From contig CAWETI010000003.1 of NCBI GenBank assembly GCA_963812015.1, positions 736,001 to 800,000 on the forward strand: a stretch of 64,000 nt of DNA. The letters are read 5' to 3'. The notes below the pieces were generated by a model. That model worked only from the letters and a program-made list of their open reading frames with translations. It was not told where the DNA came from and made no database searches. Made by a program: the position numbers and the translations under genes. The stretch is from an uncultured delta proteobacterium. Lineage in GTDB: Bacteria; Desulfobacterota; Desulfobaccia; Desulfobaccales; 0-14-0-80-60-11. Positions 1 to 64,000 of this stretch are shown here, piece by piece (within the stretch, counting starts at the first letter, position 1; each line of letters starts with the position of its first letter).

Positions 1-221
1 TAGCCGAAGACGAACAGCACGATGTTGAAAATGAGCAGAGAGGCGGTATACTGCTTCCAGTTCTGGGGGCCGCTGTCCATGCGTTTTTCGAACCAGCCCA
101 GAACCGGCAGGGGCCGGTATTTCCCCTCCATGATCCACGTCATATAGCGGCTTAAGGGGAAGGCGACGAGGGTCGCCGTGGCCATAAGCGCCAAAGGAAG
201 TAACCAGGTTTGGATAAACAT
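1..221 (-). CDS. kdpA: K+-transporting ATPase subunit A, N-terminal part (runs off window)
   Basis: Manual translation MFIQTWLLPLALMATATLVAFPLSRYMTWIMEGKY...QNWKQYTASLLIFN resembles the KdpA N-terminus; AGGAG SD upstream; directly follows kdpF. Confidence 0.85.
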   Translation of the reverse strand, partial: MFIQTWLLPLALMATATLVAFPLSRYMTWIMEGKYRPLPVLGWFEKRMDSGPQNWKQYTASLLIFNIVLFVFG

Positions 222-264
222 ATCTTAAGCTCCTTAGATATTGCAGGATTGCCGTTGCCCTAGC

Positions 265-354
265 TCAGAACCATTCCGGCCGGACCAGGGCCACCACCAG
301 GTAAACGAACAAGAAGGCCGCCACCGCGGCGGTCACATAGATCATCATTGCCAT
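265..354 (-). CDS. kdpF: K+-transporting ATPase subunit F
   Basis: MAMMIYVTAAVAAFLFVYLVVALVRPEWF: 29-aa hydrophobic peptide with the KdpF YL..AL..PE.F signature; GAGG SD. Confidence 0.9.
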   Translation of the reverse strand: MAMMIYVTAAVAAFLFVYLVVALVRPEWF

Positions 355-367
355 TACCTCATCGGGT

Positions 368-463
368 TTAAATTTTCTCGCAAGCTTTGAGGAACAGGTA
401 ACATAATCCCATCGCGACCAGGCCTAAGAGAAACATCGCGACCAGCCAGGCAAAAAGGTTCAT
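368..463 (-). CDS. small membrane peptide of the kdp operon
   Basis: MNLFAWLVAMFLLGLVAMGLCYLFLKACEKI (31 aa), strong AAGGAGG SD, directly upstream of kdpF. Confidence 0.75.
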   Translation of the reverse strand: MNLFAWLVAMFLLGLVAMGLCYLFLKACEKI

Positions 464-513
464 TTGAAGATTCCTCCTTCAATTTTCTTTAATCCTTGAT
501 TCATTACGGCGGA

Positions 514-1548
514 TCAAAAATTATAAAGTGCGGTCAACATGGGGGTGTATTTTTGGACCCCATTTTTCCCCGCCAGGTCAAAGGAGCACCCCAGAGCGAA
601 GGACATTTTGTCCGTGGCCAGGAATTCAAGCGCCGGCAGGAGTCCGATGACCGTTTCTGGGGTTTGGTAACCCTGGACCGTATTGAGGTTGTTCCAGGTC
701 CAGTTGCTGTACATTTCCAACAGGGCGACAAAGCGTTTGCTGAGCGGCAATTCCGCCGCCAGGTTGAAGGTCACGTATTCCCGGGAACGGACGTTACGGG
801 TGGGATCAGATCCCGTCGGATACAGGTTAATCGGACTGTTTATCCAGATATTGCTATACAGCAGGAAGGGCTTCAGCCATTTATACAGGTTGACGCCGCT
901 GGTGAAGGTTAAGGCCCCGGTGCCGACGGCATCCTGACCCAAGAACGCCGGGTTGAGGTGGGACGCATGACCCGTGGGAATACTGGCAAACCCCGCCACC
1001 CCGGACACGGCCGGCCGCCAATCGGTTTCCGGCAGGAGATTGTACTTGACGATGGCCGTGATATCTCCGATGCCGCTGTAATTGGCGGAGGTTTCGCCAT
1101 TGGGGCCGGGAACCGTCGCACTATTAACCCAGTTATGGATAAAGGGGACTATGACATACATCTCCATGTCCTTGGTGGGGCCATAGGTGAACTTGACCGG
1201 CATATAGAAGGTATGAAAATTCCCCCCAGCGTTCACCGACCGCCAGTTTTGGTTGAATACTCCCGGGTAATTGGACAAGGCCCACCAGACCTGCATGGAA
1301 TACTTGCCGGCCTCAATGGGGATACAGGTATCGCTAATCATGGGGCCGCAAGTGGTCGGAGCTTCCTCTTTTTTCTCTTCCGCGGGTGACGCCGGTTGCT
1401 CCAAAACCGGCGGACCGGCTACCTGAGCCAGTGCCGGTATAACGAGAGATAGCCAACTCCCTCCGCCTACCAGAACCAACATGGTCGTAAGGCCTACAAT
1501 CAACCCCATGACCATGAACTGTTTACTCTTCACCCCTAAAATCTCCAT
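514..1548 (-). CDS. outer-membrane beta-barrel transporter (Phenol_MetA_deg-like)
   Basis: N-terminal hydrophobic/signal segment, SGIGDI and PTG motifs, C-terminal aromatic residue (..LYNF). Confidence 0.7.
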   Translation of the reverse strand: MEILGVKSKQFMVMGLIVGLTTMLVLVGGGSWLSLVIPALAQVAGPPVLEQPASPAEEKKEEAPTTCGPMISDTCIPIEAGKYSMQVWWALSNYPGVFNQNWRSVNAGGNFHTFYMPVKFTYGPTKDMEMYVIVPFIHNWVNSATVPGPNGETSANYSGIGDITAIVKYNLLPETDWRPAVSGVAGFASIPTGHASHLNPAFLGQDAVGTGALTFTSGVNLYKWLKPFLLYSNIWINSPINLYPTGSDPTRNVRSREYVTFNLAAELPLSKRFVALLEMYSNWTWNNLNTVQGYQTPETVIGLLPALEFLATDKMSFALGCSFDLAGKNGVQKYTPMLTALYNF

Positions 1549-1612
1549 GCCACGTTCTCCTTAATGGGTTGAATGTGAGGCACATCTTTGTTTCTCCTTT
1601 TGCAGATTATGG

Positions 1613-1628
1613 AGCATAGTCCATGCCA
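1613..1628 (-). promoter_or_regulatory. sigma54 (-24/-12) promoter for the barrel-kdp operon
   Basis: Minus strand TGGCATGGACTATGCT; AT-rich IHF-like tract just upstream (1645-1675). Confidence 0.6.
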
Positions 1629-1844
1629 CTCCGCGAGTATGCTAATTATTATGTAAGTTCAGTTAGTTATAATTGACAGGCCGGGAGGAAATGGTTTTGA
1701 GTATTACAAAATGCAAGGTAGGGCCACTTCTGAGGATGTTAATTGAAATGCAGGTTGCCATTCCGGCAAGTCACCGCTGCAATCGCAGGAAATAAGCCCT
1801 AAGGCTTCGACCTGTTCAAGTCGGCCTTGGAGTTGCCGAGTCGA

Positions 1845-1906
1845 TAGCTGCTCTATCTGGCTCCCATATCCCAATATAAAAGTATCAATAAGAAGATCAT
1901 ATATTG
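1845..1906 (+). repeat. tripartite site S1 (left arm + core, degenerate)
   Basis: TAGCTGCTC at 1845; core TAAGAAGATCATATAT, with CATAT 50 bp after CTGCT. Confidence 0.55.
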
Positions 1907-2356
1907 ACCTCTGACCCAACGTCGCCTTTCTTCTTCTACGCTATGGAGAACCCCTTGGTCGAAGCGTGATCACGCCGTAGAAGCGTGTAGGCGCTTTTTT
2001 AGAGCCATTGCGGGGGTCTATCCCTCGGCTTATCCCCCCGACAAAAATCGGTTTGAAATTCTCGGTCCTGGGTCCCATCACCCCGGGTGTGTCTTTTGCC
2101 GGGTTCTCCCCGGGAAACAAAAACGGTATTGGCGAAAATTTTGATATGGCATCCAAGGCAGGCATAACGAGTAGGGGGGAGGGAGTCCCACTCTCCGGGT
2201 TTCTGTTCTTCGACTTTCACCCTGGGCAGGAATCCCAGGCACGGGTCCCCCAGGCCAGGGGCGTAGCGGGGGGAGGCAGGGGTAGGCGGCGGCTTCATGG
2301 CCGATGCTATATCGTGAGGAAAAGCCGCTGCCCCCCATGATTTGTGGTTATGCGTT

Positions 2357-2529
2357 CTTTTCCGGCAGAATGCACTTTTGGTCGTTATTTGTGGTAGAAT
2401 CTTGCTCAGTCATGACATGAACCTCCCAGGTTGTGTTGTGGTTAGGGCCGGTACGGGGTGAGTGGGTACACCCTGGCCGGCTTGCTTATTTTCTGGTTCG
2501 CTTCAAATACTCTTCGACGTCTGTCCACT
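2357..2529. repeat. copy 1 of xis 3' end + hairpin + leader unit (copy 2 at 27760-27936)
   Basis: Long similar stretch including catgacatgaacctccc, gttgtggttagggccggt and ctggttcgcttcaaatactctt; minus strand encodes WTDVEEYLKRTRK* and a 21-aa ORF MTEQDSTTNNDQKCILPEKNA (2348-2413). Confidence 0.85.
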
Positions 2530-2637
2530 GGGGTGGTATGCAGAAGTGCCGGCGGCGCGCGGGGGGGAGTAGTCAGGGTATGGGGTGATGACAGGGGAAC
2601 GCGGGGGGCGCTCCAAGGAGGCTCTGTAACTCTCAAT

Positions 2638-3675
2638 CTACCAGAGGCTCATTTGGGGTTTAGCTTTCGGCGTGGGCTCAGGTATAAGCTTTTCGGCAAT
2701 GACTTGGGCAATCAAAGGAGCGTTGCCACCGGCCCGATTATTGATGATCAAATTTACCGACACACCTTTCTCAATGGCTGTCTGGATAATTTCAACCGTC
2801 TCCAGGACCATCTCCGGGTGCAGCATACCTGCCACAAGCTTGCTAAAAGGATGCGCTTTCGCATAAGCTTCTTCGTACCGCATGTTTAAAGGCGTCATGA
2901 TCCGGATCACACATTCCTTCCCTGCATTGAAAAATCTGCCGTCAGCTTTGGCCAACTGTTTTCTCAAGGGAGGCAGCCAGGTCCAGTGAGATAAAACTTG
3001 CCCGATGCCGTGTTTTGCTAAGACTTCAAAAACTTGATCCCTTAGATAGAGTTCGGTTCTCAATTCCACATGATATCGGGGATCCGTGGGGATCTGGCTG
3101 AAAAATCTGTCCAAGGCCTGGGCCATCTCGTTCACAGGAGCCCGATCTTCCTTGCGCTGATATTCCTGTTCAAAGATGAAGCCAGAGAGGATGGGCCCAA
3201 GCAGATTGACGGCCGGTTCATAGAATTGCTTGGTGAAAATTCCAGGGTTTAGGTAGGCTTCGTTCTTGATGTGCAGATCACTTTGCCTGATCTTTTGCGC
3301 CGTAATCATCTGTGGCACTTTGAGAAGGATGGGGTCGTCCTCTTTTAAGTGCCGGGCATAACTCTGCAACACCTGATAGTTCTGGGTGGGCTGGTAATTA
3401 TGGTCCAAGAGCGGTCGGTAGAAAGTGAAATCGATTTCCAGGACTGGGAAATGTTCGAAATACTCTTCCACGCTGTCGACGGGAAGCACTTCTTCGATGA
3501 ATGGTTTTCCGCCTATGATTTTAGTGCGTTTGGTTATTCGCCCAGCATAGCGGTCCTGGGAATAAATTTGTCCGATCCAGCCGGCATACCGATCACTGGC
3601 AGTCCCGACGAAGACCTTGGGATGCATGGCGCGGAAATGGAAGGTTTTCAGATTGCATTCCTGGTCAATGGGCAT
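2638..3675 (-). CDS. DUF72 family protein
   Basis: VGTAS..Y.GW.G..Y, F..LEIDFTFY, LKVPQ.IT, VELR and INNRAGGNAP motifs. Confidence 0.85.
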   Translation of the reverse strand: MPIDQECNLKTFHFRAMHPKVFVGTASDRYAGWIGQIYSQDRYAGRITKRTKIIGGKPFIEEVLPVDSVEEYFEHFPVLEIDFTFYRPLLDHNYQPTQNYQVLQSYARHLKEDDPILLKVPQMITAQKIRQSDLHIKNEAYLNPGIFTKQFYEPAVNLLGPILSGFIFEQEYQRKEDRAPVNEMAQALDRFFSQIPTDPRYHVELRTELYLRDQVFEVLAKHGIGQVLSHWTWLPPLRKQLAKADGRFFNAGKECVIRIMTPLNMRYEEAYAKAHPFSKLVAGMLHPEMVLETVEIIQTAIEKGVSVNLIINNRAGGNAPLIAQVIAEKLIPEPTPKAKPQMSLW

Positions 3676-4024
3676 GGTTCCAGTTTAATGGAAAAAGGGA
3701 CATAGCCCAACTGCATAGTGGAGGTTAATGGAGAGGTTCCGGTATGCATATTACCATTGCTAAATGGCCCTGAAACGCCCCCAGAAGGCTTGAAGAGCAC
3801 CAACCCTTACTTCTGGCCATTAGTCGGTTGGCTTGCGTTGAAATTTGGGCCGAAAAAAGGACCGTACGTTGCTGTTTTTGACCATCGCCGCCATCGACCT
3901 GAACGCTTCCTATGAGGCTTCCTTTGTTTAGAGCCACTACCCTGCTATTAAGCATGGCCTGCATCTAATGCCTTAAAGCGGGCCAGCCTTAAGTCTGGAA
4001 CCCTGACCGTATCCCTCGTTGCGA

Positions 4025-5872
4025 GTCGAGTAGCGCAGGGGAATCTCACCCCCACGCCCTCACAGATCCGGACGTGAACCTCTCAGCTCATCCGGCTCCT
4101 CTTATCCAGCCGCCGGCCGCACTCCCAGTCGCCAGTGAGCGAATAAATTCGACTCACGCCGGGCAATGCGTCCTAACCAATGGGTTGACTGACGCTGATG
4201 GCCACGCAGCTTCTTAAACTTACGCATGGCCCAACGGGTCAGAGCGCGATTCAGTTGGCGCAAAATCGGGTAAAGTGCAGACTTGTAGTAGCTGCCATAG
4301 TAGTTAATCTAGCCCCGAAGGACTGGATTGAACATCCGGGACAAGTCGTCGAGAGCCTTATCGCTCCTCAGGTGGAGTCGCCAACTACGCATGGTGCGGC
4401 GCATCGTCTTTGCGGCTTTATCGCTCACTGCCGGGCTGAAGCTGATGAAGAACTTGCCCCAGCGATTCTTCGATCTCCGGGGACGAAACGTGAATCCCAG
4501 AAAATCAAACTTCTCGTTGAGGTAGTGGCCTCTCCGATCATCATCCTTGCAATAGACTATCTTGGTCTTTTCAGGATGAAGCTCCAGTTTGCATTGAGCC
4601 AGCCTTCCGGCAATCGCCTTCCTCAATGCCCCAGCTTCCGATTCTGTCTGGCAGTGGACCACCACATCATCGGCATATCTCGCAAAAGGATTCTGTGGAT
4701 AAGTCTTCCGCATCCATTCATCAAAAGCATAGCGCAGGAACAGGTTGGCGAGCAGAGGGCTGATCACCCCGCCTTGCGGCGTGCCCTTCTGCCGGAGCAC
4801 TAAAGTCCCTTCAGCAAGTTGGGCTGGGGCGGTAAGCCACCTTTCGATGTAGAGCAGCATCCATGAACAGTCGGTGTGCTTACGCACCGCCCGCATGAGA
4901 AGGTCATGGTCCAGGTTGTCAAAGAATCCCTTGATATCCAAATCGATCACCCAGTCGTAGCGCCAGCACCTTTTCCGGGTTACTCCAACGGCTTCAATCG
5001 CCGACTTCCCATGTCGATATCCATAGGAGTCTGGATGAAAGCATGGCTCCACCAACGGTTCCAGGTAAATCTTGACTACCATCTGGGCAATCCGATCTAA
5101 TACCGTCGGGATTCCCAAACTTCTCTGGCCGCCACCGGCCTTGGGTATGGTTACCGTACGCACTGGTGGCGGGAAATAGCTCCCCGAGGACATGAGATTC
5201 CAGACCTTGTAAAGGTTGTTCTTCAACCCCTTCTCAAAATCTGCAATCGACTCCGTGTCTACTCCGGCCGCTCCCTGGTTTGCTTTTACCCTTTGAAACG
5301 CCTTCCAGACCACCCATTTTGAAATCTCAAACGGCTTTGCTTTATTCACCGGTTCCTCCCATTTCTGGTTGACCAAGCCATAAAGCTGAATGAGACAACC
5401 CCTTCACTCCATCCCCATTACGGGACTTCTTCGCTACTACGGGTTGTTCCGCCCCTGTGCCCCGCCTCGGTACTCTCACTCTCATGGGTCCTCCACTTGA
5501 GTTTCTCCCTTCACATCGGAGCGACAGGTTCCCACGTTCCACGCAAGAGCCTGAGTCAAGATCATGCCACCTTCATGCCGGACACCACCCAAGCAATAAG
5601 CAGGCTCCCCTTGGGCTTATACTGGGACCACCATACCCCCCAGTTTTGACGTCGTCCTTATGATTTCGACACGTCATCAGTGGTTCGCTTGCGCTCATCT
5701 TCTTGACCCATACCTGACGCAGTTGCTCTGCGCCTTTTCCTTAACGCTCACCACCCTGACTCTTAACCAGCGCAGCTTAAGGCGGTTTGGAACCTGTCCC
5801 TGCAGACCGATTCCGAGGGGCCTACCCTCATCTCTTGCGCAACACCGCACTCAGCGTGCGTTCGTGGCGCAC
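4025..5872 (-). mobile_element. group II intron, RmInt1-like (bacterial class D, IIB)
   Basis: 5' GTGCG at 5872; domain V GAGCCGGATGAGCTGAGAGGTTCACGTCCGGATC and domain VI ending ...CTACTCGAC at 4025; EBS1 (5629-5635) and EBS2 (~5659-5664) complementary to the 5' exon. Confidence 0.92.
4102..5349 (-). pseudogene. ltrA: intron-encoded reverse transcriptase/maturase with premature amber codon
   Basis: RT motifs GAAGVD, LGIPTV.DRIAQ, DLDIKGFFD, GTPQGGVISP, RYADD; TAG at 4309-4311 where RGW(INYYG) is expected; frame continues INYYGSYYKSAL...FAHWRLG to TAA at 4102; no endonuclease domain. Confidence 0.85.
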
Positions 5873-5932
5873 TATGGCGATCATATCTTCATCTCTCTGG
5901 AATTTTTGAGAAGCTTTGCTAGTGGCAAGCTA
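5873..5932 (+). repeat. tripartite site S2 (core + right arm), interrupted by the intron
   Basis: Joining 4024 to 5873 gives GATATG-GCGAT-CATATCT; TGGCAAGCTA 41 bp after CATATCT. Confidence 0.8.
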
Positions 5933-6074
5933 GTGGCCTCTTCCTAAATACTTCTTAGAGAATGCCCTTTGGAAAAAATTATGTGCAAATTTACAGAGTA
6001 TATGGAGAATCTTAATCTTAAGAAAAGCTTTAAGAATAATTACCCTATATATTGAACTGTAAAGGAGAAACACC

Positions 6075-6608
6075 ATGAACCGGTCTATTGGGAAAGTGGC
6101 GATGGTTCTGCTGGTGGTTGCTGTTCTTTCGGGTGGGATGCTGTCCGGAGCTTCGGGTGTCTGGGCCAAGGAGAAGCCCGGCACTTTGGCGAAGCAGGTC
6201 CAGGGAAGCTGGACCCTGGTCTCCATATACGTCGAGCAGGACGGCAAGAAGATCGAGCCCTTCGGTTCACAACCGAGGGGTTTGATAACCCTGACTCCAG
6301 ACGGCCGTTTCTCGTATATCATGTTGAAGGCAAGCCTTCCGAAGATTGCTGCCGACAACCGCCTGAAGGGTACCGCCGAGGAGAATCAGGCTATTGTCCA
6401 GGGATCTTTAGCCGCCTACGGCACTTATAAGGTGGTGAATGAAAAAGAACATGCCGTGCAGGTGCACATAGAGGGGAGCACCTTCCCCAACTGGGATGGT
6501 CAAGATCAGAAACGGACTTGGACCGTCAAAGGAGACGAGCTGACTATCACCAACCCTTATGCGTCAGTGGGTGGGATTGCCTACCTCGTCTGGAAACGGG
6601 CCAAGTAG
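6075..6608 (+). CDS. exported lipocalin-like domain protein
   Basis: Signal peptide, GSWTLVS, G.I..T.DGRFS, AAYGTY, PNWDG..Q.R motifs; AAGGAG SD. Confidence 0.8.
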   Translation: MNRSIGKVAMVLLVVAVLSGGMLSGASGVWAKEKPGTLAKQVQGSWTLVSIYVEQDGKKIEPFGSQPRGLITLTPDGRFSYIMLKASLPKIAADNRLKGTAEENQAIVQGSLAAYGTYKVVNEKEHAVQVHIEGSTFPNWDGQDQKRTWTVKGDELTITNPYASVGGIAYLVWKRAK

Positions 6609-6621
6609 TCGGGGCGCGAGT

Positions 6622-6660
6622 CAAAGGGGGTTGAGGAACAACCTTTACTCACCCCCTTTG
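6622..6660 (+). terminator. hairpin after lipocalin gene
   Basis: CAAAGGGGGT...ACCCCCTTTG inverted repeat. Confidence 0.55.
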
Positions 6661-6667
6661 GTGTCAG

Positions 6668-6774
6668 TTACTGCTATTTATGTGCCCATCAAGGAGACTT
6701 AGAAGGTTTTCGCTATACAGATCATATCTTCAACTATTAAGCATTTCGGAGAATGGGCTGATAGTGGCAAGTTA
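6668..6774 (+). repeat. tripartite site S3 (complete)
   Basis: CTGCTA 6671, CATATCT 6723, TGGCAAGTTA 6765 (spacings 52/42). Confidence 0.8.
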
Positions 6775-7024
6775 TGCGGCACCAATTCCATCGCTCAAAG
6801 CCGGATAAGACGAGCAGTTCATGCCTCATTCTGGGAAGGCGCAGGGGGTCATCCTCGCACCTAAGATGAAACCAAAATCCCAAGGCGCGGTGCACCATAA
6901 TTTATCGATTACAGCTTGACTAAGCAAAGACAATAATTACTTTTCGGGAGAACCACTTTAAACCACAAAGCGGAGAGCACTATATCCATAGCAGCACAGC
7001 GCATAAGATCAGATAACGAAATGA

Positions 7025-9244
<2,220 letters not shown>

Positions 9245-9369
9245 CCGTAGCATAAACGTCTTCGAGGGCTTCTGAAGCGTATGCTGAACTGCAATTCGGA
9301 TGAGCAGAAGGCTATAACCGCCGCGAGCTGACGGATGTTTTGAACGATCAACAGAGGCTATAGCAACAT

Positions 9370-9861
9370 CACAACACGCACCTCCACCGGCTGGGGTCCA
9401 ATTATCACCTGATTCCGGTAAACGCGCCCAAATTCGCCCCGGGGACGAATTACCAACGGGATGGCTCTATACGAGTGGATGACAACGGCGAGGACGGCCC
9501 CAACTACTGGCCCAACAGCTTCGGCGGGCCGGCCCCGGACCCCGTCAAGGGGGAGCCGTCCTTTAAGGTGTCGGGTCTGGCGGGGCGCCACCCCTTCAAA
9601 TTCCCCAATGACGACTTCGTGCAGGCGGGCAACCTTTACCGGAAGGTCATGACAGACCAGGACCGGGCCAACCTCATCGGCAACATCGTGGCCCATCTGG
9701 GGAACGCCTTGCAGGGGATCCAGTTCCGCCAGGCGGCCATCTTCTTCAAGGCAGACAAAGATTATGGCAGTCGCGTAGCTCAGGGCCTGGGGCTCGACGT
9801 CAAGGAAGCGGAACGCCTGGCCGGCATGACCCAGGAAGAGCGGGCAAAAGCTACAGACTAA
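9370..9861 (+). pseudogene. katA: C-terminal remnant of a monofunctional haem catalase
   Basis: In-frame THLHRLGSNYHLIPVNAPK...YQRDG...NYWPNSFGGP...DDFVQAGNLYR...ADKDYG.RVA; the whole N-terminal catalytic part is missing. Confidence 0.85.
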
Positions 9862-9903
9862 CACTTAGTGCCTTGAATCGATAAGGACGGGGAGAAAAGT
9901 GAC

Positions 9904-10080
9904 ATGAACCCATAGGAAGCACAAGCACACTGGCGTTGCAGCAACTGCAGCTTTACCCTCCAGGCGGCCAAACCGTCGGACATCTGCCCGATGTGTTGCG
10001 GTCAATGTGAGTTTAAGGATGTGAGCTGTTACCTGCCAGAGTGCGGAGGCACTGGCCAGGTTGATCCGCGTTTGAAGTAA
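9904..10080 (+). pseudogene. rubredoxin-like metal-binding small protein with early amber codon
   Basis: MNP*EAQAHWRCSNCSFTLQAAKPSDICPMCCGQCEFKDVSCYLPECGG; TAG at 9913-9915; GGAG SD upstream. Confidence 0.7.
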
Positions 10081-10252
10081 GCAGTCCGGTCTCTTGTCGC
10101 CCTTAACCTTTCAGAGGGGCCTCCCAAGAGAGGGGGCCCCTTCTTCCCTTGGAGCTTGAAGAAGTTGCCAGCCGGTTTATTATATAAACGGCAATAACCT
10201 CCTGATGGATACCGGCAAAATCAAGATGCATAAAATGAGGAGAGATTAGGCG

Positions 10253-10690
10253 ATGCAACTTCCTGAATACGTCACGGTCCAAGAAGTTCAGAGAGTTTGC
10301 CAGGAACTGGGCCTGCGTGACTGGTCCCAAATGACGGAGCCCAAAGTCAGCCCGGAAGAAGCCCGGATAATCCTTGCAGAAGTGAATACCCAGGGCATGG
10401 ATATTCCCCTGGAAGACTTTTGTGCCGGGCTGGAAGTGGAATTGGAGCATGGCACCCAGTTCAAAGATGCCAACGTGACCAACAACCACCCGATTCTCAC
10501 GGGGAAAATCGTCCTGGCGCACCTCAAGGAGTCCATGGACTATCACAAGCGGCTGGAGGTGGCCGAAATCGAGGGCGATATCCTCAAGGCCCTGGTGGCC
10601 AAAAACCTGGCCAAAGTGGAAGCTCTCCACAAAAAGCTGGCTCAGGCGAAATTGGCCCTTCACCAAGCGGAATCAAGACAATTAGGGTAG
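10253..10690 (+). CDS. DUF5661-like hypothetical protein
   Basis: GLEVELEHG...T.KIVLAHL.E..DY motif. Confidence 0.7.
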   Translation: MQLPEYVTVQEVQRVCQELGLRDWSQMTEPKVSPEEARIILAEVNTQGMDIPLEDFCAGLEVELEHGTQFKDANVTNNHPILTGKIVLAHLKESMDYHKRLEVAEIEGDILKALVAKNLAKVEALHKKLAQAKLALHQAESRQLG

Positions 10691-10736
10691 TCCATCTCTT
10701 TTTTCTTCTTTAATAATTCCGGGAGGAGAACTGTTC

Positions 10737-11372
10737 GTGAGGTGTATGAGACTCTACAAGATAGCCCTCAGCCTCCTGTTGCTCTCCGCCTTTTTTCTGG
10801 GATCGAGGACCGCCATGGCTTTAGAAGAAGCCAAATACAAGGTGCTTGAACGTGCAGAGGATTTTGAGCTCAGGCAATATGAACCCCGAATCGAGGCAGA
10901 GACTTTGGTGGAGGGTGACTTCAAAGACGTGGGCAACGAAGGTTTCCGGCGTTTATATGACTATATCTCCGGGAAGAACCGCAAGCAGCAAACCATCCCC
11001 ATGACGGCTCCAGTGTCCCAGGAGGCCTCTTCTGAAAAGATCCCCATGACCGCACCTGTCAATCAGGCACAAGTGGGAGGAAAATGGCGGATCACCTTCC
11101 TGATGCCTTCTCAATATTCGATGGAAACTCTCCCGCAACCCTTGGACCCGAGAGTGCAGTTGACCAAGGTTCCGGGACTGCTCATGGCTGCCCTCAGTTA
11201 CTCCGGCACCTGGAGCAGGGGGCGCTATGAGGGAAAGGAGAACCGGCTGAAGGAACTCATTCGACAAAAGGGCCTCAAAATGGTGGGTGACCCGGTTTTT
11301 GCCAGGTACAATCCACCTTTTATGCCCTGGTTTTTGCGCCGCAACGAGGTGCTGATCCCAGTAGCGCGTTAG
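10737..11372 (+). CDS. SOUL family haem-binding protein
   Basis: GFRRLYDYISG.N, duplicated IPMTAPV, C-terminal YNPPF.PWFLRRNEV. Confidence 0.9.
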   Translation: MRCMRLYKIALSLLLLSAFFLGSRTAMALEEAKYKVLERAEDFELRQYEPRIEAETLVEGDFKDVGNEGFRRLYDYISGKNRKQQTIPMTAPVSQEASSEKIPMTAPVNQAQVGGKWRITFLMPSQYSMETLPQPLDPRVQLTKVPGLLMAALSYSGTWSRGRYEGKENRLKELIRQKGLKMVGDPVFARYNPPFMPWFLRRNEVLIPVAR

Positions 11373-11415
11373 GACAGGATATGGTTGCTCTGAAGGGTTT
11401 TCACAGGGGTATCTG

Positions 11416-12939
11416 ATGACGACCAAACCTGTGCTGGTCACCGGATCAACGGGATATGTGGGGGGTAGGCTGGCACCCAAATTATTGGACTTGGGCTACC
11501 GGGTGCGGGCCCTGGGCAGATCAATCGCTAAGTTGCAGGCCCGGCCCTGGGCCAGACACCCCCTGGTGGAGTTGGCCCGAGGCGATGTCCTGGACTACGA
11601 ATCCTTGTTGGCAGCGGCGCAGGGCTGCCGGGCGGCCTTTTATCTAGTCCATTCCATGGTGGCCGACCCCAAGGGGTTTACCGAGACCGACCGCACGGCG
11701 GCCCAAAATATGGCACGCGCCGCGGCCGCGGCCGGATTGGAACATGTCATCTATTTGGGCGGACTGGGTAGCACCGAGGACCCCCACCTGAGCCAGCATC
11801 TCCGCTCCCGCCATGAGGTGGCGGAGATCCTGCAATCAGGCCCAGTGCCGGTCACCTTCCTCCGGGCGGCGATGATCCTGGGGTCGGGAAGTGCTTCTTT
11901 TGAGATACTGCGCTATCTGGTGGACCGCCTACCGGTCATGATAACCCCCCGCTGGGTGCACAACCCGGTGCAACCCATTGCCATCCGCAATGTCCTCAAT
12001 TATCTGCAAGGCTGCCTGGAACATGAAGAAACCTGGGGGGAAACCTTCGACATCGGCGGCCCGGAGGTGTTGACCTACCGGCAATTATTCGACATTTATG
12101 CCGAAGAAGCCCATATTCGACGACGTCTCATCATCCCGGTGCCGGTCCTGACGCCCACCTTGAGCTCTTACTGGATCCATCTGGTCACCCCGGTCCCGGC
12201 GAGCATCGCCAGGCCCCTGGCCGAGGGGCTGAGCAACCCGGTAGTCTGCAAGGACAATCGCATCCGGGCCATCATTCCCCAAGAGCTTTTGGATTGCCGC
12301 CAAACCATCCGGCTGGCGCTGGAGCGGGTGAAGCAGCAGCGAATCGACACCTGTTGGATGGATGCCGGCGGCGCCGTTACTCCGGAATGGACCTACTGTG
12401 GAGACACCAGTTATGCCGGCGGCACCGTTTTAGAGTGCGGCTACTCTGTCCAGGTCCAGGCGACTCCCGAAGAAGTCTGGCAGCCCATCATCAGGATGGG
12501 AGGAGAGACCGGCTATTATTTCGGCAACTCTTTGTGGCGGCTGCGGGGCTGGATAGATCGACTCCGGGGGGGGATCGGGTTTCGAGGCGGCCGACGCCAT
12601 CCCCTGGAACTCCAGGCGGGAGATGCCCTGGATTTTTGGCGGGTTCTGGATATCGAGCCCCCCCATCGCCTCCTGTTGTTGGCCGAAATGAAACTGCCGG
12701 GGGAGGCCGTCCTGGAGTTTCACCTTACCCCCCAAGGAGATGGCAAGGTGGAACTTAAACAAACCGCAAGATTTTTGCCCCGGGGCCTGGCGGGCATCGT
12801 TTATTGGTACAGTCTGCTTCCCTTCCACCACTGGATTTATCGGGGCATGTTGGCAGCCATGGCCGCGGTGGCGGGAAAACCAGTGGTGAAAGGGCCGGAA
12901 CCGTATGGCCGCGGCACCCGCAAGTCGGCCAGGAAATAA
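11416..12939 (+). CDS. SDR family NAD(P)-binding protein with DUF2867 domain (YbjT-like)
   Basis: VLVTGSTGYVGG Rossmann motif, LRAAMILGSGSASFE, AEMKLPGEAVLEF. Confidence 0.88.
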   Translation: MTTKPVLVTGSTGYVGGRLAPKLLDLGYRVRALGRSIAKLQARPWARHPLVELARGDVLDYESLLAAAQGCRAAFYLVHSMVADPKGFTETDRTAAQNMARAAAAAGLEHVIYLGGLGSTEDPHLSQHLRSRHEVAEILQSGPVPVTFLRAAMILGSGSASFEILRYLVDRLPVMITPRWVHNPVQPIAIRNVLNYLQGCLEHEETWGETFDIGGPEVLTYRQLFDIYAEEAHIRRRLIIPVPVLTPTLSSYWIHLVTPVPASIARPLAEGLSNPVVCKDNRIRAIIPQELLDCRQTIRLALERVKQQRIDTCWMDAGGAVTPEWTYCGDTSYAGGTVLECGYSVQVQATPEEVWQPIIRMGGETGYYFGNSLWRLRGWIDRLRGGIGFRGGRRHPLELQAGDALDFWRVLDIEPPHRLLLLAEMKLPGEAVLEFHLTPQGDGKVELKQTARFLPRGLAGIVYWYSLLPFHHWIYRGMLAAMAAVAGKPVVKGPEPYGRGTRKSARK

Positions 12940-12957
12940 CCATTATCCACTGTCGCC

Positions 12958-14298
12958 ATGAACCCCAAACGCGTGAGAACCTTGAAGCCGGGAAACCTCA
13001 AGAAAGGACCGGTGATTTACTGGATGAGCCGGGACCAACGCACACGGGATAATTGGGCTCTCTTGTTCTCCCGGGAATTGTCACAACAGGAAAAAATGCC
13101 GCTGGCAGTGGTTTTCTGCCTGGTGCCCCAGTTCTTGGGAGCCACCTTCCGCCAATACGCCTTCATGATCCAGGGACTTGCCGAAGTCGAACAGAACCTG
13201 GCGGAAAAAAATATCTCCTTTCATCTTCTGGTAGGCTCCCCGGAAGTGAAGCTGCCCGAATTTTTGCGCAAATATGGAGCTGGTTGTCTGGTCACGGATT
13301 TCGATCCCCTGCGCCTGAAAAGGGTTTGGAAGGAGGCGGTGACAAAGAAACTCCATATACCCTTCTTCGAGGTGGATGCTCATAACATTGTCCCTTGTTG
13401 GGTAGCTGCGGATAAAAAGGAATATGGGGCTTATACCCTTCGCCCCAAGATTCTGCGCGCCTTACCGGAATTTTTAGATGAGTTCCCTCCCTTGCATAAA
13501 CAGGAGATGGTGTGGGGAGAACCATCAGCTCCTTTAGATTGGCAGGGGATTCTGGCTGGATTGAGCGTGGATCGCGCCGTGCCCGAAGTCAGTGGGTTTA
13601 AGCCGGGAGAAAGGGCGGCGTGGGCGGTATTGGGGGATTTCTTAGAAAATAAGCTCCCTTTTTACCCCGAAGGTCGCAATGACCCTACCCGGGACGGACA
13701 ATCTAACCTGTCCCCGTACCTGCATTTTGGTCAGATAGCGGCGCAAAGAATTGCCCTGGAAGTGGAAGATTCACCAGCAGGAACAAAGGCGAAAGAGTCT
13801 TTTTTGGAAGAACTGATCGTGCGGCGGGAGCTTGCCGACAATTTCTGCTTTTACAATATCCAATATGATTCCTTTGCTGGTTTTCCCTCGTGGGCACAGA
13901 AGACCCTCGATGAGCATCGCCGCGATCCCAGGGAATACCTTTATACCCTGGCGCAGTTCGAACAGGCTCAGACCCACGACAACCTCTGGAACGCGGCGCA
14001 GTTGGAGATGGTGCAGACCGGCAAGATGCATGGCTACATGAGGATGTATTGGGCCAAGAAAATCTTGGAATGGACCAGATCTCCGGAAGAGGCAACGCAG
14101 ATCGCCATTTATCTCAATGACCGCTATGAGCTGGACGGCCGGGACCCGAATGGTTATACCGGCATCGCCTGGAGCCTGGGCGGAGTCCACGACCGGGCCT
14201 GGGGGGAACGCCAGGTCTTCGGCAAAATCCGTTATATGAGCTACAATGGCTGTAAATCAAAGTTTAACGTGAACGCGTATATGAAAAAATATCTTTAG
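12958..14298 (+). CDS. phrB: class II CPD DNA photolyase
   Basis: YWMSRDQR..DNWAL, SNLSPYLHFGQI, MHGYMRMYWAKKILEW, LDGRDPNGY. Confidence 0.93.
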   Translation: MNPKRVRTLKPGNLKKGPVIYWMSRDQRTRDNWALLFSRELSQQEKMPLAVVFCLVPQFLGATFRQYAFMIQGLAEVEQNLAEKNISFHLLVGSPEVKLPEFLRKYGAGCLVTDFDPLRLKRVWKEAVTKKLHIPFFEVDAHNIVPCWVAADKKEYGAYTLRPKILRALPEFLDEFPPLHKQEMVWGEPSAPLDWQGILAGLSVDRAVPEVSGFKPGERAAWAVLGDFLENKLPFYPEGRNDPTRDGQSNLSPYLHFGQIAAQRIALEVEDSPAGTKAKESFLEELIVRRELADNFCFYNIQYDSFAGFPSWAQKTLDEHRRDPREYLYTLAQFEQAQTHDNLWNAAQLEMVQTGKMHGYMRMYWAKKILEWTRSPEEATQIAIYLNDRYELDGRDPNGYTGIAWSLGGVHDRAWGERQVFGKIRYMSYNGCKSKFNVNAYMKKYL

Positions 14299-14301
14299 CC
14301 T

Positions 14302-15258
14302 ATGTCTATGCTTACGAAAATTCGATTGGGAATCAGCGCCTGCCTGCTAGGTGAGAAAGTCCGCTTTGACGGCGGGCATAAGTGGGATCGTTTCATTACC
14401 GAGACCCTGGGGAAGTTTGTGGAGTTTGTTCCGGTCTGCCCGGAAGTGGAGTGCGGCCTGGGCATTCCCCGGGAAGCCATGCACCTGGTGGCGGCTCCCG
14501 AGGGCCCCCGGCTTGTTACCGTCCGCACCCAGGTGGATTACACGGAGCGCATGCTGGCCTGGGCCCGGAAACGTGTCGTGGAGTTGGAGCAGAAAGATCT
14601 GTGTGGCTTTATTTTTAAAAGCGACTCCCCCAGCAGCGGCATGGAGAGGGTAAAAATTTACTCTGGCAAGGGAGGGCCGGCCAAGACCGGGGTGGGGATG
14701 TTCGCCCGGGAATTTATGCAGCATTTTCCCCTGTTACCCGTGGAAGAGGAAGGGCGCCTGCATGACCCCGGCCTGCGGGAAAACTTCCTGGAACGTCTTT
14801 TTTCCTTAAAGCGTTGGCGGGACACCCTTGCTCTAGGTCCCAAGCCGGGACATCTGGTGGATTTTCACACCCGCCACAAGTTGCTCATCATGTCTCACAG
14901 TCCGAAACACTACCAAACCCTGGGAAAGCTTGTGGCACAGATGAAAGAATTGCCCCTGGCCAAAATCTACGAGCAATACCAGTCACTGCTCATGGAAGCC
15001 CTGCGCCTCAAGACCACTTGCAAAAAAAACGTCAATGTCCTGCTCCATGTGATGGGCTACTTCAAGAAAAATCTGTCATCCGCCGAAAAAGAAGAATTAT
15101 TGCAAATTATCAACAATTACCGGCAGGGCTATATTCCCCTGATTGTTCCGATAACCCTCCTCAATCATTTCGTGCGCAAATATGACCAGGCTTACCTGCA
15201 GAGCCAGTATTATTTAGATCCCCACCCCTTGGAGTTGAAATTACGCAACCACGTCTGA
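14302..15258 (+). CDS. DUF523/DUF1722 (YbgA-like) protein
   Basis: ISACLLGEKVRFDGGHK, VCPEVECGLG, SPSSG, HVMGYFKK. Confidence 0.9.
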   Translation: MSMLTKIRLGISACLLGEKVRFDGGHKWDRFITETLGKFVEFVPVCPEVECGLGIPREAMHLVAAPEGPRLVTVRTQVDYTERMLAWARKRVVELEQKDLCGFIFKSDSPSSGMERVKIYSGKGGPAKTGVGMFAREFMQHFPLLPVEEEGRLHDPGLRENFLERLFSLKRWRDTLALGPKPGHLVDFHTRHKLLIMSHSPKHYQTLGKLVAQMKELPLAKIYEQYQSLLMEALRLKTTCKKNVNVLLHVMGYFKKNLSSAEKEELLQIINNYRQGYIPLIVPITLLNHFVRKYDQAYLQSQYYLDPHPLELKLRNHV

Positions 15259-15292
15259 AGATTCCAGAATTGAGTGCTGTCCGCCCTACGCA

Positions 15293-15790
15293 TTAACGCC
15301 TGGTCAGCACTTGATAGACCGTAAGCAGCAAGGCGCTCCACCACCCGGCAAAGGAAAGCACGAAAGCGAGGGCGATCTTCTTTTGCATTTCCGGAGGTAA
15401 AAGCTCCGAGGCCTGCCCCTCGCGTTCTCGCCTTAGAAGAAACGGGCTTACTTTGAAAGAAAGGAAAAAGCCGTTCATGATCAGCACGATGGCAATTACT
15501 GCTTGTAAGGCTAAACAAAAAGTCCAGCCATGATGACTATGAAAAATCCAGGCTCCCAAGATGGCCAGGGTTATTCCCAGCCAGATCAAGGGCTTGGTTA
15601 CCTTGTGGGTGCGAGTAGTGGCTTCGGTCCAATACGCTGATTTTCTTCCCAGAAAGCCGTGCAGGTCAATGACCGTGACCGCTCCCAAGCCGATGACAAA
15701 TCCTGCCAGGTGAATAAAGAGGCCAAAGAATTCCTTCCAGGTGTAACTTTCCATACAGCCAAGCTCCTCTGCGGTCTTTGCCCACCACAA
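15293..15790 (-). CDS. hypothetical multi-pass membrane protein
   Basis: Four hydrophobic segments; start uncertain. Confidence 0.6.
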   Translation of the reverse strand: MWWAKTAEELGCMESYTWKEFFGLFIHLAGFVIGLGAVTVIDLHGFLGRKSAYWTEATTRTHKVTKPLIWLGITLAILGAWIFHSHHGWTFCLALQAVIAIVLIMNGFFLSFKVSPFLLRREREGQASELLPPEMQKKIALAFVLSFAGWWSALLLTVYQVLTRR

Positions 15791-15841
15791 TCCACGCCGT
15801 GTAAATCAGCCCGCCTACCCCTGCAATTATAGGATAGCCGG

Positions 15842-16363
15842 TCACTTGGCCGGATTGTAGGTCGGGGCGGTGGCTGGCGCCTTGCCTTTGAGAAACTCCT
15901 GATAATACCGGTAGGTAAGGGGCCGGCCCTCCTTTAGAACTTCAGCATTCACTGTATCCCCAATAAAGATGGTATGGGTGCCCAGATCAATCTGGTCGAT
16001 AACCTTTGCCTCCAAAACCGACAGCGCATGCTCCACAACCAGGGGGCAGCCGGTAATCCCGATCTTATAATTCACCTTGCTGAGCTTGTCCACATCCCGA
16101 CCCGACCGGAAACCGAAAGGTCCCAGGAAGGTCATGGGGGCCGACTCATCCAGCACGGAGACCCCAAACAGCCCACTTTTTGAAATAAATTCGTGGGTCA
16201 GGTTCTGCTTATTGACGATTACCGCCACCCTGGCCGGGTCGGAAGTGACCTGGATAACGGTGTTGACAATCTGACCGTTCAACCGGTCTCCATCCAACGA
16301 AGTAACGATATAGAGACCATAACTTAAATCTCGGAAAGCCCTGCGGTCGAATTCCGGACTCAT
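15842..16363 (-). CDS. flavin reductase family protein
   Basis: LSYGLYIVTS, FGFRSGRDVDK, GTHTIFIG. Confidence 0.88.
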   Translation of the reverse strand: MSPEFDRRAFRDLSYGLYIVTSLDGDRLNGQIVNTVIQVTSDPARVAVIVNKQNLTHEFISKSGLFGVSVLDESAPMTFLGPFGFRSGRDVDKLSKVNYKIGITGCPLVVEHALSVLEAKVIDQIDLGTHTIFIGDTVNAEVLKEGRPLTYRYYQEFLKGKAPATAPTYNPAK

Positions 16364-16410
16364 AGCTTACCTCTCCTTTACCTACTCTGTTAGCTTATCG
16401 CCATGTTCTG

Positions 16411-16740
16411 TCACGGGTTGGCGGCGACAACCGGGAACCCGGCCTGTTGCCAGGCTGCCACTCCGCCCAGAAGCGCCCTGGCGTTCACGTATCCTTGCTG
16501 GTTGAACTCTGCTGCCACCCGGGCAGAGGTATGCTCACTGCTTCAGACACAGTAAAAAACAATTTCCTGATCCTTGGACAGAGAAGGAAGCTTTGCCCGG
16601 AACTCGGGGAGGGAGATGGCCCCTTCCAATCGCAGGCTCTTGAACTGCTCTTCGCTGTCATAGGCGCAGACGAGCAGAGCGTTTTCCACTCGCAGCTTCT
16701 GATAGGTTTCCTCTGGAGTTATGCGGCTCACCTTGGTCAT
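16411..16740 (-). CDS. rhodanese-like selenoprotein (CxU)
   Basis: Frame continues past TGA 16543-16545: IVFYCV-U-SSEHTSARVAAEF..GY.NARALLGGVAAWQQAG (rhodanese C-terminal motif); hairpin CTGCC-CGGGT-GGCAG follows the UGA. Confidence 0.85.
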
Positions 16741-16784
16741 AGGTCGTTCCTTATTGATAGCTGTGGGGTCCTGTTTCCGAAAAA

Positions 16785-17183
16785 TCAGGGAGCGGTTGAG
16801 CCCTCGCCTGCCCCAATCAGCGGTAGAATTTTGTCCACTTGAAAGAACACCAGGAAACGGGGCCCCGGCTTCTCTTGTCCGGGAGGATAGGTCCGCCGGC
16901 GCAGGGAGCGCAAGAGTTCGGTATCCTGTTCTTCCTTTATTTTGGTCAGGTAAAGTCTCTTGCCTTTATAACTCGGGCCGTCTTCCATGAAGAGATAGGC
17001 CGCGTGGGGTCTGGATTGGAGGTTGCTGTGAGTCAGACGCTGGGGCATGATGAAAGCTATGGTCTGGTCGTCAAAGACGTGGGGCCTAGAGAAAATCGCC
17101 ATATTCACCCGGCCTTGATCGTCAGAAGTGGCCAAAACCCCATGCCCTTTGGCATTGTCGAAATAATTGCGCAAATCCATCAT
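16785..17183 (-). CDS. pyridoxamine 5'-phosphate oxidase-like FMN-binding protein
   Basis: G.GVLATSD..G.VN.AIFSRPH, RLTH.NL..RPHAAYLF; start taken at MMDLR. Confidence 0.8.
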   Translation of the reverse strand: MMDLRNYFDNAKGHGVLATSDDQGRVNMAIFSRPHVFDDQTIAFIMPQRLTHSNLQSRPHAAYLFMEDGPSYKGKRLYLTKIKEEQDTELLRSLRRRTYPPGQEKPGPRFLVFFQVDKILPLIGAGEGSTAP

Positions 17184-17240
17184 TGACCTCCGAGGCACCA
17201 TTTCACATTAGACCTGTCTTTCCAGTGATAAGTCAGGAGT

Positions 17241-17399
17241 TCACTCACTCTCGAACATATCTTTGCCCGCGCCGCAGACGGGGCAGACCCAGGAGTCAGG
17301 CAGATTTTCAAAAGCTGTCCCGGGGGCAACGCCGGCGTCAGGGTCCCCCGCCGCTGGATCATAAACATAACCACAGGCCTGGCAGGTAAATTGTTTCAT
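17241..17399 (-). CDS. rubredoxin
   Basis: [61 protein letters not shown]. Confidence 0.95.
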
Positions 17400-17444
17400 T
17401 CTTTAACTCCTTTCAAGATAAAAGACTTGAGCAAATTTATCTCC

Positions 17445-17786
17445 TCAGCCGCCCTTTGCCAGTTCCTTGAGGTACTCCTCGGCGGGCTGGAAACCAGCGA
17501 ACCGGTGCTTCTCTTCCCCATCTGGAGAGAAGAGGATGGTGGTGGGCGCACCTGTGACCTGGAACTGCCGAACTAAGTCCATGTGTGCGCGCCCCTCAAG
17601 GCGTATGGGGATGAAGCGTTCATTCAGGGCCTGAACCACGGCGGGATCTTGGTGGGTCTCACGGACCAACCGGCCGCAGTGTGGTCATCCCTCCATAAAG
17701 AATTCCAGTGCGAGAGGACGATTAACTTTTTTCGCCTCGTCCAACGCCTCCTGCCAGTCCATATGCCACTGTATCAAATCTGGCAT
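17445..17786 (-). CDS. thioredoxin-like selenoprotein (UxxC)
   Basis: MPDLIQWHMDWQEALDEAKKVNRPLALEFFMEG-U-PHCGRL...GAPTTILF; TGA 17685-17687 occupies the first Cys position of the CxxC motif. Confidence 0.88.
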
Positions 17787-17838
17787 GTCGATGATCTCCT
17801 ATCTGCCTTTCTCTTAAGCAGCGCAGGGTATAATGGGA

Positions 17839-18060
17839 TTAATGATTTGCCCCATTTTCCTGGGAGACAGCCTCGCCGAGGCCGCGATTTCTCTGTCAGC
17901 AGCCAGGCTCCCCGGGATGGCCGCAGCAATTTTGCAAATATTTCAGTTTCAGCCAATTGTTCCGCAGCAGCAGCCGGAGTTTCCTAGTCAAGGGCTCTGG
18001 GCCGGCCAAATTGGTAAAAAAGGCCCTGGGGCTGGGGCGGGTTTTCTCTTCCTCACACAT
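17839..18060 (-). CDS. small Cys-rich protein, possibly selenoprotein (CCGHPGEPGC-U)
   Basis: MCEEEKTRPSPRAFFTNL...NCCGHPGEPGC then TGA 17896-17898, followed by hairpin GCGGCCTC-GGC-GAGGCTGT; ends at 17896 if UGA is a stop. Confidence 0.6.
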
Positions 18061-18078
18061 GGCCGCTGCTTCCTCCGC

Positions 18079-18261
18079 CTATCGCTCGGCCTCTATGTCC
18101 CCGGCGGTGTGGGTGACGACGTCCAATTCCACGCAATCGTCCAGCTCTTCCGGGGTGGTGTCCTTGGCTTTTTTTAGCGCGTCCAGGGGGCACAGCTATT
18201 CATTGCCGGAGCTATCCTTTACCTTCACAAACCGTTTGCCGCGTACTGCCGATTCATCCAT
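18079..18261 (-). pseudogene. small hypothetical protein with in-frame amber
   Basis: MDESAVRGKRFVKVKDSSGNE*LCPLDALKKAKDTTPEELDDCVELDVVTHTAGDIEAER; TAG 18196-18198; SD upstream; first gene of the leftward operon. Confidence 0.6.
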
Positions 18262-18324
18262 TAGAAAGTCCTTTTCCGCCAGTTTCCCCTCGAGGTTTTA
18301 ATCAATTTTAATGAAATGTTATTA

Positions 18325-18342
18325 ACTGATAATCATTATTTT
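18325..18342. promoter_or_regulatory. Fur/PerR-like box
   Basis: ACTGATAATCATTATTTT between divergent redox genes, close to the GATAATCATTATC Fur-type core. Confidence 0.5.
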
Positions 18343-18447
18343 ATAGGTGGCAAGTTTTCCGGAACCAAAATTTTGGTAAAATCTGGTTAATGACGGGGAA
18401 TCACGCTCTGATCTTGAGTATCTTTTTAGTATACTTCAAGGTGACCT

Positions 18448-18900
18448 ATGATTGACACGGCAGAGATGAAAGAGATCGTCCAGAGTCTTCTGACCAGCCA
18501 ACGTCTGGCGGTGCTGTCCACCCAGATGTCCGGCCGGCCTTACAGCAACCTGATAGCCTTTGCCGCCACCGAAGACTTGAAATATATCTTCTTCGCCACC
18601 AGCCGGGCTACCCGTAAGTATGCCAACCTGACAGCGGAGCCTTGGGTGTCCCTGCTCATTGATAACCGCAGCAACCAAGAAAAGGATTTTGATGAGGCCT
18701 CGGCCGTGACGGTCCTGGGAACCGCTGAAGAGGCCCTCGACTCAGACCGGGAAAAATATCTACAGCTCTACCTGAAAAAGCATCCCTATCTTGAGGAGTT
18801 CGTCACCGCACCCACCTGCGCCCTCATCCGGGTCAAGGTGGAAAAATTCATTATGGTGACCCGGTTCCAGGAAGTGCGGGAGATCTATCCGGCCTCTTGA
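18448..18900 (+). CDS. pyridoxamine 5'-phosphate oxidase family protein
   Basis: LAVLST...PYSNLIAF, T.RATRKY.NL, VSLLIDNR. Confidence 0.85.
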   Translation: MIDTAEMKEIVQSLLTSQRLAVLSTQMSGRPYSNLIAFAATEDLKYIFFATSRATRKYANLTAEPWVSLLIDNRSNQEKDFDEASAVTVLGTAEEALDSDREKYLQLYLKKHPYLEEFVTAPTCALIRVKVEKFIMVTRFQEVREIYPAS

Positions 18901-19097
18901 ACCCCATGATGTGCCTCTTTAATATTGGCTCTTAACAGCGCCGGTTCGTGGGCAGCAAGTGATTTTCCCTATCTCTCCTGGCGGCGCAAAACGGCCTACA
19001 AGGGTGCGCCACCAAATACATCTTCGCGTCTTATGATTGAGGCTGAGCTAAACCTTATATCAAATGCCTGGTCGGCGCAGCTGGGTAAATGTGACGC

Positions 19098-19158
19098 TAG
19101 CTGCTATGATTCGACACTTATCACGAAGCCAAAACCTTTCCATATCCAGTCCATATCT
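19098..19158 (+). repeat. tripartite site S4 (left arm + core)
   Basis: TAGCTGCTATGATTCGACACTTATCAC; CATATCT 51 bp after CTGCTA; degenerate CGGTAAC at +43. Confidence 0.85.
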
Positions 19159-19257
19159 ATACTTCTTGGCCTGAAAAACTCCTGCCGTTCCCGCCGGTAA
19201 CCTGGGGTTCCCCTATCACCGACATCTTAAATCTTCCTCTCCACAGATGTCCGTGCC

Positions 19258-19321
19258 AGATATGAAGATCATATCTGCAATTTCTCCGACGCATTCGATA
19301 ATTGCTGGTCCTGGCAAGTTA
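19258..19321 (+). repeat. tripartite site S5 (core + right arm)
   Basis: Perfect AGATATG-AAGAT-CATATCT; GATAAT at +27, TGGCAAGTTA at +42; right arm nearly identical to S6. Confidence 0.85.
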
Positions 19322-19592
19322 TCAACTGTTTCCATTTTTAATTCCCGCCTGAAAAAAAAAATGGCCATCGCCGATCCTGTCTGAAGCGCACCTTTGACTA
19401 AGGAAATGTCAAGCAGAAAAGGACCGCGGCCGTTCCCGTAACGCTAGGCAATCGCTCTAAGGGAAATTTCTGTAGAACTTTATCAATTTAAACCCACCTG
19501 GTATATCCTTAGCGAATGGCCGGACCCCGTTGCCACACCTTTCGAGGTGCTTATATTAATAGAAATTGGATTAGTTCAACAAGCGGAGTGGG

Positions 19593-20351
19593 GTGGCCAT
19601 GCGACTCGGGGCGAGATCCTCAATGAAACCATACCTTGGAGTGTTGTTTTTCCTGTGCTATCCGGGGATATTCTTTTCCCCAGGCTTTGCACTTTGCGAC
19701 GGCACTCAGTCTGATCTGGACCACAAATTAGCCGCGGGGGAGATCATTGTCTCTTCTAAAGAAGTTCCTGGAAAATCCCTCAAATGCGCCGAGATGGTGG
19801 GAGTTGTTGATGCCCCACCGGAGATCGTTTGGCAGGTGATCACTGATGTTAATAATGCTAAGAATTTCATGCCACGAATTCGTAATAGTATGGCCGTTGC
19901 TCCGGAGAAAATTCCCGTGATTTTGCAAAGTAGAGCGACCCGAGCTGAAGAGGTGGAGCAATTACTCGGCCCTATCCCAGCAGACCCGGATAGTTATCGC
20001 ATTCCTGGGGGAACATATACCGTGTATTCATATAGCAATGTTGATTTACCGTGGCCTCTTAATAACAGATGGCATATCACCAAAGGGTTAAGGGATGAGA
20101 CTCGGGCTGCCCAACATTGCTATCACAACTCGTGGTCTCTCGTAACCGGTAACATCCGAGAAAATGCTGGTGAATGGATTTTGGAACCATTTGGCTCTGC
20201 TAAAACAAAGGCTACCTACAGGCTTTGTACCGATCCCGGTGGCGTCATTCCACAGTTCCTTGTCACGCAAGGTACTGATACAACCATGCCCCAAATCATT
20301 AAAGCGGTCAGGGAACGGGCTGCTAAGCTTTTGGGACAGCCATTATCTTGA
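19593..20351 (+). CDS. exported SRPBCC/START (polyketide cyclase-like) protein
   Basis: VVDAPPEIVWQVITD..N..FMP, LPWPLNNR, G.W.LEP, DPGG.IP. Confidence 0.8.
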   Translation: MAMRLGARSSMKPYLGVLFFLCYPGIFFSPGFALCDGTQSDLDHKLAAGEIIVSSKEVPGKSLKCAEMVGVVDAPPEIVWQVITDVNNAKNFMPRIRNSMAVAPEKIPVILQSRATRAEEVEQLLGPIPADPDSYRIPGGTYTVYSYSNVDLPWPLNNRWHITKGLRDETRAAQHCYHNSWSLVTGNIRENAGEWILEPFGSAKTKATYRLCTDPGGVIPQFLVTQGTDTTMPQIIKAVRERAAKLLGQPLS

Positions 20352-20411
20352 AATTCTAAAAGGCTCAATAAGTTAAAAGGAACGGTATTGAGGTACTGAA
20401 GAAGCTCAAGG

Positions 20412-20518
20412 CATCTGCTATGATCCAAAAATTATCACGAAGCCCAAAACCTCACTTATCCAGATCATATCTGCAATTTCCCCGACGCATTCGATAATTG
20501 CTGCTCCCTGGCAAGCTA
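20412..20518 (+). repeat. tripartite site S6 (complete)
   Basis: CTGCTA 20415, ATTATC, CAGATCATATCTG (CATATCT 20466), GATAAT 20493, TGGCAAGCTA 20509. Confidence 0.9.
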
Positions 20519-20575
20519 TATTGAATTCCAATATCTAATAAATCTTTTGGGTCCTCCTTAGCGGATCCTGCCTGC

Positions 20576-21220
20576 TTAATCTTCCCGCTTACCCCATCTC
20601 GGCAAAAACCGGGGCACCCGGCGGCAATACTCCTCGTAGGCCGCGCCGTAGCGCTCCAGGAGTTCCTTCTCCTCTAACCGGGCAATGATGCAAATTCCCG
20701 GCAACCAGAGGGCTGCCACCACGTAGGCGGCCGGGTAGTTGGCAATCAGGGCATAGCCCCAGATGAGAAGGACGATCTGGACATAGCGGGGGTGACGCAT
20801 CCGGGTGTAAATGCCGCCGGTAATTAACCCGATCGGATACTTATTCGGGGCCAATTCGGGCAGCCCCAGCATTGTGCTCAGGGCCAGGTACCGGTGTAAC
20901 AACACCCACAGCCAGATGGCGGCCACTTCAGCCAAGACCCCCAAGGCTATCAGGAAGTAGTTCGTCCCGAACTCCACGGCCAGCAGGCTCTTCCGGACCT
21001 GAAAAAGCCCCCCTCCTCCCATGCCCATGACCGTCCATACCAGGCCGTAGGTTAAGGCCGGGCCCAGCCGCCGCCAAAAGTGGATAAAAGGGTGAATTAC
21101 CAGCCAATGCAGCAGCGTCGGTGGCAATGTGACCACCAGGACCAAGGCGATATAATAACGGATCGCGTCCACTTTTTTCTTCTCATCAAAAGGTGCGGGG
21201 TCACTTCCAGCCCACCTCAT
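20576..21220 (-). CDS. isoprenylcysteine carboxylmethyltransferase/PEMT family membrane protein
   Basis: LITGGIY...RHPRY, EEKEL..RYG.AYEEY...VPRF; start uncertain. Confidence 0.85.
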   Translation of the reverse strand: MRWAGSDPAPFDEKKKVDAIRYYIALVLVVTLPPTLLHWLVIHPFIHFWRRLGPALTYGLVWTVMGMGGGGLFQVRKSLLAVEFGTNYFLIALGVLAEVAAIWLWVLLHRYLALSTMLGLPELAPNKYPIGLITGGIYTRMRHPRYVQIVLLIWGYALIANYPAAYVVAALWLPGICIIARLEEKELLERYGAAYEEYCRRVPRFLPRWGKRED

Positions 21221-21224
21221 TATT

Positions 21225-21287
21225 TATATCTACATCATATCTGGAATTTTTCCCACACAAGCGATAATTCCCGATGCTGGCAAGTTA
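21225..21287 (+). repeat. tripartite site S7 (core + right arm)
   Basis: TATATCTACATCATATCTGGAATTTTT; GATAAT at +27, TGGCAAGTTA at +42. Confidence 0.85.
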
Positions 21288-21321
21288 TCAAAAGATAGGT
21301 GATTTTCTTTCACCAGATTTA

Positions 21322-24300
21322 CTAGTGCTGGGTATGGGACTCTATCATTAGAAAGATGGTCACCCGGGTACCCTTTTGCGGCTCGCTCTCGATGGTGATT
21401 TCTCCCTGATGCGCTTCGATGATCTTCTGGGAGATGGCCAGGCCCAACCCGCTGCCTTTGGGCTTGGAAGAAAAGAACGGCTGGAAGATCTTTTCTAAAA
21501 TCTCGGGAGGGATTCCCTTCCCCGTGTCGAGTATTTGCACGAATACCCGATCTGCATGGCGACCGGTGGCAACCGTCAAGGTCCCCCCAGTGTCCATGGC
21601 CTCGATGCCATTCTTGGCGATATTCAAGATCACCTGGCGCAGATGCCCCGGGTCAAATTGAATCTCCGGGAGATCGGGGTCCAGTTTCAATACCAGTTCG
21701 AGATTACTTTCCCGGAGACTCGGTTCCAGCCGCTGGCAGGTTTCCTGGATCAAGGCATTGAGATCCCCCGGGCGCTTTTGGGGCTCGGAAAATTTGGCAT
21801 AGCTACCGACCTCAACGAGGAAGTCTTCTAACCGCTTGACTTCATCCACGATGATCTGGAGCTTTTCCAGGTTTTTTTGCGGATCTTGAGCAACATCTTT
21901 CAGCACCTGGCGGGCAAACCCCCCGATGAGCATCAGGGGGTTCTTGATTTCGTGGCTGATATGGGCCGCCATCTTGCCCAGGACGGCCAGGCGCTCACTC
22001 CGCAAGAGTTCCTCCTCCATGCGTTTCCGTTCCCGCAGGTCTTTAAAATGGCCGATCATGCCGATCTCCCGATCGTTTTCGTAAAGCACCCGGGCAGAAA
22101 GCCAGATGGGCACCGGAGTGCCATTCTTAGGTATCATCCAGGTTTCATAGTTCTCTAAAATATCCACTCCACCGTAATCAGGACTATGGATTTTAGCATC
22201 AATTTTCTGCAGTTGACCCGGCGCATAGAGATCTTTGACATTCATTTTGCCGAGGACTTCTTCCGGTTCATAGCCAAGGATTTTAGCCGCGGTTTCATTA
22301 AAGGTGCGAATGGTGCCTTCCACATCGTTGGCCACAATGCCATCCATGCAGGTATGAATGAGGAGCTTCTGGAAGTAAATGCCCCGCTCCACCTCGGCGG
22401 TTAATTCCTCTTCGGCCCGCTGGCGCTTGATCTGCCACCACATGCCGTTCATTAATAAAGTCAGCTGATGGACATCCGATTCATCATATTCCTCTTCCTT
22501 GTTGCCCACGCCGGCCACCGCCACGATGCGGTCACCATCAAATACCGGAATATTCAGGTGACGCCGGACTTCCACATGGCCCTCAGGATAGCCTTTCTTA
22601 AAAGGGTTGGGTGCGGCATAGTCATTGGTAATAATGGGCCGCCGGTGGCGAACGGCTTCACCCCAGAGCCCGGTGGTCTCCATTGGATAGACAATGGGTT
22701 TATCAATGATAGCGCATTGGTCCATGGCAGTCTTAGACCAGGAGTGCATCGTAAGTACTGTTTCGTCCTCGTTCATGAAAGCCAGGTAACCGATCTTGCT
22801 TTTGGTGAGCCGGACTCCTTCTTCCAAGGCGAAATCGGTAATCTCTTGCAGCGTGGCCTTGGTCATCTGGCTGAGTTGCCAGACCGCCTCGAGGCGGGAT
22901 TCATCCAGGCGCAGCGCCTCCTCCATGTTGGCAGTGCGCACTGCCAATCCCAAATGCCCGGCCAGCGATTGAAAGAACCGAATGTGTTCCTTGGTAAAAA
23001 ACCCCTTCTGACTGCTGGCCGCGGTCAATACCCCCAGGGTCAGGGTTTCTGCAGTGATGGGGGCCAATACTAGGGAATTCAAAGCTTCTTCTTCCACCAG
23101 TCCCTGGAGGCGATCAGCCACTGCGGTGGAATCCGGCACCGAAATTACCTGGGAGGTCGACAAGCATTCCCCCAGAAGGGAGGCGGAATCGGGCTTTCCC
23201 ACCTGTGCCCGAGCCTCAGGCGGAAGGCCTCGGAAGGCTTTGATATGCAGGAAGCCATCTTCGTCCAAAAGCCGCACGGCACATTTTTCTACGCCTAATT
23301 TCTCCACCAGCACCCCCAGCACTCCATCCAGGATTTCCGGAAAATAGAGGGTGGAGGCCAGGCGGCGGGCCGCTTCGTAGAGCACCGAGAGTTCACTTAC
23401 CCGTATCTTTAATTGCTGTTCGCTTTCCTCCAGGGAGCTGGAGATCCGGCCGAAAAGGTCAAAAACGTCCTCCATCTTGGAGCCCAGTGAGGAGAGGTAG
23501 CCTTCAACTACTACCTGGGCCGCCGCAGGTCCGATGGAACCGGCAATGGTGCGTTCAATAAAATCCGCCAACTGGAGCTTTTCCCGGTCACCCCACTCGG
23601 CTTCGGGAATCGTCACCTCCCGGAGAAAGGCTCGTCGCGCCTGGGCGGCCTTCCGGGGGCCGATGATCTTCTCCATAAATTCCGTCAACTGCTCCAGGCT
23701 TGGTAAATACGTTAAGCGCTTCTCAATAGGCCTTCCCCGTTCACGTTCAAACACCCCAACAAACCGTCGTGCCTGTTCCTCTTCCAACGGACTGGGCACC
23801 GTGAGCAAGGAGACGGTGACAAAGGTGCCGGTATTGAAAAACAAGGACCAGAAAAAGGCATTGGAGAGTCGATCCAGGCCGGCAAGCCCTAAGAAAGCGT
23901 TGGGCTTAAGAAAAGCCAGAGCGAAGGGGCCCTCCGATAAAATACTGACTGAAAACCAACCCGCCTCGATCAGATAAGGAAAGACCAGGGTGTAGGCCCA
24001 AAGAAGAAAACCCGAGGCCAACCCCGCCATTGCCCCCCACCTTGTGGCGTCCCTCCAGTACAAGGCCCCTATCATGGCCGGCGCCAACTGCATCACCCCG
24101 CAAAAGGCGATCAGTCCTATGTCCACCAGCATGACAGTAGGAAATACTAAGTGATAGCCAAAGTATCCCAAAAGGATCAGAAAGAGGATGCCGGCCCGCT
24201 TGATGGTCAAAAGATGGGGGGTGATACGTTCTTGCAGTTTTAGCCGAGTGGTCAGGGGCATCACCAGACTATTGAGGAGCATGGTGGTGACGGAGATGGA

Positions 24301-25362
24301 GGCCACCGCCACCATGGCGGTGGAGGCCGACAGTCCCCCCATAAAGACCAGCAGAGCGAGATAGGGATGTCCGGTTTGCAAGGGAATGCGCAGGACAAAG
24401 GTATCGGCCTGTTCCCGGGGCAAGCCTATCAACAGTCCCCCGAAAGCGATGGGCATGACAAACAGGCTAATCAACAATAGATACACCGGAAAGAGCCAGA
24501 CTGCCGTCAGGATATGCCGTTCATCGGTATTTTCCACTACCGCCATGTGGAACATCCGGGGAAGAAAGTGGATGGCCCCCATAGCCAGGAGAGTCAGCAC
24601 CATAAGAAGGGTATAATTGTTGTGAGGCCCGGTGTTCACCAGGAGAAGCTGTTGAAATTCGGGGCTCTGCCGGATACGCGCGAAGATTTCTCCCCAGCCC
24701 GGGAAGAGGCCAAACGTCACCAGGATACCCAGGCTAAAAAAAGCCAGGAGTTCGATCAGGGACCCGAACACCACTACTCCCACTAACCCTTCGTGACGCT
24801 CGGTGGGGTCCAGATGGCGAGCCCCAAACAGAATACCGAACATGGCCAGAAGCAAGGCCACATAAAAGGCGGTGTCTTGATAAACCGGGATGGTGCCGGG
24901 ATGACAAACTTCTTTACATACTAGGATATTAAACGTATCGGAAATTGACTTGAGCTGTAGGCCGATATAGGGGGTTATGGCCAGGAGCACCCCCACGCTA
25001 GCGAGGACCCCCAGAAAGGCCCCTTTGCCATAGCGTAGCGTCAGGAAATCTGACATAGTGGTCAGGTTGTTTTCCTTGCAGATGCGCAGGAGCTTGCGCA
25101 AACCGAACCACCAGGAAAAAGCGATGATGGAGGGACCCAGGTAGATGGTGAGAAAGGTCACGCCTGAGGTGGCCGCCTTGCCGACGCTGCCGAAAAAAGT
25201 CCAGGCGGTGCAATAAACCGATAGAGAAAGGGCATAGATATAGGGATTGGCAATAATGCTCTTGCCCAGGGCCCGTTGCCGGTCCCCATAATAGGCGATG
25301 GCAAAGAGCAGCAAGAGATAGCTAAAGGCGGTTACTGCTACCAGGCCGTTACTGAGCCTCAT
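21322..25362 (-). CDS. sodium:solute symporter-fused sensor histidine kinase (CbrA/CrbS-like) with 2 GAF + PAS
   Basis: N-terminal YALSLSVYCTAWTFFGSVG SSS domain, GSIGPAAA linker, GAF-like segments, PAS, SHEIKNPL H-box, DTGKG/GSGLGL. Confidence 0.88.
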   Translation of the reverse strand: MRLSNGLVAVTAFSYLLLLFAIAYYGDRQRALGKSIIANPYIYALSLSVYCTAWTFFGSVGKAATSGVTFLTIYLGPSIIAFSWWFGLRKLLRICKENNLTTMSDFLTLRYGKGAFLGVLASVGVLLAITPYIGLQLKSISDTFNILVCKEVCHPGTIPVYQDTAFYVALLLAMFGILFGARHLDPTERHEGLVGVVVFGSLIELLAFFSLGILVTFGLFPGWGEIFARIRQSPEFQQLLLVNTGPHNNYTLLMVLTLLAMGAIHFLPRMFHMAVVENTDERHILTAVWLFPVYLLLISLFVMPIAFGGLLIGLPREQADTFVLRIPLQTGHPYLALLVFMGGLSASTAMVAVASISVTTMLLNSLVMPLTTRLKLQERITPHLLTIKRAGILFLILLGYFGYHLVFPTVMLVDIGLIAFCGVMQLAPAMIGALYWRDATRWGAMAGLASGFLLWAYTLVFPYLIEAGWFSVSILSEGPFALAFLKPNAFLGLAGLDRLSNAFFWSLFFNTGTFVTVSLLTVPSPLEEEQARRFVGVFERERGRPIEKRLTYLPSLEQLTEFMEKIIGPRKAAQARRAFLREVTIPEAEWGDREKLQLADFIERTIAGSIGPAAAQVVVEGYLSSLGSKMEDVFDLFGRISSSLEESEQQLKIRVSELSVLYEAARRLASTLYFPEILDGVLGVLVEKLGVEKCAVRLLDEDGFLHIKAFRGLPPEARAQVGKPDSASLLGECLSTSQVISVPDSTAVADRLQGLVEEEALNSLVLAPITAETLTLGVLTAASSQKGFFTKEHIRFFQSLAGHLGLAVRTANMEEALRLDESRLEAVWQLSQMTKATLQEITDFALEEGVRLTKSKIGYLAFMNEDETVLTMHSWSKTAMDQCAIIDKPIVYPMETTGLWGEAVRHRRPIITNDYAAPNPFKKGYPEGHVEVRRHLNIPVFDGDRIVAVAGVGNKEEEYDESDVHQLTLLMNGMWWQIKRQRAEEELTAEVERGIYFQKLLIHTCMDGIVANDVEGTIRTFNETAAKILGYEPEEVLGKMNVKDLYAPGQLQKIDAKIHSPDYGGVDILENYETWMIPKNGTPVPIWLSARVLYENDREIGMIGHFKDLRERKRMEEELLRSERLAVLGKMAAHISHEIKNPLMLIGGFARQVLKDVAQDPQKNLEKLQIIVDEVKRLEDFLVEVGSYAKFSEPQKRPGDLNALIQETCQRLEPSLRESNLELVLKLDPDLPEIQFDPGHLRQVILNIAKNGIEAMDTGGTLTVATGRHADRVFVQILDTGKGIPPEILEKIFQPFFSSKPKGSGLGLAISQKIIEAHQGEITIESEPQKGTRVTIFLMIESHTQH

Positions 25363-25592
25363 TCCTTTGATTCCTCCTGGGCCGGCGGTTCATGGGCAGT
25401 GAGCCGGCGACTCAATGCATAGAGCCCAGTGATGGCCAAGATCCAAACCCCAAACAGGTAGAAAACCAGAAGTGGATTCCCTGCCACTAAGGTGTCGCGA
25501 TTAAAAATTTGCAACAAAGGATAGTTTAAGAGGAGAAAATCTAGAATCCCCAGGAGGGCCAAGAGCTTTTCTCTTTTCGTCGTAGGGAGCAT
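25359..25592 (-). CDS. small membrane protein coupled to the SSS-kinase
   Basis: LLNYPLLQIFN...PLLVFYLFGVW; stop overlaps the kinase start. Confidence 0.7.
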   Translation of the reverse strand: MLPTTKREKLLALLGILDFLLLNYPLLQIFNRDTLVAGNPLLVFYLFGVWILAITGLYALSRRLTAHEPPAQEESKE

Positions 25593-25894
25593 TATTTTAT
25601 CTCCTGCTCTCACCTGCTCAGGTCAATTAATTTCATCCGGCCCCCGAAAGCTATCTATTAGATAAGGGCCGGGTGAGGTCCGCACCGATCTCCCCAAGAC
25701 TGTTACTCTTTAAAGCAAACGGGGACAGTACGTAACGCAATTAAGGTGAAGTCTGGAAAATCTCATTTTACCGGTGCTTCAGACCTGCTGGTTATATCCT
25801 TCCCTTCATTTTGGTTGGAACAGACCAGAGATTTTTTGTTCCCACTTCGGGCAAGGGGCCTCTCACATTTGTTTGATGACTGCATCGATAGAGA

Positions 25895-26464
25895 TCAAAA
25901 ATCTTCCTCCTCCTTCAAGAAGTTCCGCATCATCAATGCCACATCATAAGTTTTTCCTTTCATGTCCCTAAAGTAGTCTTCGAAGTTGGCTCTGACCTTA
26001 AAGCCTCTGGACTGAAAGGCTTTGATGACGTGCTTCAATTCGGTAACCACCTCCACTTTCAGCCAATGGAGCTTTTCTTGTGAGGCAAGGTCAATCAATT
26101 CATTTAAAATCAACGAGCCTAACCCCAAACCCTGGAAAGGTCTGGCCAAGAAGATTTGCTGGATCTCGCCGACATTTAGGGCGGCATTTTGACCCCGATA
26201 GAGATTGAGGGTGGCAACTGGCTGTTTAGTTTCCATATCTTCCGCCACTAAGGCCATTATTCTGTGAGAATTTTCCGGGTTCATCCAATAATCGACCACC
26301 TTCGAGTTCTTAACATCTTCTTTACAAAACTGGACGTCTTCTTGGGGAGCTTGCTGGAAAAGCTTGATGAGGCCATCCCGATCTCGTCCATTGAGGAACC
26401 GGATCACCACCGTTTTCCCGTTGGTCAAGGTGGCGAACTTGCGGTAAGCACAATAATTTTGCAT
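25895..26464 (-). CDS. GNAT family N-acetyltransferase
   Basis: FQGLGLGS acetyl-CoA motif, AF..RGF. Confidence 0.85.
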   Translation of the reverse strand: MQNYCAYRKFATLTNGKTVVIRFLNGRDRDGLIKLFQQAPQEDVQFCKEDVKNSKVVDYWMNPENSHRIMALVAEDMETKQPVATLNLYRGQNAALNVGEIQQIFLARPFQGLGLGSLILNELIDLASQEKLHWLKVEVVTELKHVIKAFQSRGFKVRANFEDYFRDMKGKTYDVALMMRNFLKEEEDF

Positions 26465-26994
26465 GGCCCACCCCCTTACTCAAGAAGTTTATAGCCTTAC
26501 TTTTTTATAGGTTTTTCCTTCTTGGTGGCGATTATCGGATAGGCAGCAAACGCAGCCGTATCCTCTCAATTTGCAGTTTAGGCGCTTAATGCATGACCAG
26601 TGAAAAATCTAAAAAGCGGGGAGCCCCTCTCGGGAGGAACGAATTAAAGCTTGGAGGATGAAGTAGGAAGATGAGAAAGGCAACCCGGGTATGTCAGCCT
26701 TTTTTTCCTTCATTAACTCACCTCCCTCACCTCAGAAAATAATGGGAGAGAAATTTACTTATAATTTAAGTATTCTTTAAACTTTTGTCAATGAGCCTGG
26801 GGCGCGGGTATTCAGTGTCACTATCAAAAAGCTGCAAGGCTGCCTTGAGCCAATACCGCTAAGCCATTCCGGGCGTCCGATGGTGGGCGGGGCTTACTCG
26901 AATTGAGCATGACGATAAAAATCCAGCCCTAAAGGGGGGATAGGCCTTCCATATGGACGGCAGAATCCCCCCTTAACCTCATATCTATCTACAG

Positions 26995-27135
26995 TATCAG
27001 CTCGGATCCTCCGGACTGTAGTCCAGTGGCGCAAGAGGCCCACACCAAACCCGGGAGTTGGTTCCTGATGTAATTCTTATGGTTATACACCGGAGCAGGT
27101 CATTGGGAAGCTGCGGGAAGCCGAAGTGGCGTTAT
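26995..27135 (+). mobile_element. IS3-family left-end fragment
   Basis: YTPEQVIGKLREAEVAL (27084-27134), typical IS3-family OrfA N-terminus, truncated at site S8. Confidence 0.65.
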
Positions 27136-27191
27136 CTGCTATGATCCGACACTTATCACGGAGCCAAAAAGCTCGCATATAGAACATATCT
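27133..27191 (+). repeat. tripartite site S8 (left arm + core)
   Basis: CTGCTATGATCCGACACTTATCAC identical to S9; CATATAGAACATATCT core. Confidence 0.85.
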
Positions 27192-27273
27192 TTAAATTTT
27201 CGCCACCCCCCCAAGCCCAGAGTCGCCCATTAATTTCGTCCTTGCACTCGTCAGCTTATGTCTCCCTGCCCCG

Positions 27274-27819
27274 TCACTTCGGGTTCGCCGCCAGGTAGTC
27301 GTTGATGAACTGGTCGACTTGGTCCCCCACTAAATTTCGGATTTGAGTTATGTTGGTTATCTTGCATGTTCCTGCGTATCCCGTCGTATGCCATACCACA
27401 CCAGGGATTTTAAAACCACTTTCGATGGCAACTTTCTTCTTTAATTGCACCTTGATTGAATACGCACAGAAAGTAGAGCCAGGCTTGGTGACGGCATTTA
27501 CGTTCACATAAAGGTACGGCATCCCCGGCGTCCCTTGGCTTTCCTTCTCCGTGAGAACCCTGGCTCCGGCCTTGCGTAGTCTCATCTCGACGTCCGTCTG
27601 TATCTGGTCTCTGATCAAGCCCAAGCGCTCGATTTCTGGCTTAAGGTTCTCGACCAAAACGTGCACCCCTTTCAGCCCGACAAGAGCCTTTTGCTCATCA
27701 GTAAGGGCATGAGAGACAGCCGGAAGCAGCAAAAGTACCACCACCAGGGCCATTACCCTCTTTTCCAGGCTCAGGATGCATTTTTTGTCGGTACTTATGG
27801 TAGAATTTTGTTCAGCCAT
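27274..27819 (-). CDS. hypothetical exported protein fused to the conserved leader
   Basis: Start MAEQNST after GGAGG; hydrophobic signal-like segment; LKGVHVLVE...VEMRLRKAG...PYLYVNV...DQFINDYLAAN. Confidence 0.7.
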   Translation of the reverse strand: MAEQNSTISTDKKCILSLEKRVMALVVVLLLLPAVSHALTDEQKALVGLKGVHVLVENLKPEIERLGLIRDQIQTDVEMRLRKAGARVLTEKESQGTPGMPYLYVNVNAVTKPGSTFCAYSIKVQLKKKVAIESGFKIPGVVWHTTGYAGTCKITNITQIRNLVGDQVDQFINDYLAANPK

Positions 27820-27893
27820 GACATGAACCTCCCCGACAGGTTTGGTTGTGGTTAGGGCCGGTCCGGTGATGCCCATGCTCCAGGCCGGCCTGC

Positions 27894-28070
27894 TTATTTC
27901 CTGGTTCGCTTCAAATACTCTTCCACGTCTGCCCACCTGATACGCACGGCTCGCCCCAGCTTATGATGAGGCAATACACCTTCACGAACCCGCCGCCATA
28001 TAGTGTCTTTTGATAGGCCGAGCTTTTCGGCTATTTCCTTGACCGAAAAAAACTCTCGTTCTCCCGTCAT
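27894..28070 (-). CDS. xis: excisionase (HTH_17/AlpA-like)
   Basis: Manual translation MTGEREFFSVKEIAEKLGLSKDTIWRRVREGVLPHHKLGRAVRIRWADVEEYLKRTRK (58 aa, below the ORF-track cut-off). Confidence 0.88.
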   Translation of the reverse strand: MTGEREFFSVKEIAEKLGLSKDTIWRRVREGVLPHHKLGRAVRIRWADVEEYLKRTRK

Positions 28071-28444
28071 TCCATTACCCCCAAACCATTCGAGTGATTA
28101 TTTTAATTATAAAATACTTTGATATGCATGTAAGTGCAGCTGTATGCAATATTAGGGATAAAATATATAGGATTTTGCAAATTGCATCGGCTCTATCCTT
28201 TGCCCCGCCATGCCCAGGCTGCCCATTTATTGCCGCGACTGTTATCGCTGGCGGATGGCTATCCTACCCCTCATCGGATTGCTTAATGAAGGACTTTTTC
28301 CGGGTAGTCGATGGTCTTGTTCCAAACCGATATGGATGGATGATCTGCGCGCCAAAAATGATCCAAAGATTATGCTGAAGTAGTGTCACGAAGGGAGGCA
28401 AAGAGATCTGGCGTAGCTGATATGTGATGGCTATAAACATTTAC

Positions 28445-28548
28445 TAGCTGCTATGATCCGACACTTATCACAGGGTCCAAAACCTTCCATATTCAGACGA
28501 TATCTGGAATTTTTACCACTTAGATGATAAGAGATTAGAATGGAAGCT
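28445..28548 (+). repeat. tripartite site S9 (complete, right end 1-nt deletion)
   Basis: CTGCTA 28448, GATATCT 28499, GATAAG 28526, TGGAAGCT 28541 (spacings 51/42). Confidence 0.85.
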
Positions 28549-28583
28549 CGTGAAGAGGTACCTCCTGGATGGAGCAAGGCGGC

Positions 28584-28748
28584 ATGGGTAATAAGCAGAT
28601 AATTGGTATATCGGTGGGCGCGTTGGCGGGATTTCTGATTGGATATCTTGGCCGCTGTGCGGGAGGCACAGCTTGAAGACTGACCTCCAATCCCTGGTCA
28701 GGGATGATCGTAGGCGCGCTGGTGGGATTTCTGGTAACCCGTCATTAG
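28584..28748 (+). CDS. small two-TM selenoprotein, DUF6132-like
   Basis: MGNKQIIGISVGALAGFLIGYLGRCAGGTA-U-RLTSNPWSGMIVGALVGFLVTRH; TGA 28674-28676 where C..GTC.LTSNP has Cys; hairpin ATCCCT-GGTC-AGGGAT downstream. Confidence 0.75.
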
Positions 28749-28807
28749 TTAGTCAAAGTTTCGCTTGATTTCTGCTAAGGCTTGCAACACCAAAGACTGG
28801 TATCCAG

Positions 28808-29860
28808 ATGGGGATGCAAAGAATGAAAAGATTTGGAATTTTGTTAATCGCAGCAATGATGGGTTTGGTGCTTGCCTGTGGCAGCCAGGAAGCGAAAGCT
28901 CCCGCCAAACCGGCTGCCCTGCCGGGAAAGGCCGAGAAGGCAGCGCCCCAAGCCCTACCGGCGCAGGTCGCGCGTATGGAGATTCACTCGTTTCCGTCCA
29001 TGACGTTGACGGATCAGCAATTCCTGACCGGTCGCAAGGAAGGCAAACCGGTCACCATCGCGGGCGAGCTTCGCCTGCCTCGCCCGGGAAATGATCGCCT
29101 ACCGGTAGTCGTCCTTATACATGGCTCGGGTGGAGTGTCAGGTTCTGTCCTGGATTGGGAACAGGATCTCAATGCAATGGGCGTGGCAACCTTCGTCCTC
29201 GACAGCTTCACCGGGCGCGGCATCGTGAATACCAACTACGATCAGTCACAACTTGGGCGCTTAGCGATGATCGTCGATGTCTATCGCGCCCTCGATGTCC
29301 TGGCGAAACACCCAAGGATCGATCCCACCCGGATTGCCCTCATGGGGTTTTCGCGGGGTGGCCAGGCCGCGCTCTACGCGAGCCTGAAGCGATTTCAGCG
29401 CCTGCACGGTCCTGTGGGTCAGGAGTTTGCAGCCTACATCGTCTTCTACCCGGATTGTAACACGGCATACCGCGACGACGAGGACGTGGCGGACAAGCCG
29501 ATCCGGATCTTTCATGGCAGCGCCGATGACTATGACCCGATTGCGCCGTGTCAGGCCTATGTTGAGCGGCTGAAGGCGAAGGGCAAGAATGTCCAGCTGA
29601 TTGAATATGCCGGTGCAGGGCACAATTTCGATAATCGGGGGCTTAAGACGCCTCTAAAGCTTGAGAGAGCGCAGACGACCAGACGATGCGAATTGGCAGA
29701 GGCAGAGAATGGCATGATCGTCAATGTCAAAACCAAGCAGCCGTTCACCTACGCCGATCCTTGCGTGGAATATGGGCCGACGCTGGCTTATAACGAGAAG
29801 GCTTCTACCGAGGCTAGAAGGGCAGTCAAGGACTTCGTTACAACTACACTTAAGCTGTGA
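28808..29860 (+). CDS. dienelactone hydrolase family lipoprotein
   Basis: Lipobox LACG, HGSGG, GFSRGG nucleophile elbow, HG.ADD, GAGHNFD. Confidence 0.85.
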   Translation: MGMQRMKRFGILLIAAMMGLVLACGSQEAKAPAKPAALPGKAEKAAPQALPAQVARMEIHSFPSMTLTDQQFLTGRKEGKPVTIAGELRLPRPGNDRLPVVVLIHGSGGVSGSVLDWEQDLNAMGVATFVLDSFTGRGIVNTNYDQSQLGRLAMIVDVYRALDVLAKHPRIDPTRIALMGFSRGGQAALYASLKRFQRLHGPVGQEFAAYIVFYPDCNTAYRDDEDVADKPIRIFHGSADDYDPIAPCQAYVERLKAKGKNVQLIEYAGAGHNFDNRGLKTPLKLERAQTTRRCELAEAENGMIVNVKTKQPFTYADPCVEYGPTLAYNEKASTEARRAVKDFVTTTLKL

Positions 29861-29950
29861 CCCGAGTTTTCAGAATGATGGCCTGCCTGTTGAGGCGCGG
29901 AAATGAAATCGGCGCTTAACCTTCAGCAGCGGCGTTATCCGCATGAAAGA

Positions 29951-30012
29951 TAACTGCTATCTCTCCGCACCTCTCCTCCCGGCATTTGGCTTGCTGATAT
30001 GCTTACCATATT
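29951..30012 (+). repeat. tripartite site S10 (left arm + core)
   Basis: TAACTGCTA 29951; GATATG-CTTAC-CATATT 29996-30012; the following ~80 bp are homologous to 1900-2000. Confidence 0.7.
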
Positions 30013-30788
30013 GACCGCTGACCAAACCTCGCCCCAGTAACCCCTCAGTCGAAGCGTTAGAACGCCACAGGAAGCGTGTGGCGGTTTTTTAGGGGGTATT
30101 TGTGGGCCGGTCATAGACGGGTTTTTAAGTTAAAATTTTTGGGGTTTTGAAAGGAAGGGGGGGTACTTGTCAAAATTGTCAAGAGGGAAAAGGGGGGAAA
30201 TTTGTGAGAGGGTCATTGCATCACAGGGGGGGTATGGGACCCGTCCCGGGGTTTGCCTTTGGGGCCGAAAAACTGATGAGGGTAGGGGCGGCACCGGAGC
30301 ACGCAGGCCGGGTGACCGTGCTGGCCGCGGTGGGGTTGCTTGCGCACCACAGGGGCAGGTGGTGGACGGTCACACCGGGCCAGGCGCATTGATAACCCCT
30401 TACAGCATCGGCAAGGATTTATCTGCCTGGGTAGAAAAGCTCTTCGAGACGAGTATCCCGGCAGAAACCCTTAAAACCCGGGCGGCAAGGATTCAAAAGC
30501 AAATCGGTTCAAATGAACCGACTGCCCCAACCTCCTGCAATACCTCAGAAATTCCAGAAAAACCGCAAAGTCAACCAGTTCGGGGTAAGTCGGGTAAGTT
30601 TGAAAAGGGCACAGCCCCGGGACCCGGCCGGCCACGGAGGCGTACCGCCCCGAAACCAACCCCACCACCTCCAGAGGCGGCGGCAGGAGCAGCCCCCAAA
30701 GGCGAGCGATTCTCATTTTCCCCTGCATGATTCCCAGGCACACCTTGCAACCATGAGCACCCCTCAGTATCGGCAAAATCTGCACTCT

Positions 30789-30810
30789 GGTTATCCCTGG
30801 GTTATCCCTG
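30789..30810 (+). repeat. tandem 11-bp repeat, possible integrase arm-type sites
   Basis: GGTTATCCCTG x2, ~65 bp from the tRNA 3' end. Confidence 0.55.
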
Positions 30811-30875
30811 CCCACTCTGAAAGGGAAAAGAGGTTGACCAATTTCGGACAACCCCTTTTATTTATTGCTTATAAT

Positions 30876-30954
30876 TGGCGCCCCCGGCCCGACTCGAACG
30901 GGCGACACATGGATTAGGAATCCATTGCTCTATCCATAACTGAGCTACGGGGGC
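30876..30954 (-). tRNA. tRNA-Arg(CCT)
   Basis: Acceptor GCCCCCG/CGGGGGC-G-CCA, TAGCTCAG D-arm, anticodon arm ATGGA-TTCCTAA-TCCAT, GTTCGAGTC T-loop. Confidence 0.96.
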
Positions 30955-30966
30955 GCAAAGGAATTT

Positions 30967-31106
30967 AGCGGAGTCGGGTGCGTTGCTTCGCCAAGATTGT
31001 TACCGAGACCTCCCGGAACCTGGTCTTCCTGGAGTGTCGGGCTCGGGGCGTGAGTTCGGCAACCCGCCGGTGGCGCCGCCTGAAAGGGAGGGGCCAATCC
31101 GGGCGC
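30967..31106 (-). ncRNA. structured ncRNA upstream of tRNA, probably Acido-Lenti-1-like
   Basis: GGATTGGCC...TTTCAGGCGGCGCCACC...GGTAACAA...CCCGACTCCGCT, recalled as similar to that Rfam motif; lies between a TTGCGC..TATTAT promoter-like sequence and the tRNA. Confidence 0.5.
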
Positions 31107-31412
31107 TTTTGGCTATAATATGCCAACTTTCCCTTTGGCGCAAGGCCTGACGGCCGGGTTAATCGCCCGGCCCCGGAGAGGAAGCCGGCGAGGGAGAAAG
31201 GACTTATTCCTGCGAATTTCAGATCATTATGGCCTCGTCAAGCCATCTGAATAGCGTGTGAATCTGACCATTCCCACCAGAACCCTCGGGTTCGAGACGC
31301 CGACTCTCCCAACCGATAATCGCCCTGGGTCCGGAGATTCTTCCGCTTGGCTGCCTTGAAAGAGCAGGTGGCCTATGGTATGATGCGACGATTTTGAACG
31401 GACTTTCAGGAG

Positions 31413-33680
31413 TTGGCGGTGGCGCGTTATTTGATCCCGATCCTGTGGTGCCTGATCTTCCTCATGAGCGTGGGGAGCGCCGGAGCGGCTACAGAGATGG
31501 ACCTGTTCAAGCATGAACGCTTCGAGGGGGGGCCTTGGCGGCTCCGGGCCGACACGGCCACCTATGATGCCACCAATCATGTCTATGCCGCGGCAGGGCA
31601 TGTGGAGATTCGCCAAGGAGACCGCCGCATAACCGCGGACCAGGCGGAGGTCAATGAGGTCACCAAAGTAGCCCGGCTCAAGGGGAATGTGGTCCTGGTT
31701 TTAGGAGAGGATATCTTTGCCGGCCAGGAAGGCCAATTCAACCTGGCGACCCGGTGCGGCGAAATGCAGGGGGCCCGGCTTTTTCTGAATAAAAATCACT
31801 TCCACGTGGACAGCCCCCTGATGCGCAAGACCGGCGATAACACCTATGACGCCGAAGAGGCCAAGGTAACCACGTGTGACGCCGACCGGCCGGTGTGGAG
31901 CTTTTCAGCCCGCAAGCTCGCGGTGGTCACGGAGGGTTATGCCACTGGCCGGGATGGCTTTTTCCGTCTGGCCGGGGTGCCGGTACTTTACCTGCCGGTG
32001 GCCGTCCTGCCGGTGATGAACAACCGGCAAAGCGGCTTTCTCATCCCCACCTATGGGCAGCACCGGGCGGGGGGGGCAGTGGTGGAGGCCCCCTTTTATT
32101 GGGCTATAACTAACTATTCCGACGCCACTTTCTACCAGACCGTTCTTTCTAACCGGGGTTACATGCAAGGGGTGGAGTACCGACGCCTGGGACACGACGA
32201 GGCCGCGACTTATCTCCGGTTTTTCTATATTAATGACAGCTACGCTCCCAGCCACGAAGGCACGACAAACCGCCGCTACTGGGCCTCGGGGATGATCAAC
32301 CAGTCCCTGGACGAATGGTCGGTCCGGGGCACCCTGGATCGGGTCAGCGACTCCGCTTACCTGGCAGACTTCAATTTCGGCTACATGGGCCTCAATAAAT
32401 ATTCCCGGGAACTGCTGATGGATTTTGGCCGGGACCTGGAACAAGAAGACGTCAATACCCGGGTTTCCAACTTTTTGCTGGCCCGCAACTTTTCCCTGGC
32501 TAATTTCACGGTCTACAGCCGCTATTATGAAAAACTGATCAACACTGACCCCAACCTGTTTAACCGGTTGCCGGGGGTCTCGCTCAATTCGGTGCCCATC
32601 CCATTTGGGGGGCTGCCACTTTTTCTCTCCCTGGATTCATCGTACAATTATTTTTACCAAAACCATGGCATGACCGGCGACCGGATGGATTTCCATCCCC
32701 AACTCACTCTCGAAGGCCAACCGACGCCGGGCGTATCGTTCAATTCCCGGACGGGGTTCAGGGAGACCCTATTCCGGGTGGACCACAGCGTCCCGGAGGG
32801 CCCTCCGGAGGATATTATCCCCCGGCAACTGTTCGATTCCCGGGTGGCCATGTCCGGGGCCTGGTCCCGGGACTACGACCGGGATTCCGAATCCGGCAAT
32901 TTTTTCCGACACATCCTGCGCCCCGAGGTGGCTTACTGGAATGTCCCCCGGTTCAATCCCCAGCGCTATCCTCAATTTGATCCCTTGGACCAGGGCTGGG
33001 TGGCCCAGGTCAACCGCAACCTCCCCGTGCAGGATGGGGATGACCCCGTCGGCGGCGTCAACGCCCTTACCTATGGGGTCTCCAACAACCTGCTCTGGCG
33101 CAGCCAGAACCAGCAAGGCCAAACCACAGTGCGGGATATATTGTGGTTCCGTCTGAGCCAGAGCGCCTTCTATAACAAGACCAGCATGGGCCTGGATGGC
33201 ACTCCCGTGCCCCATCATCCTTTCTCCGATTTTTGGGGGGAGATGCAATTTTATCCCCTGCACCAACTCATCCTGGGGACGAACCTGGGAGTTGCTCCTT
33301 ACAAGGAAACATTCGACCGGGCTGATTTCAAGGTGACCATTCTCGATAGTAAGAGGCAAAATTATGTCAACTTGAACTATGTCTTTATCAAGGATTTCGC
33401 CAAACAAATTAACGTCGAAACTTATCTCAATCTCTTTCGCTCCGTAAAAACCTGGGCCACCTATGGGTATACGTTCGAGACGAACAATAAACTGGAAAAA
33501 AGGTATGGGGTGGTGCTGCAACGGGAGTGTTGGGGTATAGTCTTATCGTACACCGACCGGCCGGGTGATCAGAGAGTCGGTTTTACCGTGTTCCTGCCGG
33601 GCTTAGGGGAGAGGTTGCCGCGTTCGCCGGTGCGTTTCCCGAATGAAAGTAAAAATCAAGCGGGCCCTGATCTGTTTTAG
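31413..33680 (+). CDS. lptD: LPS assembly protein
   Basis: Signal peptide, OstA-like N-terminus, TTCD...P.W, RQSGFLIP, C-terminal ECWG. Confidence 0.85.
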   Translation: MAVARYLIPILWCLIFLMSVGSAGAATEMDLFKHERFEGGPWRLRADTATYDATNHVYAAAGHVEIRQGDRRITADQAEVNEVTKVARLKGNVVLVLGEDIFAGQEGQFNLATRCGEMQGARLFLNKNHFHVDSPLMRKTGDNTYDAEEAKVTTCDADRPVWSFSARKLAVVTEGYATGRDGFFRLAGVPVLYLPVAVLPVMNNRQSGFLIPTYGQHRAGGAVVEAPFYWAITNYSDATFYQTVLSNRGYMQGVEYRRLGHDEAATYLRFFYINDSYAPSHEGTTNRRYWASGMINQSLDEWSVRGTLDRVSDSAYLADFNFGYMGLNKYSRELLMDFGRDLEQEDVNTRVSNFLLARNFSLANFTVYSRYYEKLINTDPNLFNRLPGVSLNSVPIPFGGLPLFLSLDSSYNYFYQNHGMTGDRMDFHPQLTLEGQPTPGVSFNSRTGFRETLFRVDHSVPEGPPEDIIPRQLFDSRVAMSGAWSRDYDRDSESGNFFRHILRPEVAYWNVPRFNPQRYPQFDPLDQGWVAQVNRNLPVQDGDDPVGGVNALTYGVSNNLLWRSQNQQGQTTVRDILWFRLSQSAFYNKTSMGLDGTPVPHHPFSDFWGEMQFYPLHQLILGTNLGVAPYKETFDRADFKVTILDSKRQNYVNLNYVFIKDFAKQINVETYLNLFRSVKTWATYGYTFETNNKLEKRYGVVLQRECWGIVLSYTDRPGDQRVGFTVFLPGLGERLPRSPVRFPNESKNQAGPDLF

Positions 33681-33720
33681 GCAGAGCCGGGGGACAGTCG
33701 TTGAGGAGGGTTGCTGCGTT

Positions 33721-35049
33721 ATGAAACTGGCTATAATCGGCGCAGGCTATGTGGGTCTGGTGACCGCCGCCTGCTTTGCCGAAATGGGCAACGAAGTTAT
33801 CTGTGTGGATGCGGATGCCGCCAAGGTGGAAGGCCTGGAACAGGGCCGCATTCCCATCTATGAACCGGGGCTGGAGGATTACGTCAAACGCAATTATCAG
33901 GAACATCGCCTGTTTTTCACCACCGAGTTGGGGCCGGCGATTCAACAGAGCCTGGTTTGCTTCATTGCGGTGGGCACTCCCCAGGACAAAGACGGGTCCG
34001 CCGACTTGTCCATGGTGCTGCAAGTAGCCCGGGACATTGGCCGCCACATGAACGGCTACAAGGTGATCGTGGAAAAATCCACCGTACCGGTGGGTACGGC
34101 CCGGCAAGTGCGCCAGGTCATCCAGGCCGAACTGCAGGCCCGGGGTGAAGTCTTTGAATTCGACGTGGTTTCCAACCCGGAGTTCCTCAAGGAAGGCACG
34201 GCGATTGATGATTTTATGAAGCCGGATCGCATCGTGGTGGGATGCGATGAAGTGCGGGTGGCGGAACTGATGAAGGAGTTGTATGCGCCGTTTGTGCGCA
34301 CCAACCATCCCGTCATTATTATGGACGTAGTGTCCGCCGAACTTACCAAGTATGCCGCCAACGCCTTTCTGGCCACCAAAATTTCTTTCATCAACGAGAT
34401 CGCCAACATCTGCAGCCGGACCGGCGCCGACATCGCCATGGTGCGCCGGGGGATCGGCTCTGATCGCCGGGTCGGGCCCCTCTTTCTATTTCCGGGTCTG
34501 GGGTACGGCGGCTCTTGTTTCCCCAAGGATATGCAGGCCTTGATCCATACGGCGCATGCCTTCCAGTACACGCCCCGCCTGCTGGAGGCGGCGGAGGAAG
34601 TCAACCAGGACCAACGCCGGATCTTTGCGGACGGCATTCGGGCTTACTATAAGAATGACCTGAAGGGGCGGCTGTTTGCCGTCTGGGGACTGTCCTTTAA
34701 GCCGCAAACGGACGACATCCGGGAGGCCCCGGCCCTGACGGTCATCTCCGGCTTGCTGGAGGCGGGAGCCCGGATTCGGGCCTACGACCCGGAGGCCATG
34801 CCTGCGACCCGGCAATACTTTGGGGACCACCAGGGCATTACCTATACCGCTTCCACCTATGAGGCCCTGGAAGGGGCGGAGGCCCTGATTATCTGCACCG
34901 AGTGGAGCAAATTCCGGGAGCCCGATTTCGACCGGATGCGGTCCTTGATGAAGGCCCCGGTGATTTTTGACGGCCGGAACCTTTACAATCCGGCCAAGTT
35001 GGCCAATTTGGGATTCACTTACTTCCACATCGGCCAGAAGACTCAATAG
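33721..35049 (+). CDS. ugd: UDP-glucose 6-dehydrogenase
   Basis: MKLAIIGAGYVG, KSTVPVGT, SNPEFLKEG, GYGGSCFPKD, FKPQTDDIRE; ATG 33721 after GAGGAGG. Confidence 0.93.
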   Translation: MKLAIIGAGYVGLVTAACFAEMGNEVICVDADAAKVEGLEQGRIPIYEPGLEDYVKRNYQEHRLFFTTELGPAIQQSLVCFIAVGTPQDKDGSADLSMVLQVARDIGRHMNGYKVIVEKSTVPVGTARQVRQVIQAELQARGEVFEFDVVSNPEFLKEGTAIDDFMKPDRIVVGCDEVRVAELMKELYAPFVRTNHPVIIMDVVSAELTKYAANAFLATKISFINEIANICSRTGADIAMVRRGIGSDRRVGPLFLFPGLGYGGSCFPKDMQALIHTAHAFQYTPRLLEAAEEVNQDQRRIFADGIRAYYKNDLKGRLFAVWGLSFKPQTDDIREAPALTVISGLLEAGARIRAYDPEAMPATRQYFGDHQGITYTASTYEALEGAEALIICTEWSKFREPDFDRMRSLMKAPVIFDGRNLYNPAKLANLGFTYFHIGQKTQ

Positions 35050-35161
35050 GAATAAACCGGTGGGGTGGGTCTCCATGCCTGCCGCATCGGATATCCCAAG
35101 CATTTAATGGTGACGGCCAGGGACGGCCGCCTTACCAGAGCAGGGTGGAGGCAACCGAAGC

Positions 35162-36661
35162 ATGTCACCCGGGCCGCCGGATTGGCTGGAAATTCAGGGG
35201 GATCGCCTCCTGAACTTGGACCTGGAGGGATTCTCCGGCCTCAGGGTTCTGGTGGCCGGGGACTTCATGCTGGATGAATATCTCTGGGGCAAGGTGGAGC
35301 GCATCTCCCCGGAGGCGCCGGTGGCGGTGGTGGAAGTGGAGCGGGAGACCCGCACCCTGGGGGGCGCCGGCAACGTGGTCAACAACCTGGTGGCCCTGGG
35401 GGCCCAGGTGGAGGTCCTGGGCCTGGTGGGCGACGACAACCCCGGCCGCCTGCTGCGAGAGGAGATGATCCGGCTGGGGGTGGCGGTGGATGGCCTGTTT
35501 ACGGACCCCGGCCGCCGCACCTCCCGGAAGACCCGGGTCATCGGGGCCTCCCAGCAGGTGGTGCGCATCGACCGGGAAACCCGGACCCCGGCCCCGCCGG
35601 CCTTCGAAACCGCCGCCCGGGAGTTTCTCAGCGCTCGCCTGCCCGGGATTCACGCCCTGGTGCTGTCGGATTATGCCAAAGGCGTCCTCACTCCGGGGCT
35701 GCTGCAAGAACTGATCGCCCAGGGGCGCAAACGGGGCTATCCGGTGGTGGTGGACCCCAAAGGCGCGGACTACTCCGGTTACGCCGGGGCCACGGTGATC
35801 ACGCCCAACCGCAGGGAAGCCGAACTGGCGGCGGGGGCTTCCCTGGCCCGGTGGGAGGATCTGGTGCGGGCCGGAACCACGCTCCGGGAGAGCCTTTCCC
35901 TGGAATACCTGCTCATCACCCTGGGGGCGGAAGGCATGCTCCTGTTTGCCGAAGACCGGCCGGAACTGCATATTCCCACCCGGGCCCGGGAAGTGTTTGA
36001 CGTCTCCGGGGCCGGGGACACGGTGGCGGCCCTCATGGCCCTGGGTCTGGCCCAATGGGGTGATCCGGTCCTGGCGGCCACCCTGGCCAACGTCGCCGCG
36101 GGCGTGGTAGTGGGCAAGGTGGGCACCGCCCCTGTCTTCCGGGCCGAACTGGCCCGGGAGTTGGGCCAGGGAGAGGCCCGGCTGGAAGAAAAAATCCGCA
36201 CCCCGGCCGAATTAAGGCTCTTGCTGCCCCAACTCCAGGCCCAGGGGAAGCGGGTAGTGTTCACCAATGGCTGTTTCGACCTGCTCCACGGCGGCCACAT
36301 CAAGTTCCTGGAAGCCTCAAAGCACCTGGGGGACGTGCTGGTGGTGGCGCTGGACTCGGACGAGTCGGTCAAACAGGTGAAAGGGGAGGGGAGGCCGGTC
36401 ATCGGGGAGGAAGACCGCCAGCGCATCCTGGCGGCTCTTTCGGCGGTGGATTACGTCACCGTGTTCACCAGCCACCAGTTGCCGGAACTGCTGGCCGGCT
36501 TGCGTCCCGACATCCTCACCAAGGGGAGCAATTATCCCGAAGCCCAGGTGGCGGGCCGGGAGATCGTGCAAAACTACGGCGGCCAGGTGGAGCTGGTGCC
36601 GGTGACCGAGCCCGTGTCGGTTACTGACCTCATTAATCGGATTCGGGGCGGGGAGGGATAG
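35162..36661 (+). CDS. hldE: bifunctional heptose-7-P kinase/heptose-1-P adenylyltransferase
   Basis: RISPEAPV, LSDYAKG, DVSGAGDT, FTNGCFDLLH.GH. Confidence 0.93.
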   Translation: MSPGPPDWLEIQGDRLLNLDLEGFSGLRVLVAGDFMLDEYLWGKVERISPEAPVAVVEVERETRTLGGAGNVVNNLVALGAQVEVLGLVGDDNPGRLLREEMIRLGVAVDGLFTDPGRRTSRKTRVIGASQQVVRIDRETRTPAPPAFETAAREFLSARLPGIHALVLSDYAKGVLTPGLLQELIAQGRKRGYPVVVDPKGADYSGYAGATVITPNRREAELAAGASLARWEDLVRAGTTLRESLSLEYLLITLGAEGMLLFAEDRPELHIPTRAREVFDVSGAGDTVAALMALGLAQWGDPVLAATLANVAAGVVVGKVGTAPVFRAELARELGQGEARLEEKIRTPAELRLLLPQLQAQGKRVVFTNGCFDLLHGGHIKFLEASKHLGDVLVVALDSDESVKQVKGEGRPVIGEEDRQRILAALSAVDYVTVFTSHQLPELLAGLRPDILTKGSNYPEAQVAGREIVQNYGGQVELVPVTEPVSVTDLINRIRGGEG

Positions 36662-36694
36662 AGATTTCGGGGAGGGGGGCCAAGGGCGCGAGCC

Positions 36695-37714
36695 CTAACC
36701 ACCCATGTCATCCTGCTCTAACGCGACACCGAATAACTTATACACTTCCGACCTCAGCGAGTCGTCGCATGCATTGTACTCGTCCAATACCTCAATTATA
36801 CGGTCGACCTGTTGCTTCAAATCTTGGGTTGAAAGCACATATTCAATCTCATTTGGGAATAAATATTCATTAATGCGATTGAAAGGATCTATTTTAGCGC
36901 TTTTCGCAATCTGAAGAAGAATTAGATAGGAGGTTCGCCAGCCGATGCCCTTTATTATGCGTTGGTACTCCCGATACTCCTTTAGCACCCAGTCGCCAGC
37001 TAGCTCAATCGCACCACGGTACCACGCATGAAACGCCACTACGCGATCACGGTATGCTAAAAAAAGTTCTTCTATATCAACTCCATAATCCAGCCTATGG
37101 AGATATTCCCTAACCGGGCGTGACCATTTTCTTGAAGATAAAAGAACAGATTTTCTAAGATAGAATCTTGTTTCCTGTCCTTCCCCAAATTTAATCGTTG
37201 TCTGCCAATCAGCTGGTAACAGGCGTGAATGTAAAACATAACCTCTTAATTCTTGGATCAGACGGTGGTCAATATGGTGTTTAAATTCTTGATCAATGTG
37301 CTCCTGATAATCTGGGATCATTAACAGTTTCTGTACAACGCGCGAGTGCTCAACCAGTGCGAGCGCCATGGTCGTGACATTGAATAAGTTGCGGCGCACA
37401 GCAAGTTGATAATGTTCTTCCTCAGAGCGGCGTACTCTTGAGCCAAAGTTTGGTTCTATCGATTTCAGTCGAAATGTCTCAATTGAAGCAAAGAGGGCTT
37501 CGGCAGCGTTATTGAATAAGGCCACTGATAACTCTAAGGCATCTATAGCATTCGAATACTTTGCGCCTGGCCGAGACTCTACTTTGCGATTTGTTTGGGT
37601 GGCATTACGGAAGTACGCGATAGTAAGCTCTTCTTCAGACCAAGGTGGCTGTCCTAACCGGATCATTTTGGGTGCGGTGGCTTTACGGAGAATTTCGAGG
37701 TCTCGCTTATTCAT
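36695..37714 (-). CDS. AT-rich hypothetical protein, possible HEPN domain
   Basis: 339-aa ORF with visibly lower GC than neighbours; LRGYVLH (RxxxxH). Confidence 0.6.
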   Translation of the reverse strand: MNKRDLEILRKATAPKMIRLGQPPWSEEELTIAYFRNATQTNRKVESRPGAKYSNAIDALELSVALFNNAAEALFASIETFRLKSIEPNFGSRVRRSEEEHYQLAVRRNLFNVTTMALALVEHSRVVQKLLMIPDYQEHIDQEFKHHIDHRLIQELRGYVLHSRLLPADWQTTIKFGEGQETRFYLRKSVLLSSRKWSRPVREYLHRLDYGVDIEELFLAYRDRVVAFHAWYRGAIELAGDWVLKEYREYQRIIKGIGWRTSYLILLQIAKSAKIDPFNRINEYLFPNEIEYVLSTQDLKQQVDRIIEVLDEYNACDDSLRSEVYKLFGVALEQDDMGG

Positions 37715-37807
37715 GACTCGCTCCGATATAATTAAAACGCCGGGGCTTTGGATAAACGGGCGTTCCCAAGCAGGAGTTTGGGAACGAGAAGAAAGGATTA
37801 ACTTACA

Positions 37808-37833
37808 GTAGGGGCGACCCGGCGGGTCGTCCT
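37808..37833. repeat. GTAG-type REP-like palindrome
   Basis: GTAGGGGCGACCCGGCGGGTCGTCCT; related copies at 45656-45683 and 57970-58041. Confidence 0.7.
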
Positions 37834-37841
37834 TCCCAAAG

Positions 37842-38390
37842 TTATAACCCGCTCAGAAAATCTTCAAGAGAAATCACCCTCGCATATCTCATCCCCAAAG
37901 CTGCCATGAAGGCGCCGTGGACCTGGGCGGCGGGGATGGTCAGGCCTTGAAAGGCGAGGTCCCGGGAGGCGCAGGCGTCGTGGATGACGGTGCAGGCAAA
38001 GCCGAAGTCGAAGGCGGCCCGGGTGGTGGCGTCGACGCACATGTGGCTCATGGCCCCGCCGATGATCAGCTCTTCCACCCCGGCGGTTTGCAACGCCGCC
38101 AATAAGCCGGTGTCCCGAAAGGCGTTGGGATAATGTTTTTGGATGACCGGCTCGCCGGCAAGGGGCCGGAGGCTTTCATGAATCTCCACCCCCACCGTAT
38201 TCGGGAGAAAAAAGGTGGCCCCTGGACCCAGGGCCAGGTGTTGAATGTGGAAAATGGGCCGCCGAGCCTGCCGCCGGGCGGCCAGCAACTCCCGGGCCTT
38301 GGCCCCGGCCTGGGTGATGCCCACCAACTCCATGGCCCCGCCGGGAAAGTAATCATTCTGGAGGTCGATCAGGAGGAGGGCTGATTGCAT
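37842..38390 (-). CDS. isochorismatase-like cysteine hydrolase
   Basis: LLIDLQNDYF, K..PNAF, GAMSHMCVDAT. Confidence 0.9.
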   Translation of the reverse strand: MQSALLLIDLQNDYFPGGAMELVGITQAGAKARELLAARRQARRPIFHIQHLALGPGATFFLPNTVGVEIHESLRPLAGEPVIQKHYPNAFRDTGLLAALQTAGVEELIIGGAMSHMCVDATTRAAFDFGFACTVIHDACASRDLAFQGLTIPAAQVHGAFMAALGMRYARVISLEDFLSGL

Positions 38391-38542
38391 GACGCTGATC
38401 CTCTATTTTCCTGCCAAATCGAGACTTCGGAAAAGGGTTCTTTGGCCGAAGCATCTCGGCTCATCACCAGGATGCCAGTGGCACCGGCTTCCAGCCGGCG
38501 GGCGCATTCGGGAGGACGCCTCAGTCCCTGCCAAAGGGGACA

Positions 38543-39559
38543 TCAGCCGCCTGGGGTCGCCGGGATTTCGCCTTTGGCGTGGTCCTGGAGGTGGCCGTGG
38601 TGCTCGACCCGGTGGATGATGAAGTCCTGCCATTCCTGCCACTGGGCGATGGGATTCATGTGGGTGTGGTCGAGGGGGACCTCGGCCCGGGCGCTGGCGG
38701 CATGGCCCCCGGCGGAGCCCAGTTTGCCAAAAGCCTGTAGGGCCAGGCGGCCGGCGTTCTTGCGCAGGCCGTCGTTCCGGAAGATGACGACCAACCTGTC
38801 CTGGTAGATCCCCCCCACGATGGTCCAGGAGATATCCCCGACCCGGAGGAAGAAATCCGCCAGGATCACCAGGATGTCCGGGGTGTTCACCGGCCCCAGA
38901 AAGGTATAGAGACGGTTGTGGCGGATGCGGAAGCGGTTCAGGGCTTGCTGAAAGTACCCCAGCATGGGAATATTGAATTCGGCAAACTCCAGGCGCCGCA
39001 CCAAGGGCCTCCGGGTGAAGCCGAACAGGTAGTGAAAGGCCCGGACATCGGCTTCAATGGCGGGCCGTTCAAAATTGGCGGTGTCGGTCTTGATGCCATA
39101 GTACAGGGCGGTGGCTAGCTTCAGGGAGGGTTTGATCCGGGCCTCCCGCAGGTATTCGGTCATGATGGTGGAGGTGGCGCCGTATTCCGGGCGGATATCC
39201 ACCAGCCGGGCTTTGGTTTCGAGGAGCCGGGGGTGGTGGTCGATGATCACGTCGTAGTGATAGGGCCTCGACAGTTCATGGTGGGACGGTTGGTTGTCCA
39301 CCAGGGCCTTGCGGTTGTAATCCTCAAGCTTGACCTCCTGGAGGGGGGTGAGGGCAATGCTCAGGAGCTGCACCATCCGTTGATTCTGGGGGCGGGTGAT
39401 GGGGCGGAGGGGGGCAATGGCGCAACAGGTCAGGCGACGCCACAGGAGGCGTTTCAAGGCCAGGGCGCTGGCAATGGCGTCCGGGTCGGGGTCAATCAGG
39501 ATCAGCAGCCGGTCCTCATGGCTGAAAAGCTGGTAGAGTCGTTGAACAACGTTGCGCAT
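38543..39559 (-). CDS. DHH family phosphoesterase
   Basis: DPDPDAIAS, IIDHH, GIKTDT, SAGGH. Confidence 0.9.
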   Translation of the reverse strand: MRNVVQRLYQLFSHEDRLLILIDPDPDAIASALALKRLLWRRLTCCAIAPLRPITRPQNQRMVQLLSIALTPLQEVKLEDYNRKALVDNQPSHHELSRPYHYDVIIDHHPRLLETKARLVDIRPEYGATSTIMTEYLREARIKPSLKLATALYYGIKTDTANFERPAIEADVRAFHYLFGFTRRPLVRRLEFAEFNIPMLGYFQQALNRFRIRHNRLYTFLGPVNTPDILVILADFFLRVGDISWTIVGGIYQDRLVVIFRNDGLRKNAGRLALQAFGKLGSAGGHAASARAEVPLDHTHMNPIAQWQEWQDFIIHRVEHHGHLQDHAKGEIPATPGG

Positions 39560-39892
39560 ATGGCTAAGCCCCTTAAAACATTGTACTCAAGAAGTTGAGC
39601 GGGGGCAAATTGGCAAGCGAGTTTTTTGAAAAAAATCCGGGCATTTCCCCAAAATCCAGGGGGGCGGCGGCGCCAGGCGGGCCCGGATCGGCGATTCCGC
39701 CGGGGGCGGCGCTTTTTCTTTGCCATGCCGGGCCCCTAAATTATACAGTATGAGGGGAGTTCCCCGGAAAGCGGCGCTGCCGCGCCGAATTTTGGGCAGG
39801 GGAGTGGGAGGGTCGGCGAGCTAAGGTCAAAAATCGAGATGGGGACAGGCTGGGGGTTTTAACGCCCCCGAACTACCCCGGATGGAGGCATA

Positions 39893-40873
39893 ATGAACCG
39901 AACCACAGAGGTGGTGAAGCGCATTCTGGCCGGGGAGGTGCGCATCGCGGCGCGCTTGATGCGGGACCTGGATGACGGCAGGCCCGAGGCGCGGGAGATT
40001 CTCAAAGAGATTTACGGCCATAGCGGCCGGGCCCATATCATCGGCATCACCGGCTCCCCCGGGGTGGGCAAAAGCACCCTCACCGACCGCATCATCCAGT
40101 ATCTCCGCCAGGAAGGTAAAACCGTGGGGGTGGTGGCGGTGGACCCTACCAGTCCCTTTTCCGGCGGCGCCATCCTGGGGGACCGGATTCGGATGCAGCG
40201 CCATGCCCTGGATGAAGGCGTCTTTATCCGCTCCCTGGCCACCCGGGGGCATTTTGGCGGCCTCACCTCCTCGGCCCGGGCGGTGATCACCGTGCTGGAC
40301 GCCATGGGCAAGGATTATGTGCTGGTGGAGACCGTGGGGGTGGGCCAGGACGAGGTGGAGATTGCCGCCACCGCCTATACCACGGTGGTGGTGACGGTTC
40401 CCGGCATGGGGGACGACATCCAGGCCATCAAGGCCGGCATCCTGGAAGTGGCCGATATCCTGGTGATCAACAAGGCGGATCGGGAAGGGGCCTCCCGCAC
40501 CTACCAGGAATTGATGCAGATGCTGGAGTTGCGGACCTTTCGGAAGGAAAATCCCTGGAGGCCGCCGGTGCTGCTGACTCAGGCCAAGGATAGCGAAGGC
40601 ATTGCGGAGTTGATGGCGGCGGTGCAGGAGCACCGGGAGTTTCTCCTCCGGGACGGGGGGGCAGCTCTGCGGGAGGCCCGGGCCGCCCGGGTCCGCCAGG
40701 AGTTTCTGGAACTCCTGAAGGAGGGGATTTTCCGGCACCTGCTGCGGCAACTGGAGGGAGATGGCCGCTTGGACCGGGTGTTGGAGAATATCCTGGCGAA
40801 ACAGATCGACCCGTACTCGGCCTGTGAAGCCCTGGTGCTCAAGACCCTGGGGCCCCTGAACAACCCCGTCTGA
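39893..40873 (+). CDS. meaB: methylmalonyl-CoA mutase-associated GTPase
   Basis: GITGSPGVGKST, VDPTSPFSGGAILGDRIRM, ETVGVGQDE, NKAD. Confidence 0.93.
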   Translation: MNRTTEVVKRILAGEVRIAARLMRDLDDGRPEAREILKEIYGHSGRAHIIGITGSPGVGKSTLTDRIIQYLRQEGKTVGVVAVDPTSPFSGGAILGDRIRMQRHALDEGVFIRSLATRGHFGGLTSSARAVITVLDAMGKDYVLVETVGVGQDEVEIAATAYTTVVVTVPGMGDDIQAIKAGILEVADILVINKADREGASRTYQELMQMLELRTFRKENPWRPPVLLTQAKDSEGIAELMAAVQEHREFLLRDGGAALREARAARVRQEFLELLKEGIFRHLLRQLEGDGRLDRVLENILAKQIDPYSACEALVLKTLGPLNNPV

Positions 40874-40958
40874 TTACCTGGCAGGCCTGGACCCGGCGTG
40901 CAATACCTGTTCGGTGAACCGGAGGCGCTCTCGGGGCCGCTCCTATAACCGGAAATTT

Positions 40959-42023
40959 TTAGACTGCGGCGTACCCCGCCTTTTTCGCTGCGGTCTCGGC
41001 CCGCTTGGCCTTCCACATGGCGCCCATGATGATGACGGCGCCCATTAAAAGTGCGAAGCACATGATGAGGAAGCTGGCGGTGCCGAGGACGGCAAGAGTG
41101 GTGTCGCCCATGGAGATGAGCTTCAATTCGGTGAGATATTTCGGCACCGCCAGACCCCGGCTTACGGCCACGATGAGCATGATGCTGCCCATGACTATCT
41201 TGATCATGTGCTCTTTCACATAGGTGGTGCCGATGGCCCCCAGCTGCACCCCCAGGAGGGATCCGGCCAGGATGATGAGGGTGAGGCGGATGTCCACCAT
41301 GCCGTGCATGGCCCACTTGATGGTGCCAAAGAAGCCCATGACGAAGGCGATGACCAGTTCCGTGGCCGAGGACACCAGGCCTCCGGCCCCGATCACATAG
41401 ATCATGCCGGGCACCCCGATGAAGCCGCCCACCGCGATGGTGGCCGCCAGCATCCCGGTGGCGAAACCCACAGGGATGGTGAACCACATGGAGATGCGCA
41501 CGTTGGCGGTCTTGAAGTGGATCATGGGGGGCAGATTGATGGACTGGAGCCACTTGGCCAGAGGCGGAACCTTCTCCTCACCACCGCTCCTGGCGGCCTT
41601 CCAGGCATCGAAAAAGACGTAGCCGCCCACCACCACCAGGATGACTACGAAGGACACACTGACATAGAGGTTGGAGCCTGCCTGGCCCCATTTGGCCAGG
41701 ATCCACTCCTGGATCTGGATGCCCATCCACACCCCCAGGCCTGCGGAGGCCGCCATGACCAGGCCCAGCTTGATGTCAACCTGGCCGTACTTCCAGCGCT
41801 TATACGCCCCCACCATGGCCTTGGGAAACTTGTGGCACATGTTGCTGGCCACGGCCACGGTCCCGGGGACGCCCAGGCTCATCATGCCGGGGGTCAGGAC
41901 AAAGGCCCCGCCGGAGCCGATGAAGCCGCTCACCAGGCCGCCGATGAAACCGACCACGAGCAGGAATAGGATGTACCATATATTCAAGTCGATGAATTGA
42001 ACGCCCGTGGCGATGTCATGCAT
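40959..42023 (-). CDS. sulfite exporter TauE/SafE family protein
   Basis: SGFIGSGGAFVLTP and AVGGFIGVP repeats, multiple TMs. Confidence 0.88.
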   Translation of the reverse strand: MHDIATGVQFIDLNIWYILFLLVVGFIGGLVSGFIGSGGAFVLTPGMMSLGVPGTVAVASNMCHKFPKAMVGAYKRWKYGQVDIKLGLVMAASAGLGVWMGIQIQEWILAKWGQAGSNLYVSVSFVVILVVVGGYVFFDAWKAARSGGEEKVPPLAKWLQSINLPPMIHFKTANVRISMWFTIPVGFATGMLAATIAVGGFIGVPGMIYVIGAGGLVSSATELVIAFVMGFFGTIKWAMHGMVDIRLTLIILAGSLLGVQLGAIGTTYVKEHMIKIVMGSIMLIVAVSRGLAVPKYLTELKLISMGDTTLAVLGTASFLIMCFALLMGAVIIMGAMWKAKRAETAAKKAGYAAV

Positions 42024-42184
42024 TGGTCATTTTCTCCCTATTCGAAAAATTCCGGACTACCTGTTATCCAGCAGTTCTTGATCTAAAATGATTGCAGTAA
42101 TTCTCTCGCGCTAGCCCCAGCCCTCCCCCTTGAAGGAGGAGGGCTGAGATGGGGATAAAGGGAACCGCCTTGCTGCTGCGTTAA

Positions 42185-43084
42185 TTAGGCATTCAACTGC
42201 AACTGCGGGCGGGGACGCTTTCTCGGCGCCGGCCGCTTCGGGGCCACCCGGGGCTGGACCTTCTTGGTGGCTTCGATGCCCAAGAGGGACCAAAGGTTAG
42301 CGGTAAAGGGGCCGTATACAAAGGAGAAGGCGAACACCGTGACAATGGGCAGCGCCGCGAAGATACCGCCCTTGGTGAAATATTTCATGATAATGCCAGA
42401 GTTGGTAAACACTGCGGCATAAAGGGCCACGGAAGCCAGACCCAAACCAATGGTCCTGCCGATCAACTTGCCACGGTTCGCCTTTGCATGATGTTCTTGA
42501 GCCATAACCTTTTCTCCTTGATATCCTGAGATACTGAAAACGGGGAGAGGAATCTCCCCCGAGATTTCCTCGTCTCTGATGCCCGCATCGGTGATGACGA
42601 AGTCGATGCGCTTGACTTCATGGTTCAGGTCCTTGATGGCGCCGGCCAGACCTTCAAATTTCACCACGTGCTCGCCGTGGATGCCCTGGCTCGCCAACTC
42701 GGACTGGACCGTGGTCCAGGCCGTCTGGGCCCGTTGGGTGAATTTCCCCCGGAGATGCTGGTTATAAGGGGAAAAGAATTTCCCCGACTGGGCCAGGGCC
42801 GGATTGACGTTCATGGCGATAATGTCATAACCCAGGCGTTGGGAGAGGTTGGCGGCATAATCCACTACCCCGTTGGAGAAGGCATAGTCTTTGCCCACCA
42901 CCAGGATTTTGCGCTTGACCTCGTGCCGGCTGTTGGAGGCGGTACCGGAGCCGCCGTCTCCGTGCTTGGCCGACCCGGAAGCGGAGCCGGTAGGGCCTCC
43001 ATCCTCGGTCTTCCTGTCTTTGCCGCTTTTGTTCATGAAGTTCATCATGGCTTTGACCTTTCCCCGCTGTTTCCTTTTGCCCAC
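42185..43084 (-). CDS. USP-like domain fused to a small membrane domain
   Basis: KILVVG...VDYA..LS.RLGYDIIA N-terminal domain; C-terminal GLASVALYAAVF...LWSLLGIEA. Confidence 0.7.
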   Translation of the reverse strand: MGKRKQRGKVKAMMNFMNKSGKDRKTEDGGPTGSASGSAKHGDGGSGTASNSRHEVKRKILVVGKDYAFSNGVVDYAANLSQRLGYDIIAMNVNPALAQSGKFFSPYNQHLRGKFTQRAQTAWTTVQSELASQGIHGEHVVKFEGLAGAIKDLNHEVKRIDFVITDAGIRDEEISGEIPLPVFSISGYQGEKVMAQEHHAKANRGKLIGRTIGLGLASVALYAAVFTNSGIIMKYFTKGGIFAALPIVTVFAFSFVYGPFTANLWSLLGIEATKKVQPRVAPKRPAPRKRPRPQLQLNA

Positions 43085-43119
43085 CTGGAAGGGGGGAGTA
43101 GTTCTTGCCTTAATACCTA

Positions 43120-43135
43120 TACAAGAACCTTGCCA
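43120..43135 (-). promoter_or_regulatory. sigma54 promoter
   Basis: Minus strand TGGCAAGGTTCTTGTA, followed upstream by an AT-rich IHF-like tract and TTGCA-N3-(T/C)GCAAC palindromes at ~43213 and ~43301. Confidence 0.65.
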
Positions 43136-43460
43136 AAGTCGAAAATAATTATAAGTTACTGAAATGCCATATTAAAAATAGATAACCTATTTAAGCGCCA
43201 GGAATTCCTTTTATTGCACTATGCAACAGTCTTGACCTGAATGATTGATTAGGCTGTATAATCAATAAGTTATAAAGCATTGCATCACTGGGGGCTCATG
43301 ATTGCAAAACGCAACGCCAGCCGCCTGAGCCTGGGGCAACGAGAATTTATCTAAGGAAATCAAAAAATTAAAAACCCACGATCGTGCCATTTCGTTGCTG
43401 TTATAGGGATTTTCCCTTATAATAATTTGGTTAGCGTCTACCCCAGAAAGGTCTATCATT

Positions 43461-45470
43461 ATGGGTTTCTTCCGGAAGGTGACTGAAGAGGAGCGCCCCA
43501 AGCCGGCCCAGGAACTAGTGGAACTGCGCGCCGCAGTGCAAAAGGCCCAGCTGCCGGAGGCGGTGGCCGCCATTGCCGCCAAGGAGCTGGAACGGCTGGA
43601 AAAAACCGATGCCTCGGTGGCAGAATACACCATCGGCCTCAACTATTTGGATTACCTGATTTCCCTCCCCTGGCACCGCTTCACCGAAGACAACCTGGAC
43701 CTCAAAAGGGCGGAGCGCATCCTGGAGTCCCAGCACTATGGCCTCCAACACGTGAAAGAGCGCATCTTGGAATATCTGGCGGTGCGCACCCTGTGCAGCG
43801 TGCAAACCACCCAGGTCCTGGTGGTGGATGATGAAGAAATCGCCCGGACCAACCTGGAATATATCCTGCGGAAAGAAGGCCACCAGGTCAGCACCGCGGC
43901 CAACGGCCTGGAAGCCCTGGAGAAGGTCAAGGCCCAGGAATTCGACGTCGTCCTCACCGACCTGAAGATGGAGAAGATGGACGGCATCCAGCTGCTGGAA
44001 TCCGTCAAGCAGATCGCGCCCCACACCGAAATCGTCATGGTCACCGGGTACGCCACGGTGAGCTCAGCGGTGGACGCCCTGAAAAAGGGGGCGGCCCACT
44101 ATCTGTCCAAGCCCATCAAGCTGGATGAGCTCAGGGCCACGGTCCGGGAAATCATCGGCAAAAAGCGCCACATGCAAATGAACCGAGGTCCGGTGCTGTG
44201 CTTCGCCGGGCCGCCCGGCACCGGCAAGACCTCCATCGGCCAGGCCATCGCCGAGGCCCTGGAGCGCAAGTTCGTGCGCCTGTCCCTGGCGGGGCTCAGG
44301 GACGAGGCGGAACTCCGGGGCCACCGTCGCACCTACGTGGGGGCCATGCCGGGCCGCATCATCAACGAACTCAAGCGCCTGGAGGTCAAAAACCCCGTGT
44401 TCATGCTGGATGAGATCGACAAGATCGGCCAGGACTTCCGGGGCGACCCGGCCTCGGTGCTGCTGGAAATCCTGGACCCCCAGCAAAACACCAATTTTGT
44501 CGACCATTACGTGGACGTGCCCTTTGACCTCTCCGGCGTCATGTTCATCACCACCGCCAACGTGGTGGAGAGTTTACCGGCCCCCCTCCTGGACCGCCTG
44601 GAGGTCATCTATTTTCCCGGTTACACGGAGCATGAAAAAATCCAGATCTCCCGGAACTTTCTCATCCCCCGCCAGCTCCGGGATCACGCCCTGGGCCACC
44701 TGGGCATCGAATTTAGCGAAGCCGCCATCGCCAAGATCATCCAGGGGTATACCCGGGAGGCGGGTCTCCGCAACCTGGAACGGGAAATTGCCATGGTCTG
44801 CCGCAAACTGGCCCGCATCTGCGTCCAGGGCAAGGGGACCTGCGCTCCCAGCGTGGACGAAGACGTGGTGGAAAAGTTGCTGGGACCCCGGAAATTCAGC
44901 CATGAAGTGGCGGAGGCGGGCAATCAGGTGGGGGTGACCACGGGATTGGTCTGGACCGAGTTCGGCGGGGAAATCATCTTCGTGGAAGCCACCCGTATGA
45001 AGGGGCACAAGCAACTTATCCTCACCGGCTCCCTGGGCACCGTCTTGCAGGAATCAGCCCAGACCGCCCTGAGCTATATCCGCAGCCACGCCGAACAGTT
45101 CGGCCTTAACCCGGACTTTTTTTCCGACAGCGATATCCATATCCACCTGCCCTCCGGGGCCATCCCCAAAGAAGGGCCCTCCGCCGGAGTCACCATCGCC
45201 CTGGCCCTGCTCTCCTTGCTCACCGGCCGGCCCGCCCGCCGGGACGTGGCCCTAACCGGCGAGCTGACCCTTTCCGGCCGCATCCTGCCGGTAAGCGGCA
45301 TTAGGGAAAAGGTCCTGGCGGCCCAACGGGCCGGCGTCACCGTGGTGGTCTTCCCCAAAAAGAACGAAGCGGATATCGTCAACCTGGAAAAGGAAGTGAA
45401 AGAAGGATTAGAGATCGTCCTGGCCGAAGAGATCGAACCCCTGATAGACCTGGTGCTGCTGCCGAAGTGA
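43461..45470 (+). CDS. lon: Lon-type ATP-dependent protease with inserted receiver domain
   Basis: HYGL..VKERILEYLAV, then VLVVDDE...LTDLKM...KP receiver, GPPGTGKT, MLDEIDK, PKEGPSAG, GIREK. Confidence 0.9.
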   Translation: MGFFRKVTEEERPKPAQELVELRAAVQKAQLPEAVAAIAAKELERLEKTDASVAEYTIGLNYLDYLISLPWHRFTEDNLDLKRAERILESQHYGLQHVKERILEYLAVRTLCSVQTTQVLVVDDEEIARTNLEYILRKEGHQVSTAANGLEALEKVKAQEFDVVLTDLKMEKMDGIQLLESVKQIAPHTEIVMVTGYATVSSAVDALKKGAAHYLSKPIKLDELRATVREIIGKKRHMQMNRGPVLCFAGPPGTGKTSIGQAIAEALERKFVRLSLAGLRDEAELRGHRRTYVGAMPGRIINELKRLEVKNPVFMLDEIDKIGQDFRGDPASVLLEILDPQQNTNFVDHYVDVPFDLSGVMFITTANVVESLPAPLLDRLEVIYFPGYTEHEKIQISRNFLIPRQLRDHALGHLGIEFSEAAIAKIIQGYTREAGLRNLEREIAMVCRKLARICVQGKGTCAPSVDEDVVEKLLGPRKFSHEVAEAGNQVGVTTGLVWTEFGGEIIFVEATRMKGHKQLILTGSLGTVLQESAQTALSYIRSHAEQFGLNPDFFSDSDIHIHLPSGAIPKEGPSAGVTIALALLSLLTGRPARRDVALTGELTLSGRILPVSGIREKVLAAQRAGVTVVVFPKKNEADIVNLEKEVKEGLEIVLAEEIEPLIDLVLLPK

Positions 45471-45562
45471 GTAAAGGCGAATAGTTTTGGGGGAGGGGGC
45501 CAGGGGCTTTTTCGTAAGTGGCCCTTACCCCCTCCCCAAACCCCTCCCCCAACCCCATAAGT

Positions 45563-45592
45563 AAAAAGCCGGGACCTGTGGCCCCGGCTTTT
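45563..45592. terminator. bidirectional intrinsic terminator
   Basis: AAAAAGCCGGG...CCCGGCTTTT between convergent genes. Confidence 0.65.
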
Positions 45593-45655
45593 CCTTTCCC
45601 ATAGCATTCTGGTGGCAAAGACATCTTGCCCGTGATTCGTGCCCCATATGAAGCG

Positions 45656-45683
45656 TAGGGGCGGGTTTCAAACCCGCCCCTAC
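45656..45683. repeat. GTAG-type REP-like palindrome
   Basis: GTAGGGGCGGGTTTCAAACCCGCCCCTAC. Confidence 0.7.
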
Positions 45684-45763
45684 GTTTTTATATAAGGGGT
45701 TGGGGGAGGGAGTTTGAGGGAGGGGGCAGGGGTCGTCGGCCCCTGCCGCCCTCCCTCAAAACC

Positions 45764-47125
45764 TCACGTCCCGCCGTTCAAGTCGTACCGTTTCAGTTTA
45801 CGCCAGAGGGAGACCCGGTCGATCCCCAGGATTTCCGCGGCCTTGGTTTTATTGCCGTTCACCTGTTTGACCACCCAGGAGATATATTCCTTTTCGTTTT
45901 CCTCCAGGGTATGGAGGTCTCGGCGCTGGTGCCGCTGGACCTGGAAGATGGGCTGCTGGAAATCCAGGGGCAGGTGCTGCATTTCGATGATGGCGCCGTT
46001 GCACAGGGTCACGGCCCGTTCCATGATGTTCTCCAACTCACGGATATTCCCCGGAAATTCGTAATGAAACAACATATCCATGACGTCGTCGGAGATCTTG
46101 TTGATCTTTTTCCCCTGGGCCTCGGCAAACTTCCCCAGGAAGTGCTGGCACAGGAGGGGGATATCGTCCTTCCGTTCCGCCAAGGTAGGCACATGCAGGG
46201 TGACCACGTTGATGCGGTAATAGAGGTCCTGGCGGAAGTTGCCCTGTTCCACCTCTCCTTTCAGATCCTTGTTGGTGGCCGCCAGGACCCGGATATCCAC
46301 GGGAATCTCGTTGGTGCCGCCCACCCGCATCAGGGTTTTGTCCTGGAGGACCCTGAGCAGCTTGACCTGCATGGAAGTGGGCATATCCCCGATTTCATCC
46401 AGGAGGACCGTGCCCCCGGAGGCCGCTTCCAGCAGGCCCTTTTTGACTCCCCGGGCTCCGGTAAAGGCCTCCTTTTCGTGTCCGAAGAGCTCGTTGGCCA
46501 GCAACTCTTCGCTGAAGGCGCCGCAGTTGATGGCCAGGAAGCGGTGGTCGGACCGGGGGCTAAGGTGGTGGATGGCTTTGGCCACCAGTTCCTTGCCGGT
46601 GCCGGTCTCTCCCAGGATAAGCACGGTGGCGTCGGAGGGGGCGATCTGTTCTATGGTCTTTTTCAGGAGATCGATCTTGGGGCTTTTCCCCACCAGGAAG
46701 GGCACCACCTTCTGGCTCTGGACCTGGCGCTTCAGTTCGGTGACTTCCTGGCGCAGGGAGTGCTTTTCCATGGCCTTGGCCACCAGAATGCGCATCTCGT
46801 CGATCTTATAAGGCTTGGGCAGGTAATGATAGGCGCCTTTTTGCATGGCTTCCACCGCGGTGGAGACGGTGGCAAAGCCGGTAATCATGATGACTTCGGT
46901 GTCGGGATAGAGTTCCTTGGTGCGATCCAACACCTGCAGGCCATCCACCTGCTGCATCCTGAGGTCGGTCATCACCAGGTCAAATTCCTGTTTTTCCAGT
47001 TCCTTGCAGGCCAGGGCGCCGCTTTCCACCGCCACGGTGTCATAGCCTTCCTTTTTTAGCACATGGTCAAGGTTTTCCCGGGCGATCAATTCATCTTCGA
47101 CGATGAGAATTTTGCCACGTCTCAT
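45764..47125 (-). CDS. sigma54-dependent response regulator (NtrC family)
   Basis: Receiver, GETGTGKE, ELFGHEKEAFTGA, FPGNIRELEN, Fis-type HTH. Confidence 0.95.
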   Translation of the reverse strand: MRRGKILIVEDELIARENLDHVLKKEGYDTVAVESGALACKELEKQEFDLVMTDLRMQQVDGLQVLDRTKELYPDTEVIMITGFATVSTAVEAMQKGAYHYLPKPYKIDEMRILVAKAMEKHSLRQEVTELKRQVQSQKVVPFLVGKSPKIDLLKKTIEQIAPSDATVLILGETGTGKELVAKAIHHLSPRSDHRFLAINCGAFSEELLANELFGHEKEAFTGARGVKKGLLEAASGGTVLLDEIGDMPTSMQVKLLRVLQDKTLMRVGGTNEIPVDIRVLAATNKDLKGEVEQGNFRQDLYYRINVVTLHVPTLAERKDDIPLLCQHFLGKFAEAQGKKINKISDDVMDMLFHYEFPGNIRELENIMERAVTLCNGAIIEMQHLPLDFQQPIFQVQRHQRRDLHTLEENEKEYISWVVKQVNGNKTKAAEILGIDRVSLWRKLKRYDLNGGT

Positions 47126-48558
47126 GATGGGGCCTTCTCTAATCTGACCTGGGGGTCATAAGGCATCCGGATGATAAATCTGGTGCCTTCGCCTGCCTTG
47201 CTCTCCACCGCGATGCGGCCGTGGTGCTTTTCGATGATCCCGTAAACGATGGACAGTCCCAAGCCGGTGCCCACCCCCACTTCCTTGGTGGTATAAAAGG
47301 GATCAAAGACCCGGTCCAACTCATCCCTGGGGATGCCCACCCCGGTGTCTTCGATGGTAATGACGGCTTCATGGTTCGCCGGGTCCGGCGCGGCGGAAAG
47401 GCGAATTTCTCCCGGGGTTTCCTTGATGGCCTGGATGGCGTTCATCAGCAGATTGAGAAAGACCTCTTGCATGCGCTGGGCGTCCAGTTCCAGGATCAGG
47501 TCCTGGGGAATCTCATCCACGAGGTCAATACCGGGAGGCACCTGGCTGGAGATGAGCCGGATGGACCGCTTGACCACATCCTCCAGGGGAATGGGCTTGA
47601 GGGAGAATTCCCTTACCCGGGAGAACTCCAGGAGGCCCTTGACGATATCCCGGGCCCGATAGACCTCCTGCTCCACGTTAGTTAACATTTTCCGGATGAA
47701 GTTCAGGTCGGCCTGATCCAACTCCTCCAGGATAATCTGGCAGGACGTGGAGATATTGTTGAGGGGATTGTTCAACTGGTGGGCAATCCCGGCGGTCAAG
47801 ACCCCCAGGGAAGACATCTTTTTGCCCTGCACCAGTTGGTCCTGGCGGCGTTCCAGCTCTGCCACCATGCGGTTGAAGGCCTCCACCAGCCGCTGGGTTT
47901 CGTCCCGGGTATCCAGCACCGGCAAGGGTTTGAAATCCCCCTGGGCAATGCGCCTGGTGGTATTTTCAATGACTCGCAGGGGGAGAATAATCTTGCGGCT
48001 GACGATGTAAATGAGAAACCCCATGAAGGCCAGGAACACCACCAGGGAGATGAGCAGCTGGGTTTTCAGGGTATTGATGATCTCGAGAATGCGGAAGCGT
48101 TCGAAGGCCACCAGCTTTACGGAGAGGTCCACGAGGGTTTTCCCCCGGGTCCGCAGCTGCTCTTCCAGGCCCCGGCTCTCCGGTTGGGCCCGCTCTCCGG
48201 GTTTGGCCAGTTGCTTCATCAATCCCTGATAGGCGATCAGATCCTTTTTAAGGGTGTCCATCTGGGAAGCCACTTTCAGGTTCTGGACGTCGGCCATGAT
48301 GGTGGCCAGGACCTCCAGGGCTTTTTGGGCATAGGCCTGGTTCTGTCGATAATCCTCCTCCAGACCGTAGAGGAGATAGTTTTTCTCGTAGCGGCGAATT
48401 TCCAGAACGATCTCCCGCAGATCATCGGCAATTTGGACCACGTGCTGCTTTAATTCGATGGCGTGAAGGTAATGGTAGGAAAACCCGCCGACGAAGCAAA
48501 TGGCCAGGACGCAGGCGGTAAACCCCCAGATCACTTTTTGGCGGATGTTCAGATACAC
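47122..48558 (-). CDS. HAMP-domain sensor histidine kinase
   Basis: Two TMs, HAMP, AHQLNNPL, DTGVG, GTGLGL; start probably GTG at VYLNIRQK. Confidence 0.9.
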   Translation of the reverse strand: MYLNIRQKVIWGFTACVLAICFVGGFSYHYLHAIELKQHVVQIADDLREIVLEIRRYEKNYLLYGLEEDYRQNQAYAQKALEVLATIMADVQNLKVASQMDTLKKDLIAYQGLMKQLAKPGERAQPESRGLEEQLRTRGKTLVDLSVKLVAFERFRILEIINTLKTQLLISLVVFLAFMGFLIYIVSRKIILPLRVIENTTRRIAQGDFKPLPVLDTRDETQRLVEAFNRMVAELERRQDQLVQGKKMSSLGVLTAGIAHQLNNPLNNISTSCQIILEELDQADLNFIRKMLTNVEQEVYRARDIVKGLLEFSRVREFSLKPIPLEDVVKRSIRLISSQVPPGIDLVDEIPQDLILELDAQRMQEVFLNLLMNAIQAIKETPGEIRLSAAPDPANHEAVITIEDTGVGIPRDELDRVFDPFYTTKEVGVGTGLGLSIVYGIIEKHHGRIAVESKAGEGTRFIIRMPYDPQVRLEKAPS

Positions 48559-48815
48559 GAAAAACCTCCAGGCGCATAAAGTAAAAGGCGGGCCGGGACC
48601 GCGGCCAGGCAACCGGTGACCGCCTTAGGTAAACTTGCCTTCAGGGTATTTTTGCAACACTCCTCAAAATCAAAAAATTCCTCTTCGGATGGTTCCCCTA
48701 GGCGAACTACTGCTTACTGTGAAAAAACCGGCATCCATAAAGTTCCAATAATTACCAATCATTTTGCCATGCTTTGCTGCATTCTGCAACAGGATTCCCG
48801 ACATTAGAAAAGGTC

Positions 48816-48844
48816 TTGACACTTTGTGAGATTTTTAACATACT
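48816..48844 (+). promoter_or_regulatory. sigma70-type promoter
   Basis: TTGACA-N17-CATACT upstream of the tauE operon; TGCTGCATTCTGCAACA palindrome ~25 bp upstream. Confidence 0.55.
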
Positions 48845-48882
48845 ATCCCGCAATCTGAACTATTTGGGAGGGAACGGGCAGG

Positions 48883-49821
48883 ATGGATATTTATCTTCCC
48901 ATTGCGGGTATGAGCATTAATTTTTTCCTGATTCTGGGGATCGGGGGCTTGGTAGGCTTCCTCTCCGGGCTCTTCGGGGTTGGCGGCGGATTTCTCCTCA
49001 CGCCGCTGATGATGATGATCGGCATCCCGCCGGCTGTGGCGGCGGCTTCGGACTCCAACCAGATTGTCGCGGCGGCCTCCTCGGGAGCCTTTGCCCACTG
49101 GCGTCTGGGTAATGTGGATTTCAAGATGGGCCTGGTGATCCTGGCCGGCGGGATCTTCGGCGGCACCATCGGGGTTCAACTGGTCAAAGTACTGCGGGCC
49201 ATGGGCAACTTCGAGTTCGTCATGAAAGTGGTGTATGTGCTCATGTTGGGCCTGGTGGGTAGCGCCATGTTTATAGAAAGCTGGCGAACCATCCGCCGCA
49301 GCAAGGGCGCGGCGGCGGAAGCCGTGGCGGGGCCGGTGAGTGAATCCAGCTTCACCAAAATTTTTAATAAAATGCCCCTCAAGATGAACTTCCAGCGCTC
49401 GGGACTCAGCACCTCGGCCATCTTCCCCTTCTCCATCGGCACCACTGTGGGCATCATGGCAGCCCTTCTGGGGGTGGGCGGAGGCTTTATCATGGTGCCA
49501 GCCATGATTTATATCATCGGCATGCCGACCATCGCCGCCATCGGCACCGACCTCTTCCAGATCGTGCTCACCTCGGCCAACGTCACCCTCCAGCAGGCCA
49601 TCGTCAATCACACCGTTGACCTCCTGCTGGCCTTGATCCTCCTGACCGGGTCCAGCTTTGGGGCCCAGTTCGGGGCGATGGCGGGCAGACGCCTTAAAGG
49701 CGAACAGATTCGCATCCTGCTGGCCATCATCGTGCTGGTCTTGACGGTCAAGATGTTCCTGGACCTGGTCATCACTCCCAGTGATCTGGTGAGTCTGGCT
49801 ACAGGCGGAGGGGGGCACTAA
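48883..49821 (+). CDS. sulfite exporter TauE/SafE family protein
   Basis: MDIYLPIA, SGLFGVGGGFLLTP, LGVGGGFIMVP. Confidence 0.9.
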   Translation: MDIYLPIAGMSINFFLILGIGGLVGFLSGLFGVGGGFLLTPLMMMIGIPPAVAAASDSNQIVAAASSGAFAHWRLGNVDFKMGLVILAGGIFGGTIGVQLVKVLRAMGNFEFVMKVVYVLMLGLVGSAMFIESWRTIRRSKGAAAEAVAGPVSESSFTKIFNKMPLKMNFQRSGLSTSAIFPFSIGTTVGIMAALLGVGGGFIMVPAMIYIIGMPTIAAIGTDLFQIVLTSANVTLQQAIVNHTVDLLLALILLTGSSFGAQFGAMAGRRLKGEQIRILLAIIVLVLTVKMFLDLVITPSDLVSLATGGGGH

Positions 49822-49822
49822 G

Positions 49823-50620
49823 ATGAAACGATTCCTGATTCTCGCCCTCGTCTGCTGTCTGGGATGCCTGTGGGGAGCGCCGGCTTTGGCCATCTCTCCG
49901 GAGACGCAGCAACACGTGCTGACCTCAGCCTCGAAAAACCTGATTGAAATCGGACTGTCCTACCACGGCGATCAGATCCACTTCTTCGGGATCAACCCGG
50001 TCCCCGGCACCGACGTAGTCATCAAGCTCACCGCCGCCAAAGAGGAATCCGTCAAGCTCTCCGTCAAGGGTAAGGTTGGTCCTTTCTGGATGACCGTGAA
50101 GCAGTACGAGGTCACCGGCTCTCCCTTTATCTATAAGATCCATGCCAGCAAGCCCCTGGACCAGATCATGTCCAAGGAAACCGCCCAAAAGCTTGAGCTG
50201 GGATATCCGGCGGTGCGGGGCAAGATGAAGATGCACCTGGTCCGGGGTGAGGCGGCCCCCGATGACGAGTCGGTGGTCTGGGATGGGTTGGTCAAGATCA
50301 AGGAGCGAGCCAACCTCTATAACATTGTTGAGGACCCGGCGCGCCTGGAGATTTCCGAAGGCAAGCTTTTCAAGCATTATTTCCGATTCCCGCCCGCGGC
50401 GACGGAAGGTCGTTACCAGGTGGAATCCTTCTGCTTTGAGAAAGGCGAACTGGTAGGTTACGGAAAGGACGTGATCGAGATCAAGAAAGTCGGCCTGGAG
50501 CACTGGCTCACCCAGACCTCGAAGAACAAGCCGGTCTTTTTCGGCATCATGGCGGTCATTATCGCGGTTGGGGCCGGGTTGCTGGTGGGGGTCATCTTCG
50601 GGAAAGGAGGACACCATTAA
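49823..50620 (+). CDS. TIGR02186-like membrane-anchored protein
   Basis: Signal peptide, K.KVGPFWM, C-terminal TM; usual neighbour of this TauE subtype. Confidence 0.7.
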   Translation: MKRFLILALVCCLGCLWGAPALAISPETQQHVLTSASKNLIEIGLSYHGDQIHFFGINPVPGTDVVIKLTAAKEESVKLSVKGKVGPFWMTVKQYEVTGSPFIYKIHASKPLDQIMSKETAQKLELGYPAVRGKMKMHLVRGEAAPDDESVVWDGLVKIKERANLYNIVEDPARLEISEGKLFKHYFRFPPAATEGRYQVESFCFEKGELVGYGKDVIEIKKVGLEHWLTQTSKNKPVFFGIMAVIIAVGAGLLVGVIFGKGGHH

Positions 50621-51117
50621 TGACCGCAGATAAAGCCAAGTCGATTGCCGTCGCCATAGATGGGTCAGAGGCTGCTTGGGAAGCCATGCAGCGGGCTATC
50701 AACATGGCGCGATTACTGAAGTTGCCGCTGGAGGTCCTCTACGTGATTCAACTGCGGAAATCCGGTTATTTCGCTTTTATTGACCGGCACCTGCAAGAGG
50801 ACCAGGAGGCCTATGCCAAAAAGATTTTAGCCGACGCGGTCCAGCGGGCCGAAAAGAAAGAGGTGGTGGTCCACACCCATCTGCTAGAGGGAGAACATGA
50901 TCCCTCCGAGTCCATCGTCACTTTTCTGGATCAAGCCAGGGGAGTGAAATTCCTGGTGCTGGGAACCCACGGCCATGGGTTTGTGGGCCGGCATCTCCTG
51001 GGGTCCACCACCGAACGGGTGCTCCGGGAAGTGGCCCGCCGCGGTCTGCCGGTGCCCGTGCTGGTGGTGCCCTTCACTAAGGCGGCAGAAGAGGCCGAGG
51101 CCGAATCCGGGCAATAA
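50620..51117 (+). CDS. universal stress protein
   Basis: IAVAIDGSE, LVLGTHG.G...LLGSTTERV, PVLVV. Confidence 0.9.
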   Translation: MTADKAKSIAVAIDGSEAAWEAMQRAINMARLLKLPLEVLYVIQLRKSGYFAFIDRHLQEDQEAYAKKILADAVQRAEKKEVVVHTHLLEGEHDPSESIVTFLDQARGVKFLVLGTHGHGFVGRHLLGSTTERVLREVARRGLPVPVLVVPFTKAAEEAEAESGQ

Positions 51118-51164
51118 CTTAGGGATCGAGCCCGTAACTCAGACAATTCACGGCAAAGCTCAGG

Positions 51165-51193
51165 GGAGCCAGGGTCACCTGGCTCCTTTTTTT
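51165..51193 (+). terminator. intrinsic terminator
   Basis: GGAGCCAGG-GTCA-CCTGGCTCC-TTTTTTT. Confidence 0.75.
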
Positions 51194-51313
51194 ATGGGGT
51201 TTGGACTGTGGGCCGGGCCCCGCGGCGGCCACGTTGCCTCGGCCTTGCCTGGTGCGGTCCAAGGGAGCGCCTGCGGCCGCGAACGGTTATGGCGGCTTAA
51301 CAAGCCGCCCGGG

Positions 51314-51388
51314 TTATTTCCCTCAGCAACCGCCACGGAAAAAAGTTATAACCAAAAACCCCACCACAATGAGGAGCACCCATTCCAT
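51314..51388 (-). CDS. candidate 24-aa membrane micro-selenoprotein
   Basis: MEWVLLIVVGFLVITFFRGGC-U-GK*; AAGGA SD; hairpin GGCGGCTT-GTT-AAGCCGCC starts ~14 nt after the UGA. Confidence 0.6.
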
Positions 51389-51573
51389 AAAAGTCGTCCT
51401 TTCCCCCGGCCGGAGCCCGGGGAGTCCTGCACCTCAAGGCGTCCGAAGATTTTTCGGGTTTCCCAGCTAAGCTTGAGAGCCAGAAAGCTGGTGATCTACA
51501 GGGACACGGGGGCCGCCAGCCGGGCGGCACTTTTCCCTGCATCACCCCAAGACCAGGAGCTCCGCCCTCAGGC

Positions 51574-51987
51574 TTAGTGGCCTTCCAGGCGTTGCTTGAG
51601 ATCCTTGTTTTGCCGAACCATCTCCCGCCACCGCATGGCCTTGTCAATGGCCAGCAAAATCTGTTCTTTGCGGAAGGGCTTGGTAATATAATCAAAAGCC
51701 CCTTTGGCCATGGCCTCCTCCGCCGACTCCAGGGAACCGTAGGCGGTGATCACCAGCACCAGGGCGTCTGGGTCCTTCTGTTTGGCATGAGCCAGCACCT
51801 CCAGGCCGTCCATGCCCGGCATCTTGAGATCCGTGAGAATCAGGTCGAAGGTTTCCTTTTCCAGAAGTTCGGTCGCCTCCAGGGGATTGTTGGTGACCGT
51901 GACCTGATGGTCGGAATAGCCCTCGATGATCATCTTGAGCAGGGCCAACATATCCAGTTCGTCATCGACGGCCAGGATCCGTCCCAT
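51574..51987 (-). CDS. single-domain response regulator
   Basis: ILAVDDE, LTDLKMPGMDG, ITAYG, KPF. Confidence 0.92.
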   Translation of the reverse strand: MGRILAVDDELDMLALLKMIIEGYSDHQVTVTNNPLEATELLEKETFDLILTDLKMPGMDGLEVLAHAKQKDPDALVLVITAYGSLESAEEAMAKGAFDYITKPFRKEQILLAIDKAMRWREMVRQNKDLKQRLEGH

Positions 51988-51999
51988 GTCATAACCTCC

Positions 52000-54231
52000 T
52001 CAATTCGCAGCCTGGCGCTCTTCCGTCGTGGGTGCGGCTGCGTATTCGGGTTGCAAATCAACAAAAAACGTGGTGCCGGTGAGGCCCTCGGCGCCGTCCT
52101 CGGCCGCCCGGCTCTCAAAGCGGATGGTCCCGCCGTATTTGGTGATAATGGCATAACTGACGGCCAGTCCGAGACCGGTGCCTTCCCCCACTTTCTTGGT
52201 GGTGAAGAAGGGCACGAAGATCCGGTCGGTATACTGCTTGGGAATGCCGGCGCCGGTGTCGGCAAAGACGGTTTCCACCATGTGATTATAGGGGTTGATC
52301 TTGGTGATCACGGTGAGTTTGCCGCCGCCGGGCATGGCCGCCACGGCATTGTTGATCAGGTTGAGAAAGACCTGTTGGAGCTCCCCGGCATCGCCCCGGA
52401 CCCGGGGGAGTTCCTTGGCCAGCCGCAGGTCGACGTCCACCTTCTTGGTCAGCAGGTTGTTCTTGACCAAGGCCAGGACATTGGCGATGTCTTCGTTGAT
52501 ATCGGTGAAATCCTCGTGGGTGGCCGGCTGGCGGGCAAAGGTCATGAGGTTTTCGACGATGCGCTTGGCGTTGAGGCCCTGGCGTTCGATGGTCTTGAGC
52601 ATCTCGTGCTCTTTGCTGTCCGGCGGCAGCCGATCCAGCAAAATTTCGGCAAAGCCCAGCATGACGCCCACGGGGTTGTTGATCTCGTGGGCCACCCCGG
52701 CGGCCAGGGTGCCCAGGGAGGCCAGTTTCTCGGTTTGGGCCATCTGATTTTCCATCTGTTGGCGGTCGGTGATGTCCCGGGCCATGACCAGCACTTGCTC
52801 CACGGAGCGGCCGTCCTCTCCAAAGATGGGCACATAGTGGGTGGAAAACCAATAGACCCGGTCCTTGATGCGCATGGCGGCCTGGATCTCGGAGCTCTTC
52901 CGGGTATGCACCGCGTCCTGGACCCAGCTGAGCATGGCGTCGGCGTCTTCCCGGGCCAGGAGATCGGCAATATTCTTTCTGACGATACCGGCCGCGGGGA
53001 TGCCCAAGAGCCGGGCCATAGCGTTGTTGGCGCTGAGGAAGGCGCCCCCTTCATCCACCAGGAAGATCAGGTCCCGGGCATTTTCCACCACCGACTTATA
53101 CTGCGTCTGGCTGCGGCGCAGGTCACTGGTGGTGCGGGCCACTTCCGACTGCAGCTCCACCGACCAGCGGGATTCGTAGTAGATAACCGCCGCCGCCGCC
53201 AGAATCAGGGCGAAGATGAGGATGCCCTGGATGAGGAATTGCCGCACGTACAGGGAATGGATGGTGCCGTAGACTTCGTCGGTGGGGGCCACCACCGCCA
53301 CGGGCCAGATGCGGTCCCCGTCCCGGTTGACATTGGCGTGGGTATAAGCCAGGAATTTTTCCATCTGGCGGATGACGCCTCGATGCCAGCCGGAAATATA
53401 CCGGGACGTCCCCTCCTCCCCCGCCAGCATCTTGGTCTTCTGGATCTCGTTGATCTTGGCGAAGCTGATGGCCGGGTTCCGGCGCCCCCGGGCGGTGAAG
53501 GCATCCTGGCCGATGAATTCCTTTTCGGGATGATAGAGGAAGATGCCCTTATTGTTCGTCACCCAGCAGTAACCGGTGCGGCCGGAGCGGATGTCGGCGC
53601 AATAATTGGCAGCAAAGGCGCTGACATCGATCTTGAAAATCAGCACCCCGTTCAGCTTGCCCCCGGCTTTGGGATGGGAGGCGTCCACGCTCTCTTCATA
53701 CACCGGCGTGGCCATGACCATGATGGGGACTTTGAAGTCGCCCTGGCTGACAACCTCGATGGGGCCCTGGTAGATAAGCCCCCGGTTGGCCGGGTCCCGG
53801 GCCCACGCCACCTCGGGAGCACTGCTGAAGTCCTGGCGGATGACGTGGGGGCCGCCGGTGTCCAGCACATAGGCTCTGTCAGCCGCGGGCCCGGTAAAGT
53901 CGATGCGTTCGATGGCCGTCACTCCCAGTTTGGGGAGTTCGGCGAAACTGACCCGCATGCGGTCGGCCCAGGCCACGTTCTCCAGGTACTGGATGGAGGG
54001 AGAATAGGCCAAGATTCGCAGTTCCCGCCGCAGGAATGCCAGGCCGTCCTCGATCTGCCGGGCGGTGGATTTGGCCAGGATGAGCTGCTGCTGCTGAAAG
54101 TCGTCGGAGACGATCTCTTGGGTGCGCTTCAGGGAGAGAATCCCCAGGATAAAGGCCACTGCCAACAGCCCGATCACCAGGGCGCCCAGGACCGTGAGCA
54201 GCCGCCGAAAGACAATCTTCTGGATGGTCAA
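52000..54231 (-). CDS. Cache/PAS sensor histidine kinase
   Basis: TM-periplasmic Cache-like-TM, PAS, AHEINNP, DTGAG, GTGLGL. Confidence 0.9.
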   Translation of the reverse strand: MTIQKIVFRRLLTVLGALVIGLLAVAFILGILSLKRTQEIVSDDFQQQQLILAKSTARQIEDGLAFLRRELRILAYSPSIQYLENVAWADRMRVSFAELPKLGVTAIERIDFTGPAADRAYVLDTGGPHVIRQDFSSAPEVAWARDPANRGLIYQGPIEVVSQGDFKVPIMVMATPVYEESVDASHPKAGGKLNGVLIFKIDVSAFAANYCADIRSGRTGYCWVTNNKGIFLYHPEKEFIGQDAFTARGRRNPAISFAKINEIQKTKMLAGEEGTSRYISGWHRGVIRQMEKFLAYTHANVNRDGDRIWPVAVVAPTDEVYGTIHSLYVRQFLIQGILIFALILAAAAVIYYESRWSVELQSEVARTTSDLRRSQTQYKSVVENARDLIFLVDEGGAFLSANNAMARLLGIPAAGIVRKNIADLLAREDADAMLSWVQDAVHTRKSSEIQAAMRIKDRVYWFSTHYVPIFGEDGRSVEQVLVMARDITDRQQMENQMAQTEKLASLGTLAAGVAHEINNPVGVMLGFAEILLDRLPPDSKEHEMLKTIERQGLNAKRIVENLMTFARQPATHEDFTDINEDIANVLALVKNNLLTKKVDVDLRLAKELPRVRGDAGELQQVFLNLINNAVAAMPGGGKLTVITKINPYNHMVETVFADTGAGIPKQYTDRIFVPFFTTKKVGEGTGLGLAVSYAIITKYGGTIRFESRAAEDGAEGLTGTTFFVDLQPEYAAAPTTEERQAAN

Positions 54232-54245
54232 AGGCAGGCCTCCTC

Positions 54246-56789
54246 TCAGCGCGGCAGGATGTGGCCTTCAGAAAAATCACGGTAATACTGCTCCACCGCG
54301 TCTTCCGAAAGCATGACCATGTCCAGTTGCTTGGAAACCATCATCAGCCGGCCCAGGACTTCCAGCTTATCCTCCAGGACCTCGGGATCATAGCCGGCGA
54401 CGCGGGCGGTAATGGAGTCTTCCTTGGGTTCCACCCGGAAATCCAAATCTTCCAGGACCCGGGTCAGGAAGCGAACCCGGCGCATGCGCCGGGGCAACTC
54501 GGCGCCACCGCCGTAAAAGGTGAAACTCACATAACTCTCTTCCGGGACCCCCAGGAAAGCCTCGATGGTGGCGAAATGGAAGCCCAACCGATTGGAAAGA
54601 TTCATATAATCGTTGGTGATAATGGCAAAGTTCTTTTCGTGGAGCCGTTCACGGATGTTGGTGTCGGTGGCGGTGCTCATGACCACGGACATAAAACCGG
54701 CCAGATCCACGGGCTTGGGACCCTGCCAGCCCACCGCGCTTACCCCCCGCCAGTAGGCCCGCATGGGCCGAGACGTAAGATGCTCGGGCCGGACCTGGGA
54801 CAGATTTGCAGCCTCGGGGCTTAGGCCACCGCCCAGGTCAATGATGGACAGTTCCAGGGGGATGGCGCTTACCAATCGCCGGGCTCCGTCCTCATCCAGC
54901 CGCCCGGAGGAGAGCTGGAAGAGCTCTTCCATGGCCTTTTCATGGGCGAAACGGGTGATGTCATGATAGGAGGTACAGCCCTCGGGACGGAAGTTTTCGC
55001 CCCGGGGGTCCAGGAGATGGAGGGGGGTGATGTGCGGCAAAACCCGCTCCAGCACCTTGTAGGCCCGGGTCTGGCGCACAGCCTCATCGCCACCCCGGGG
55101 GGCCTTGAGCAATTCCTCCAACCGGCCGGCATAGACGTTGCCATAGTAGGCGTCCACGGTGACCACCTCCCCCGGACGCAGCCGGCTGGCGGCTTCTTTG
55201 GCGCCGAACAGTGCCGGGATCCTGGCCTCCCGCAGCACCGTGGCCAGGTGGCTGGTGGCGCTGCCCGCTTCGCAGACCATCGCCGCCACCCGGCCCACCA
55301 CCACGCCGTACTCCGGCAAGGCCCGGGAGGTCACCAGCACCGCGTCCTGGGGGATGTCATCCAGGCCCTTGTCCTGGAGCAGATAGACCGGGCCCGCGGC
55401 CGCTCCCCGGGAGGCGATGATGCCATTTGACAGGAGCAGGTCGGCCCCCTTGATCTGGGGCGGCAGGTAATCGGCTTTAAGCTGCCGGCTTACCCGCAGC
55501 GGCCGGGCCTGCAACAGATAAAAGTTGCCCTGGGTATCCCGGGCCCACTCAATATCCTGGGGCAAGCCAAAGTGCTCCTTGACCCGTTGGCCCAGTTGGG
55601 CCAGGGCCATAGCCTGACTCTCATCCAGGCATGGTCCCCGGAGGTCTGCCGGGGTGGCCACGTCCAAGATGCCGCCTTCCGGGGCGGCCACGTGCATGTG
55701 AGTCTTCTCGCCCACGTTTTGGGCCACCAACCGGTTGTCTTCGACCCGGTAAATGTCCGGCTCCACCACGCCGCCCACCGCCAGGGAGCCCAGCCCGGAG
55801 ACGGCGTTGATGATGGTGCCCTCACCGCCCCGGGGATCGTCGGTATAGAGTACCCCGGCACAGCTGGCCTCCAGCATTTCCATGACCAGGACCCCCATGG
55901 CGAGCTCCTGGTAGGAAAAGCCGCTGGTATGACAGTAATAGAGGGCCCGGGGGGTGAATTGGGAGGCGATGACCTCTTTGTAGCGAAGTTCCACCTGGTC
56001 CCGGGGCACGTTGAGCACGGACTCAAACTGGCCGGCAAAGCTAAAGAAGCTATCCTCCTGGAGAGAGGAACTGCGCACCGCCACCCGGTCGGAGTTTAAG
56101 CCCGCCAGTTGGGCATCGATGGCCCGGGAGAGCTCCGGCGGCAGGGGCTGGTCCATGATCTTTTGCCGGATGACTTCCCCCGCCTCCCGCAGGCTTTCCA
56201 GATCGCGGATATGCGAGTGGGCGATGGCCTCTCGGATGAATTCCTCCAACTCTCCTGTCTCAAAGAAGAGCTTTTGGGCATAGGCGCTCACCCCAAAGCC
56301 GGCGGGGACCGAGAACCCCAGGCGGGTCAGTTCACCCAATTTCTCGGCCTTGCCCCCAAAGAAGAGGCCGTCCAGAACTTGGGACAGGGGCAGCGCCAGG
56401 GGCACCGGCTTCAACTTGGCCCCCTCCAGTTCCTCCGCCACCAGGTGGGCCACCCGTTGGCGGGCGGTATCCAGGCCGAGGTAGCGGCCTTGGGACATGC
56501 CATTCAGGGCCGTCACCATGGCCTCGACCTCCTGGCCCAGCCGGTCGCAGGCCTGTCGGACATAATACATGTCAAACAGGAAGCCCTCGGCCATTTTGAC
56601 CTGGATATCCGCCACAGTGGTGAGAATGGCGCTGTTGGCCGCCAGGAGGCGCTTATATTGGAGATAGCGTTCCAGGAGGACGGGGGGAGGGCCCAGGGAT
56701 ACGGAAGACGGCCGCGACGTGCGCTTGCGGGTGAACCAATTCTTTAACTTCCCGAGAGCCGTGGCCACCGAATATTCCTTTAACTGCAC
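54246..56789 (-). CDS. PEP/pyruvate-binding + PEP-utilising mobile domain protein (PEP synthase-like)
   Basis: GGKA..LG, VAVRSS...ED..SFAGQF, PQDIEW, LQARPL, phospho-His GSATSHLATVLRE. Confidence 0.85.
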   Translation of the reverse strand: MQLKEYSVATALGKLKNWFTRKRTSRPSSVSLGPPPVLLERYLQYKRLLAANSAILTTVADIQVKMAEGFLFDMYYVRQACDRLGQEVEAMVTALNGMSQGRYLGLDTARQRVAHLVAEELEGAKLKPVPLALPLSQVLDGLFFGGKAEKLGELTRLGFSVPAGFGVSAYAQKLFFETGELEEFIREAIAHSHIRDLESLREAGEVIRQKIMDQPLPPELSRAIDAQLAGLNSDRVAVRSSSLQEDSFFSFAGQFESVLNVPRDQVELRYKEVIASQFTPRALYYCHTSGFSYQELAMGVLVMEMLEASCAGVLYTDDPRGGEGTIINAVSGLGSLAVGGVVEPDIYRVEDNRLVAQNVGEKTHMHVAAPEGGILDVATPADLRGPCLDESQAMALAQLGQRVKEHFGLPQDIEWARDTQGNFYLLQARPLRVSRQLKADYLPPQIKGADLLLSNGIIASRGAAAGPVYLLQDKGLDDIPQDAVLVTSRALPEYGVVVGRVAAMVCEAGSATSHLATVLREARIPALFGAKEAASRLRPGEVVTVDAYYGNVYAGRLEELLKAPRGGDEAVRQTRAYKVLERVLPHITPLHLLDPRGENFRPEGCTSYHDITRFAHEKAMEELFQLSSGRLDEDGARRLVSAIPLELSIIDLGGGLSPEAANLSQVRPEHLTSRPMRAYWRGVSAVGWQGPKPVDLAGFMSVVMSTATDTNIRERLHEKNFAIITNDYMNLSNRLGFHFATIEAFLGVPEESYVSFTFYGGGAELPRRMRRVRFLTRVLEDLDFRVEPKEDSITARVAGYDPEVLEDKLEVLGRLMMVSKQLDMVMLSEDAVEQYYRDFSEGHILPR

Positions 56790-57095
56790 TTATGGTTTCC
56801 TAATCATTATAGAAGAAACTGGCCTGGTCCTCAACTGTCAAATGCACCCCGCGGCCGGGGTTGGCTCAGGTGAGGACTTTTCTGCCGCGGCCTCGGCCGA
56901 GATCTCTGCCATTATCGTCAACCGCGCCTCCCGGTCCAACCCGCCAGGAAGCACCGGGGGCTCTCATCAGGTGACCGCTGGGGTCCGGTCCGGCGGCTGT
57001 AAGAGATTTCAGTTGACATAACGAGGGTTTTGCGATTTCATGGGCGTGTTTCATCAGACCTTCATCGACTTAATTTCGGTGCTCCGGAGGTTCAC

Positions 57096-57935
57096 ATGCC
57101 TCAATGCCCCCATTGCCAGACCGAGTATGACGTGGGCCAGCGCTATTGCAGCACGTGCGGCAGTTTCTTGCTGCACCCGGAACAGGGGGATACCTTTTGT
57201 CCCCAGTGCGGCGTGCGCGTTTCACCCCTCCAGGAATTCTGCCATGAGTGCGATGCTCCCTTGAAAGGGGGCAAAGCCCCCCACGAACCTTTAGGGGCCG
57301 TGCCGGAGGCTGAAGCGCCGGCCCCGGAGCCCGCACCAGTGCGAGTCCCCCCCGCCGGTATGCCGTCCTGGCTCATCGGTTTGCTGGTGGGCTCGGGGAT
57401 AGTCATCATCATCTTGCTGGTCTTGCTGTTCAGTCGGGGCACGTCACCGCCCCCGGCGCCGCCTCCGGCTCCCAAAGCCGAAGCGCCAGCTCCCGCCCCC
57501 GCCACTCCGGCCCCGGCCCCAACTGCCCCGGTAGCTCCGGCTCCCAGCGCCCCGCCTGCTCAACCGGCCCCCGCCGCCGCCACGGACCTCAAGGCTCAAT
57601 TGCAGAGCGTGCTCTCCGCCTTACGGGACGCCCAGTTGAACAAGGACATCCTCCAGTTTATGAGCGTTTATTCCCTCACCTACCCGGGACTGGACGACAA
57701 GCGGGCCAAGACCTTGAAAGCCTGGGAAACCTTTGATTTCACCACCCTGGCGTTCACCATCGACAAGGTGCAGTCCATCGACGCCAATAACGCCATTGCC
57801 TGGGTAACCTGGTATGTTGACACCAGGAACCGGCGGTCGCAAGAACTGTCAAGCGCTTCCCAGACCTATCAGGTGCGGTTCGCCAAGGAGATGGACAAAT
57901 GGCGCATCCGTTCCCTGGAAGAGGTGGAACAATAG
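57096..57935 (+). CDS. double zinc-ribbon, TM, Pro/Ala-rich linker, NTF2-like C-terminal protein
   Basis: Four CxxC, hydrophobic helix, PAP repeats, C-terminal WRI; GGAGG SD before ATG 57096. Confidence 0.75.
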   Translation: MPQCPHCQTEYDVGQRYCSTCGSFLLHPEQGDTFCPQCGVRVSPLQEFCHECDAPLKGGKAPHEPLGAVPEAEAPAPEPAPVRVPPAGMPSWLIGLLVGSGIVIIILLVLLFSRGTSPPPAPPPAPKAEAPAPAPATPAPAPTAPVAPAPSAPPAQPAPAAATDLKAQLQSVLSALRDAQLNKDILQFMSVYSLTYPGLDDKRAKTLKAWETFDFTTLAFTIDKVQSIDANNAIAWVTWYVDTRNRRSQELSSASQTYQVRFAKEMDKWRIRSLEEVEQ

Positions 57936-57969
57936 GGGAAATACCCCCTATCCCAAATGTGAAAAAAGA

Positions 57970-58041
57970 AGGGGCGACCCGCCGGGTCGCCCCTGCAATT
58001 GCGGATCTTTTGATTGCGAGCAGGTATAAACCCCCACCTAC
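57970..58041. repeat. REP-like palindromes
   Basis: AGGGGCGACCCGCCGGGTCGCCCCT and GGTATAAACCCCCACCTAC. Confidence 0.6.
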
Positions 58042-58239
58042 AATCCCCATATCTGGTTAAATTCACATAATTTTTTGGTGAGGATGAGGCAGTTGACGGC
58101 CTCGCCGTTTCATCGGACCAATTTTTGCCGCAAATAATCTCGCCATGGTGCCGCTGGAGACCGGGAGTGTCTAGCCGGCAAGCCTCTTTATTTTCAGCAT
58201 ATTTCGTTAAAGCGCCGGAGACGTTGCGGAACGAGACCA

Positions 58240-58605
58240 TCAGGGCCGGCCACCCCGGCCCAGGCGGCAGCGTTCCAGGAGATTTTGTTGGGCGTGGAGG
58301 CGGAGGGACTCCCGGATGCAGCCCAAGGCGACGTTAAGGGAGCGGAGATCAAGGGCGGAATTGAAGAGGCGGTCCAGGCGGACATCCAGGAGGTCCAGTT
58401 TTTCCAGGAGGGCGGCTTGGCGGGACTGGTCTGCCTGGCGCTGCTGAAAGTCAAGGTGGCGGGCGAGATGCTTGGTGTGGCGGCAGAGGGCGGAGGGGCT
58501 GAGGCCGAATTGTGCGGCCAGGGAGCGGTAGGGCACCCCCTGCATGAGGCCGCGGTCGATCTCCGGGCGGGAGGGGTGAGAGCAGACGGAACAGCGTTGC
58601 ACCAT
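58240..58605 (-). CDS. small HTH protein (CxxCxH + HTH), mobile-element type
   Basis: RCSVCSHP.R.EID..L..G.PYR.LA.QFGLS.SAL.RH. Confidence 0.7.
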   Translation of the reverse strand: MVQRCSVCSHPSRPEIDRGLMQGVPYRSLAAQFGLSPSALCRHTKHLARHLDFQQRQADQSRQAALLEKLDLLDVRLDRLFNSALDLRSLNVALGCIRESLRLHAQQNLLERCRLGRGGRP

Positions 58606-58740
58606 AAAGGGACTCCAGGGCTGAAATTTCCGCAGGATGCCGGATGGATTTCAGGTTATCAAGGGAGGGGAGGGGGGGCCAGCACGGGCGGGACGGGTGG
58701 CAGGAAACCGTGGTAATAAGTGAAGGTGTGATGGTCTAGA

Positions 58741-58768
58741 GACCAGACCAGACCAGACCAGACCAGAC
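58741..58768. repeat. (GACCA)n tandem repeat
   Basis: GACCA x5 + GAC. Confidence 0.9.
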
Positions 58769-58839
58769 AATCTCTCTATCAGGCATAATATCAATCGGAC
58801 AAAAAGGATTCTGGAAACCCCCCACAAAAAGGAAATTTC

Positions 58840-58901
58840 TCTATTCAGAGCATATCAATAATTTATTCAAGAAACCCGATAAGTTTTCTTTGTGGCAAGT
58901 T
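58840..58901 (+). repeat. tripartite site S11 (core + right arm)
   Basis: TATTCAGAGCATATC (CATATC 58851), GATAAG at +27, TGGCAAGTT at +42, same spacing as the island copies. Confidence 0.7.
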
Positions 58902-59126
58902 CTATAAACTTTTGTATCCCAAGTTTTCACTTTGGCAAACCATCTCTGGCTTGACTTGATTCCCACTCTAACTTAAAACTTGGTACGACTGCTGGGGGCA
59001 GGTCACCGGGGCTTCCAAATGAAGCGACGATAATTATCGGAATAATCTACATCACTACCAGATTTATGGTTCAATCGGAATGACAGCCAATGTGATAGAC
59101 AATTTTCCAACGGGCGATGAGCTGGT

Positions 59127-60245
59127 GTGGTAATGCTGAGGGCGGTTCTTTTCAGAATTATTGGCGTGCTCCTGGGTTTTCTGGTGGCTTTTGCCATGGC
59201 TGAAGGAGCGGTGCGGCTTTTCTGCCCTCAAGAGGTGGGACCGGTTCGGTTTGCCTGTCACCCACAACTGGGAGAGATTCCGGTGCCCGGCCAACACGGG
59301 GTGAGAAGGTTACCCGGAGTTTTCACCTCTACGTACAGTAATAACTCCCTGGGATGGCGCGGGTCTCGGGAATACCGGGAGGCAAAACAGACCGAATATC
59401 GGGTCCTCTTCCTGGGAGATTCTTTTACCTATGGAATCGGCGTCAACGACGATCAGACTTTTGCCGCCCTGGTGGAAAAGTTTTTAACTTCGGACCATCT
59501 GTCCGTTGAAGTTATGAACGCAGGCGACCCCGGCAAAGGGACCGATTATGCATTAAAGTTATATCAAACGGTGGGGCGGAAATTTTATCCCGATCTCGTC
59601 GTATATTGTGCTTTTTTTGCAATGATTTATAGGAATGAGCGGGGCGAGTATTATAATGTAGGGAACCACGGCGACCTTCAGGCTAAGGCGGTAATCTGCC
59701 GCGGAGGCCTGATAAAAACCGTGCTGGCCCATCTGCCCGGCTACAATTGGCTGATTTCCTGGTCCCAGGCAGCTAATTTGGTCAAAGAGGCGGGGGTGGA
59801 GCTGCTGATTAAATGGGCCACCAGAAATGGCTCTGACGTTACGGAAGGCCTGGTGCTGGCATATAAGAAAAATGCCAACGGTTGTTCGACCGAGGCCAAT
59901 AAATTAACCCGGATTTATGCGGACCAATTGCACGCTGCAGTAAAAAATGCCGGTGGAAAGCTGGTGATATTTTATATTCCCAACTCCCAGGAAGTCCGGG
60001 AGTATCGGCAGAACCGCACCTTTTCCGCCGATGAGCAGGTCTTTCAGCTTATTGCGGCCGATAACGGCATGACGCTGTGGTCCTTGACCCCCTTATTGGC
60101 CCACTCGGGCCAACCTATCGATCGCCTATACTATAAAGAAGGTCATTGGACTGCGGTTGCGCATGAATTGGCGGCTCACTATATGAGCGGGCTGATCGAG
60201 AGCCGACTTTTGCAAAACCCCCAACTGAAACCATCTGATCCCTAA
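59127..60245 (+). CDS. SGNH/GDSL hydrolase family protein
   Basis: N-terminal TM, NSLGWRG, LGDSFTYG, N.G.PG, EGHW. Confidence 0.85.
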   Translation: MVMLRAVLFRIIGVLLGFLVAFAMAEGAVRLFCPQEVGPVRFACHPQLGEIPVPGQHGVRRLPGVFTSTYSNNSLGWRGSREYREAKQTEYRVLFLGDSFTYGIGVNDDQTFAALVEKFLTSDHLSVEVMNAGDPGKGTDYALKLYQTVGRKFYPDLVVYCAFFAMIYRNERGEYYNVGNHGDLQAKAVICRGGLIKTVLAHLPGYNWLISWSQAANLVKEAGVELLIKWATRNGSDVTEGLVLAYKKNANGCSTEANKLTRIYADQLHAAVKNAGGKLVIFYIPNSQEVREYRQNRTFSADEQVFQLIAADNGMTLWSLTPLLAHSGQPIDRLYYKEGHWTAVAHELAAHYMSGLIESRLLQNPQLKPSDP

Positions 60246-60264
60246 ATGACAGAATAAAATTCTT

Positions 60265-62025
60265 GTGGTGCCAATCGAAAGGAGGGAAATGGAACGCACT
60301 GATCTTCCGGCGAGTCAGGGGGGAACGATGGCGGTATCAAGGCCGCAACTGGCCTGGGTGGTCCTGCTTTCCGGGGCGGTTTTCCTCTGCGCTCACCTCC
60401 CTGCTTTCACCAACCCATTCGTCATCAACGACGACGTTCGCCAGCAAATCTACTGGATGCAACAGTGGCTGGACCCGGGACTCTTCCGGGACGATCTTCT
60501 CACCGACTACGCCCGCTATTACGTCCCCTGGGGAGTCAAGGCCATTTATTGGCTGGCTTCCTGGGTCATAGGACCCCTCGCTTTCTCCAAGATCCTACCG
60601 GGCCTGCTGTTTGTCTTTCTGGGCCTCTGCCTTTTCCAGATCGGGGCGAAATTGGGAGACCGAATCCTGGCCTGGACCACGTTGGGTATCTACTGGCTGA
60701 CCCCCTTCTTTCTGGACAACCTGGCGGGAGGCCTGGCCCGGGGGTTCGCCGCTCCGCTGCTGGCCCTGCTGCTCCTTGCTTGGCTGGACCGCCGGCCCTG
60801 GCTCATGGCCTTGGCTCTGCTGTTGCAGGCTTTTTTCATCCCTTATATCTTCCTGGTGGGTGCGGCAGCCGTAACCCTGGCCTGGCTATGGGCCCGCGGC
60901 GGCTCCTTCAACCCGCCTCCCTTTCCGTCGCGGCCAGCCCATTTTCTCCTCCTGTTAGCCGGGGCCTGCCTGGTGGCGCTCATGAACTTCGACTACGTGG
61001 GAGCCGGCTTCGGACCGCTGGTGAGCGCCACGCAGATGAGCCACCGGCCCGAGTTCGGCGCCCAGGGCCGCTACGCCATGCTGCCCGTGCCATCGCTCCT
61101 CTGGGAACTGATCCAGCCCTGGGAATTCATCGCCCCTTTTCGCGAGGGCGGCCCGCTAGCCGGGGTAACAGTGTGCGTGGTGGTGGTGGCCCTGGGGGCC
61201 ATCGGCGTGTTCCAGGTGGATTGGCGGGCCTTGAAAGACAGGCTCAGGCCATTCTGGTGGGTCGCGCTCTCCTCCGTGCTGCTCTACTTCCTGGCCCGCA
61301 TCTTCTTGCTGAAACTCTTTATCCCAGACCGTTACGTGAGCTATACCTTCAATCTATTTTATTGCCTGGCTCTGGCCCTGTGCCTGAGGTCGGCTCTAAA
61401 AATCGGCCAGTGGCCCCGGAACCTGGCTCTCCTGGCTTTGCTGCTGGCGGCGCTAATCAGCGCCGTGCGGCTTTACGGGGTAGGTCTCAAGGATTATTCC
61501 GCCTACCAAACCCTATATGCGGCCCTAGCAGCCACTCCCAAAGATGCCCTCTTTGCCGGTCACCCCTACCTGATGGACAACATCCCCACCTTCGCCCGTC
61601 GTCGGGCCTTGGCCATTTATAAGCTGGCCCATCCCTGGAGCAAAGGTTACTGGCAAAAACTACAGCCCCGCCTCCATGACCTTTTCAACGCTTACTACGC
61701 CGCCGACCCCCAGGAGGTGATCGCCTTTTGCCGGAAGTACGGCATCGCCTTCCTTATCGTTGATGAGCGTCATTTTACCCCGGCCTTCCTCAAAGGCGGG
61801 TTCTTTCTCTTTCCCTATGACAAACTCCACATCCCGGGCCCTAAGCCAATTCTGACTGAAAGAAATTTATGCCCCTTTTTCGCCCCGTTTAACGATCAAA
61901 TCCGCCACCTTACGGCAGGTCGGCAAAATTTTGCCTTGCTCTCAGATGCCACTTTCCATCCCCAGATCATAGACCAGCATGTGCGCCTGATCGATATGCG
62001 CCCCTGGCTGGCCTACCAGCCATAA
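60265..62025 (+). CDS. multi-pass membrane protein, GT-C-like
   Basis: INDDVRQ acidic pair after the first TM, ~12 TMs, PDRY, soluble C-terminal domain. Confidence 0.55.
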   Translation: MVPIERREMERTDLPASQGGTMAVSRPQLAWVVLLSGAVFLCAHLPAFTNPFVINDDVRQQIYWMQQWLDPGLFRDDLLTDYARYYVPWGVKAIYWLASWVIGPLAFSKILPGLLFVFLGLCLFQIGAKLGDRILAWTTLGIYWLTPFFLDNLAGGLARGFAAPLLALLLLAWLDRRPWLMALALLLQAFFIPYIFLVGAAAVTLAWLWARGGSFNPPPFPSRPAHFLLLLAGACLVALMNFDYVGAGFGPLVSATQMSHRPEFGAQGRYAMLPVPSLLWELIQPWEFIAPFREGGPLAGVTVCVVVVALGAIGVFQVDWRALKDRLRPFWWVALSSVLLYFLARIFLLKLFIPDRYVSYTFNLFYCLALALCLRSALKIGQWPRNLALLALLLAALISAVRLYGVGLKDYSAYQTLYAALAATPKDALFAGHPYLMDNIPTFARRRALAIYKLAHPWSKGYWQKLQPRLHDLFNAYYAADPQEVIAFCRKYGIAFLIVDERHFTPAFLKGGFFLFPYDKLHIPGPKPILTERNLCPFFAPFNDQIRHLTAGRQNFALLSDATFHPQIIDQHVRLIDMRPWLAYQP

Positions 62026-62055
62026 TCCAAAGCCTTGGTCGGATTCTTGCTATAA

Positions 62056-62223
62056 ATGGACAAGACACGTCTCTTTTGGCTTGTCACCATTTGGGTGGGC
62101 ATCGGCATTGGCATGCACGTCAGCAGCCGCTGGCTGGGCAAGTGGGCTTGGTTGGCCTCTGGATTGATTCTTATAGGTATCGGCCTGATAGAGGTTATCT
62201 CCGCCTTCCCCTTGGATATGTAG
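62056..62223 (+). CDS. possible small membrane protein
   Basis: MDKTRLFWLVTIWVGIGIGMHVSSRWLGKWAWLASGLILIGIGLIEVISAFPLDM; two hydrophobic stretches, no clear SD. Confidence 0.35.
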   Translation: MDKTRLFWLVTIWVGIGIGMHVSSRWLGKWAWLASGLILIGIGLIEVISAFPLDM

Positions 62224-62293
62224 AAGAGGAGCGCATCGATGAGCATTCAGGTGAGATTTTCAGGACTGTGAAAAGGAGCGGGGAAAAAGATTG

Positions 62294-62662
62294 TTACTGC
62301 TTAGTATTAATGAGTTTTTCAACGCTATGCTTAAGTCCGGCTAAGTCAGATGATTTTTCCACGAAATCATCGAAAGGCTGATCCTGAGGAGGCAGCCTCA
62401 AATATTCATATAAAGCCGTATGGCAGATCACCGGCAGGGTTGGCCATGTCTTTTTAATGAACCGGATAAAATCCATCATATTCGGCCCGGCATGGCGCAG
62501 ATTAGTAATTACTAGATCTACAGATTTAGCTGGGTCATTCAGGATCTTAAGAGCTTCCTTTCCCGATTCAGTAGTCAAGACTTCGTAGCCTGCCCCTTCA
62601 AATTCCTCTTTGAGCATTAAGAGAGTAGGATAATCTTTATCAATTACCAGAATAGTTTTCAT
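62294..62662 (-). CDS. atypical single-domain receiver
   Basis: MKTILVIDKD...DLVITNLR...KSSDL; Asn at the phospho-acceptor position. Confidence 0.75.
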   Translation of the reverse strand: MKTILVIDKDYPTLLMLKEEFEGAGYEVLTTESGKEALKILNDPAKSVDLVITNLRHAGPNMMDFIRFIKKTWPTLPVICHTALYEYLRLPPQDQPFDDFVEKSSDLAGLKHSVEKLINTKQ

Positions 62663-63092
62663 CGAGTCTTTGGCCTCTTGTTTGACCACCAGCACCGGAC
62701 AGGGAGCACTGTCGATGTGTCCAGTTCAATAATAAAAATGATTGCTTAAAATATTTTATCATTTGTCGTCTTGATCCGGAATTGAAGGGCCCAGATTCGA
62801 TCATCAACCTTTCTCTTGGGAAGCATGATAGCTCAAATTTTCCTGATACGTCAATTTTTTCAAGATTTGGGCATGCCACCCCATCGGTAAACAGACTCCT
62901 CATTAATTTCCGGCCTATGACCCCAGGCCAGCACCGCTCGGCAATGGTGAAAGAGAGGCAAGCCGAGACATCTTATACATAAGGCCTCCGGGTATCATAA
63001 GAATTCCTGCCACCCGCTTTGATTCACGGACCGGTCAGTAAGGCTGAAACAAGGTATCGCGATCTAGATTATATCTACAGTGGTCCAGCTTA

Positions 63093-64000
63093 TTAGGCAT
63101 TTACATCCTTCCACCGCTTAGCAAAGTGGATGAAGGCATACATGGCAATGGCGGCTATAATGCCGGCGATGGCAAAAGGCGTCCAGACCCAACTGGGATC
63201 GTACTTGTCCCACAGGAGCCGGGTTACCTGGGCAGGAGTCTGCCCTAGCATCTCCGTTAACGTGGCGAATGCTTGGGAACGGTCCGGCAGTTCATGCATC
63301 TTGAGCACTTCGGACATGTAGCGCAGGGCCAAACCCGCCTTTTCTCCGGTGCGTTCATAGATCTGTCCTGCCAGGAAAGAGCCGTAGCCCCAGCCTAAGG
63401 CATAGGGGATACTGGCATAGCCCATGTACAGCGCCTTCTTGTCGGAAGGCGCAATCACGGCAAGGTACTCTCTCATTTTGGGGGAGCACAGCATCTCCCC
63501 CGCCGTGAAGCAGGCGATGCCGGCCAGGCAGGTGAAAATGGACATGCTCGAACCGACCACATATATCCCCAGACTAACCAGGATAAAGCCAAAAAAGATG
63601 GAGGTGAGCCGGCGCATCACCCGGTTGGCATACCAGGAGAGCGGAACGACGACGAGGATGATCAGAAAAGGGTTGAGATTGATCACCCACTCCTGGGCGA
63701 TCTGGGCGCCCCTGGAGAGATTCCGGGAGAGCATGAACTCCGGCAGGTGCCGGGCGAGGGGGTAACTGTCCACCCAGTCCACGATGAAATTGGGCAGCGT
63801 GTCCCAGAGCTGCTCGAGCACCGCCCAGAACACCGAAATAATGACAATAAAGGCGAGAAGCCGAGGGTTGAGGATTTCCCGGGCCGTGTTGACCACCACC
63901 TGCCAGACCCCGGTGGCGCTATCGGATCCAGGATTAACTTCCCGGTAAGTGAAAAGCCACAACAGGTTCAGGTTGACCAGGAGGGCACAGCCGTAAAAAA
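63093..64000 (-). CDS. MFS (POT-like) transporter, C-terminal part
   Basis: Multiple TMs, FTAGEMLCSPK..EYL..IAP..KKALYMGY; start lies outside the window. Confidence 0.8.
   Translation of the reverse strand, partial: FYGCALLVNLNLLWLFTYREVNPGSDSATGVWQVVVNTAREILNPRLLAFIVIISVFWAVLEQLWDTLPNFIVDWVDSYPLARHLPEFMLSRNLSRGAQIAQEWVINLNPFLIILVVVPLSWYANRVMRRLTSIFFGFILVSLGIYVVGSSMSIFTCLAGIACFTAGEMLCSPKMREYLAVIAPSDKKALYMGYASIPYALGWGYGSFLAGQIYERTGEKAGLALRYMSEVLKMHELPDRSQAFATLTEMLGQTPAQVTRLLWDKYDPSWVWTPFAIAGIIAAIAMYAFIHFAKRWKDVNA

Follow-up and report, generated by a model that had tools for sequence, protein, structure and literature searches.

Probable gene-less and half copies of a ~1-kb tyrosine-recombinase element at gene-block junctions in an uncultured delta proteobacterium

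The Correia elements of Neisseria are abundant intergenic miniatures of ~100-150 bp with ~26-bp inverted repeats and a TA duplication, and an internal segment distinguishes their long from their short forms; to our knowledge, they have no autonomous partner. The pdif sites are 28-bp dif-like sequences served by the host XerC/D recombinases. On Acinetobacter plasmids, gene modules are bordered by such short Xer-type (XerC/XerD) sites and the mosaics differ between replicons, as described in the parts of two reports available to us (PMC5790767, PMC9947245). Simple (Xer-related) tyrosine recombinases are also carried by mobile elements, e.g., the RitA/B/C trios, Tn554 TnpA, IntBrujita and XerT (Smyshlyaev et al. 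2021, PMC8138268). In the available part of that survey these belong to multi-gene transposons, phages or ICEs, and we found there no description of a single-gene element of ~1 kb with miniature derivatives.

The window, i.e., the whole stretch of DNA analysed here, consists of 64,000 nucleotides from an uncultured delta proteobacterium. The original prediction read its first 30 kb as a single gene-capture array in which unrelated cargo modules are delimited by ten co-oriented copies of a ~105-bp site that functions like those of integrons or pdif modules. This repeat exists and greatly exceeds the chance expectation, with four occurrences of GATAA-N8-11-TGGCAAG in the window compared to 0.02 expected, and none of 100 shuffles reaches four. 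A repeat search of the window found the left half four times (19097, 20411, 27132 and 28444) and the right half four times (19260, 20456, 21226 and 58841), and all profile matches in the window are on the plus strand. At the 20413 copy the near-constant spacing holds as well and amounts to 51-52 nt from CTGCTAT to CATATC, 27 nt from CATATC to GATAA and 43 nt from CATATC to TGGCAAG. We consider it likely that a small mobile element, 1,045 bp long when complete, gave rise to the ~105-bp sites, which would be its non-autonomous derivatives.

The left end of the complete element begins CTGCTATGATC and the right end stops at TGGCAAG. The two ends are imperfect inverted repeats of ~25 bp, as had been noticed for the arms of the short sites, and agree at ~17 of 25 positions when we aligned the consensus. 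Near each end, in direct orientation, there is a core that follows ATAT-N7-ATAT, with CATATC-N5-CATATC on the left and AGATATG-N5-CATATCT on the right; the latter, a perfect inverted repeat, is indeed present at 19258 in the window. Between the cores, the opposite strand contains a single gene for an Xer/XerA-like tyrosine recombinase, which begins just inside the right end, where its ribosome-binding site and start codon are found, and has an open frame of 262 aa (~280 aa counting the N-terminal part). The element ends were defined by two copies from one MAG, L057 and L058. These share 99.5% identity over 1,045 bp in otherwise unrelated surroundings, which argues against full-length copies always residing at one orthologous locus. 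Judged by sequence comparison, this pair suggests a recent movement of the element.

In the genome that includes the window (G000), a left end (profile positions 2-89), the 262-aa frame on the opposite strand and a right end (162-225) form a 1,053-bp unit at C2:302468-303522. This is the only recombinase copy in G000, it is a pseudogene owing to a GAA-to-TAA stop, and it is located on a contig other than the window's. In most relatives the frame requires a frame change at an A-run, resembling the A-run frameshift site in the mobility genes of IS1/IS3-type elements. Among eight recombinase loci scanned in other genomes, both ends were found in G015, the left end only in G014, G007 (C104) and G016, and the right end only in G010; a second G007 locus (C142) has a left copy that is not adjacent, and neither end was found at the G006 and G009 loci. 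Both ends are present at no fewer than 12 of 43 recombinase loci in public MAGs, in units of ~1,050 bp. The earlier assignment of the sites to a tyrosine-recombinase system is therefore borne out, the same ends flanking an Xer-like gene at these loci and, as a pseudogene, in G000. The recombinase had been predicted to be missing from the window, and no such gene is found in window positions 1-32000; the proposed search for one beside a copy succeeded insofar as the C2 gene is framed by left and right ends, albeit inactivated and on another contig.

The recombinase protein matches Pfam Phage_integrase (PF00589, E 1.8e-21) together with a SAM-like N-terminal domain, and the Arg, His-x-x-Arg, His and Tyr positions align in this putative recombinase. 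The best NCBIfam model is the archaeal XerA at 116 bits, under its 220-bit cut-off, and the closest solved structure is 4a8e (E 1e-15), annotated in the PDB as a probable XerC-like tyrosine recombinase. A role as the Xer chromosome-dimer resolvase was rejected; the protein scores below the XerA, XerC and XerD cut-offs, and element ends flank its gene, which in G000 is a pseudogene. Among 18 genomes of the genus the gene was detected in only 8, and some MAGs have it twice or more. As far as the available part of the survey cited above describes them, simple Xer-related recombinases share with this protein the core-binding and catalytic domains, the lack of an arm-binding domain and the location on a mobile element.

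The copies in the window are probably gene-less or half copies of this ~1-kb element. A complete long form of 226 bp is located at 19098-19323 (plus strand, as for all copies below; long-form profile 2-226, E 2.3e-60) and consists of the left end, core 1 CATATCCAGTCCATATCT, an insert of ~95 bp, core 2 AGATATGAAGATCATATCT and the right end stopping at TGGCAAG. An alignment of 11 long forms and comparison with recombinase-bearing copies show that the insert retains, on the opposite strand, the beginning of the lost recombinase gene with its ribosome-binding site and start codon, seen as CAT and CCTCC at the start point of the gene. Consequently, the sites originally listed at 19098 and 19258 are one copy. 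A complete short form of 108 bp (20413-20519; profile 3-108, E 8e-26, short-form alignment also of 11 sequences), where the left and right ends are fused via one hybrid core, is placed between convergent SRPBCC and PEMT/ICMT-like genes. The right half only, i.e., core 2 and the right end, is found at 21225-21289 (profile 45-109, E 3.7e-11), five nt from the start codon of the PEMT-like gene and preceding the 3' end of a gene for a 1346-aa GAF/PAS histidine kinase. The copy at 27133-27207 (profile 3-77, E 3e-12; long profile 2-74) is a left half with the left end, the core and ~12 nt of the right end, and that at 28445-28542 (profile 2-99, E 1.4e-19) has the left end, the core and a truncated right end without the TGGCAAG terminus. 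Another right half at 58834-58903 (profile 39-108, E 3.8e-7) lies beyond the range of the original prediction, which missed it.

Two sites on the original list are only weak, diverged matches. The first, at 6668-6778 upstream of katG, is a diverged full-length variant read from its motifs (start TTACTGCTAT, core GCTATACAGATCATATCT, end GTGGCAAGTTA), with a differing left arm, a weak profile match at 6709-6775 (E 0.056) and an 85% identical copy at G008:C46:17504-17611. The second, at 5873-5935, consists of a diverged core and right end (CACTATGGCGATCATATCT ... GTGGCAAGCTA); the profile match at 5879-5935 reaches only E 0.71, so that it is assigned to the family on its motifs only. It directly adjoins the 5' end of a group II intron, which is located at 4024-5841 on the minus strand (Rfam RF01999, 112.7 bits; RF00029, 56.2 bits), encodes a reverse transcriptase/maturase (Pfam RVT_1 and GIIM) and has its ends fixed at 4023/4024 and 5841 by the stop of the relatives' matches. 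The intron is outside the repeat family though it abuts this one copy.

The remaining two sites on the list, at 1845 and 29951, belong to a second family, and neither the short-form nor the long-form profile of the main family matches there. The copy at 1845-2010 (plus strand), established by BLAST and by alignment with window 29951, C2:810043, C2:1665355 and C3:722707, has in common with the main family the start GATAGCTGCT(C)TAT and the core-like AGATCATATAT; its right part is unrelated, and a T run follows the terminator-like hairpin at its end. The copy at 29951-30070 (plus strand; GATAACTGCTATCTCTCC ... GATATGCTTACCATAT ...) is 93% identical to C2:310937-311058 and ~90% identical to three other places. 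The second family thus occurs elsewhere at C2:310937, C2:810043, C2:1665355 and C3:722707, and the two families share only the start GATAnCTGCTAT and a GATATG-N5-CATAT core ~50 nt further in.

A profile scan of the genome had been proposed, and nhmmer detects 66 copies of the main family at E<0.01, rising to 87 at E<=1. They are distributed over contigs C2 and C3 of the 3.96-Mb G000, and the family was detected in one genus only. The copies do not form a single array; they are scattered genome-wide in about a dozen clusters, grouped in low-GC islands with locally uniform orientation. Twelve are full long forms by the long-form profile and the others are cut back variably from the left or the right. 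According to rough gene calls, 62 of the 66 copies are intergenic. All 24 copies at C3 722-1012 kb are in plus orientation and all 10 at C3 1477-1961 kb in minus orientation, where the strand bias of genes is only 53-63%; co-orientation is broken at C3 415-600 kb. The near-complete co-orientation over hundreds of kilobases is left unaccounted for by the small-element model.

Intergenic copies with ~25-bp inverted repeats around a segment of 60-180 bp that includes the upstream region of the recombinase gene could also be invertible switches of the fimS or Bacteroides inverton type, flipping a promoter-bearing segment, or REP/BIME-like elements with a structural or mRNA-stability role, and the layout of the ~1-kb unit resembles the hin segment of Salmonella. 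We consider this highly improbable. The inverted repeats are imperfect, all copies within a region have the same orientation in the assembly, and no flipped form was seen among the assembled contigs compared, which drop rare variants. A co-oriented gene follows only 41 of the 62 intergenic copies and 13 copies lie between convergent genes. No conserved fold was found by RNAalifold for the 11 long forms on either strand (-11.6 and -14.0 kcal/mol), the pairing being limited to the terminal repeats and the 6-bp core arms, and Rfam has no match at the family copies. The half copies and variable truncations fit the decay of a mobile element instead. REP/RAYT systems were rejected separately; the unit of 108-226 bp compares to palindromes of 20-40 bp, there is no stable hairpin, and the associated gene encodes a tyrosine recombinase rather than a single-copy HUH Y1 transposase.

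Alignments with related species show that homology breaks exactly at the element termini or core. Two blocks common to G000 and G008 (91% and 94% identical) stop exactly after CTGCTAT and are followed by different elements. The homology between G000 and G007 at the kinase gene sets in at window 21223, the left boundary of the core, and G007 has a full copy with both ends at the place orthologous to the right half at 21225-21289. The SRPBCC (polyketide-cyclase-like) gene block at 19312-20421 (plus strand), limited by a right terminus on its left and by the CTGCTAT of the next left end on its right, is 90.7% identical to G008:C127, where the neighbourhood is different and the break exactly after CTGCTAT is followed by a third element family. 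A contig from another run covers 19356-20421 and extends past it, and a contig of another organism (run X3, record 18) has a long form at the 20413 position. The original prediction had held that scatter unrelated to synteny breaks would count against it; the scatter is real and speaks against a single array. The coincidence of breaks with termini and core is real too. All copies noted up to 30012 are enclosed in a variable island of ~54 kb with a tRNA-Arg(CCT) gene as its right border (30876-30954, minus strand, found by ARAGORN and Rfam; 0.8 kb from the second-family copy at 29951). A 56-nt repeat of the 3' part of this tRNA at C3:712828-712883 adjoins a gene for a 398-aa phage-type integrase, and relatives retain the tRNA and LptD, not the sequence to their left.

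These junctions are among the arguments for integron-like cassettes, where left end, core and right end would constitute an inter-cassette site and the blocks would be cassettes mobilized by a trans-acting tyrosine recombinase at cores or termini. The copies are co-oriented and separate unrelated genes, and block boundaries match CTGCTAT and TGGCAAG to the base. Blocks adjacent in G000 are found on five G008 contigs, three of them at contig-internal positions, and island blocks are 89-97% identical to G008 compared to 84-87% for five backbone segments. One junction exists in four states (short form, long form, third family and unrelated sequence). Nevertheless, we regard cassettes as unlikely. 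The unit is self-contained, with inverted-repeat ends and its own recombinase, and moves as a 1,045-bp whole; its copies are dispersed across the genome, many sites in the array are halves, and cargo lies in both orientations, as had been recognized (SRPBCC on the plus strand; the PEMT-like, kinase and GNAT genes on the minus strand). An attI-like platform is lacking, as is an adjacent integrase; the sole recombinase copy is dead and on another contig. Among assembled contigs, where rare excision products are invisible, we saw no circular cassette and no pair of sites between which a block had been precisely gained or lost. Synteny is generally scrambled among these species, so that differing neighbourhoods alone prove little.

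The clear cases of captured genes occur within the frame of left and right ends in place of the recombinase, not between sites. At C2:1185949-1187619, a left end (3-152) and a right end (136-226) enclose a gene for a 431-aa B12-binding radical SAM protein on the opposite strand; on both sides of the insert there is sequence that reaches as far as the GATAT arm of core 2, which speaks for cassettes. The right flank of this carrier is 90% identical to the flank of the recombinase-bearing copy in G016 and 82% identical to that of a long-form copy in G007, and the relatives of the gene in G009 and G016 (81-82% identical) have no element alongside. A second carrier at C3:449410-449842 has a 90-aa ORF between the ends. 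None of the blocks in the window is a passenger gene framed in this manner.

As in IS, MITE and MIC (mobile insertion cassette) families, a complete unit of ~1 kb, in which imperfect terminal inverted repeats enclose a single mobility gene, is accompanied by numerous short derivatives that have lost the gene but not the ends and that include long and short miniature forms. A passenger gene can likewise take the place of the mobility gene, and the copies are intergenic and lineage-restricted. The terminal inverted repeats are common to autonomous and miniature copies (G000, G015 and the MAG loci), copies are present at unrelated loci both within G000 and as two full copies in one MAG, and both carriers have the ends flanking a passenger gene, as in MICs. 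Because the ~105-bp unit is a deletion derivative of the 1,045-bp inverted-repeat-ended element, it is MITE-like, and not the dedicated inter-cassette site that it had been taken for. In contrast to IS, the only gene encodes a PF00589 tyrosine recombinase and no DDE, DEDD, HUH or serine transposase, no target-site duplication is seen, the copies are strongly co-oriented, and the flanks resemble the opposite terminus; we know of no ISfinder family with an Xer-like tyrosine recombinase. Unlike Correia elements, the family has an autonomous partner with a tyrosine recombinase.

Integrons likewise rely on a tyrosine recombinase and have repeated, co-oriented sites that separate unrelated genes; between-species homology breaks exactly at these sites, and inserts of gene size are bordered by cores resembling recombination sites. 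Identity with IntI was rejected on scores of 51.8 and 32.5 bits with the NCBIfam integron-integrase models, far below the respective cut-offs of 265 and 435 bits, the best model being the archaeal XerA, and attC was rejected on the absence of a hairpin in the 11 long forms, with no GTTRRRY-type boxes noticed in reading the consensus; that attC hairpins are not used had been foreseen. Other differences from integrons are the absence of an attI/Pc platform, the either-orientation cargo, the genome-wide copies and a site that is a mobile element in its own right and encodes its recombinase. Gene modules next to short sites for Xer-type tyrosine recombinases in a mosaic arrangement recall pdif modules, as far as the available parts of the pdif reports describe them. 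The sites differ in that they are 108-226 bp long, in one orientation and with 6-7-6 cores, compared to alternating 28-bp sites of 11-6-11. They are also chromosomal and linked to a recombinase that is dedicated to them and encoded on the element. The analysis gives no support to placing the family among integrons or pdif modules; of the integron features, the integron integrase, attC and a single cargo orientation are lacking.

The flanks of the junctions bear on how the element would insert. A CTGCTAT-like 7-mer (at most 2 mismatches) is found exactly 4 nt past TGGCAAG at 15 of 110 right junctions (14%), compared to 0-2 at neighbouring offsets and ~1% for random 7-mers, and a 7-mer like the right terminus is found at offset -10 at 8 of 30 left junctions (27%), compared to 0-1 at neighbouring offsets and ~5% for random ones. 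That the look-alike half-site is limited to these fractions counts against the element model. No constant direct repeat is present around L057/L058 or the G000 copies, i.e., the target-site duplications by which a simple MITE was to be recognized were not seen. On sequence grounds, the fixed-offset 7-mer fits half of a recombination site better than a duplication, and flanks resembling the opposite terminus suggest conservative site-specific insertion. An exact search for the joined-end pattern TGGCAAGnTAnCTGCTATGA yielded 27 metagenome matches, none of them an element. No orthologous locus with joined flanks and no element was found, nor any target-site duplication, so insertion and its mechanism are what we infer.

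We propose that loss of most of the recombinase gene would give the 226-bp long form, loss of all sequence between the cores the 108-bp short form, truncation at or near the core the left-only and right-only copies, and replacement of the recombinase gene by another gene the cargo carriers. The putative recombinase would cut the element out in circular form, with TGGCAAG-nTAn-CTGCTAT at the joint of the two ends serving as its recombination site, and the circle would insert into look-alike targets, often next to existing copies, which would build co-oriented clusters. Since the only recombinase copy in G000 is dead, the copies in the window are probably fossils, unless the recombinase is supplied from elsewhere. 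In comparisons between related species, differences in the adjoining gene blocks fall at the element copies, and such insertion may make their termini hot spots for the exchange of family members and of neighbouring gene blocks.

The right-arm motif GATAA-N8-11-TGGCAAG occurs four times in the window, compared with 0.02 occurrences expected, and none of 100 shuffled sequences reached four. A repeat search of the window located left halves of the repeat at 19097, 20411, 27132 and 28444 and right halves at 19260, 20456, 21226 and 58841. A short-form profile constructed from 11 full copies taken from the whole genome assigns the copies at 19098+19260, 20413, 21225, 27134, 28445 and 58834, all on the plus strand, to one main family and gives only weak matches at 6709 (E = 0.056) and 5879 (E = 0.71). 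The original prediction of a ~105-bp repeated site present in at least 10 copies is mostly borne out by the motif counts and the profile: its motif spacings are valid in the complete copy read at 20413, and the perfect core AGATATG-N5-CATATCT is found at 19258. It has to be revised at 19098 and 19258, which had been counted as two copies and form a single complete long form (19098-19323) according to the long-form profile, and at 1845 and 29951, which have no profile match and belong to a second small family. At gathering thresholds, the whole window has no Rfam matches other than the tRNA and a pair of group II intron domains; none falls on the repeats.

The second-family copies (window 1845-2010 and 29951-30070) have relatives at C2:310937, C2:810043, C2:1665355 and C3:722707, where C2 and C3 are contigs of the source genome. 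Their similarity to the main family is limited to the initial ~10 nt (GATAnCTGCTAT) and a GATATG-N5-CATAT core located ~50 nt in. A third family with the identical start and the motif GATATGGATATC at equal distance is found in the related genome G008 (contig C127; positions 5108-5267 of the extracted locus L011), at C2:926 kb (C2:925883-926039) and at C3:1655 kb (C3:1654878-1655051). Both further families start with TAnCTGCTAT (~10 nt), contain a GATATG...ATATC-type core ~45-50 nt in, and are otherwise unrelated to the main family. The end and core shared by the three families may constitute a recognition feature of a common recombinase.

Profile search of the source genome detects 66 main-family matches at E<0.01 and 87 at E<=1, distributed over C2 and C3. 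Our rough gene calling places 62 of the 66 between genes, and the copies cluster in stretches of lower G+C content (0.51-0.56 versus about 0.59-0.60). A second profile, built from the longer variant, was used to sort the forms. There are 12 complete long forms of 226 bp, including the one in the window, and about 10 short forms of 108 bp, which correspond to long-form positions 2-70 plus 164-226. The long form contains two direct cores, CATATC-N5-CATATC at ~50-68 and AGATATG-N5-CATATCT at ~165-183, and the short form one hybrid core. The two ends match each other imperfectly in inverted orientation (TAACTGCTATGATCCGAAACTTATCA versus the reverse complement TAACTTGCCAAACCCTTCACTTATCA, about 17/25 in our own alignment). 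Many copies have an intact right end and a truncated left side, starting most commonly at ~161-165 and also at 41, 61, 64, 86, 108, 128-136 and 148-159, and copies that contain the left part terminate between long-form positions 51 and 152. No conserved fold was found on either strand, and the idea of an RNA or single-stranded DNA hairpin was rejected. Of 17 other genomes searched in the genus, 11 have the repeat family; none of 13 genomes from elsewhere in the family or order does.

Copy orientation is uniform over long distances: all 24 copies at C3 722-1012 kb are on the plus strand and all 10 at C3 1477-1961 kb on the minus strand, with the switch near the turn of the GC skew at C3 ~1.45 Mb. 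The strand bias of genes in the same two regions is only 63% and 53%, respectively. The matches at C3 415-600 kb are an exception, being mostly on the minus strand in positive skew. Local spread beside existing copies would preserve orientation within a cluster, not across hundreds of kb. Two other functions considered for the repeat were rejected. A sigma-54 promoter (TGGCAAG-N4-nnGC) is contradicted by the -12 GC being present in a minority of copies and by 21 of 62 copies having no co-oriented gene downstream; the long form's candidate minus-strand ORF for a small peptide has an ATG that is not conserved among copies and is a relic of the recombinase start.

The recombinase is found at C2:302468-303522, where an L end (profile positions 2-89) and an R end (162-225) enclose an opposite-strand tyrosine recombinase frame of 262 codons, disrupted in the source genome by a GAA-to-TAA change. 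The source genome has no close paralogue of this gene by tblastn, only Xer-type matches at 24-30% identity. Relatives of the gene occur in 8 of 18 genomes of the genus, the source genome counted, and are accompanied by both ends in G015, by the L end only in G014, G007 (contig C104) and G016, and by the R end only in G010; no element ends were found beside the gene in G006 and G009. A scan of species-representative genomes (MAGs labeled Desulfobaccales, Syntrophobacterales, Syntrophobacteraceae, Desulfobacterales or "delta proteobacterium") yielded 43 recombinase loci, at least 12 of which have both ends at constant positions, giving a unit of ~1,050 bp. In one MAG the loci L057 and L058 share 1,045 bp at 99.5% identity and have unrelated sequence beyond it, which fixes the ends at CTGCTATGATC ... 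CCTGGCAAG and shows a recent duplication to a new locus.

The protein contains a Phage_integrase catalytic domain (E = 1.8e-21) and a SAM-like N-terminal domain. Its nearest model is archaeal XerA, at 116 bits against a cut-off of 220 bits, and it falls far under the cut-offs for XerC, XerD and integron integrases. It aligns with the PDB chain 4a8e, annotated as a probable XerC-like tyrosine recombinase (E = 1e-15), and the Arg, His-x-x-Arg, His and Tyr residues are present. In a protein collection there are 5,126 relatives at E<=1e-10, and many of the closest are on contigs of only 1.0-1.5 kb; short contigs carrying close relatives are what repeated elements tend to give after assembly.

The recombinase gene (C2:302619-303404 in the source genome, the public MAG loci L045-L079, and L018, L019 and L021) is interrupted at an A-run, roughly 21 codons in, by a conserved frame break between MKVSKAVNLFLDYHKLNSQKK and NTIRAYG.... 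A +1 shift is needed in 17 of the 23 loci where both parts can be placed, across lineages whose runs are A8, A6 and A7 and which share only 61-70% identity with one another. Three loci are in frame, including L068 (A7) and L070 (no run), and L079 needs a -1 shift. The break looks like programmed slippage or phase variation, not decay; a conserved frameshift at the A-run would restrain the expression of a tyrosine recombinase in the manner of IS elements.

The gene-less copies can be related to the full element by their right part. In the full element the recombinase start codon and Shine-Dalgarno sequence lie directly inside the right end, and the long form retains CAT and CCTCC there, its right part aligning with the region upstream of the recombinase gene; consequently, the long form is an internally deleted element. 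The short form, judged from its sequence, is the element without everything between the cores. After the SRPBCC gene the source genome has a short form and a contig of sequencing run X3 has a long form, which indicates that the forms can replace each other at one site.

Two copies hold a gene where the recombinase would be, likewise on the opposite strand. The first (C2:1185949-1187619) consists of an L part (3-152), a 431-aa B12-binding radical SAM gene and an R part (136-226), and the insert has element sequence on either side, reaching as far as the GATAT arm of core 2. The DNA to the right of this carrier recurs in G016 at 90% identity, next to a recombinase-bearing copy that is truncated, and in G007 at 82%, next to a long-form copy; the three species thus have one insertion in common, with differing content. 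Relatives of the radical SAM gene in G009 and G016 are 81-82% identical over the ORF only, with no element beside them. In the second carrier (C3:449410-449842), a 90-aa ORF that has a ribosome-binding site of its own lies between an L part that includes core 1 and an R part that includes core 2. Gene capture is thus seen inside the L/R frame of these two carriers, and not between neighboring sites, where the original prediction had placed the cargo.

The flanks of the copies contain sequences that resemble the opposite end. At 15 of 110 right junctions, TGGCAAG is followed at a distance of exactly 4 nt by a CTGCTAT-like 7-mer (<=2 mismatches), compared with 0-2 at adjacent offsets and about 1% for random 7-mers, and an R-terminus-like 7-mer (TGGCAAG, GTGTCAG or GTGGCGG, <=2 mismatches) is present at offset -10 at 8 of 30 left junctions, compared with 0-1 at other offsets and about 5% for random 7-mers. 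The natural right end of L053 reads GTGTCAAG. We infer that these look-alikes would be targets that mimic the joined ends, in keeping with a conservative recombinase. Duplications, empty sites and circle junctions were not detected: when stretches of 18-20 kb of the source genome were searched against relatives, five in all, no match crossed an element position with the element absent, and the exact joined-end pattern has 27 matches in metagenome contigs, none of them an element.

The gene blocks between copies were compared with those of relatives. In its backbone DNA the window shows 84-87% identity to G008 and G003, and several island blocks have higher identity than the backbone or different neighborhoods in relatives. 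The SRPBCC block (window 19312-20421) is 90.7% identical to contig C127 of G008, where its neighbor is a sequence located 550 kb away in the source genome; to its left the similarity jumps at TGGCAA, the upstream right ends being different alleles, and a contig of another run matches 19356-20421 and extends past it on both sides. At C3:1489.7-1491.0 kb, a block of 1.2 kb matches G008 with 97% and G003 with 93% identity, and five adjacent blocks at C3:1001-1014 kb are on five contigs of G008, three at contig-internal positions. Agreement with G008 runs through ...GGCATCTGCTAT and ...TTTCACTAACTGCTAT, beyond which the source genome has the main family and G008 another family. At the kinase gene, homology with G007 begins at the left edge of the core, where G007 has a left end and the source genome a PEMT-like gene. 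These exact breaks fit site-specific events at termini and core. Movement of blocks by the element is not demonstrated by them because synteny among these species is scrambled in general. Among the assembled contigs of four runs aligned to the window, no contig of X1, the run containing the stretch, joins across a block. An apparent skip from 19158 to 19296 in aligned contigs was traced to other short-form copies, with 18-19 different letters between the sides.

Several further features of the blocks were recorded. The gene names of the original prediction agree broadly with Pfam (lipocalin-like, KatG, photolyase, flavin and PNPOx redox, SRPBCC, PEMT/ICMT-like, GAF-PAS kinase, GNAT and dienelactone hydrolase-like), except for "xis" and "exported protein", which have no Pfam support. 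The source genome has two copies of katG (window 7034-9244 and C3:~1012369-1014000), each with a repeat alongside, and katG of G008 is nearer to the latter (89%) than to the window copy (86%). In G005 an NmrA/DUF2867 gene directly follows katG; measured against this arrangement, the catalase-related, DUF5661 and SOUL genes of window 9364-11345 form an insertion. The genes at window 1999-2636 and 27274-27936, both on the minus strand and without a Pfam match, are paralogues with 85-91% identity over two stretches (2366-2528 versus 27772-27936), the first seemingly split into two ORFs. A non-coding-looking block of ~400 nt between two element copies (C3:1005821-1006219; positions 7821-8219 of locus L030) matches places without an element in G008, G005 and G003 at 87-90% identity and reads like a structured RNA gene.

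The repeat finding lies wholly in an island of ~54 kb bordered by tRNA-Arg(CCT) at window 30876-30954 and by a direct 56-nt repeat of the 3' part of this tRNA at C3:712828-712883. Adjoining the latter, at the far end of the island (C3:712828-714215 region), are a 398-aa phage-type integrase, which is unrelated to the element recombinase, a primase-like DUF3854/DUF927 protein and a helicase. Relatives retain the tRNA and LptD and differ in the DNA to the left of them; in G001, too, part of the tRNA is repeated, 9 kb away from tRNA-Arg. Window 4024-5841 (minus strand) is occupied by a group II intron that contains an RT/maturase ORF and abuts a diverged repeat copy. A G010 contig is 97% identical across the intron 5' end plus 36 nt of flank (window 5736-5877), and matches of other relatives end at the intron edges, 4023/4024 and 5841. 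The intron may home into sequence linked to the main repeat family. A putative L part at window 3937-4023, which the intron would have separated from the copy at 5873, was considered and rejected, as only CTGCTAT matches.

The original prediction had interpreted the copies as an integron-like or pdif-like cassette system; the tests that define integrons gave negative results, and the copies do not resemble pdif modules. In the way it works, the system resembles insertion sequences with MITE and MIC derivatives, from which it differs in having a Xer-like tyrosine recombinase as the enzyme. In the literature consulted, including the portions covered of Smyshlyaev et al. 2021 (PMC8138268), there is no single-gene tyrosine-recombinase element with miniature copies, which is not proof of absence. 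A broader reading, which we put forward tentatively and consider rather unlikely to hold as a whole, is that bacteria of the Desulfobaccales/Syntrophobacterales type harbor IS-sized elements moved by a Xer-like tyrosine recombinase rather than a transposase, the gene being gated by a conserved slippery A-run, with the two internal cores acting as a docking site for exchanging the recombinase gene with other genes and the termini as exchange points for neighboring blocks, together amounting to a distributed integron-like gene-capture system built from a transposon. If true, this would be a new mobility mechanism among the simplest bacterial mobile elements, single-gene and Xer-type-driven, with miniature and cargo derivatives. 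IS-finding pipelines would be blind to such elements, which are annotated "XerD/integrase", and the compact, self-contained site-specific recombination system (about 280 aa, short defined ends) would be a candidate genome-engineering tool. It would also account for the prominent family of repeats that breaks up assemblies of these sediment bacteria and marks their variable islands.

Follow-up and report, generated by a model that had tools for sequence, protein, structure and literature searches.

An RmInt1-like group II intron in the palindromic core of an arm-core-arm repeat, with guide loops that fit the core

Background

RmInt1 of Sinorhizobium meliloti is a class D group II intron of subgroup IIB3 which homes into ISRm2011-2. 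Other group II introns, among them M.a.I5, UA.I3, P.l.I2 and B.th.I3, home into YADD sites. Within class D, the excerpted text of PMC4615759 describes RmInt2, which targets the inverted repeat of ISRm17, uses IS terminal repeats as target and forms head-to-tail copies, and Sr.md.I1, which targets the IS66 transposase. Group IIC-attC introns such as S.ma.I2, which insert at the attC sites of integrons, are tied to recombination-type repeats separating cargo genes (PMC4424553, in excerpt), and IIB-type introns reside inside the recombination-site arrays of halophile integrons and CALINs (PMC7923331, in excerpt).

Here we describe a group II intron in the window, i.e. the whole analyzed stretch of 64,000 nucleotides from an uncultured delta proteobacterium. 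It resembles RmInt1 in its domain I (RF01999), in the 59.5% identity of its intron-encoded protein (IEP) to that of the S. meliloti copy L120 (RmInt1), in the lack of an endonuclease domain (D/En) and in a class D C-terminal motif. Additionally, the target elements IBS2 (from -13 on), IBS1 (-7 to -1) and IBS3 (+1) as well as EBS1, EBS2 and EBS3 are found at aligned positions, and like that of RmInt1 the target is part of repeated DNA that is probably mobile. It differs from RmInt1 in the sequences of the EBS, in the target, which is an IS gene there and the palindromic core of an arm-core-arm repeat here, and in an IEP with a nonsense codon and a serine instead of the proline in the class D motif. 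To a YADD-homing intron (locus L125) it is 91% identical at the DNA level; the difference lies in guide loops that appear retuned to the repeat core.

As far as the excerpt of PMC4615759 describes RmInt2 and Sr.md.I1, the likeness consists in class D features and in EBS/IBS that diverged towards different repeated mobile-DNA targets within one host group, with head-to-tail junctions as a further parallel to RmInt2, here present among the relatives of the window intron. In contrast to both, two lineages occupy two sub-sites of the same repeat here, which is known from sequence alone, and the core target is palindromic and used in both orientations. Class C introns recognize a DNA stem-loop together with a short IBS1, whereas recognition here fits ordinary 13-bp EBS1/EBS2 pairing; moreover, the arm-core-arm site is not an attC and lacks a single-strand hairpin fold. 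The halophile introns are mostly truncated members of classes CL1 and E, and the abstract of PMC7923331 gives no site specificity that would hold across a lineage with covarying EBS.

Results and discussion

Structure of the intron and its insertion site

The minus strand from 4025 to 5872 carries a complete group II intron of 1,848 nt. It shows the hallmarks of such introns: a GUGCG start at 5872 (GUGCGCC in full), a domain V-VI match (RF00029, 4025..4100, minus strand; 56.2 bits, gathering threshold 40) and the end ...CUACUCGAC. The branch-point A of domain VI is located 7 nt from the 3' end. A part of domain I (5712..5829, minus strand) matched RF01999, group-II-D1D4-2, with 112.7 bits (gathering threshold 36), compared to 113.7 bits for the RmInt1 copy L120. 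The G of the AGC triad in domain V stands opposite A, not U, and the same was found in the nearest relatives. A search of the whole genome with RF00029 matched this copy only, which is also the only full copy in the genome; remnants were picked up by BLAST.

Read along the minus strand, ...GAAGATATGATCGCCATA closes the 5' exon at 5873 and GTGCGCC opens the intron at 5872; the intron ends at 4025 with ...CTACTCGAC and the 3' exon starts at 4024 with TCGCAAC. The ligated exons thus read GATATGATCGCCATA/TCGCAAC. On the plus strand, the sequence without the intron is ...GTTGCGA/TATGGCGATCATATCTTC, and excision restores the core GA/TATGGCGATCATATC, a palindrome with the arms GATATG and CATATC around GCGAT. 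The split core consists of GA on the left (4023..4024, plus strand; the base at 4024, a T when read from the minus strand, is IBS3) and of the remaining core TATGGCGATCATATC, which is followed by the right arm up to TGGCAAGCTA (5873..5932, plus strand). An nhmmer match to the repeat (C3:741872-741932) starts flush at the intron junction, and the strict pattern for core and right arm matched at 5880-5929.

A BLAST search of the genome with the site after removal of the intron revealed that the core is carried by a larger repeated unit, the left part of which spans 3756..4024 (plus strand); matches were found at C2:464011-464318, C3:730018-730200 and C2:457909-458053. The empty paralogue at C3:730134 is gapless across the junction; identity is ~98% over a stretch reaching ~80 nt leftwards and ~65 nt rightwards. 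Together with the rebuilt palindrome, this confirms the claim of a first-pass annotation that the intron sits precisely in the core of the repeat.

Guide loops and target pairing

EBS2 (AUCAUA, 5659..5664, minus strand, intron position 209-214) aligns with the RmInt1 EBS2 AUGAA and pairs with UAUGAU of the exon (-13 to -8) at 6 of 6 positions. EBS1 (UAUGGUG, minus strand, intron position 238-244) is the hairpin loop at 5629..5635, aligns with the RmInt1 EBS1 and pairs with CGCCAUA (-7 to -1) at all seven positions, one being G-U. The corresponding IBS1 (5873-5879) and IBS2 (5880-5885) lie in the 5' exon at 5873..5885 of the minus strand. A300 (5573, minus strand) is the candidate EBS3 of the coordination loop: it aligns with G329, the EBS3 of RmInt1 (PMC3123198), and pairs with the T that opens the 3' exon (+1). 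Both loops and their pairings had been proposed before from this sequence, and their positions now agree with those mapped by experiment in RmInt1 as well as with covariation among homologues. The 5' exon of L120 exactly equals the published IBS2-C-IBS1 of RmInt1.

Covariation was analyzed in 32 of the 35 sequences of alignment A1, leaving out L008, L047 and L071 due to a short exon or one with N. EBS1 covaried with the intron's own 5' exon in 32/32 homologous introns: it paired with the last seven exon bases at 7/7 positions in 24 introns and at 6/7 in eight. The mean of 6.75 paired positions compares with 4.18 when exons were shuffled among introns (2000 shuffles, maximum 4.97). The stem of the EBS1 hairpin was 100% paired, with compensatory changes on both sides in 4/4 pairs. 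Within the genus EBS1 also follows variant arms, with UAUCUUG for GGCAAGATA and UAGAUAG for CTATCTA.

When the genome was scanned for targets pairing at 13/13 positions with both loops (G-U allowed, exon ending in ATA), 15 sites were found. Repeat copies defined by nhmmer, which add up to ~0.1% of the genome, contain five of them; one more shares the core sequence. This concentration argues against a match of loops and core by chance. Three unoccupied sites carry an identical IBS2-IBS1-IBS3 (C3:730134, C2:464257 and C2:446846).

Based on these data we propose, with a probability of roughly 0.85, that a class D intron retrohomed into the core, that it belongs to a young sub-lineage retuned to the repeat and that the copy in the window is now probably immobile. 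By homology to RmInt1, the excised intron RNA together with the RT/maturase would have reverse-spliced into one DNA strand of the core, guided by EBS2-IBS2 (6 bp), EBS1-IBS1 (7 bp) and EBS3-IBS3 (A-T), and the inserted RNA would then have been copied to DNA. The guide loops of the sub-lineage would have exchanged their fit to YADD codons, the widespread target of this subclass, for a fit to the core, and a second clade of the same genus would be tuned to the TGGCAAGCTR arm.

The intron-encoded protein

In domain IV the intron encodes an RT/maturase of 423 codons without D/En (4105..5376, minus strand), which matched TIGR04416 with 397 bits (cut-off 300). For the RmInt1 group a length of 419 aa is given in the excerpt of PMC4615759. 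The Pfam content is restricted to RVT_1 and GIIM, the latter split by an in-frame stop, and the protein ends 45 codons past the maturase domain. Its C-terminus LGRIARRESNLFAHW matches the class D motif LX3AX3PXLF[V/A]HW, as worded in the same excerpt (PMC4615759), except for S instead of P; in the IEPs of L125 and L126 the C-terminus is LGRIARQEPNLFAHW and the P is kept. Further intron RTs from plasmids, sampled from lower ranks, reached 32-44% identity. Taken together, the sequence features support an assignment of the window intron as class D, RmInt1-type, IIB-like and endonuclease-less. The class had already been named in the first-pass annotation, and the missing endonuclease domain, the C-terminal motif, the identity to RmInt1 and the RF01999 match are in agreement with it.

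An in-frame TAG (4309..4311, minus strand) is located at the Trp of the maturase motif RGWxNYY. The motif reads RG*INYYG in the window, RGWIAYYG in RmInt1 and GWINYYG in L125, L126 and L130. Since most of the maturase domain is lost through the nonsense codon and the genome offers no close helper RT (the only other RT locus shares 32% identity with the window IEP), the copy is probably immobile. Contigs of the runs X2, X3 and X16 have a C at 4310, resulting in TGG, and in run X3 the T is kept in 10.2 of 26.9 depth units. The contigs of X2, X3, X15 and X16 span the intron without reaching into its flanks and are uninformative on locus, splicing and habitat. The broken IEP had not been remarked on in the first-pass annotation.

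The TAG could be a sequencing error. A copy that is still active, able to splice and move since its TAG is read through or arose by an error of sequencing or assembly, would fit the lone stop in a 423-codon frame that is otherwise intact and retains all motifs, as well as a ribozyme scoring as high in Rfam as that of RmInt1. We nevertheless regard this as unlikely. Three perfect empty targets are unused and only one full copy exists, the relatives have TGG where the window copy has TAG, and stops are also present in L126, which suggests that decay is common in this group. Pyrrolysine as a reading of the TAG was ruled out: a search of the genome for PylS gave none above the cut-off, the best match reaching 25 bits versus 178. 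We therefore consider the window copy to be probably inactive at present.

Relatives in the core and at YADD codons

The metagenome locus L126 is 93% identical to the window intron over all 1,848 nt and is seated in a core as well, with the 5' exon ...GATAAGAAGATCATA/ and the 3' exon TCCTCAACTATTTGGAATTTTTGAGAAG...TGGCAAG. Its EBS2, GCAUA, is YADD-like. In the sister genome G010, intron ends with 96-97% identity to the window intron are located at contig edges. The exons there are a core left flank ending in ...CATA/ and two different core-right-plus-arm sequences, and they match repeat copies of the window genome, stopping exactly at CATA (window position 58854). The EBS region of these G010 copies was not recovered, the search giving only a more distant copy of the arm lineage. 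Furthermore, a 5' intron fragment of 108 nt at C3:724774 is preceded by CGATATGGCGATCATA and lies outside any recognizable repeat copy. Insertions in cores or in the core sequence comprise the window copy, C3:724774, at least two in G010 and L126.

As the core is palindromic, both strands offer ...CATA/TC, and insertions occur in both orientations. The nearest relatives are oriented opposite to the window copy, which represents the rarer orientation. The window copy is reversed relative to its site, and judged from the GC skew of C3 it occupies the strand disfavored by RmInt1-type introns.

In most homologues of the window intron, the insertion directly follows the YADD codons of another RT gene. 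YADD sites are the most frequent target of the subclass (36 of 71 tree rows), and the loops of this type are GUCGUU (EBS1) and GCGUA (EBS2). L125 is one of these introns, with YADD-type loops. The YADD site of RT genes is likely the ancestral target, and a retargeting from YADD to the core would be the direction of change. The seat of L125 at an unrelated YADD site indicates that the specialization on the repeat is recent. The first-pass annotation had held that close homologous introns at unrelated targets would refute its reading, and L125 is a result of this kind.

The position of L125, the YADD-like EBS2 of L126 and the predominance of the YADD target would also suit a one-off ectopic landing of a YADD-homing class D intron in a core that resembles its target, with no adapted lineage; indeed, the core TATGGCGATCATA/T and the YADD target TATGCGGATGATT/T have 9 of 13 bases in common. 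Such an event appears very unlikely to us, since EBS1 and EBS2 of the window intron are unlike the YADD type and pair with their own exon at 13/13 positions, at least four further insertions occupy either a core or an identical core sequence, and copies with 93-97% identity reside in bona fide repeat copies. A retuned sub-lineage remains our preferred reading.

The repeat family

Within the genome nhmmer found 67 matches to core plus right arm and 32 matches to the left arm. The strict pattern ATCATATC-N35-60-TGGCAAG occurred 29 times, compared to none for the reversed control, and was present in 15 of 17 genomes of the same genus. The spacing from core to arm is fixed at 35-37 nt, and the sites have their own left arm. 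In this genome four right arms are followed at a distance of 20-47 nt by domain V-VI remnants, and L038, which comes from another genome, has the same layout. In G004 and G015, two genomes of the same genus, repeat sites are present and the DNA search gave no intron match.

Remnants of this kind could indicate that core and arm are merely homing-site DNA spread by introns through exon co-conversion, but this is highly improbable given dozens of repeat copies without any intron sequence, the fixed spacing, the separate left arm and the repeats of G004 and G015.

An attC-like single-strand hairpin was ruled out for the repeat by folding z values of ~0 on both strands of 11 full sites; target choice is explained by the 13-bp EBS/IBS pairing and not by a folded single-strand DNA motif. 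TGGCAAG and GATAAT as sigma-54 or sigma-70 promoter elements were dropped because the spacing, judged by eye, does not fit; a promoter scan of 3600-6400 gave one site versus 1.7 expected. A 220-aa ORF beside a left arm (27274-27936) was rejected as a recombinase, having no Pfam family and no recombinase likeness. As to a link between the repeat and recombinases, PF00589 matches within 500 nt of a site amounted to 3/24, in inconsistent orientation.

The arm-targeting clade

A separate clade (SH-aLRT 99) is seated directly after the TGGCAAGCTR arm of the repeat in at least 8 related genomes. Its 16 junctions (L032, L034, L038, L040, L042, L082-L086, L088, L091, L101, L115, L116 and L192) have the form G[GC][CG]A[AG]G[CAT]T[AG]/GTGCGCC. 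The clade includes ORF-less mini-introns of 648-665 nt, in the genomes of which no close IEP was found.

In the IEP tree (71 rows, RmInt1 as outgroup only) the window IEP falls into a polytomy, grouping with neither the arm clade nor any other core-targeting intron. Hence, the tree gives no common descent for the site-targeting lineages. The proposal of the first-pass annotation that a class D lineage parasitises this site family is supported by the independent core insertions and by the arm clade. The window copy itself stands outside the arm clade.

Class D introns are known to inhabit repeated mobile DNA and to retune their loops, so the behavior seen here is expected. What the locus adds is a clean and richly replicated case, in which one subclass would have moved from the YADD codons of RT genes to two sub-sites of a single repeat, each shift being mirrored in EBS1. 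In addition, intron targeting provides independent evidence that the arm-core-arm repeat is old, conserved and much used across the genus, which should aid work on its function.

A broader interpretation is tentative and in our opinion rather doubtful: two class D lineages and the ORF-less mini-introns may have co-diversified with an undescribed family of arm-core-arm recombination sites that partitions cargo genus-wide in sediment Thermodesulfobacteriota, with remnants in many element ends and a replication-co-oriented palindromic core as single-strand landing pad. If true, this co-diversification would be the class D counterpart of the association of IIC-attC introns with integrons. Both the ORF-less mini-introns and the palindromic target that can be entered in two directions are unusual in bacteria.

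Insertion of the intron into the repeat core

The group II intron of the window is 1848 nt long and spans positions 4025-5872 on the minus strand. This extent follows from the junction sequence and from two Rfam matches on the same strand, namely group-II-D1D4-2 (RF01999) at 5712-5829 with 112.7 bits and domains V-VI (RF00029) at 4025-4100 with 56.2 bits. Across both junctions (here marked by a slash) the minus strand reads ...GAAGATATGATCGCCATA / GTGCGCCACGAACGCACG ... GCGCTACTCGAC / TCGCAACGAGGG. The two RNA parts enclose a minus-strand frame of 423 codons (4105-5376) for the intron-encoded reverse transcriptase/maturase (IEP). It matched TIGR04416, the group II RT/maturase equivalog, with 397 bits (cut-off 300). 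Pfam recognized RVT_1 and the GIIM maturase domain, the latter divided by an in-frame stop codon, TAG, at 4309-4311 (minus strand).

The first-pass annotation had placed the intron precisely within the palindromic core of a repeat, and our analysis confirmed this. With the intron taken out the core is rebuilt, the plus strand reading ...CCCTCGTTGCGA/TATGGCGATCATATCTTCATC... Moreover, an empty paralogous site on the same contig (C3:730134, about 11.7 kb off and beyond the window) aligned without a gap through the junction, with about 98% identity over about 80 nt to its left and about 65 nt to its right. A second empty site, C2:464257 on another contig of this genome, was also gapless across the junction with lower identity. 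The nhmmer profile of the repeat matched window positions 5872-5932, beginning directly at the intron end.

In the catalytic AGC triad of domain V (window 4066-4070, minus GGAUC) the G stands opposite an A and not the usual U. This is common to the nearest relatives, the loci L126 (metagenome) and L130 and the intron ends of the sister genome G010; RmInt1 has G-U.

Guide loops and class assignment

Two loops had been proposed as the guide sequences EBS1 and EBS2, and comparison with RmInt1 bore this out. The loop UAUGGUG (5635-5629) pairs with CGCCAUA, the last seven exon bases, at all seven positions (one G-U), and AUCAUA (5664-5659) pairs with UAUGAU (exon -13 to -8) at six of six. A300 (window 5573) lies opposite the T at +1. 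The Sinorhizobium meliloti copy L120 served as the RmInt1 reference; its 5' exon ends in TTCATCGATGAGA, exactly the RmInt1 target as published, with IBS2 (UUCAU), IBS1 (GAUGAGA) and the C that links them (PMC3123198). In the MAFFT alignment the EBS2 of RmInt1 (AUGAA, position 236) aligned with AUCAUA, its EBS1 loop with UAUGGUG and its G329 (EBS3) with A300.

The EBS1 loop tracks the exon across homologues. Alignment A1 held 35 sequences, 32 of them with usable exons; L008 (N in the exon) as well as L047 and L071 (short flanks) were dropped. EBS1 paired with its own exon at seven of seven positions in 24 introns and at six of seven in the other 8. Mean pairing was 6.75, compared with 4.18 (maximum 4.97) in 2000 shuffles, and at least a dozen distinct EBS1 sequences occurred. 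The stem bearing EBS1 was 100% paired with changes on both sides at four of four pairs. The EBS2 stem was 84.5% paired without double changes and, being conserved, is therefore uninformative; one of its proposed pairs had no support from the alignment.

Judged from sequence, the intron most probably belongs to class D, as assumed before. According to Pfam the IEP is devoid of DNA-binding and endonuclease domains, and the sequence at its C-terminal end, LGRIARRESNLFAHW, conforms to the motif LX3AX3PXLF[V/A]HW of class D (PMC4615759) except that S replaces P. It shares 59.5% identity over 96% of its length with the RmInt1 copy, versus 32-44% for further intron RTs from plasmids, taken from lower ranks of the match list. 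RmInt1 also matches the same Rfam domain I family.

Relatives of the intron and their targets

The search of genome contigs gave 561 stretches with an encoded relative, of which 79 loci (60-77% protein identity) were kept. Both intron ends could be placed in 65 loci, giving 68 rows as some had two candidate 3' ends. From metagenome contigs 80 loci were kept and the 5' junction was obtained from 59. When the genomes of 40 relatives were searched at the DNA level, 22 gave matches, among them 14 of the 17 of the genus. The IEP tree comprised 71 rows (62 different); rows that gave an alternative 3' end and ORFs shorter than 330 aa had been omitted.

The commonest target, found in 36 of the 71 tree rows, was the YADD codons of other RT genes (...TAYGCNGAYGAYN/), the introns there carrying EBS1 GUCGUU and EBS2 GCGUA. 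A second group, here named arm clade (SH-aLRT 99), is inserted exactly after the right arm of the repeat. It accounts for 16 junctions of the form TGGCAAGCTR/GTGCGCC from named MAGs (L032, L034, L038, L040, L042), genomes of the genus (G003, G005, G007, G010, G014, G016, G037, G038) and one metagenome contig. Its EBS1 changes along with variant arms. The window IEP falls outside this clade, in a polytomy within a 43-row clade (SH-aLRT 95).

The nearest relatives reside in cores. L126, 93% identical to the window intron over the full length, lies in a homologue of the window's own site in opposite orientation (...GATCATA/TCC...) and has EBS1 UAUGGUU. In G010, intron ends sharing 96-97% identity with the window copy adjoin the left flank of a core, which ends ...CATA/, and two differing core-right-plus-arm sequences. 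Repeat copies of the window's own genome match these exons, which break off precisely where predicted, at window 58854; the site concerned (58841) is empty here and intron-bearing in G010. At C3:724774 a 108-nt fragment of the intron 5' end, 87% identical, is preceded by CGATATGGCGATCATA.

The earlier proposal of a lineage parasitizing this site family, to be checked by a survey of homologues' junctions, is supported with qualifications. L126, the G010 ends and the arm clade with its 16 junctions speak for it. Against it, YADD sites are the commonest target and L125, 91% identical to the window intron, occupies one with YADD-type loops. Of the 13 bases of the core target (TATGGCGATCATA), 9 recur in the YADD target (TATGCGGATGATT), a likeness that may have eased a jump between targets; we infer that the change went from the YADD target to the core.

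Four of the 16 arm junctions belonged to ORF-less mini-introns of 648-665 nt, in which domains I-III are joined to V-VI. Such mini-introns followed a TGGCAAGCTR arm in the loci L084 (1461-2108), L085, L086 and L087 (genomes G005, G007, G037 and G013). In G005, G013 and G037 a search with the window IEP gave no relative at E<=1e-20; in G007 and G035 it gave RTs of 39-42% identity and nothing closer. ORF-less introns are described as rare in bacteria, and as a rule a related IEP is present alongside them (PMC4424553).

Head-to-tail intron junctions (...CTACTCGAC/GTGCGCC...) recurred in the subclass (L068, L079, L130 at 1784/1785, L167, L204). Tandem insertion could explain them, as could faulty assembly of introns present in several copies.

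Orientation and state of the window copy

The core palindrome presents ...CATA/TC on either strand. Pairing of the window loops with their own core reaches 13 of 13 positions on the reverse strand, compared with 11 of 13 on the forward strand (EBS1 6/7, EBS2 5/6; hand count). RmInt1-type introns are reported to prefer the lagging-strand template (PMC4615759). By GC skew, a noisy profile, the window copy is on the strand opposite to this preference, while forward copies agree with it.

The genome holds one full intron copy, only one other RT locus (32% identity) and three unoccupied sites with identical IBS2-IBS1-IBS3. The TAG stands at the Trp of the RGWxNYY motif, which reads RGWIAYYG in RmInt1 and GWINYYG in L125, L126 and L130. 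No PylS above cut-off was found in the genome. The simplest reading of the sequence is that the window copy would be dead. The TAG could also be a sequencing error. In contigs from other samples that are 90% or more alike, position 4310 is C (TGG), with depths of 20.4/20.4 (run X2), 22.6/22.6 (X16) and 16.7/26.9 (X3); contigs of run X15 do not cover this position.

Comparison with known systems

The intron is of the same kind as known repeat-targeting introns, with a target that appears to be new. The class D introns RmInt1, RmInt2 and Sr.md.I1 differ in guide loops and are described from IS elements, RmInt2 from IS terminal repeats (PMC4615759). One class C lineage is tied to integron attC sites (PMC4424553), and IIB introns of classes CL1 and E are reported from integrons and CALINs (PMC7923331). 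Intron copies in bacteria are described as mostly truncated or inactive, amid mobile DNA (PMC4424553). Our literature search found no description of the repeat or of introns inserted in it. Overall, the first-pass observation was upheld and its interpretation supported with the qualifications named.

The arm-core-arm repeat

In the repeat a left half-core of variable sequence is followed by a conserved right half, ATCATATC, and by a right arm ending TGGCAAGYTA, the spacing to which is constant at 35-37 nt; a left arm, CTGCTATGATCCGACACTTATCAC, is present in many copies as well. The left and right arms contain the inverted 10-mers GACAnTTATC and GATAAnTGTC. Folded as single-strand DNA, the whole site does not form a hairpin. 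In the own genome nhmmer found 67 core-plus-right-arm matches (including 5 seeds) and 32 left-arm matches. The strict pattern ATCATATC-N35-60-TGGCAAG occurred 29 times there and in 15 of 17 genomes of the genus, and was sparser outside the family; the reversed-pattern control gave 0 in all 41 genomes searched. Tyrosine-recombinase matches lay less than 500 nt from a repeat site in 3 of 24 cases.

On C3, whose cumulative GC skew has its minimum near 0.18 Mb and its maximum near 1.42 Mb, 30 of 37 core-plus-arm copies were oriented with the leading strand, a count that is no statistical test because the repeat matches are clustered. An orientation bias of this kind, linked to replication, is typically seen in elements that use single-stranded DNA.

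Further copies in the window lie at 6713-6780, 19260-19325, 20411-20521, 21226-21291, 27132-27202, 28444-28514 and 58841-58906. Between the window copies lie small cargo genes with no relation to one another: SRPBCC-like, PEMT-like and GNAT genes, a dienelactone hydrolase gene and a gene for a secreted protein of 220 aa. A lipocalin-like gene (6075-6608) and a 736-aa gene of catalase-peroxidase length (7034-9244) are each downstream of a core-plus-right-arm site and in its orientation. The 5' part of a DUF72 gene (3305-3715) is duplicated with 79% identity at C3:1491285-1491695 beside another repeat copy, which suggests that gene part and site were copied together.

Remnants of domains V-VI were present at C3:825089-825148, C3:1009649-1009703, C2:792087-792157 and C2:1101033-1101078. 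Each stops precisely at the 3' end of the intron, lies 20-47 nt downstream of a right arm and follows the site's orientation; the bases in between do not resemble an intron 5' end. The same layout recurs in another genome (L038:3863-3947).
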